Source of the DNA: an uncultured Deinococcales bacterium
GTDB taxonomy: Bacteria > Deinococcota > Deinococci > Deinococcales > JAAFIG01
Assembly: GCA_964247135.1 (NCBI GenBank)
Contig: CAXTTL010000046.1
Span: forward strand, 1-25,065
Direction: 5' to 3'
Length of the DNA: 25,065 bases
Shown here: piece by piece, positions 1 through 25,065 of the stretch
How positions within the stretch are numbered: the first letter of the stretch is position 1
Layout of the letters: each line of letters opens with the position of its first letter
Notes under the pieces: generated by a model
What the model saw: the letters and a program-made list of their open reading frames with translations, nothing else
Told to the model about the DNA's origin: nothing
Database searches by the model: none
Program-made: the position numbers and the translations under genes

Positions 1-1
1 C

Positions 2-340
2 AAATCGCTCGAGGGTCGAATGCAGTACGTGCTCGTCTCCGACCCGATTCCTGCGGGCATGAAAGCCCTTGACGAGCGCAGCCTCAGCATCACGGGCGTC
101 TCGAGCGGCGACAATTACTACGATTGGAATTACTGGTATTCGGGACGCGACATCCGTGACGAACGCGTTGACCTGTACGCCTACAGCCTCGAAGGAACAC
201 AAACCATGCAGTACATTCTGCGGGCGCAAACCCCAGGCAAATACACTGCGCTGCCCGCCAATGCCAGCCTGATGTACGACCCAGACGTTGCCGGTCAAAG
301 CGCCGCCAGCACTTTCACCATCCATGACCGAGGACAATAA
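2..340 (+). CDS. Bacterial alpha-2-macroglobulin family protein, C-terminal MG10 domain (5'-partial)
   Basis: Frame is open from base 2. YVLVSDPIPAG...DIRDERVDLYA...YILRAQTPGKYTALPANASLMYDP matches the C-terminal bMG10 pattern of YfaS/YfhM-type proteins. Confidence 0.85.
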   Translation, partial: KSLEGRMQYVLVSDPIPAGMKALDERSLSITGVSSGDNYYDWNYWYSGRDIRDERVDLYAYSLEGTQTMQYILRAQTPGKYTALPANASLMYDPDVAGQSAASTFTIHDRGQ

Positions 341-405
341 AAATTTCTCGAGCTTCCTCAACGCTCCTGCCAAAAAAGTACCCCCTGCAAGCAGGGGGGT
401 GCCGC

Positions 406-1158
406 ATGTCAGAAAGGTACTTTGACCATGATTGTCGGCAAGTTCTGGCTGTTGCGGCGGGGGTCTTGCGCCACGAAAACTCCAGTCTCACGCCACGAAA
501 CCTCCCAGCTCGAGGTTTGTTACTAGGTCAATTGAGTCTCTGTATTGCACTCCTTTTCTCCTCGAGTTTCGCCGTTTCAACCTTTCAAACCAGCAACCTC
601 ACCATCAAATACCACGATCCCAAAGACAAATCCCAACTCGAGCCGGTGGCGCTTGCCTGGCAAGACGCGCAAACCAAACTTCGCGCCATCGGACTCGAGC
701 CTCAAGCCGTTACGCTCGAGGCGTATGCCAGTGCCGCGCAATTCAGCAAAGCGACGGGTGAACCGTGGTTTGTGGCGGCACTGACCCAAGGAAAACGCAT
801 TCAAACCCAGCGACTCGGGGCTTTGAAGGCTCGAGGAATTCTAAGATTTACAATCTTGCACGAATCATTCCACACCGTTCAACCAGTCAAACTCCCGCGT
901 TGGTTGGCAGAAGGTTTAGCCAGAATCTTCTCGGGCGAAACCTCGAGCGACCCAAGCCCGTCAGGTGCTGCTGTAGGGTCAAGAAGTGATTCACAGCAGA
1001 CCAAGCTCGAGCAAATTTCAGAATCTCAGTTAAATACCGCACTCGAGGGACGCAATGCCCAAATCAGCCTCGAGCAAGCCTACTGGGAAGCCAGCCGCCG
1101 CGCTCAAAAACTACTGGCAGCTCGAGGATGGAAAAGTGTTTTGAACGGTTACCGTTAG
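406..1158 (+). CDS. Exported HExxH (gluzincin/peptidase MA-like) domain protein; true start probably downstream, near the signal peptide
   Basis: Signal-like LSLCIALLFSSSFA; ILHESFH followed by PRWLAEGLA (HExxH...E metal motif); lies directly after the A2M gene. Confidence 0.6.
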   Translation: MSERYFDHDCRQVLAVAAGVLRHENSSLTPRNLPARGLLLGQLSLCIALLFSSSFAVSTFQTSNLTIKYHDPKDKSQLEPVALAWQDAQTKLRAIGLEPQAVTLEAYASAAQFSKATGEPWFVAALTQGKRIQTQRLGALKARGILRFTILHESFHTVQPVKLPRWLAEGLARIFSGETSSDPSPSGAAVGSRSDSQQTKLEQISESQLNTALEGRNAQISLEQAYWEASRRAQKLLAARGWKSVLNGYR

Positions 1159-1285
1159 CGTCTCGAAAATCGGTTTTGAAACTCAAGTTGCTTGAACCCC
1201 TCTCGCATCTCAATTTCGATTGCCTCTTGTGCGATACTAAAGCCATGAGATTCAAAAACCCGAGTTTTGTCGTTGGAGGTCGCGT

Positions 1286-2812
1286 ATGAAGCCACAAACC
1301 CTGATTCCCCTGCTGGTGATTGCGGTTGCCGCATTTTTTGGTTGGAATTCGTATCAGAACTGTCAGTTGCAGCTTCCTGGGCTTGCCGCGCCAGCCAATT
1401 GCGTCTCGAGTCCGACGACTCCGACCACCCCTACGACGCCAACCACGCCGATCACGCCAACAACCCCAACGACCCCAACAACACCAACGACCCCAACCTC
1501 AACAACCCCGACCACTCCAACGCCTCCGACCACCCCAACCGGTGGCGGTGCACCGGAATTAACAATGGTCACGCCCGACGTGAATCCTGCGATCAACCTT
1601 CGCCCCGAACGCGCCGCCATCCTCTCGGCATTCGGAGCGAAGGATTATCCAAACGTCATGAGCCTTGCCGACGGTTGGCTGAATGCCCGTCCCGCCGACG
1701 CTTTGATTGCTTTGGTGCGCAACAACGCGCTCTTAAAACAACGAGGCTCGAGCGTGATTACGATAGGGGTCAGCGTTCCGACCAGCGGCGCGACCACCCA
1801 AGCGGGCGAGGCTGTTTTGCAGGGCGTGAACATGGCGGTGCAAGAAGCCAACAAAGACGGTGGGGTGGGCGGGAAGTCCATTGCGGTTGAAATCTTGAAC
1901 GACCAAAATGACCGCGCCCTGGCAATTCAGGTGGCAACGGCAATGGTTGCCAATTCCAAAGTGCTCGGGGTGATTGGACCCGTCAACTCGAGTAGTGCGC
2001 TTGCCGCCGCCGATATTTACAACGGTGGGCTGGTGCATATCGCGCCAACCGCCAGCGATGACCGTCTTGCCGATTCCGGTCCTTGGACATTTCGCATGGT
2101 TCCCAAGAACAGCGCCCAAGGGCGGGCGCTGGCTCGAATTGCCAAACAGCGCGGTTTCATTCGGATTCCGGTTTATTTTGATCCCAAAGTTGCTTACAGC
2201 AAAGGTTTAGCCGATTCCTTTGAAAAAGAAGCCGCAAGCCTTGGAATCAGTGCCGTACCAGTCGAATTTACTTCGGGCAGCTTGCCCGAGCAAGCTGGCT
2301 TTGATGTTTTTCAAGATTCACCAGCGCCCGATGCGGCTTTTATTTCTGGGGATTATACCGATGTCGCCAGGATTGCCAAGGCGTTGCGTGAACAAAACAT
2401 CACCGTGCCGCTGATTGCGGGTGATAGCGCTTATTCGCAATCCTTACTGCAAACGGCGGGTACAGCGGTTGAAGGTCTGACCCTGGTCAGTTACTTTCAT
2501 GCCAGCGCCACCAGCGTCGGCAGCACCCAGAGTTTTGTCAAAGCCTTCGCCAACCGTTACGGCGGCGGTACACCGAACGCCCGAGCAGCCCAGGCTTACG
2601 ACGCCACCAGAACGCTGATCGAGGCGATTAGACGCGCCAAAACCCTTGACCGTGCAGGCGTGAAGGCGGCGCTGAATACCTTCACCAGCGCAAAACCAGG
2701 TCCAGGGGTCACCAGCAAAGTGCAATTTAAAGACGGTGGCATTGTCGGGCGTCCGTTTGTGGTGATTCAGGTGGCGCAAGGCAAACTGGTTTCAAGTGGC
2801 ATTGCCCAGTAA
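1286..2812 (+). CDS. Branched-chain amino acid (LivJ/LivK, Peripla_BP_6) type ligand-binding protein with N-terminal membrane anchor and Pro/Thr linker
   Basis: RBS GGAGG before ATG; IGVSVPTSG, GVNMAVQEANKDGGVGGK, VIGPVNSS, AAQAYDA motifs typical of type I periplasmic binding proteins. Confidence 0.85.
   Translation: MKPQTLIPLLVIAVAAFFGWNSYQNCQLQLPGLAAPANCVSSPTTPTTPTTPTTPITPTTPTTPTTPTTPTSTTPTTPTPPTTPTGGGAPELTMVTPDVNPAINLRPERAAILSAFGAKDYPNVMSLADGWLNARPADALIALVRNNALLKQRGSSVITIGVSVPTSGATTQAGEAVLQGVNMAVQEANKDGGVGGKSIAVEILNDQNDRALAIQVATAMVANSKVLGVIGPVNSSSALAAADIYNGGLVHIAPTASDDRLADSGPWTFRMVPKNSAQGRALARIAKQRGFIRIPVYFDPKVAYSKGLADSFEKEAASLGISAVPVEFTSGSLPEQAGFDVFQDSPAPDAAFISGDYTDVARIAKALREQNITVPLIAGDSAYSQSLLQTAGTAVEGLTLVSYFHASATSVGSTQSFVKAFANRYGGGTPNARAAQAYDATRTLIEAIRRAKTLDRAGVKAALNTFTSAKPGPGVTSKVQFKDGGIVGRPFVVIQVAQGKLVSSGIAQ
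1411..1540 (+). repeat. Coding (Pro-Thr-Thr)n low-complexity tandem repeat
   Basis: Translates as PTTPTTPTTPTTPITPTTPTTPTTPTTPTSTTPTTPTPPTTPT; imperfect 9-bp period. Confidence 0.9.
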
Positions 2813-2826
2813 AAATAAAACTTCCA

Positions 2827-2864
2827 GAATAAGGCTCGAGTTTGAACTCGAGCCTTATTCTTTT
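2827..2864. terminator. Intrinsic terminator-like hairpin between convergent genes, with CTCGAG in each arm
   Basis: GAATAAGGCTCGAGTT-TG-AACTCGAGCCTTATTC perfect 16-bp inverted repeat followed by TTTT; overlaps the glycosyltransferase stop codon. Confidence 0.7.
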
Positions 2865-4039
2865 AAGCGCACCAGTTTCCCGCCTTGACTGACGCGGTAG
2901 ACGCTGCCACGCCAGGACGTGGTGGTTTGAATCAGCGCCCGAATCCAGGCGCCAAGGAGTAAAATCTCGGTCAGCGGTAAAAACCACATTGAACGCCACA
3001 TCGCGGGTTCTTGAAAGTAAATGATGTTTAAAATGGCAATCCCAACCCAGCGCAGGCTGACGTAACCAAGCAAAATCGCCCAACCGATGCTGGCAGAAAT
3101 TCCTGCCAATGGCAGTAAAAAAGGCAGTGACAAGGCTGCCAAAAATGGATGTGTCAGTGGCAAAAGGCAATACTCGAGCAACGGAATCGTGGTGCGGTAA
3201 GTCAAATGCCAACGGTGCTGATGCGCCCAGTACTCGAGAAAGGTTTTCTTGGGTTCGGGAACGTTGCCGCGAACTTTGGTGATGATGCTTTGGTAACCAG
3301 ATTCAAACAAAAATTTACCCATCGTCGAATCGTCGGCAATATTGTCTGCAACGCGTCCGAAACCACCAACTTGCGCCAGCATCTCAGGTTTGATGGCATA
3401 GTATGTGCCAGGAAAAACGTCGCGCACGCCAAAAAATTCTTTCATGCTGTAAAACAAAATCATAAAAGGGCTGTAATACGAACCGATCAAATGGGCACCA
3501 AAGTCTTGCATGTCGCGGTAGACCGGAATCGCGCCAGCAGCCGCCACGGGTTTGCTGCCGGGCTGAGAGTAAAGTGCGCGTACCAAACGGCGCACATCGT
3601 CTTTGCCCGCAATTAAATCCGAATCGGCACTCACATAAACCTTTCCAGTGGCAATACGTTGTGCGGCGAGCACATTGTTGGCTTTGCCCATCTCCACGGT
3701 TCGGGGACTCGAGTCCACCAATTTGATCTCGCGGTTGGGGTACGACTGTTGCAATTCGCGGATCATCGGCAGCACGGGGTCGTCCTGCCCTTCGACTGCA
3801 AAAATCACTTCAAAATCGGGGTAATCCTGCTCGATAAACGAAACAAATCCGGCTCGAGCGGCAGGATCAAGCCCTTTGACCGGTTTAAGGATTGAGACTC
3901 GGGGCCAGTTTGCGGGGTCGCTGGCTTCTGGTTGCGCCAAAAACTTTAATGCTGCCAGAAAAGCCAGCACAAAGACCACGCTCGAGATCAACGTGAAAGC
4001 CAACAGTACCAGCGCGACCACAGCCATTGCCTGCATCAT
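2855..4039 (-). CDS. Glycosyltransferase, GT21 ceramide glucosyltransferase / HpnI-like
   Basis: N-terminal TM helix, VSILKPVKGLD, GKANN, DSD, IADD and QHRW (QxRW) motifs, C-terminal TM helices ending WRG. Confidence 0.8.
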   Translation of the reverse strand: MMQAMAVVALVLLAFTLISSVVFVLAFLAALKFLAQPEASDPANWPRVSILKPVKGLDPAARAGFVSFIEQDYPDFEVIFAVEGQDDPVLPMIRELQQSYPNREIKLVDSSPRTVEMGKANNVLAAQRIATGKVYVSADSDLIAGKDDVRRLVRALYSQPGSKPVAAAGAIPVYRDMQDFGAHLIGSYYSPFMILFYSMKEFFGVRDVFPGTYYAIKPEMLAQVGGFGRVADNIADDSTMGKFLFESGYQSIITKVRGNVPEPKKTFLEYWAHQHRWHLTYRTTIPLLEYCLLPLTHPFLAALSLPFLLPLAGISASIGWAILLGYVSLRWVGIAILNIIYFQEPAMWRSMWFLPLTEILLLGAWIRALIQTTTSWRGSVYRVSQGGKLVRLKE

Positions 4040-4923
4040 ACCTCGAGATTTCGCCTGTCGGAATCAAATGGAATAAAATTTGAGATCGCCTGCGCAAATT
4101 CTTCAACTTGCTCGAGCCAAGGATAATGACCCGTCTCGAGTTCGATCAAGTCCGCAGCGGCAAGATCAACCAACCAGTCTGTCTGAGATGGGTAAGCGGT
4201 GACATCTTGCACACCTGCGATGACCAGAATCGGTTTTGAAATATCTGCCAGGTAATTGGGGTATTCAAAATCCCACAAGCCATTAAAAACCAACAATTCT
4301 TGCATCGTGCCGCCCGCCAGCAGCGTCGATTCGGCATCGGAAAACTCGAGCCTCAGGCGCGATTGCGGGTTTGGAAAGTGTAATCTCGAGATCAGGTCGC
4401 TGGCGTTCAGCATCGAAAAAGCTTTCTCGACACGGTCCTCAGGTTTTTCAGGGATTTCACTTAAAGTGTGCTCGCTCAGACGTGCCGCAGACTCGAGCAA
4501 AACCTGCGACAATTCTGGGTAATGAATCCAAGGGTTCACGGCAATCACTTTGTCGGTATGCTCGGGAAAACGCCGCGCATACTCGAGCGCCAACAACGCC
4601 CCAAAACCATGCCCAAGCGGTGTCCAGGAATCAATCTCGAGAAATTCCCGTACTGCCTCTAAATCGTTTACCAAAGCATCAATCGTGTAATTCATGGCTT
4701 CTTGCGCGGGTTCGCTCGAGCGACCACAACCGCGTTGGTCAAGGTAAATCACACGGTAGTCTTCAAAGTATTCGCCTGCGATGTCTTGAAAGCTGTAGGA
4801 GTTATAACCTGGTCCACCGTGCAAAAACACGATCACTGGCGCATTATCGGTTCCAGAATCGGCAAAAAACAGTTCCACGCCGTTTAATTCTTCAAGATAT
4901 TCAGTTGATAAATCATCATTCAT
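4036..4923 (-). CDS. Proline iminopeptidase-related alpha/beta hydrolase (TTHA1809-like), nucleophile Ser replaced by Gly
   Basis: LHGGPG, DQRGCGRS, LGHGFG and C-terminal GHYPWLE; 4-bp overlap with the downstream glycosyltransferase. Confidence 0.8.
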   Translation of the reverse strand: MNDDLSTEYLEELNGVELFFADSGTDNAPVIVFLHGGPGYNSYSFQDIAGEYFEDYRVIYLDQRGCGRSSEPAQEAMNYTIDALVNDLEAVREFLEIDSWTPLGHGFGALLALEYARRFPEHTDKVIAVNPWIHYPELSQVLLESAARLSEHTLSEIPEKPEDRVEKAFSMLNASDLISRLHFPNPQSRLRLEFSDAESTLLAGGTMQELLVFNGLWDFEYPNYLADISKPILVIAGVQDVTAYPSQTDWLVDLAAADLIELETGHYPWLEQVEEFAQAISNFIPFDSDRRNLEV

Positions 4924-4963
4924 TACGCCATCCTAAACCGAAAACAGCCCCCCAATTGCGGGT

Positions 4964-4992
4964 TTGACACCTTCACAGGTGCGTGATACACT
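4964..4992 (+). promoter_or_regulatory. Sigma70/SigA promoter for the tRNA-Cys/tRNA-Val operon
   Basis: TTGACA (4964-4969), 17-bp spacer, TACACT (4987-4992) with extended -10 TG. Confidence 0.75.
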
Positions 4993-5055
4993 CCGTTTCG
5001 CTTGAGGGTTTGCATTCTCGAGTGACCCAAGATTTCCTCACTTGGGTAAGTTCAG

Positions 5056-5130
5056 GGCGTCGTAGCCAAGTGGTAAGGCAAGGGTCTGCAAAACCCTCAC
5101 TCGGCGGTTCGAATCCGCCCGACGCCTCCA
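5056..5130 (+). tRNA. tRNA-Cys(GCA)
   Basis: Acceptor GGCGTCG/CGACGCC, anticodon arm AGGGT-CTGCAAA-ACCCT, T arm GGCGG-TTCGAAT-CCGCC, T73 and encoded CCA. Confidence 0.97.
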
Positions 5131-5145
5131 AAGCGTGACTGGTAT

Positions 5146-5220
5146 AGGTTCGTAGCTCAGGGGTAGAGCACCACATTGACACTGTGGGGGTCAGCAGTTC
5201 AAATCTGCTCGAGCCTACCA
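5146..5220 (+). tRNA. tRNA-Val(GAC)
   Basis: Acceptor AGGTTCG/CGAGCCT, anticodon arm CCACA-TTGACAC-TGTGG, T arm AGCAG-TTCAAAT-CTGCT, ACCA end. Confidence 0.97.
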
Positions 5221-5228
5221 AACAAGAG

Positions 5229-5257
5229 AAGACGCCAGCGATTTTGCTGGCGTCTTT
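5229..5257 (+). terminator. Terminator hairpin after the tRNAs
   Basis: AAGACGCCAGC-GATTTT-GCTGGCGTCTT followed by T-rich sequence. Confidence 0.65.
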
Positions 5258-5272
5258 CAATTTCAAAACAAA

Positions 5273-5306
5273 AAGAAGCCCGAGAATTTAAATTCTCGGG
5301 CTTCTT
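5273..5306 (-). terminator. Terminator of the pil operon (perfect 34-bp palindrome)
   Basis: AAGAAGCCCGAGAATTT/AAATTCTCGGGCTTCTT, 12 bp past the pilQ stop, with an A-run on the left that gives a U-tail on the minus strand. Confidence 0.75.
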
Positions 5307-5318
5307 AATCGCTTGGTT

Positions 5319-7562
5319 TTACTTGATGATGTTGGCAGTCACTACAATCAGCAATTGGGTTTGATCCGAACTCGTGGAAGATTTCTTAAACAAATCACCA
5401 ATCAGTGGGATTGAACTGAGAATCGGAATACCTTGGTCTGTTGAATCTTTTGAAGTGGCAAGCAAGCTGCCCATCAGAAGTGTCTGACCATCTTTGAGGC
5501 GAACTGTTGATTCTGATTGACGGTCTGTGAAATCAATACGGGTTGCACTGGTGTTGGTTGGGTCTGTAACACCGCTGACATTGGCTTTAACACCTAAAGT
5601 AATGTCACCATTCGCAGCAACCGTTGGGGTGACTTCTACCTGCACACCAAATTCAAGGGTCCGTGAAGCCAAGGCTGTTGCTGTGCCAGCACCAGTTGTT
5701 GGAGATTGGATTTCGATCCGCCCACCTGATTTCAAAAGTCCTTTTCCATTGTTTAAAACAGTAATGGTCGAATCATTGATCTTTTTCGAGAGTTTTTGAG
5801 TCTCGAGGGCATTCAAGGCTGCACCAATGTTTAAGCCTGCAACGCTACGGGTGGCATCAAACAAGAAGTTGAGTGCGCCGTTTAGAATTGATCCCGAAAA
5901 ATTACCAAAGCCCAAACTCCAATCGATACCCAAGGCGCGGCTTGCACTATCGGTTACCTCTTGAATCCGAATGCCGACATTGACCAAAGATTGTGGTTTA
6001 TCCAGCGACGGTAAGACTGCAATCACACTGTCCACTTGTTCAGGAGTTCCGCTGATAATCAAGGTGTTGGAATCATCATCTGCGACAATGCTGACTTGGA
6101 TTGGTGTAACGGTGGTTGCACCTGGCAGGGTGGTGGCTTGAGCACCTGTGCCAGTTGTGGTGGGTTGAGCACCGGCTGTAATCTGACCTAAAACACTGGC
6201 GAGTTTGCTGGCTTTGGCATACGACAACGAAAAGGTTTTACGAACGGTCAAAGTTGGAGCAACTGGAGCGGCGGCAGGGGTTGCCTTGTCCACGGTTGCC
6301 AGCAATTGCTTGACTTGGGCTTGCTCGGCGGTGGTGGCGTTGACGATCAAAATCTTCTGGTTCGGGGCAACGGTCACTTTAATGCCAGGGTAAGTGTTCT
6401 CGAGGAACACTTTTAAAGCGGTCGGATCGCCATTGACTTCGTAGGTTTGCACCACGGTCACAACCGCAGGCGGCGGCGCGGAAACCGTTTGCGGAATGTC
6501 CACTCGAGCCAGTAGGTTTTTAACTTGGTCTTGTTCGGTTGGTGTACCTGTGACAATAATCAGTTTCTGATTTGGTGGTACGGTCACACGAAGGCTTGGA
6601 TAGGTGCTCTCGAGAAATTTCTTTAAGCCTTCAGGATCACCGTTGACTTCATACGTTTGCGTGACAGGTAAAATCACCGGAGCTTGTTGCACAGGGACAG
6701 GTGGCGGCACTGGTTTATCGACCTGTGCCAACACTTTGGCAACCTGATCGTGCTCGGCGGCGGTGGCGCTGACAATCAAAACCTTTTGGTTTGGCGGAAC
6801 ATTGACTTTGATGGTCGGGAATGCACCTTCGAGGAACTTCTTTAAGGCTTCAGGATCGCCATTCACATCGTAAGAGCGCAATTCGGTTGGAATGACCGAG
6901 GTGGTCGTGGTTGGTGGCAGCGGTTTATCGACTTGTGCCAGCAATTCTTTGACTTGAACATGTTCTTCTGTGGTCGCGGCGATTACCAGCAATTTTTGAT
7001 TTGGTGGAACGGTGACTTTGATGGTTGGATAGGTGCTTTCCAAAAAGGCTTTTAAGGCAACTGGATCGCCGCTGACCACGTAGGTGCGGATTTCAATGGC
7101 GGGGGCAACGGGGGCTTGTTGAACAGGAGTCGGTTGTGGTGTGGCGACTGGCGTTGGGGCTTTGGGCAAGAACTTCTCGATCACCGAAGGGGGTCCGACC
7201 ACCACGACATTGTTGGGTTGTAAAACATAGTCCAAGCCGTACAGTGTAATTAAGGTGTCCCAAACTTGACGAAACGGTTTTTTAACACTCCAGGCGGACC
7301 CCAACGTCCGGTCAGGAATGGCTTCGGGCAAAACTTGCAAACCGACAGATTTGCCAATGATCCTTAAATAATCCTCGAGTTTGGTTCCGTCAGGACCGAC
7401 CTGAAATTCGATGATCTGATCGAATCTGGAATCGCTGGGAAACCTCGAGCTTTGTTGCGCCATTGCGGGAAAGAAAGTACTCGAGAGGGCGAGGAGGAAG
7501 ATCGTCAAACTTGTGAGCAGTTTTGGCATGGACACCACCTTCGGGAAAGTTATGAGACGCAT
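5319..7562 (-). CDS. pilQ: Type IV pilus / DNA-uptake secretin PilQ
   Basis: Signal peptide, N domains (LSYAKA...IVADDDSNTLIISGTPEQV) and C-terminal secretin (FGVQVEVTP, VRLKDGQTLLMGSL, GIPILSSIPLIGDLFK); last gene of pilMNOWQ; TAATG stop/start overlap with pilW. Confidence 0.92.
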   Translation of the reverse strand: MRLITFPKVVSMPKLLTSLTIFLLALSSTFFPAMAQQSSRFPSDSRFDQIIEFQVGPDGTKLEDYLRIIGKSVGLQVLPEAIPDRTLGSAWSVKKPFRQVWDTLITLYGLDYVLQPNNVVVVGPPSVIEKFLPKAPTPVATPQPTPVQQAPVAPAIEIRTYVVSGDPVALKAFLESTYPTIKVTVPPNQKLLVIAATTEEHVQVKELLAQVDKPLPPTTTTSVIPTELRSYDVNGDPEALKKFLEGAFPTIKVNVPPNQKVLIVSATAAEHDQVAKVLAQVDKPVPPPVPVQQAPVILPVTQTYEVNGDPEGLKKFLESTYPSLRVTVPPNQKLIIVTGTPTEQDQVKNLLARVDIPQTVSAPPPAVVTVVQTYEVNGDPTALKVFLENTYPGIKVTVAPNQKILIVNATTAEQAQVKQLLATVDKATPAAAPVAPTLTVRKTFSLSYAKASKLASVLGQITAGAQPTTTGTGAQATTLPGATTVTPIQVSIVADDDSNTLIISGTPEQVDSVIAVLPSLDKPQSLVNVGIRIQEVTDSASRALGIDWSLGFGNFSGSILNGALNFLFDATRSVAGLNIGAALNALETQKLSKKINDSTITVLNNGKGLLKSGGRIEIQSPTTGAGTATALASRTLEFGVQVEVTPTVAANGDITLGVKANVSGVTDPTNTSATRIDFTDRQSESTVRLKDGQTLLMGSLLATSKDSTDQGIPILSSIPLIGDLFKKSSTSSDQTQLLIVVTANIIK
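6283..7094 (-). repeat. Four tandem ~70-aa N-domain repeats within PilQ
   Basis: Four copies of (T/S)YxV(N/S)GDPxxLKxFLExx(Y/F)PxxxVxVxPNQKxxxxxxTxxExxQVxxxLAxVD at ~210-220 bp period. Confidence 0.9.
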
Positions 7563-9022
7563 TATTTTTCAGTCCTTGGAATCGTTAGCGTTTCTTCTCC
7601 AAGTAAGAGCACCATTTCGCTTGCCGTGATTGACTTCACAACCACTTTACTATCTGGAATCGTTTCGCCCAGTCCAACAATCACAGACTTGCCCTTAATC
7701 TCGAGTCTGGCTTGTGGAAACGGTCCACCGACGTAATCCAGGTAACGCAATTGACGCTCGGTGATGAATTCATTCAAGATGCTGCGCGGCGGTTCAACGG
7801 GGGTCACAACAACAGGCGGTGTGACCGGCGGTGTCACGACAACAGGTGTTTGTGGTTTCACAGGTGTGATGGTGGTGTTTAAAGGGTCAACTTGTCCAGA
7901 ATTGGTATTGCTGCCAGATGGTTTGAGTCCACCCGAGGTGCTGCTGGTATCGGGCGTGATGACGCTGCCCTCGTTGGGTAACTCGAGCGGCTTGGTGGGT
8001 TGAACTTGCGGTACAACCACAGGAATTTGTGGGACTTGCGGCGGGTTAACTTTTTGAATGATTTGTGGTGCGATGGGTAGAACCCCACCGCCGCCAGCAA
8101 TTGGCAAACTTGCAGTGGTTGTCGAATTTGGCACTCGGATATCGGGTCGGGTTTCAATCACGACCGGTTCTGGGGGGATTGTTGGTGCTGCTGGTGTTGT
8201 TGGAATATTCGGTTTTTGCGCTGGTTTGGTGGTTTGAGTCGTTGTGCTCGGTTTGGTGGTTTGAGTTGTGCTCGGTTTTTGGCTGGTTGGATTCGCACTC
8301 GGTTTAACATTGTTGTTTGTCGTTGTGCCATTTGAAAGCGTTGTTGGTTTCTGCACATTTGCTTTGGGTGTTGGGAGTGGTGTTGGTTGCTTGATAACGA
8401 TGCTTGGTTTTGACGTGCTGATTTGCGGACTGACACTTGGTGTTGGTCTTAACGCCGGTGGGATTCGCACCGAATTTGTTGGTGGATTTGGAACTGACGC
8501 CACAACATTTGGACTTGGCATTTGAATTGGTTCTGAAGGAATGGTTTGTACTGGGGGCGTCGGAATTGGCGCGAATGGATTCAAACCCGCACTCGAGGCA
8601 TTTGCGCTTCCACTGGGCGTTGCGATCTCGGTGTTTGAGGGTGTTTTACCAGAATTGCCAGAACCTTCAGTTGTCACCAGAAATGGAATGTCTTGAACTT
8701 CCAAAGCTCGAGAAAGATTGCTGTTCGGATCGACCACATTTGGTGTTGTGCCAGGATTTGTTGCGGTTGGTGCAGTGTCTGGCGTGATGGGGGTGGTTGT
8801 TGGTTGGGTGAGTGCTGGTGTATCTACCACCGGTTCGGCAGTTGGATTGCCAAAAACCAAATACCAGGCTGCAATGCCGCCGAGTAAACCCAACGCCAAA
8901 GCACCGTACAACAATGGTCTGGGAAAGCGGTTAAAGGCATCGACGAAAGAATTGCGTTTTGCCACTGTGCTATTATTCGCCCCGGCATCGGTGTTAAAAG
9001 CTTGTTGATCTGGCTGGGTCAT
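7562..9022 (-). CDS. pilW: Competence/pilus protein PilW-like (single TM, long Pro/Thr-rich region)
   Basis: Sits between pilO and pilQ as in Thermus/Deinococcus; N-terminal TM, LEVQDIPFLVT and NPFAP motifs, short beta-rich C-terminal domain. Confidence 0.65.
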   Translation of the reverse strand: MTQPDQQAFNTDAGANNSTVAKRNSFVDAFNRFPRPLLYGALALGLLGGIAAWYLVFGNPTAEPVVDTPALTQPTTTPITPDTAPTATNPGTTPNVVDPNSNLSRALEVQDIPFLVTTEGSGNSGKTPSNTEIATPSGSANASSAGLNPFAPIPTPPVQTIPSEPIQMPSPNVVASVPNPPTNSVRIPPALRPTPSVSPQISTSKPSIVIKQPTPLPTPKANVQKPTTLSNGTTTNNNVKPSANPTSQKPSTTQTTKPSTTTQTTKPAQKPNIPTTPAAPTIPPEPVVIETRPDIRVPNSTTTASLPIAGGGGVLPIAPQIIQKVNPPQVPQIPVVVPQVQPTKPLELPNEGSVITPDTSSTSGGLKPSGSNTNSGQVDPLNTTITPVKPQTPVVVTPPVTPPVVVTPVEPPRSILNEFITERQLRYLDYVGGPFPQARLEIKGKSVIVGLGETIPDSKVVVKSITASEMVLLLGEETLTIPRTEK

Positions 9023-9732
9023 TTTGGAACCTCCCCAGGGTTGGTTGGGGTTGTTGGAGTCGTTGGGGTTGTTGGGGCTGGGGTTTCTGAAGTCGGTAAT
9101 CCAGTGCAGATTGGGTTCACGTTGGTTTGGGTGTTACGGTTCGGATCGTCGTAAACATAAGCGGCAATGTTTAAGCTCGAGGCGAGTTTGGGATTGGTGA
9201 TGGTTTTGGGGTCAATGGTTGTGGAAAATGCCTGAGTGGCTTGTGCGAAGTTAAGATTTTGAACACTTAAAAAGCGTTGTTGCTTCTCGAGTGCAACCAA
9301 AATACCGAACAAACTGCCGTAGGTGCCTTCAAGGTTGAGTGTCAGGTTGACGGCTCGAATGCCGGCAGGGATTGTTGAAGTTCCTGCTGTGGCGAGTTGC
9401 CGAGCAATAGAATTGAGCTGACCCTGATTGCTGGCAATGTTATTTCTGATGCCTGCCAGAAGTACAGAAAATTGTTCGCTGCTCGGTAGTTGGGCTAAGA
9501 AACTGACTTTTTCCTGTTCTAAACCTGCAACCACACCGCACAAGCGAACGACATTTCTTTGCGCATTTTCGCCGACTTGTTTTTTCGCCTCGAGCGCATC
9601 AATTTGGGTGCCCAGGTCAGCGATTGTGGTTTGTGCCGATTGGTAGGCAGTCAAATACCAGATGAGCGCCACCAACACACTTAAACCAATGACGATAAAT
9701 GCAATCACACGACTCGAGAGGTTAGCGAGCAT
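9019..9732 (-). CDS. pilO: Type IV pilus assembly protein PilO
   Basis: Start moved to ATG 9732 (RBS CAGGAGG); TM plus coiled coil, FLAQLPSSEQFSVLL, LNLEGTYGSLFGILVALEKQQRFL. Confidence 0.85.
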   Translation of the reverse strand: MLANLSSRVIAFIVIGLSVLVALIWYLTAYQSAQTTIADLGTQIDALEAKKQVGENAQRNVVRLCGVVAGLEQEKVSFLAQLPSSEQFSVLLAGIRNNIASNQGQLNSIARQLATAGTSTIPAGIRAVNLTLNLEGTYGSLFGILVALEKQQRFLSVQNLNFAQATQAFSTTIDPKTITNPKLASSLNIAAYVYDDPNRNTQTNVNPICTGLPTSETPAPTTPTTPTTPTNPGEVPK

Positions 9733-10468
9733 TTGAGCCTCCTGCGGGGGCGGTGGGCGTCGGGTTTTGAAAACTTGCTGGTGGAGGAGAAGTTGTTGGA
9801 GTTGTGGTTGGTATTGCCGCAAGAGGGGTATCGCTCACCACTCCAACAGTTGCATTGAATGAGTAACGGGTGCTCTTGGCAGTTCCTTGCGTTGTAATTA
9901 CATCTGTACGGGTTGATCCAGTAAATTCGATCCCAAATTTGGGGTCGCTTTCAAAAACAGTGATGTATTTTTGGATGTCGGCATACGATTCAGCTTCACC
10001 CGTTAAGGCAAATTCGGTGGTAATGGGTTTCTTGTCGTAAGCGCCCGATGCAGCTTTGGTTTGTGATTCGGCTGGCGTAAGTTGTTTGACATTGAGACTC
10101 TTTAAACTGACCGCTGGAACATTTGGGTGGGTAATGCTGGCTGGAATTTTTTTGACAAAAGTGCTCAGTTGCTCTGACCATTTCACCCGTGCCTGCTCGA
10201 GTTGGGCTTTGATGGCGGTGGTAACCTCGAGTTCTTTTTGTTGGGCAATGAGCGCGGTATTGCCGTCAACAAACCGTTGCAATGCCCTGACTTCGGTATC
10301 GAGTTGATCGCGTTGGGCGGTCAATCCAGAAATCTGGTTGTTCAAGCCAAGTTGCAAACCCAGGATTACGCCGAGGACGACCACAGGAATGGCGATGGCA
10401 ATCAGTCGCCACCAGCCTGGTTCGACGCGTTTGCGTAAAGTCTTGGGTAAAAGGTTGATGCTAATCAA
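9722..10468 (-). CDS. pilN: Type IV pilus assembly protein PilN
   Basis: N-terminal INLLP motif (PilM-binding), TM helix and coiled coil; overlaps the pilM stop. Confidence 0.88.
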   Translation of the reverse strand: MISINLLPKTLRKRVEPGWWRLIAIAIPVVVLGVILGLQLGLNNQISGLTAQRDQLDTEVRALQRFVDGNTALIAQQKELEVTTAIKAQLEQARVKWSEQLSTFVKKIPASITHPNVPAVSLKSLNVKQLTPAESQTKAASGAYDKKPITTEFALTGEAESYADIQKYITVFESDPKFGIEFTGSTRTDVITTQGTAKSTRYSFNATVGVVSDTPLAAIPTTTPTTSPPPASFQNPTPTAPAGGSNAR

Positions 10469-11639
10469 TTTCGGTCACCCCCCGTAGCGCCAAGCCGAGC
10501 GGCACTGCCAACTCGGCGGCGGTCGAACGTAAATAGGCGGCGTCAAATTGATTTTCGTCAAAGTTCACCGACAACCAAGGATCACCCACCTCAACCCGAA
10601 AACCGAGCGTGTCGCCGATGGCGTCCGCCAGTCCCCTCAGTTTGGCACCGCCACCTGACAGGTACATGCGATCAACATTAATATCGCCTGATTGGACGCG
10701 GTAAAACTCGAGTGAGCGCCGAATTTCGGTGGTCAGGTCAAGGAGTGGTGTGCGAATGGCGTCAAAGATTTTGGCTGGCGAGTATTTTTCTTTGTTGACG
10801 TCAAAATCGAGCAAATCTTCTTCGTCTTCGGTCGGGATGGTGGCGGTGGCGTAATTGATTTTGACCTCTTCGGACTGTGCAAAGTCCAGACCAAAAGCCT
10901 TTTGAATCGCCACCGTAAAATCGTCGCCCGAAACGTTGATCGGTCGGTTCATCAACACGCGCTGCCCTCGAACCAAAGCGATGGTCGAGTTGCTGGCGCC
11001 AATCTCGAGCACCACACCAACCTCGCCGCCCTCGGTGAAGGTCTGACCGGTCAGGGTGGTTTTGTTTAAATGCTCGCCGAGCAGACTACCTTTGAGCGCA
11101 CGAAGCGCCGCAAAGGGCTTGACGTCTATCACCACAGGCTCGAGTTGCGAGAGTTTGATGACTTCGATCAAGCGTGCGATGACTTCTTGTTGCGCCACGG
11201 CGATCATGACTTCCATTTGACCGTCGGCTGGAATGTCGTCTGGGTTGTCGAGCGTGTCGTAATCCAGGACGACCTCATCGATTGGGAACGGAATATAGCG
11301 TTCGGCTTCCCATTTGATGGCTTCGTCGAGGTCTTTGGCTGACATTTTCGGGACCTGGATGATACGGGTGATGGCAGATTGATTGGCGACGCAGGTCACG
11401 ACATATTTGTTGCGAATCTTCGCTTCCGCCAGCGCAGCCCGTATTTCGGCAGCAACCGCCGCAGGGTCGGTGATCTGCCCATCCGTGACCGAACCTGGTG
11501 GAGTCGGACGAATTGCCAGAGCACGTAACGTTGGCGGCGTACCCGGTTTTAATTCCACAATTTTGATGGTGCTTGTACCGACCTCGAGACCAATCGCCTC
11601 GATGCGCGGATTCACAAGCCGCTTCAGCCAATCTGACAT
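10461..11639 (-). CDS. pilM: Type IV pilus assembly protein PilM
   Basis: IGLEVGTSTIKIVEL, WEAERYIPFPIDEVVLDY, EIRRSLEFY and LSGGGAKLRGL actin/FtsA-like PilM motifs; RBS AAGGGGG. Confidence 0.95.
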   Translation of the reverse strand: MSDWLKRLVNPRIEAIGLEVGTSTIKIVELKPGTPPTLRALAIRPTPPGSVTDGQITDPAAVAAEIRAALAEAKIRNKYVVTCVANQSAITRIIQVPKMSAKDLDEAIKWEAERYIPFPIDEVVLDYDTLDNPDDIPADGQMEVMIAVAQQEVIARLIEVIKLSQLEPVVIDVKPFAALRALKGSLLGEHLNKTTLTGQTFTEGGEVGVVLEIGASNSTIALVRGQRVLMNRPINVSGDDFTVAIQKAFGLDFAQSEEVKINYATATIPTEDEEDLLDFDVNKEKYSPAKIFDAIRTPLLDLTTEIRRSLEFYRVQSGDINVDRMYLSGGGAKLRGLADAIGDTLGFRVEVGDPWLSVNFDENQFDAAYLRSTAAELAVPLGLALRGVTEID

Positions 11640-11923
11640 AGACCCCCTTGAAACCTATAGAAAATCGTACCACAAGCAACAGACGCAAGTCAGTATAAAC
11701 CGACATCGGTTTTATCTTGGTCAAAATCCGCTTTTGATACCCAAAGGTTGGTTCAAACTGTGACTTGCGGGTTATTGCAAAACCAATTGCCTTATGACCT
11801 GACTGCAAATGAGAAGCAATACGGTCCAAACAGGCTGCAAATGAATTCTGACTCGAGCGTCAATCTCAGATTTGAATCAGAAATTTTTTGATTCAAAAAC
11901 AAGTGCAGTTTTAGAACTCCAGT

Positions 11924-12652
11924 TTAACCTGAAGTTGTTGTTTTCGCTTTGTCCCAAACGATTCTGCCACCATTGCTGCTTAAAAGGGCACAGTTTCCTG
12001 GGTTGTGTTCGTTGCAAATTCCGGTCGGAATGCACTTGATGGTCATGAACTTCCCAGACCAAGGCAGGGCGTTGACCACCTCTTTGCGCATGATTTTGGC
12101 GACCTCGCGGATTTCCCATTGGGCGCGGGTGCATAAGCGCTGCCCCAGAAAATTCTTGAGCGCCTCAAAACTCCAGGTCGAAACCAGATTGGTTCGCGCC
12201 GCGTTCGGTAAGACCATCCGCGCATCCTCGCCGGCGATGCCCAACTCGAGCAACTTTTGGTACGCACCGCCAGACTCGAGCATGGATTGCTGATACACCT
12301 CGAGCGCGGCGGGGTTCGCGGCGATGCTGGGTGGCAGCACATGCCAGTCGGATGCGGTGTCAATTTGCTTGTAGCGTTGCGACTGCTGTTCCCAAGACAC
12401 ACCCTGCACATGGCGCACCAACTGATGCGAGCAAGCTCGAGAGACGCCCGCAATCGAGAAGGTAAAACTCACGCCCCTCGAGACGCTCCAATGCCCAGAG
12501 TCGAGCGTGTCTGCCACGAGCTGAATTTTGCGCTCGAGAGAAGCGTTGTTGCGGTAAATCTCTTCAAAGTCGCCCTTGGTGGTGGTCATGCGGGCTTGGG
12601 CGTAAATTTGGGTTAACGGGTCGGGCGTAAAAGCAACGAGTTTGACTCGCAT
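11924..12652 (-). CDS. thyX: Flavin-dependent thymidylate synthase
   Basis: Start moved to ATG 12652 (RBS GGAGG); GHWS, GVSRACSHQLVRH...QQSQRY, EDARMVLP, RLCTRAQWEIR. Confidence 0.9.
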   Translation of the reverse strand: MRVKLVAFTPDPLTQIYAQARMTTTKGDFEEIYRNNASLERKIQLVADTLDSGHWSVSRGVSFTFSIAGVSRACSHQLVRHVQGVSWEQQSQRYKQIDTASDWHVLPPSIAANPAALEVYQQSMLESGGAYQKLLELGIAGEDARMVLPNAARTNLVSTWSFEALKNFLGQRLCTRAQWEIREVAKIMRKEVVNALPWSGKFMTIKCIPTGICNEHNPGNCALLSSNGGRIVWDKAKTTTSG

Positions 12653-12890
12653 GGTGTCCTCCAAGAAAAATGCTTCACAGAGTTTAACCCGAAATTCCAA
12701 GGCTCGAGAAACAAAACGTTGGAGACAGTGTTTTTGTCTCCAACGGGATTGAAAATTGGAAGCCTCGAGTGCGGGACTTGTACTTTGTATGCAAAATGTA
12801 TCATGCATTGGAGACAAAAAATAGATGACTGCCTACGAAATTTGTTTGGGACTGGCGATACGATATATTCCAATCTCGAAAGGAGTTTTG

Positions 12891-14804
12891 ATGACGAACA
12901 CTTTGATCCCGCGTCATGTTTTGTTTGGCAATCCTGAGCGCACAATGGTTAGCCTAAGCCATGATGCGAAGCATTTGTTGTTTCTCGCGCCTGTAGACGG
13001 CGTGCAGAACGTTTGGATCGCCCCGATTGAAAACCCCAGCGCGGCTCGAGCCATCACCAAAGCAACGGGGCGCGGGATTCCGTTTGCCATGTGGCTGTAC
13101 ACGAACGAGCACATCATTTACGTGCAAGACCGCGCCGGCGACGAAAACTGGCGGTTGTACAGCGTTAACATTGTCACGCTCGAGGAACGCGATTTGACGC
13201 CACTCGAGGGGGTTCGGGCGCAACCGATGGGTTTCAGTGAGCGTTTTCCCGATGAAATGCTGGTTGGTCTCAATGACCGTGTGCCGCAATTGCATGACTT
13301 GTACATCATCAACGTTCGCAGTGGCGAACGGCGTTTGCTGCTCGAGAATGAAATGGGTTTTGTGGCTTTTGTCTGCGATCACGATTACCAGCCCCGTTTT
13401 GGGCTTCAGATGAACCCAAATGGCAGTACGGATGTGTTTCAACGCATTGAGAACACCTGGGAAGCTTTCTCGAGCATTCCGAGTGAGGACAGCCTGACCA
13501 CCCAATGGCTCGGCTTTGATGAAACGGGTCAAGTGCTTTACATCACAGATTCTCGAGGTCGCAACACCAGCGCTTTGTTCAGTCACAACCTCACAGCCAA
13601 TACACGAACCTTGCTCGCCGAGGATGCTCGAGCCGATTTTAGCGATTGGTTGCAGCATCCGACCACGCACACGGTTCAGGCGGTTTCGTTCAATTACGAC
13701 CGTGAACACCGACAATTTTTGGATGATCGAATCAAAGCCGATTTTGAATATTTGCAGGGTATTGCCAAAGGCGAAATCGGTGTGAACAGCCGCAGCTTGG
13801 ATGACCAACATTGGTTGGTGACCGACTCGAGCGACCAGGCGCCCGTCCGGTACTATCATTATGACCGTGCGGCAAAACGGGCGACGTTCTTGTTTACGGA
13901 TCGCCCTGAACTCGAGCAGTATTTGTTAGCGCCAATGCAACCCAAATTGATTCAAACCCGCGATGGTCTTGAGATGGTTTGTTACCTGACCACAACGCCT
14001 CACTCGAGTTCACCTGTTCCAATGGTTTTGTTGGTTCACGGTGGACCCTGGGCGCGTGACGCGTGGGGATATGATGCCCAGGCGCAATGGCTGGCGAACC
14101 GTGGTTACGCCGTGTTGCAAGTCAACTTCAGGGCTTCAACTGGTTTTGGCAAGGCGTTTACCAATGCGGGCAACCTCGAGTGGGGTAAAAAAATGCACGA
14201 TGACCTGCTGGATGCCGTCGATTGGGCGGTCAAAGAAGGGATCACCTCGAGCGACACGGTGGCGATCATGGGCGGCAGTTACGGCGGTTATGCGACGCTG
14301 GCAGCCTTGACCTTGACGCCAGAGCGTTTTGTGTGCGGAGTGGACATTGTCGGACCTTCAAACTTGCAAACCTTGATCGAGTCGGTGCCGCCGTATTGGG
14401 AACCGATGATTGCCATGTTTAGAAACCGAATTGGCGATGACACGACCACTGAAGGGCAAGCGCTTTTAAAGGAACGTTCGCCGCTGACGCACGTCTCGAG
14501 CATCACAAAACCGTTGTTGATTGGGCAGGGCGCGAACGACCCTCGGGTAAAACAAGCCGAGTCGGATCAGATTGTCAATGCCATGACTGCCAAGAACATT
14601 CCGGTGACGTATGCCTTATTTCCCGATGAAGGTCACGGTTTTGCCCGCCCCGAGAACCGACAAGCGTTTTATGCGATAGCCGAGGCATTTTTGGCTAAAC
14701 ATCTCGGTGGCAGTTGCCAAGCCATTGGAAACGATTTTGAAGGCTCGAGCATTCAGATTCTTCAGGGGGCTGCCCAAATTCCAGGTGCAACCGAAATGCT
14801 CTGA
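12891..14804 (+). CDS. S9 family (prolyl oligopeptidase / acylaminoacyl peptidase) serine peptidase
   Basis: Start moved to ATG 12891 (RBS AAGGAG); beta-propeller N-terminus, VHGGPW, GGSYGG (Ser), GANDPRV (Asp), DEGHGF (His). Confidence 0.93.
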   Translation: MTNTLIPRHVLFGNPERTMVSLSHDAKHLLFLAPVDGVQNVWIAPIENPSAARAITKATGRGIPFAMWLYTNEHIIYVQDRAGDENWRLYSVNIVTLEERDLTPLEGVRAQPMGFSERFPDEMLVGLNDRVPQLHDLYIINVRSGERRLLLENEMGFVAFVCDHDYQPRFGLQMNPNGSTDVFQRIENTWEAFSSIPSEDSLTTQWLGFDETGQVLYITDSRGRNTSALFSHNLTANTRTLLAEDARADFSDWLQHPTTHTVQAVSFNYDREHRQFLDDRIKADFEYLQGIAKGEIGVNSRSLDDQHWLVTDSSDQAPVRYYHYDRAAKRATFLFTDRPELEQYLLAPMQPKLIQTRDGLEMVCYLTTTPHSSSPVPMVLLVHGGPWARDAWGYDAQAQWLANRGYAVLQVNFRASTGFGKAFTNAGNLEWGKKMHDDLLDAVDWAVKEGITSSDTVAIMGGSYGGYATLAALTLTPERFVCGVDIVGPSNLQTLIESVPPYWEPMIAMFRNRIGDDTTTEGQALLKERSPLTHVSSITKPLLIGQGANDPRVKQAESDQIVNAMTAKNIPVTYALFPDEGHGFARPENRQAFYAIAEAFLAKHLGGSCQAIGNDFEGSSIQILQGAAQIPGATEML

Positions 14805-14828
14805 CAGGTTTAAATCTCGAGCAAAAAA

Positions 14829-14853
14829 GGGGAGACGAATTTCTCGTCTTCCC
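14829..14853. terminator. Hairpin between the convergent S9 peptidase and hicd genes
   Basis: GGGGAGACGA-ATTTC-TCGTCTTCCC with an A-run on the left side. Confidence 0.55.
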
Positions 14854-14877
14854 GAAATAATTTTTCACGCTCGGCTT

Positions 14878-15903
14878 TTAGGCGCTCTTGTACGCCTCGA
14901 GAATCACCGTTGCAAACTCTTCGGTGCTCGCCTTCCCACCCAAATCTGGGGTGCGTGGTCCATGCTCGAGGGCAATGTCCACGGCTCGCTCGAGTTTGGC
15001 GGCGGCGGAAAACTCGCCGATATGGTTGAGCATTAACGCGGCTGCCAGGACGGTGGCGGTCGGGTTGGCGATGCCGCGCCCTGCAATGTCTGGGGCGCTG
15101 CCGTGAACGCTTTCAAAGACCGCGTATTGCTCGCCGATGTTGCCGCTGGCGGCGATGCCAAGACCGCCGACCAAACCGGCGGTCAAGTCGGAAATAATAT
15201 CGCCGAACAAGTTGGTGGTGACAATGACATCGAACCGTTCTGGACGGGTGACAAGCTGCATGGCGCAATTGTCAATAATAATATCTTGAACCGTCAAACC
15301 TGCGACTTTATCGGCAGCCTCTCGAGCCGTGTTCAAAAACAAACCTTGGGTGACGGGCAAAACGTTGGCTTTGTGCGCAATGTGCAAGGTTTTGCGATCC
15401 CTGGTTGCCGCCAGTTTGGCGGCGTATTCACCGATTCTTTGGCTGGCTTTGCGGGTAATCACGGTGTCGGCAATCGCAATCTCGCCGTTCATGTAACTGC
15501 GTTCTTGCTCGACGTACAAGCCTTCGGTATTCTCGCGCACCACGATCAAATCCACGCCAGCCCTCGAGCCTGGGACGGGGTGGTGTTTGGCTGGGCGCAC
15601 GTTGGCGTACAAGTCCAGGGCGCGGCGCATGTAACGGATGGCGCCGCGAAAACCAGGCACTTTTTTGCTGGGACTGGTGGCGGCGCCAAACAGCGTGGCT
15701 TGGCTGGCGCGTACCGTCTCGAGGGTGGCTTCTGGAATGCTGTCGCCCGTGCGTTCAAACAGTTCCCAGCCGGCTTCGGCGTGCAGCCATTCAAACTCGA
15801 GTTCGCCTGAAACTTGCATTCCCTCCAAGACCCGTTTGGCGGCGCGGATGACTTCGTGACCGATGCCGTCGCCTTCGATCAATGTGATGGTGTGCTTTGC
15901 CAT
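14878..15903 (-). CDS. hicd: Homoisocitrate dehydrogenase (alpha-aminoadipate lysine pathway)
   Basis: Start moved to ATG 15903; [45 protein letters not shown] and HGSAPDIAG closely follow the Thermus HICDH sequence as I recall it. Confidence 0.88.
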
Positions 15904-16077
15904 TTTTGCCTCCGACCCGAGGATTTCTCGGGTTTGTCTGAATTGTTGCCAGTCTTGAAGTGCTTCCAAACCCTTACATCGTAGGCTTGGCGTCAAGCCT
16001 GTTCAAGCCTGTCCCTACTGGGGTGACGAATCCATTTGAAAACCAGCCTGTTCAGGTTCGTCTGATAGACTCGAGGC

Positions 16078-16506
16078 GTGCCTGTCTTAGAGAACTCCGT
16101 CGCCGAATTTATTGAACGCTGGAAACACCATGCCACCCGTGTGACCCTTTACCCTCAACTCGAGGGTTCGCCGCTCTTGGAGATAGGTGCCGCCGGTCGG
16201 GTTTTGTACGTGATGGACAGGGTTGGACCGTATGCCGCCAAACCAGGCGAGGTCAGCATGATCGTCAACCCAATGACCGAAACCGTGTTTGGCGTTGACT
16301 TGGACACCGAATCCCTAACCATCACTGGTATTTCTGGGATTGAAGCCGTCGGGCGGGTGCTCGAGGTGTCCAGGGATTTTGTGGTTCTTCAAGCCAGGTT
16401 GCCGCTGGTGGTCGGCGTGCTCGATCAATCCTGGAAGGAAATAAAAGTGGGTCAGATGGTCAGTTTTGTCTCGCTCGAGCCGATTCATGGGTTTTTGACG
16501 CATTGA
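16078..16506 (+). CDS. Hypothetical protein (probably leaderless)
   Basis: 142-aa ORF with normal composition; GTG start 6 nt after a TAGACT -10 box. Confidence 0.7.
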   Translation: MPVLENSVAEFIERWKHHATRVTLYPQLEGSPLLEIGAAGRVLYVMDRVGPYAAKPGEVSMIVNPMTETVFGVDLDTESLTITGISGIEAVGRVLEVSRDFVVLQARLPLVVGVLDQSWKEIKVGQMVSFVSLEPIHGFLTH

Positions 16507-16733
16507 GGACGATTGGCAAATGGCTTGCCTTTGGGGCAAAATTCAATCTCAGGGTTTTCTTTCGTTGGGTGCTTGATTCAAATTTGGTTTGCTCGAGCTT
16601 GATTTTATCAATTCAGACACAGTTTTGGTCTTTTGGAGGAAAGACTGAGACGTTTTGGCTCCTGGCGATCTGCCTGTCGCCATTTACTTCCTCCCCAACA
16701 TTTCTCGTCTCAGTTGTGTAAAACTAATACGCA

Positions 16734-18392
16734 ATGCAATGCCCGAGCTGTCAAGAGCCAGTGCAAGCAACCTGGCGTTTTTGCCCGAATTGCGGGGCGG
16801 CAATTTCGGTGGTCGAACCGACGGTGCAACGCCGCGTGGCGGTGGTTTTTGTCGATCTGGTGGCGAGCACCCGTTTTGCCCGTAGCCTTTCGAGCGACGC
16901 GTACTTTGACCTGATGGGTGAAATCTTGACGGTGCTGGCGGTCGAGATCGAGGCGCTCGAGGGTCATGTCGTGCAATTTCAGGGCGATGCGGTGCTGGCG
17001 GCGTTCGGCGCGGTCAAAAGTTTTGAGGACAATGCCCTGCGTGCCGTCAAGGCGGCTCGAGCCGCCATCGCCGCCGTCGAAAATTACGGTGAGCGCAAGG
17101 GTTTGGAACTCGAGGGACGGGCGGGCGTGGACACCGACGATGCCACGGTGGGTTGGGTCGGCGGCGAGTTTACCTTGTTTGGCAGCGTGGTGAACCTCTC
17201 GAGGCGCTTGTGCTCGGCGGCTGAACCTGGCGAGGTGCTGGCGTCGTTGCGGGTACAACTCGAAACCCATGCGGGCGCACAGTTTGAAAAACAAACAGGT
17301 TTGGTGCTGCGCGATTACCCCGAGGAGGGCGAACCGTTTTTGTTAAAAGGCTTCACCACCGCCGCCGGACAGGAGTATCTGCCATTTCACGGTCCGCCGC
17401 TGGTGGGGCGGCAAAAAGAACTCGCCAAACTCGAGGGACTGTTCAGAATCGCCCGCAGCGAACGGCGCGTGGTCTGGGTCGAAATTGTTGGGCATCCAGG
17501 TTCGGGGCGCAGCCGTTTGATGCAAGAATTTGCGGCGCGTCACGAGATCAGCGAGGACGCCCGAGCGGTGGTGCTCGATTCAACAACCCGCAAGCTCGAG
17601 TTGCCGACCAAAGTCTTGCCGATAGTCTTGCTCGAGGACGCCTTAAACCTCGAGACTGCCCTGCAAACGGCGCTCCTCGGTGCCCGAAAGGGGGCGTTGG
17701 TGCTGGTGCCTCGGGCGCTGCAAAGTGACCGAGAACGCGAGGCGGTGGTGCTGGACAACCTTGGTTTTTCGCAAGCCCGTACCCTGCTCGAGTCCCTGTG
17801 CGGACCGCAGCCGATAGGTTTGGTCAAACCTTGGTTTGAGCGCTCCTTGGGCAATGCCGCGATTTTGGCTGAAATTGCCAGGTTGTTCAACAAAGGTTTT
17901 GATGAGTCCCAAGAGTTGCAGCAACGGGTGAAAGCTTTTGTCTTCAATCACTTTGAGGTTTTTGCCTCGAGTGCCTCCGAGGTGTTTTCGGTGGCGGCAC
18001 TGTTCGGCTCGGGTTTTTATCTGGGCGGCTTAAGCCAAGTTCTGGGGCGCGATGTCGGTCCCGACCTTGAGATGCTGCTTGCCGACGCTGTGATTCTCGA
18101 GTCGAGTGCGTCTCGAATTCTGAACGAGCGCGAATTTAAGATTCAAATTCCGCTCCTACGTGAGGCGGCGATTTCGGCCTTTGAGTTGCAGCAACGGCTG
18201 AGCTTGCATCTTTCAATCGCTGCGTGGTTCTCGAGCCGAAATGCTTCTCGAGCGCGTGACCACACTCGGGCAGCCCAAAGTCTTCAAGCCGCACTGCAAA
18301 CCCAAGCCTCGCCCGAGGGTTCGGTGGTTGGGGTAAAAACCAAGAAAACCCCGTTGGTGAAGGTCTCTCGAGCCTCAAAATCGGCAAAGTAA
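16734..18392 (+). CDS. Zinc-ribbon + class III adenylate/guanylate cyclase + degenerate AAA/STAND domain protein
   Basis: CPSC-x10-CPNC; VFVDLVAST and FQGDAV metal-binding Asps; GSVVNLSRRL (N,R); PLVGRQKEL and P-loop GHPGSGRS. Confidence 0.85.
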   Translation: MQCPSCQEPVQATWRFCPNCGAAISVVEPTVQRRVAVVFVDLVASTRFARSLSSDAYFDLMGEILTVLAVEIEALEGHVVQFQGDAVLAAFGAVKSFEDNALRAVKAARAAIAAVENYGERKGLELEGRAGVDTDDATVGWVGGEFTLFGSVVNLSRRLCSAAEPGEVLASLRVQLETHAGAQFEKQTGLVLRDYPEEGEPFLLKGFTTAAGQEYLPFHGPPLVGRQKELAKLEGLFRIARSERRVVWVEIVGHPGSGRSRLMQEFAARHEISEDARAVVLDSTTRKLELPTKVLPIVLLEDALNLETALQTALLGARKGALVLVPRALQSDREREAVVLDNLGFSQARTLLESLCGPQPIGLVKPWFERSLGNAAILAEIARLFNKGFDESQELQQRVKAFVFNHFEVFASSASEVFSVAALFGSGFYLGGLSQVLGRDVGPDLEMLLADAVILESSASRILNEREFKIQIPLLREAAISAFELQQRLSLHLSIAAWFSSRNASRARDHTRAAQSLQAALQTQASPEGSVVGVKTKKTPLVKVSRASKSAK

Positions 18393-18412
18393 AACAAAAT
18401 GTAAATTTAAAC

Positions 18413-18442
18413 TTGACAAAATAGCAAACTTGATTGCATACT
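18413..18442 (+). promoter_or_regulatory. Putative SigA promoter of the DUF4097/SHOCT/DUF2089 operon
   Basis: TTGACA (18413-18418), 18-bp spacer, CATACT (18437-18442), with an AT-rich UP-like region upstream. Confidence 0.5.
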
Positions 18443-18522
18443 TAAGGAGCAATCGAGGGTTTGAACCTTGGATTGTTCAAACTTTCAGGAACTTAAATCG
18501 ACATCAGCCCGTAGGAGAAACC

Positions 18523-19503
18523 ATGAGTGACCCATTTCGTGAACGCATCGAAAACCTGCTCCGTCAGGGCAAAATCTCACCAGAAGAAGCCAACAAGCTT
18601 TTTCGGGCGCTCGAGCCGCAAGGTGAGACCGCCAGCGCCAGCACGCCCCTGACCGGTTCGCAACCCGCACCGAGCATTCCGACCCCGCCAACCCCTCCCA
18701 CACCCCCAACGCCAGTGGTTGCGCCGACACCGCCAACGCCGCCAACGCCGCCAAGCCCAGCCACACCGCCAAGCCCACCCAGCACTGCCATGCCAACCTC
18801 GCACAGCAAAGCCTTTGATCATTACGTTCATGCAGCAAACAACATCCGTAAACTGGTCATCAACGCCACCGCAGGCGATATCGACGTTGAAGGCGTACCA
18901 GGCACGGCAACCATCGAAGCCAACGTCAAAAACGGTTCGCTCGAGATCACCGAGGACGGCGACGTGATTCGCATTCTGGGCGTTGGGAAAATTGACGACC
19001 CGACCGAAATCGGCTGGTTGAACACCGTCATCCGCACCATCGGACGCAACCTGCCCGTGGACATTCACGTCAAAGTGCCCAGCAGCCTGCTCGAACTCGA
19101 GGTCAAAGCCCTGGCGGGCGACGTGAGTGTGGCTGGCGTGACCGGTACGGTGTCGCTCGAGATGAGCGCGGGCGACCTGAAACTCAAAGACGCAGGGCGG
19201 TTCAACATCAACGCCAAGGCGGGTGATATCAAAGTGCGAACCAAACTGACCGACGGCGACAGCAACCTGCGCGCCCTGGCGGGAAACGTGGACGTGATCC
19301 TCGAGGCTGGCTCGAGCGTGACCATGAAAGCCTCCAACAGCGCCGGTGACATTACCGCCAAAGGCTTTATTTTAACCCACACCGAAAAAAGAGTGGTCGG
19401 TGGCAGCCTCGAGGGGCGTTTGGGCGCGGGTCGCGCCAAATTGACTGTCAATTTGAGCGCGGGCGATCTGGACATCGAAGCCATCGACGGCATGAACCAG
19501 TAA
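18523..19503 (+). CDS. SHOCT-like + Pro-rich linker + DUF4097 (adhesin-like beta-strand repeat) protein
   Basis: Start moved to ATG 18523 (RBS AGGAG); RERIENLLRQGKISPEEANKL SHOCT-like helix; repeated AGD(I/V/L) beta units. Confidence 0.8.
   Translation: MSDPFRERIENLLRQGKISPEEANKLFRALEPQGETASASTPLTGSQPAPSIPTPPTPPTPPTPVVAPTPPTPPTPPSPATPPSPPSTAMPTSHSKAFDHYVHAANNIRKLVINATAGDIDVEGVPGTATIEANVKNGSLEITEDGDVIRILGVGKIDDPTEIGWLNTVIRTIGRNLPVDIHVKVPSSLLELEVKALAGDVSVAGVTGTVSLEMSAGDLKLKDAGRFNINAKAGDIKVRTKLTDGDSNLRALAGNVDVILEAGSSVTMKASNSAGDITAKGFILTHTEKRVVGGSLEGRLGAGRAKLTVNLSAGDLDIEAIDGMNQ
18661..18780 (+). repeat. Coding (Pro-Thr-Pro)n low-complexity linker
   Basis: PTPPTPPTPPTP...PTPPTPPTPPSPATPPSPP. Confidence 0.85.
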
Positions 19504-19605
19504 GCAATCAACCCCACTTTGAGGCTCGAGGTTCAAGAACCTCGAGATGGGTGGTTCACACCCCGAGCGTGATGGGTACTTCATACCCAAAAAAGGAGTC
19601 GAATC

Positions 19606-20193
19606 ATGGGACAAATCGAACGAATTTTACAATTGGTGCAACAAAACAAGATCAACCGCGAGGACGCCGCCAAGCTGCTCTCCGCCCTCTCGAACGGACT
19701 TGCGACACTGCCCGACAGCACCTGGGAGCGCCTTTTCGCCATGCTCGATCAGGGCATGAGCGTCGAGGCACTGGCGCAAGTGCTGGGTGCAGAACTCGAG
19801 CAGGACAAAGACAACAAACGCACTTGGAGCACCAAAGGACCACGCGCCGGAAATTTTGGGATGGGTGGTCTTGGCTCGCAAGTCTCAACCATCGTCAACG
19901 ACCAGATTGCCGATGCCTTCCGCAAAGGTTTTGGCGACCCAAGACGCAAGACCGCCAGGGTTTTGCGCGTGGTGGTCGAAGCCAGCGACGGGACCGATGT
20001 CAACATCAACATTCCGCTCGGACTTGCCAACATGGTTTTAAAACTGATTCCCAAAGAGGCACAACGCGCCATGACCGAGCAGGGCATCGATCCAGCCACA
20101 CTGCAAGAACTGCTCAAATCCGAGTTGCCCGATGGCGAGATCATTCGGGTCGAAGCCAGCGACGGCACCGAAGTCAGAATCTCAATTGAGTAA
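19606..20193 (+). CDS. SHOCT-like / YvlB-like domain protein of DUF2089 operons
   Basis: RBS AAGGAG; ERILQLVQQNKINREDAAKLLSAL N-terminus; C-terminal RVLRVVV...VNINIPLGLA...VRISIE. Confidence 0.7.
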   Translation: MGQIERILQLVQQNKINREDAAKLLSALSNGLATLPDSTWERLFAMLDQGMSVEALAQVLGAELEQDKDNKRTWSTKGPRAGNFGMGGLGSQVSTIVNDQIADAFRKGFGDPRRKTARVLRVVVEASDGTDVNINIPLGLANMVLKLIPKEAQRAMTEQGIDPATLQELLKSELPDGEIIRVEASDGTEVRISIE

Positions 20194-20256
20194 ACTGTGC
20201 TCAGTGACTCGAGGGATCAATCATTCTCGAGGATTTTAGAAAACAGAGGAGAGCAG

Positions 20257-20622
20257 ATGATTTTTGACTTGCCAACCAATTTTCCAGGACTTCAAGAAAC
20301 GCCGCTCGTGACCAAACTCGAGTTTCCAGAATCGGGCGTCAACATTGAGGGACACTTTAGACTCAACGAATTTGCGCTGTTGCCGCCAGACAACCTCGAG
20401 TTTTTGCGGCTGTACATCAAGGTGCGCGGCAACCTGAAAGAAGTCGAACGCATTCTGGGCTTGAGTTACCCGACCATTCGATCCAGATTTGAAGATTTGC
20501 TCAAAGCGTTGGGTTACGAAGCCGAAGCCAGTGATGCCGAAGCCCGAGACGATGTCCTCAAAGCTTTGGAGCGCGGCGATATCGGACCGACCGAGGCACT
20601 CGAGCGACTGAAAAACGCATAA
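20257..20622 (+). CDS. DUF2089 family HTH protein
   Basis: Start moved to ATG 20257 (RBS GAGGAG); FLRLYIKVRGNLKEVERILGLSYPTIRSR and C-terminal VLKALERGDIG-EALERL. Confidence 0.85.
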   Translation: MIFDLPTNFPGLQETPLVTKLEFPESGVNIEGHFRLNEFALLPPDNLEFLRLYIKVRGNLKEVERILGLSYPTIRSRFEDLLKALGYEAEASDAEARDDVLKALERGDIGPTEALERLKNA

Positions 20623-20630
20623 AGGAATTT

Positions 20631-20669
20631 AAAAACCTCGGGCGATGCTGGACATCGCCCGAGGTTTTT
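20631..20669. terminator. Bidirectional intrinsic terminator
   Basis: AAAAACCTCGGGCGATG-CTGGA-CATCGCCCGAGGTTTTT between convergent genes. Confidence 0.85.
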
Positions 20670-20676
20670 GTGACGA

Positions 20677-21171
20677 TCAATCCATCAAATTTTGAAGTGC
20701 CTTTTCAACCTCGGTGTGTCGGAGCTTGACCTCAGCCTCCAACTTGGCTCGGGCGTGAAAATGGCTCGAGAAATGCTCCAACGCTTCAGAAAACGCGAAC
20801 AACTCTTCAACCTCGAGTTTGATATTTTCAGCATCGAGCGGTTTTAAATCGCGTTTGTTGTCGAGCAAATCGTCCAGCCTTGCCATCATGCCGGACAAGG
20901 GACGCAACCATTGAAAGATGGGATCGCTGGTCACCAGTTGAAAATAGGCGAACGGACCGTTGATCGCGCCGTTTGTGGACTCGTATTCTTTTTTGACGAT
21001 TTCCAACAAGGTTGAATGGGTGCTGCGCAATGCCTGAGCCAAATCGTTCAGTTTGATGCGTTGCGCCTGGTCGATGGGGTCTACCGGGCGGGTGTCTCGA
21101 GTAATGCTCACGCTCTGTATTTTAGACCATTTCAAAGCCATCATTTGTTTTTCTGTCACGTTCGCAGGCAT
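20677..21171 (-). CDS. Hypothetical helical protein (start uncertain)
   Basis: LAQALRSTHSTLLE...DPIFQWLRPLSGMMARLDDLL looks like a real conserved helical protein; start placed after the TetR stop. Confidence 0.65.
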   Translation of the reverse strand: MPANVTEKQMMALKWSKIQSVSITRDTRPVDPIDQAQRIKLNDLAQALRSTHSTLLEIVKKEYESTNGAINGPFAYFQLVTSDPIFQWLRPLSGMMARLDDLLDNKRDLKPLDAENIKLEVEELFAFSEALEHFSSHFHARAKLEAEVKLRHTEVEKALQNLMD

Positions 21172-21187
21172 TTTGCGGGCTTCAAAT

Positions 21188-21769
21188 TCAAGCGGGTTTG
21201 AAACCCTCGAGCAACATCTTGCAAAACGCATCGGCAATTTCGCCCGCATTCAGGCGACCGTTCGGGTTAAACCAGTGGTATGCCCAATTGGCGCTCGAGA
21301 GCGAGAGCACGCTGGCAAGTTTGGCATCCAAATCTGGACGGAACGACCCTTTTTTGATGCCTTCCTCGAGAATCTCGCGGTAAATCCGTTCGACGCTGGC
21401 ACGCCTATCGGCAATCTCCTCAATTTTGGTGATCGGCAAATGCTTCCACTCGTGAAAAAACACGGTCGCCCAATCCTTGTTTTTCGAGATCACGTTCAAA
21501 TGCGCCTCGAGCGCCGCCCGCAACTTTTCGGGTGGTGGCAGCTTGCTGTCCCGAATCGGCTCGAGTGCCGCATCGAACTCGTCGGCGGCACGGTTCACGA
21601 TTTCCCACAGCAATTCCTCTTTGCTCGAGATGTGCGCGTACAAACTGCCACCCTGCACGCCCAGAGCTTTGGCAAGGTCGCGCATACTGGTGGCATGATA
21701 GCCCAACTGCGAGAAGAGTTTGCCCGCAGTGCGGTAAATTTGTTCTTTCCTGGAAACGGGTTGGGTCAC
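21188..21769 (-). CDS. TetR/AcrR family regulator (PaaR/KstR2-like acyl-CoA-sensing type)
   Basis: LFSQLGYHATSMRDLAKALGVQGGSLYAHISSKEELL HTH; C-terminal NWAYHWFNPNGRL. Confidence 0.92.
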   Translation of the reverse strand: MTQPVSRKEQIYRTAGKLFSQLGYHATSMRDLAKALGVQGGSLYAHISSKEELLWEIVNRAADEFDAALEPIRDSKLPPPEKLRAALEAHLNVISKNKDWATVFFHEWKHLPITKIEEIADRRASVERIYREILEEGIKKGSFRPDLDAKLASVLSLSSANWAYHWFNPNGRLNAGEIADAFCKMLLEGFKPA

Positions 21770-21856
21770 GTTAAGAGCAGTCTATCCGATGCTCGAGCGG
21801 TTTTGGAAGCACCAAGCCCAGATCGGTTTGTGTTGGCTCGAGTTTGACCAACAATA

Positions 21857-21884
21857 AAGCGGGTTGGAATGTTCCAACCCGCTT
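21857..21884. terminator. Terminator hairpin downstream of the lipoprotein gene
   Basis: AAGCGGGTTGGAA-TG-TTCCAACCCGCTT, with an A-rich flank giving a U-tail on the minus strand. Confidence 0.75.
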
Positions 21885-21908
21885 CAGCACGTTATTTTGA
21901 GGTTTTGG

Positions 21909-23183
21909 TTACGGAATATTTTCAATCAACTGGACTTGTGCGGTAATTACCGTTTGTTCCCAGTTCAGTGTCGCCACATTGATGATTGTTCCCGATGAGT
22001 ACGTTGCTGGGATTGTAAATGTTTTGCTCGCGCCAGCATCCAGGTCAAAGGTTTCATCGAGGTTGGTGCCAGTTAAGCCGGCAGGCAGTGGGTCAACCAC
22101 ATGGACACCCGTTGCGGTGCTGCCGCCGGTGTTGTTGACCGTGATGGTGAACACGACTGGCTGTCCTGGATTGGGTTGAACAATATCAGCCTCTTTGGTC
22201 ATGCTGAGTTTGGGTGGGTCAACCACAACAGCCTGCTTTTTCTGACCGACAAACATGTGCCAGACGTCAATCGCACAACCCGAGCAACGGCTTGGACATT
22301 GACCGTAATTGGTGATTGTTAAGGTAACAGTTTTGTACTTTGCGCCCTGTGGAAGCTCGAGCAACGCTGGACGGGCGTCTTCACCAATATCGCCGCGCCA
22401 TTTAACGGTGGTTGTTTTGGTTGGATAAACGGTGCTGGTGGACTTGTTAAGATTCACCATTGCCGTGAAATTTTGCGTGCCAATAATATTGTTTGAATTG
22501 TTGGCTTCCTGCACGCAAACCAGCGGCGTGCCGTTCACGAGCGACCAACCGGTCAAATCGTTGATGCAGGTTCCGTCAACGGTGGTGGCACTGACTTTGA
22601 TGCTCGAGTTGAGGTTGGTGTTGGCGTAAAAACCCGCCATGCCGATCAATGTGTTCTCGTCGGCATAACCTTTGGTCAGGTGACTAAAGTCGAGGGTGAT
22701 GGTATAAGCCGAAGCCGTGCCAGGCTGACGAATTTTGGGGCAGAACCGTAACGAATACGGATCGTTGAGGCTGTTGTAACCCGCAAAGCCACCCTTGATG
22801 GCAGGATTGAGCACCGTGGATGTGGTACTGAGGGTGCTGAGGCTGCAAATCCCGATGTTGCTCGAGATCGAAACGCCAACGTTGCCCTGGTCAGACAACG
22901 GGACGCTGCCTGTCAAATGTCCGTTGCTCCAATTGCTGCCCACGCTCCACCAGGTCACGTCGGTTGGGGCAACATTAGTACGCAAGGTTGGACTTGGCAC
23001 GACATAACCCTGAAATGCTTCAATGGGATTCGATATTTGAATCCCATTTGGTTGCAAACCCAGTGCCAACGGTTGATCGGTGGTGATGTCAGGCGTTGAA
23101 GAACAACCTAAGAAGCTGGCGGTCAAACCGATTAACGCCAGGGCGGCGATTGATCTTCTCCAGTTTTGTAAGTTTTTTGTCAT
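21909..23183 (-). CDS. Lipoprotein with C-terminal DUF11 (OmcB-like Ig) domain
   Basis: Lipobox FLG-C; C-terminal LSMTKEAD...[15 protein letters not shown]...[14 protein letters not shown] is the DUF11 signature. Confidence 0.8.
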
Positions 23184-23190
23184 AGTTCTT

Positions 23191-23218
23191 AGTATAGCCT
23201 AATGTTGGCGCGTGTCAA
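23191..23218 (-). promoter_or_regulatory. SigA promoter for a leaderless lipoprotein mRNA
   Basis: Minus strand TTGACA-16 bp-TATACT, then 7 nt to the ATG, with no SD. Confidence 0.7.
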
Positions 23219-23288
23219 TTCATGAAGTTTAGTTACGAAATAATGTAGTTCCTATAAAACAATACAGAACAACCATCAATACACAAAT

Positions 23289-23325
23289 AAAAGATGCCGC
23301 CCAAAAAATTGAGCGGCATCTTTTT
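23289..23325 (-). terminator. rpsO terminator
   Basis: AAAAGATGCCGC...GCGGCATCTTTT inverted repeat 10 bp past the rpsO stop. Confidence 0.75.
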
Positions 23326-23335
23326 GAGATTCGGA

Positions 23336-23605
23336 TTAGCGACGAATGCCGAGACGTTCGATCAATTTACGGTAGGCATCATAATCTTTGGTGCGCAAAT
23401 ACTTGGTCAAACTGTTGCGCTTGCCGACCAGCACTTGCAAGCCACGTTGACCGTGCTTATCCTTCTTGTTGCCGTTCAGGTGGCTCGAGAGGTTGTTGAT
23501 GCGGTGCGTCAGCACGGCGACTTGAACCTGGGTGCTTCCCGTGTCGCCCTCGAAAGTTGCGTAATCTTTAATAACCTTTGTCTTGTCTTCTGCACTAAAT
23601 GACAT
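23336..23605 (-). CDS. rpsO: 30S ribosomal protein S15
   Basis: 89 aa from ATG 23605 (RBS AAAGGA); [19 protein letters not shown]...[10 protein letters not shown]...LIERLGIRR. Confidence 0.97.
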
Positions 23606-23704
23606 ATCGGTACGTCCTTTTATTAAGTCCGGCAAGTCCCAGCAAACCCCAAACAGGGCAACCCTGACTCCCGCGAGGAAAGAGCGTAGCACACAAACCA
23701 GAAG

Positions 23705-23733
23705 TTGACAAACTCGAGTTTGCTCGGTAAGCT
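23705..23733 (+). promoter_or_regulatory. SigA promoter for tRNA-Leu
   Basis: TTGACA (23705-23710), 17-bp spacer, TAAGCT (23728-23733). Confidence 0.7.
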
Positions 23734-23777
23734 CTTCAAGCTGTTCAGCCCTCGAGCAACACTGAACGGAGCATTCA

Positions 23778-23866
<89 letters not shown>

Positions 23867-23869
23867 AAT

Positions 23870-23904
23870 AAAATGGCATGAATCTTTTTGGTTCATGCCA
23901 TTTT
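23870..23904 (+). terminator. Terminator after tRNA-Leu
   Basis: AAAATGGCATGAA-N9-TTCATGCCATTTT. Confidence 0.75.
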
Positions 23905-24145
23905 GATTTTTGCACCGGCACAAGGCATTGATGAACTTCGAGCTTTTGCAATTACCAAAGAATTTCTTCATGACATGCGGGAATTTCATGGTAAACCGAG
24001 TTTCAATGGTAACTCGAGCATTACACGGACAGAAGATTTTGAAATAGGTCAATCTCGAGTTACTCCGTTAAATCTTTCCGACCTGTGCGCCAATGGTTGT
24101 TCGGTCATTGATCTCGAGTTTTACATTTTCACATTTGAACGTAAC

Positions 24146-24174
24146 TTGAAGTAACGTACAAAATAAAGTACAAT
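24146..24174 (+). promoter_or_regulatory. Promoter/operator of the toxin-antitoxin operon
   Basis: TTGAAG-17 bp-TACAAT, 7 nt before the ATG; two GTAC cores 12 bp apart (24156, 24168) overlap it. Confidence 0.6.
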
Positions 24175-24181
24175 TTAACGT

Positions 24182-24460
24182 ATGCCTGTACTCGATTTTC
24201 AACAAGATATCGTGCCACTTTCCGAGTTCCGCTCGAACACCGCAAGTATCGTGCAACACATTCAACGCGATGAGGCAACCGTCATTCTGACGCAAAACGG
24301 TAAAGCTGCCGCCGCAATTATGGGCATTGCCGAATACCAACGTCTGACCGCAGAATTGATCGAACTTCGCAGCATGGTGAACGGATTAGCCGATGCCTTG
24401 CAAGGAAAAACCATGCCACACAAAACCGTAAAACAAAACATCAAAAAGGCTCGAGAATGA
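24182..24460 (+). CDS. Phd/YefM family antitoxin
   Basis: DIVPLSEFRSN...VILTQNGKAAAAIMGIAEYQ is the Phd/YefM N-terminal DNA-binding pattern. Confidence 0.9.
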   Translation: MPVLDFQQDIVPLSEFRSNTASIVQHIQRDEATVILTQNGKAAAAIMGIAEYQRLTAELIELRSMVNGLADALQGKTMPHKTVKQNIKKARE

Positions 24461-24733
24461 CCCGAATGGAGTCAAGGTGCGGAACAACAGCTTTTTGAAA
24501 TCCTATTGTCTTTCAGCACGAAAACGACTTTTGAGAAATTTGAAAAACAACTGAATACCGCACTCGAGCAACTCGAAACATTTCCCGAATCTGCCCGAAT
24601 GAACCCTGTGTTGTACCGTTCAGATTTCCGATCTTTTCTGGTCGGGGATTACCGCGTAACGGTACTGCTATTGCAGGATCGAATTTTGGTGTTTTCAATG
24701 GTGCATACGCATTCTGGCGCAGCGTTTGATTGA
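24457..24733 (+). pseudogene. RelE/ParE family toxin with out-of-frame start (frameshifted, recoded or sequencing error)
   Basis: Toxin frame reads PEWSQGAEQQLFEI...LETFPESAR...YRV...VH from 24461. The coupled ATG at 24457 is in another frame and stops at 24496-24498. Confidence 0.7.
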
Positions 24734-24869
24734 CAAACCTTAATCAGAGCGGGTTTCAGGGGTAACTCGAGAATTGCGTTAAGGTAACGCAGAAGTCATC
24801 CTAAATTGTGTTTGCCTTGTTCAGTTTCAGCGTTTGTACTAAACTTTAAACCAATGAGGAACGATTGAG

Positions 24870-25065
24870 ATGGCAAGAGACAAATACCACCAAGCTGTCA
24901 AGGTTGCGCTCGAGAAAGCTGGTTGGAACGTCACAAATGACCCGTATTATCTTGATTTTGGTGGTGTCAACTACGAAATAGATTTGGCAGCCGAAAACAT
25001 TTTAGCAGCCGAGCGTAACGGCGAACGAATTGCCATTGAAGTCAAAAGCTTTTTGCGTGATAGCG
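24870..25065 (+). CDS. xisH: XisH family protein (3'-partial; not in ORF track)
   Basis: Manual translation MARDKYHQAVKVALEKAGWNVTNDPYYLDFGGVNYEIDLAAENILAAERNGERIAIEVKSF matches the XisH N-terminal pattern (D.yH.aVk.AL.K.GW.iT.DP...iDL.AE...AAE....IAvEvKSF). Confidence 0.85.
   Translation, partial: MARDKYHQAVKVALEKAGWNVTNDPYYLDFGGVNYEIDLAAENILAAERNGERIAIEVKSFLRDS

What the first reader, a model, noticed from the sequence alone, without database searches (positions are those of the whole stretch)
8..24914. CTCGAG is a ~20-fold over-represented, HIP1-like highly iterated palindrome
Seen: about 145 CTCGAG (XhoI site) by manual count in 25,065 bp, versus about 6 expected for a 6-mer at near-even base composition. 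It is not only a Leu-Glu codon pair. In ORF 406-1158 the 11 copies use all three frames: CTC GAG at 637, 694, 715, 1006, 1042 and 1069; xCT CGA G at 509, 830 and 1121; xxC TCG AG at 561 and 942. All six Leu-Glu pairs in that ORF use CTC GAG. Copies also lie in intergenic DNA, hairpins, promoters and a tRNA. Established: palindromic 6-mers are usually avoided, and the classic exception is cyanobacterial HIP1 (GCGATCGC), linked to DNA methyltransferases. Inference: this lineage has a genome-wide motif system, such as methylation-directed biased repair, a chromosome-organising or recombination mark, or an uptake tag. I cannot check whether it has been reported in related Deinococcota.
Basis: partly seen in the sequence, partly recalled or inferred. 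Interest (0 to 1): 0.88.

Follow-up and report, generated by a model that had tools for sequence, protein, structure and literature searches.

The report
Hyper-abundant CTCGAG palindrome across Deinococcales family
The six-letter DNA word CTCGAG occurs about once every 150 bases, roughly 25 times more often than chance, throughout the genomes of an uncultured family of Deinococcales bacteria; this resembles the HIP1 palindrome of cyanobacteria but lies in another phylum, and its cause is still unknown.

Summary
The window has 145 CTCGAG against about 4 expected. The 5.09 Mb genome has 33,925 copies, one per 150 bp and 25-35 times expectation, on every contig.

It is not a codon artefact. A shuffle that keeps amino acids and codon usage leaves a 7-fold excess. 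All three frames are enriched, and intergenic DNA is the densest.

All 19 genomes of the coded family f1 (5 genera; records titled "Deinococcales bacterium") carry 4.3-6.8 copies per kb. Sister families carry 0.01-3.4 per kb, and one of them avoids the word.

Sites are lost about 3 times more slowly than other hexamers. They are created about 3 times faster than neutral expectation, at all six positions.

No methyltransferase orthologue in any canonical class spans the family, and Vsr was found in 0 of 19 genomes. It therefore looks like HIP1 but lacks HIP1's methyltransferase signature.

My best guess, at about 0.4, is a drive in which repair or DNA uptake and recombination favour the whole hexamer. 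Six literature searches found no prior report.

The parts
8..24914 (.). 145 dispersed copies of the palindromic hexamer CTCGAG (5.8 per kb). Sixty-seven are read as CTC-GAG, 21 as xCT-CGA-G and 32 as xxC-TCG-AG in ORF-proxy genes; about 25 lie outside them.
   Evidence: positions; 4.08 expected from shuffles; frame and coding split; of 121 alignable window sites, 81 are shared with both congeners.
406..1158 (+). ORF with 11 copies in all three frames. All 6 Leu-Glu pairs are spelled CTCGAG. It has no family match and contains a 41-bp dispersed repeat.
5208..5213 (.). Copy inside tRNA-Val(GAC), at position 63 of the tRNA (gene at 5146-5220).
   Evidence: Genome-wide, 10 copies lie in 66 tRNAs (1.95 per kb).
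23713..24914 (.). Nine copies in a stretch with no ORF-proxy gene (23713, 23751, 24013, 24054, 24113, 24450, 24563, 24766, 24909). This illustrates the high noncoding density.
   Evidence: genome-wide noncoding density.

Best explanation
SHOWN (confidence about 0.95). CTCGAG is a genuine highly iterated palindrome of an uncultured Deinococcales family. The unit is strictly the 6-bp duplex word. It is not the shorter TCGA, not the degenerate CYCGRG, and not part of a longer repeat. It is spread almost at random along the DNA, in all reading frames, in intergenic DNA and even in tRNAs. It is maintained site by site by a directional force. Existing sites are lost about 3 times more slowly than other hexamers. 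New sites arise about 3 times faster than the neutral substitution rates predict, by changes at every one of the six positions. In G000 gains and losses balance. The force is strong enough to make Leu-Glu the most over-represented dipeptide of the proteome.

INFERRED (confidence about 0.4; this is the figure given in the confidence field). The most likely mechanism is a molecular drive rather than a benefit at each site. A protein, probably a homodimer, reads the full palindrome in duplex DNA. It biases the outcome of mismatch correction or of DNA uptake and recombination towards the strand or allele that carries the word. Changes that create the word are then fixed more often, and changes that destroy it are reverted. 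This is the logic of very-short-patch repair and of DNA uptake sequences, here without the canonical Vsr nuclease and without a family-wide DNA methyltransferase. Milder enrichment in sister families suggests the machinery is old in the order and runs at its strongest in this family.
For: Abundance: 145 in the window against 4.08 expected. In the genome, 33,925 copies with O/E of 24.8 (base composition), 35 (order 1) and 14.4 (order 2). It is the commonest hexamer by more than 2-fold.

Spread: present on every contig (minimum 2.56 per kb, median 6.8). Flanking bases are only weakly biased. Spacing has CV 0.96. Only 0.09% of 5-kb windows have fewer than 2 per kb. 96% of ORF-proxy genes carry at least one copy.

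Not coding-driven: 28,532 copies in coding sequence against 4,014 after a synonymous shuffle and 1,680 after a whole-codon shuffle. By frame, 17,385/4,543/6,604 against 3,102/339/573. Noncoding DNA has 7.5 per kb and short intergenic gaps 8.85 per kb, against 6.5 per kb in coding DNA.

Strict word: 62% of all TCGA lie in CTCGAG. The other NTCGAN words occur 121-2,188 times. CCCGGG occurs 124 times.

Lineage: all 19 of 19 family f1 genomes have 4.3-6.8 per kb. The highest value outside f1 is 3.4 per kb. G011, from another genus, shows the same pattern by frame and in noncoding DNA.

Directional force: in 77.6 kb of three-way alignment, the motif was lost on 157 of 1,219 ancestral site-branches (0.11-0.16), against 0.32-0.37 for all hexamers. 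There were 18 gains from conserved one-off ancestors against 6.5 expected (Poisson P = 1.5e-4). In G000, 45 lineage-specific sites stand against 44 losses. Conservation is 0.80 against 0.44 overall, and 0.80 against 0.47 in noncoding DNA.

Gains by type: 7 T-to-C type, 7 C-to-T type at positions 2/5, and 4 transversions, so the whole word is being read.

Proteome: Leu-Glu has O/E 2.40, the highest of 400 dipeptides, against 1.02 for Glu-Leu. 76.8% of Leu-Glu pairs are spelled CTCGAG.

Graded trait in sister families: G128, G126, G025, G147 and G019 exceed their own synonymous shuffles in all frames and have 1.4-2.4 per kb in noncoding DNA.
Against: No protein that reads CTCGAG was identified, so the drive is inferred only from substitution patterns. 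Those patterns cannot separate biased conversion from natural selection on each site.

A 6-bp palindromic uptake signal has no precedent. At one site per 150 bp, the marginal effect of one more site on the uptake of a kilobase fragment should be small.

The canonical motif-restoring nuclease Vsr was found in 0 of 19 family genomes.

Gains from one-off ancestors are few (18 events). The tiles were chosen for having BLAST hits of at least 700 bp in both congeners, which favours conserved DNA.

Gene calls are a long-ORF proxy, not a gene finder.

Family f3 of the same order strongly avoids the word (37-1,193 copies per genome). An order-wide mechanism therefore needs a second factor in that family.
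Confidence: 0.4

Rival explanations
1. Methylation-linked HIP, as proposed for HIP1. An orphan methyltransferase marks CTCGAG. The methylated sites serve mismatch-repair strand choice, replication control or methylation-dependent transformation, and selection keeps their density high.
For: For HIP1 and the alternate cyanobacterial HIPs, a methyltransferase for the word is reported present (Elhai 2015, PMC4390886, abstract and passages). Methylated HIP1 raises transformation more than 100-fold (Kamoku and Nielsen 2024 preprint, abstract). A conserved orphan CTCGAG methyltransferase exists in Nocardia (Blow 2016, PMC4752239, passages). CTCGAG is a methylated motif in hot-spring communities (2026 preprint 10.64898/2026.06.24.734251, passages). 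G000 has about 12 DNA methyltransferase genes.
Against: No orthologue group spans the family. The C36 enzyme matched in 5 of 18 other f1 genomes at E <= 1e-10, near-full-length in only two. C178 has close orthologues in 3. C207 is in none of 5 congeners. The C4 466-aa enzyme is in 3, two of them with stops. The D12 enzyme has close orthologues in 6 of 18 other f1 genomes. TaqI_C-type enzymes are in 6 of 19. PF01555 has no hit in the single-contig genome G011. PF00145 has no hit in G008, which is 91% complete. The roughly 500-aa gamma-class enzymes fall into at least six unrelated clusters. Losses show no excess of C-to-T change at one cytosine. Caveats: specificity cannot be read from sequence, different enzymes could have replaced one another, the genomes are incomplete, and the C14, C189, MmeI-like and C112 genes were not profiled.
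Confidence: 0.2
2. Binding word of an abundant DNA-binding protein (nucleoid organisation, compaction or a global regulator). Selection acts on site density for chromosome structure.
For: A palindrome suits a homodimer. Density is highest in intergenic DNA. Xu et al. 2018 (PMC5861425, abstract and passages) argue for such a role for HIP1. 5-kb window counts are mildly over-dispersed (sd 7.9 against a Poisson 5.8).
Against: Local spacing is essentially random (CV 0.96), with no regular phasing. A density function predicts weak constraint on individual positions, yet 58% of sites are shared by all three congeners, against 14% for other hexamers. No candidate protein was found. Kilobase-scale periodicity cannot be tested in a genome of 386 contigs.
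Confidence: 0.2
3. Self-marker for defence. A high density of the word, modified or not, lets a defence or restriction-like system spare resident DNA and attack incoming DNA that lacks it.
For: Palindromes are under extreme pressure in this genome: 28 of 64 palindromic hexamers have O/E < 0.1, against 160 of 4,032 non-palindromes, and GAGCTC has 0 copies. There are many methyltransferase and restriction-type genes. One low-density island carries a TraG-like conjugation ATPase, and the methyltransferase gene on C189 (40% GC) has no copy.
Against: No such system is known or was identified here. The viral scan was uninformative. Selection per site would be very weak.
Confidence: 0.1
4. By-product of codon usage, Leu-Glu content or oligonucleotide bias, or an assembly or cloning artefact.
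For: 61% of the coding copies are CTC-GAG. The maximal-order Markov O/E is only 1.24, but the 5-mers used for that expectation are themselves made up mostly of the motif.
Against: A 7-fold excess remains over the synonymous shuffle. The off-frames are enriched 13- and 12-fold. Intergenic density is the highest. Glu-Leu and GAGCTC, which use the same codons, are not enriched. The same word is enriched in 19 separately assembled genomes, at conserved orthologous positions.
Confidence: 0.01

Closest known systems
HIP1 (GCGATCGC) and the alternate HIPs of cyanobacteria (GGCGCC, GCsGC, rCCGGy)
   Same: A short GC-rich palindrome that is by far the most over-represented word. It is dispersed through coding DNA (all frames) and noncoding DNA, is conserved at orthologous positions above control motifs, and is shared by a whole lineage. 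The hosts are, from my own knowledge, polyploid and naturally transformable.
   Different: A different word and a different phylum. It is a hexamer at about 6,660 copies per Mb, against 300-2,700 per Mb reported for HIPs (Elhai 2015, Table 2 text). No cognate methyltransferase co-extensive with the trait was found. The same order contains a graded series and one family that avoids the word. Periodicity could not be tested.
   Same: A family-level word accumulated by a drive that both creates and preserves sites, in genes and between them, without needing a methyltransferase.
   Different: Uptake sequences are 9-12 nt, non-palindromic and occur about once per kb. Uptake bias has been shown experimentally for them and not here.
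Very-short-patch repair products (CCWGG excess in E. coli through Vsr and Dcm); recalled
   Same: A repair bias that enriches a methyltransferase target word.
   Different: Vsr was found in 0 of 19 genomes. C5 methyltransferases are not universal. T-containing neighbours are not depleted (O/E 1.17-1.74). Eleven of 18 gains are not T-to-C changes.
Orphan CTCGAG methyltransferase of Nocardiaceae, with motif clusters near dnaA (Blow et al. 2016, PMC4752239, passages read)
   Same: The same word, used outside restriction-modification.
   Different: That case is a local cluster at the replication origin. This one is a 25-fold genome-wide excess.
XhoI/PaeR7I-type restriction-modification
   Same: The same recognition word.
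   Different: Restriction targets are normally avoided, as family f3 avoids this one. No XhoI-family endonuclease was found in G000, although that family's control search matched nothing in any genome.

Membership tests
Highly iterated palindrome (HIP) | Short GC-rich palindrome that is the most over-represented word of the genome | tested here: met
   33,925 copies, O/E 24.8-35. The next words are its own overlaps. The median O/E of the 64 palindromic hexamers is 0.15.
Highly iterated palindrome (HIP) | Dispersed in coding DNA (all frames) and noncoding DNA, beyond what codon usage gives | tested here: met
   28,532 against 4,014 after a synonymous shuffle; noncoding 7.5-8.85 per kb.
Highly iterated palindrome (HIP) | Sites conserved between related genomes more than control motifs (Xu 2018) | tested here: met
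   0.80 against 0.44 for all hexamers. This holds in each frame and in noncoding DNA.
Highly iterated palindrome (HIP) | A methyltransferase for the word is present wherever the word is abundant (Elhai 2015) | tested here: inconclusive
   No orthologue group spans the 19 genomes, which leans negative. Specificity cannot be read from sequence and the genomes are incomplete.
Highly iterated palindrome (HIP) | Periodic distribution on a 10-90 kb scale (Xu 2018) | not testable with these tools
   G000 has 386 contigs, the longest 115 kb.
DNA uptake sequence (DUS/USS) | Sequence-biased DNA uptake | not testable with these tools
   This needs transformation assays. A PilQ-type secretin gene is present in the window, but such genes are not specific to this family.
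DNA uptake sequence (DUS/USS) | Non-palindromic word of 9-12 nt at about one per kb | tested here: not met
   The word is a 6-nt palindrome with only weak flanking preference (about 39% at most), at one per 150 bp.
VSP-repair product | Vsr endonuclease with a C5 methyltransferase partner | tested here: not met
   Vsr in 0 of 19 genomes. PF00145 has no hit in G008 or G015.
VSP-repair product | Depletion of the T-containing deamination neighbours, and gains only by T-to-C change | tested here: not met
   TTCGAG/CTCGAA have O/E 1.74 and CTTGAG/CTCAAG 1.17. Only 7 of 18 gains are of T-to-C type.
XhoI-type restriction target | Cognate endonuclease present and the word avoided | tested here: not met
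   The word is 25-fold enriched. PF04555 was not found in G000, but the control search also matched nothing.
Dispersed repeat element (REP, MITE, CRISPR repeat) | A conserved consensus longer than the core | tested here: not met
   Flanking bases reach at most 0.39 frequency. GCTCGAGC makes up 12.5% of sites, no more than the product of the single-position frequencies.

The most novel reading that the evidence does not exclude
CTCGAG is the recognition word of an undescribed motif-restoring system that does not depend on a methyltransferase. The system would be either sequence-directed mismatch correction or a bias in DNA uptake and recombination. It would be ancestral to Deinococcales and run at different strengths in different families: extreme in this uncultured family, mild in Thermus-like and other sister lineages, and overridden by avoidance in family f3. 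It is strong enough to rewrite protein sequences, giving a 2.4-fold excess of Leu-Glu. HIP-type words would then be a general outcome of such drives in polyploid, transformable bacteria rather than a cyanobacterial peculiarity.
Probability: 0.3. Interest if true: 0.9.

Novelty: new variant of a known kind. Interest (0 to 1): 0.8.

Why it matters
Highly iterated palindromes have been studied almost only in cyanobacteria, and thirty years of work have not settled what HIP1 does. This is an independent case in another phylum, with a different word and a higher density: about 6,660 copies per Mb and 4% of all bases.

It sits inside a natural comparative series. One family is extreme, sister families that appear (by my inference from size and G+C) to include culturable Thermus-like lineages are intermediate, and one family avoids the same word. 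That makes the responsible machinery findable by phylogenetic profiling and testable at the bench.

It also shows that a DNA-level word can reshape a proteome. Leu-Glu is the most over-represented dipeptide, and 44% of all CTC and GAG codons lie inside the word.

If no methyltransferase is involved, the prevailing methylation-centred view of HIPs needs revising.

In practice the word is a strong signature for binning contigs, for flagging foreign DNA and for assigning phages or plasmids to these hosts. If the sites are unmodified, XhoI would cut this DNA to fragments of about 150 bp.

Tried and rejected
1. 16S rRNA for naming the organism: none is assembled. The taxon word comes from record titles of close relatives.

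3. Methyltransferase candidates as the cause: five G000 enzymes were profiled in 40 relatives, and four Pfam families plus Vsr in the 19 family genomes. None is co-extensive with the trait. The roughly 500-aa gamma-class hits looked promising by score but split into at least six unrelated clusters.

4. XhoI endonuclease family PF04555: no hit in G000, but the control search matched nothing in any genome, so this is uninformative.

Of 120 stretches, 80 were listed and counted, and these were mostly 58-71% G+C phages with 2-6 copies per kb and often many GAGCTC. No phage of this family could be recognised.

6. Public sequencing runs: only two runs, holding 5-6% of the words and kept as contigs. 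I did not lay them, so there is no read-level polymorphism test and no statement about habitat.

7. Low-density islands as foreign DNA: of nine ORFs tested, one is a TraG-like ATPase and the rest are housekeeping-like or have no match. Support is weak.

8. Promoter-like and terminator-like sites: not above shuffles.

9. Maximal-order Markov expectation (O/E 1.24): rejected as a null model, because the 5-mers it uses consist mostly of the motif.

10. The 2026 hot-spring epigenome preprint reports CTCGAG methylation shared within a host-phage 'Group 2'. The passages I saw do not say which phylum that group is. Its supplements, and those of Elhai 2015 and Blow 2016, were not available to me and might bear on CTCGAG methylation in this phylum.

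Full report
OBSERVATION. The window holds exactly 145 CTCGAG, from 8-13 to 24909-24914. One hundred dinucleotide-preserving shuffles gave 4.08 +/- 2.21, with a maximum of 10. The window is contig C46 of a metagenome-assembled genome: 5.09 Mb, 386 contigs, 84% complete, 52.7% G+C, no 16S rRNA.

Genome-wide there are 33,925 copies, one per 150 bp, covering 4.0% of all bases. This is 24.8 times the base-composition expectation, 35 times the first-order Markov expectation and 14.4 times the second-order one. It is more than twice as frequent as any other hexamer, and the runners-up are its own overlaps. The maximal-order Markov ratio is only 1.24, but that null model is built from 5-mers that consist mostly of the motif.

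Every contig carries the word (minimum 2.56 per kb, median 6.8). Flanking positions are only weakly biased, with G at -1 and C at +1 at 0.38-0.39. The octamer GCTCGAGC is no commoner than the product of those frequencies. So the unit is the hexamer and not a longer repeat. The word is strict: 62% of all TCGA lie within it, the other fifteen NTCGAN words occur 121-2,188 times, and CCCGGG occurs 124 times. Neither a TCGA-level nor a CYCGRG-level reader fits.

NOT A CODING EFFECT. I had no gene finder, so I used 4,514 non-overlapping ORFs of at least 100 aa as a proxy for genes (86% of the genome). They hold 28,532 copies: 17,385 as CTC-GAG, 4,543 as xCT-CGA-G and 6,604 as xxC-TCG-AG. Shuffling synonymous codons within each gene keeps the protein sequence and the gene's codon usage, and gives 4,014 +/- 43 (3,102/339/573 by frame). 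Shuffling whole codons gives 1,680. The excess is therefore 7-fold overall and largest in the two off-frames, at 13- and 12-fold.

Density is higher outside these ORFs (7.5 per kb). It is highest in short intergenic gaps of 30-250 bp (8.85 per kb at 46.9% G+C), which by my arithmetic is about 40 times the base-composition expectation. Coding DNA has 6.5 per kb.

The word has changed the proteins. Leu-Glu is the most over-represented of all 400 dipeptides (O/E 2.40, n = 22,634), whereas Glu-Leu is at 1.02. 76.8% of Leu-Glu pairs are spelled CTCGAG, and 44% of all CTC and of all GAG codons lie in the word. That ORF has no family match and has indels in congeners.

DISTRIBUTION ALONG THE DNA. Spacing is close to exponential: mean 148, sd 143, CV 0.96. 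Counts in 5-kb windows average 33.2 with sd 7.9, against a Poisson sd of 5.8. Only 0.09% of windows have fewer than 10 copies. 96% of ORF-proxy genes have at least one copy. Density doubles in the first 40 bp after stop codons, at 13.0 and 10.0 per kb. Promoter-like and terminator-like sites in the window are not above shuffles.

WHO HAS IT. The closest records to a window protein are titled 'MAG: Deinococcales bacterium' (L075, L076, L079, L137). A pattern search over 151 genomes of the order used the tool's coded labels. All 19 genomes of family f1 (five genera, G000 included) have 12,028-35,442 copies, or 4.3-6.8 per kb given the tool's rounded genome sizes. The 132 genomes of four sister families have 37-12,522 copies, at most 3.4 per kb in G128. 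All 36 genomes of family f3 have only 37-1,193 copies, which is strong avoidance. The reversed word GAGCTC, the tool's control, has 0-25 copies in 16 of the 19 f1 genomes.

In rpoB-region loci of 12 f1 genomes, CTCGAG was the top palindromic hexamer in all 12.

I sampled 24-60 kb from each of six sister-family genomes. A milder version is present in several of them. G128, G126, G147, G025 and G019 exceed their own synonymous shuffles in all frames and have 1.4-2.4 per kb in noncoding DNA. The Thermus-like G021 does so only weakly. G011, from another f1 genus, mirrors G000: 4.5 per kb overall and 6.6 per kb in noncoding DNA. The family is therefore the extreme of a graded tendency across the order.

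HOW SITES EVOLVE. I aligned G000 with two congeners, G005 and G004. First I aligned the window itself. Then I aligned 79 one-kb tiles, 77.6 kb in all, for which both congeners gave a BLAST hit of at least 700 bp within the 185 kb and 152 kb I had fetched. Pairwise identity is 0.85-0.86.

Where the other two genomes agree, the focal genome has changed 31.8%, 32.5% and 37.4% of all hexamers. It has changed only 44 of 398, 44 of 398 and 69 of 423 CTCGAG sites (Fisher P about 1e-62). Conservation is 0.80 against 0.44 overall. By frame it is 0.83, 0.69 and 0.82. In noncoding DNA it is 0.80 against 0.47, though from only 74 comparisons. Of all motif positions, 354 are shared by all three genomes, 157 by two and 103 are unique to one. 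That is a core fraction of 0.58, against 0.14 for other hexamers.

Where both other genomes carry the same one-off variant, the focal genome has the motif in 7 of 108, 5 of 99 and 6 of 117 cases. That is 18 in all, against 6.5 expected from the branch's own per-site substitution rates (Poisson P = 1.5e-4). These gains are 7 of T-to-C type, 7 of C-to-T type at positions 2/5, and 4 transversions. G000 has 45 lineage-specific sites and 44 losses, so the system is turning over near equilibrium. Losses are transitions spread over all three half-site positions, with no single hypermutable cytosine.

WHAT MAINTAINS IT. The classical proposal for HIPs is a cognate methyltransferase, with or without Vsr-type repair. 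G000 encodes about a dozen DNA methyltransferases: two C5, five N4/N6, one D12, two MmeI-like, one HsdM-like and one protein of 1,499 aa. It has no Vsr and no XhoI-family endonuclease, though the XhoI control search matched nothing anywhere.

None of the five enzymes I profiled is shared across the family. At family scope:
- TaqI_C-type enzymes occur in 6 of 19 genomes.
- Vsr occurs in 0 of 19.
- PF01555 occurs in 16 of 19, with no hit in the single-contig genome G011, which still has 23,515 copies.
- PF00145 occurs in 17 of 19, with no hit in G008, which is 91% complete and has 21,883 copies.
- PF02384 occurs in 18 of 19, but the roughly 500-aa proteins fall into at least six unrelated, patchily distributed clusters typical of type I systems.

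The deamination-type neighbours of the word are not depleted (O/E 1.17-1.74). I conclude that a vertically inherited canonical methyltransferase or Vsr pair does not explain the trait. Methylation by successive non-orthologous enzymes, or by an unrecognised one, is not excluded.

MOST LIKELY MECHANISM. What is shown is a force that reads the whole duplex hexamer. It raises the fixation of changes that create the word and lowers the fixation of changes that destroy it. It acts in all sequence contexts, with strength limited by coding constraint: densities are lower in rpoB regions and tRNAs and higher between genes.

Two kinds of process do this. One is natural selection on each site, through methylation-dependent functions or a binding site for an abundant protein. 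The other is a molecular drive, in which mismatch correction or DNA uptake and recombination favours the motif-bearing strand or allele.

I favour a drive, at about 0.4, for three reasons. About 34,000 individually maintained sites imply an effect per site that does not depend on a shared function. Positions rather than densities are conserved. Spacing is random. From my own knowledge, members of the order are polyploid and naturally transformable, which gives ample heteroduplex for such a bias.

The rivals are a methylation-linked function (0.2), a structural binding word (0.2), a self-marker for defence (0.1) and a codon effect or artefact (0.01).

COMPARISON AND NOVELTY. In its behaviour this is a HIP. 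It meets the tests of palindromy, hyper-abundance, dispersion beyond codon usage and positional conservation that define HIP1 (Elhai 2015, PMC4390886, abstract and passages; Xu 2018, PMC5861425, abstract and passages). It differs in the word, the phylum, the density and the lack of a co-extensive methyltransferase. Elhai's text does not contain CTCGAG and covers only cyanobacteria.

Recent work links HIP1 to transformation (Kamoku and Nielsen 2024; Rodriguez-Cruz 2026, PMC13756078; abstracts only). That makes the uptake and recombination reading worth testing here. Blow 2016 reports an orphan CTCGAG methyltransferase in Nocardia with clusters of sites at the replication origin (passages).

Six full-text searches found no report of CTCGAG hyper-abundance in Deinococcota or elsewhere. 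They combined CTCGAG with 'highly iterated palindrome', with over-representation terms, with 'Deinococcales', with the prefix 'deinococc' plus methylation, and with methylome terms, plus one general search on palindrome avoidance. Subscription journals and supplementary files were not searched. I file it as a new variant of a known kind.

LIMITS. Gene calls are an ORF proxy. Genome sizes are rounded by the tool. The evolutionary sample is 77.6 kb, biased towards conserved DNA, with 18 polarised gains.

Noticed in passing
window 946-986 (inside ORF 406-1158): A dispersed repeat of about 41 bp. A 60-base query around it gave 31 blastn-short hits in G000, mostly single copies on different contigs at 90-97% identity. 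The 20-kb window query hit the same stretch at dozens of places in each of five congeners.
   Followed up: partly
whole genome G000 and family f1: Extreme palindrome avoidance. 28 of 64 palindromic hexamers have O/E < 0.1, against 160 of 4,032 non-palindromes. Counts are GAGCTC 0, GGGCCC 1, CGGCCG 3, AGGCCT 4, CGTACG 5 and GGATCC 7 copies in 5.09 Mb; GGCC has O/E 0.02 and CTAG 0.07. GAGCTC has 0-25 copies in 16 of 19 family genomes.
   Followed up: partly
family f3 of the same order (36 genomes): The same word CTCGAG is strongly avoided (37-1,193 copies per 1.9-4.8 Mb genome), the opposite of family f1. This points to a restriction system of that specificity or to the absence of the enriching process.
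   Followed up: no
window 5319-7562 (-) and the ORFs upstream to 11639: A PilQ/GspD-type secretin (TIGR02515/TIGR02517 matches) heads a run of same-strand ORFs that may be a pilMNOPQ cluster. Only the secretin was checked.
   Followed up: partly
window 12825-14804 (+): A 659-aa S9-type peptidase. Outside the genus, its best relatives (50-61% identity) are in Xanthomonadales, Sphingomonadales, Methanothrix and Dehalococcoidia records. The G004 orthologous stretch aligns poorly. Possible horizontal transfer.
   Followed up: no
G000 contigs C14, C178, C189, C36, C207, C4, C320, C21, C192, C169, C112: About twelve DNA methyltransferase genes, including two MmeI-like enzymes and a 1,499-aa Eco57I/N6 protein. 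All are patchily distributed among relatives. The C189 gene (40% G+C) has no CTCGAG at all.
   Followed up: yes
genome-wide, 0-40 bp downstream of stop codons: CTCGAG density is 13.0 and 10.0 per kb in the first two 20-bp bins after stop codons, about twice the genome average and above the intergenic mean.
   Followed up: no
whole genome G000: The hexamers AAAACC/GGTTTT, CAAAAA/TTTTTG and TCAAAA/TTTTGA have O/E 5.0-5.9 by base composition (1.1-2.2 by the first-order model). Unexplained.
   Followed up: no
G000:C75:13000-19420 (L341): One of the stretches poorest in CTCGAG (8 copies in 5 kb) encodes an 878-aa protein with a TraG P-loop domain, suggesting a conjugative element.
   Followed up: partly
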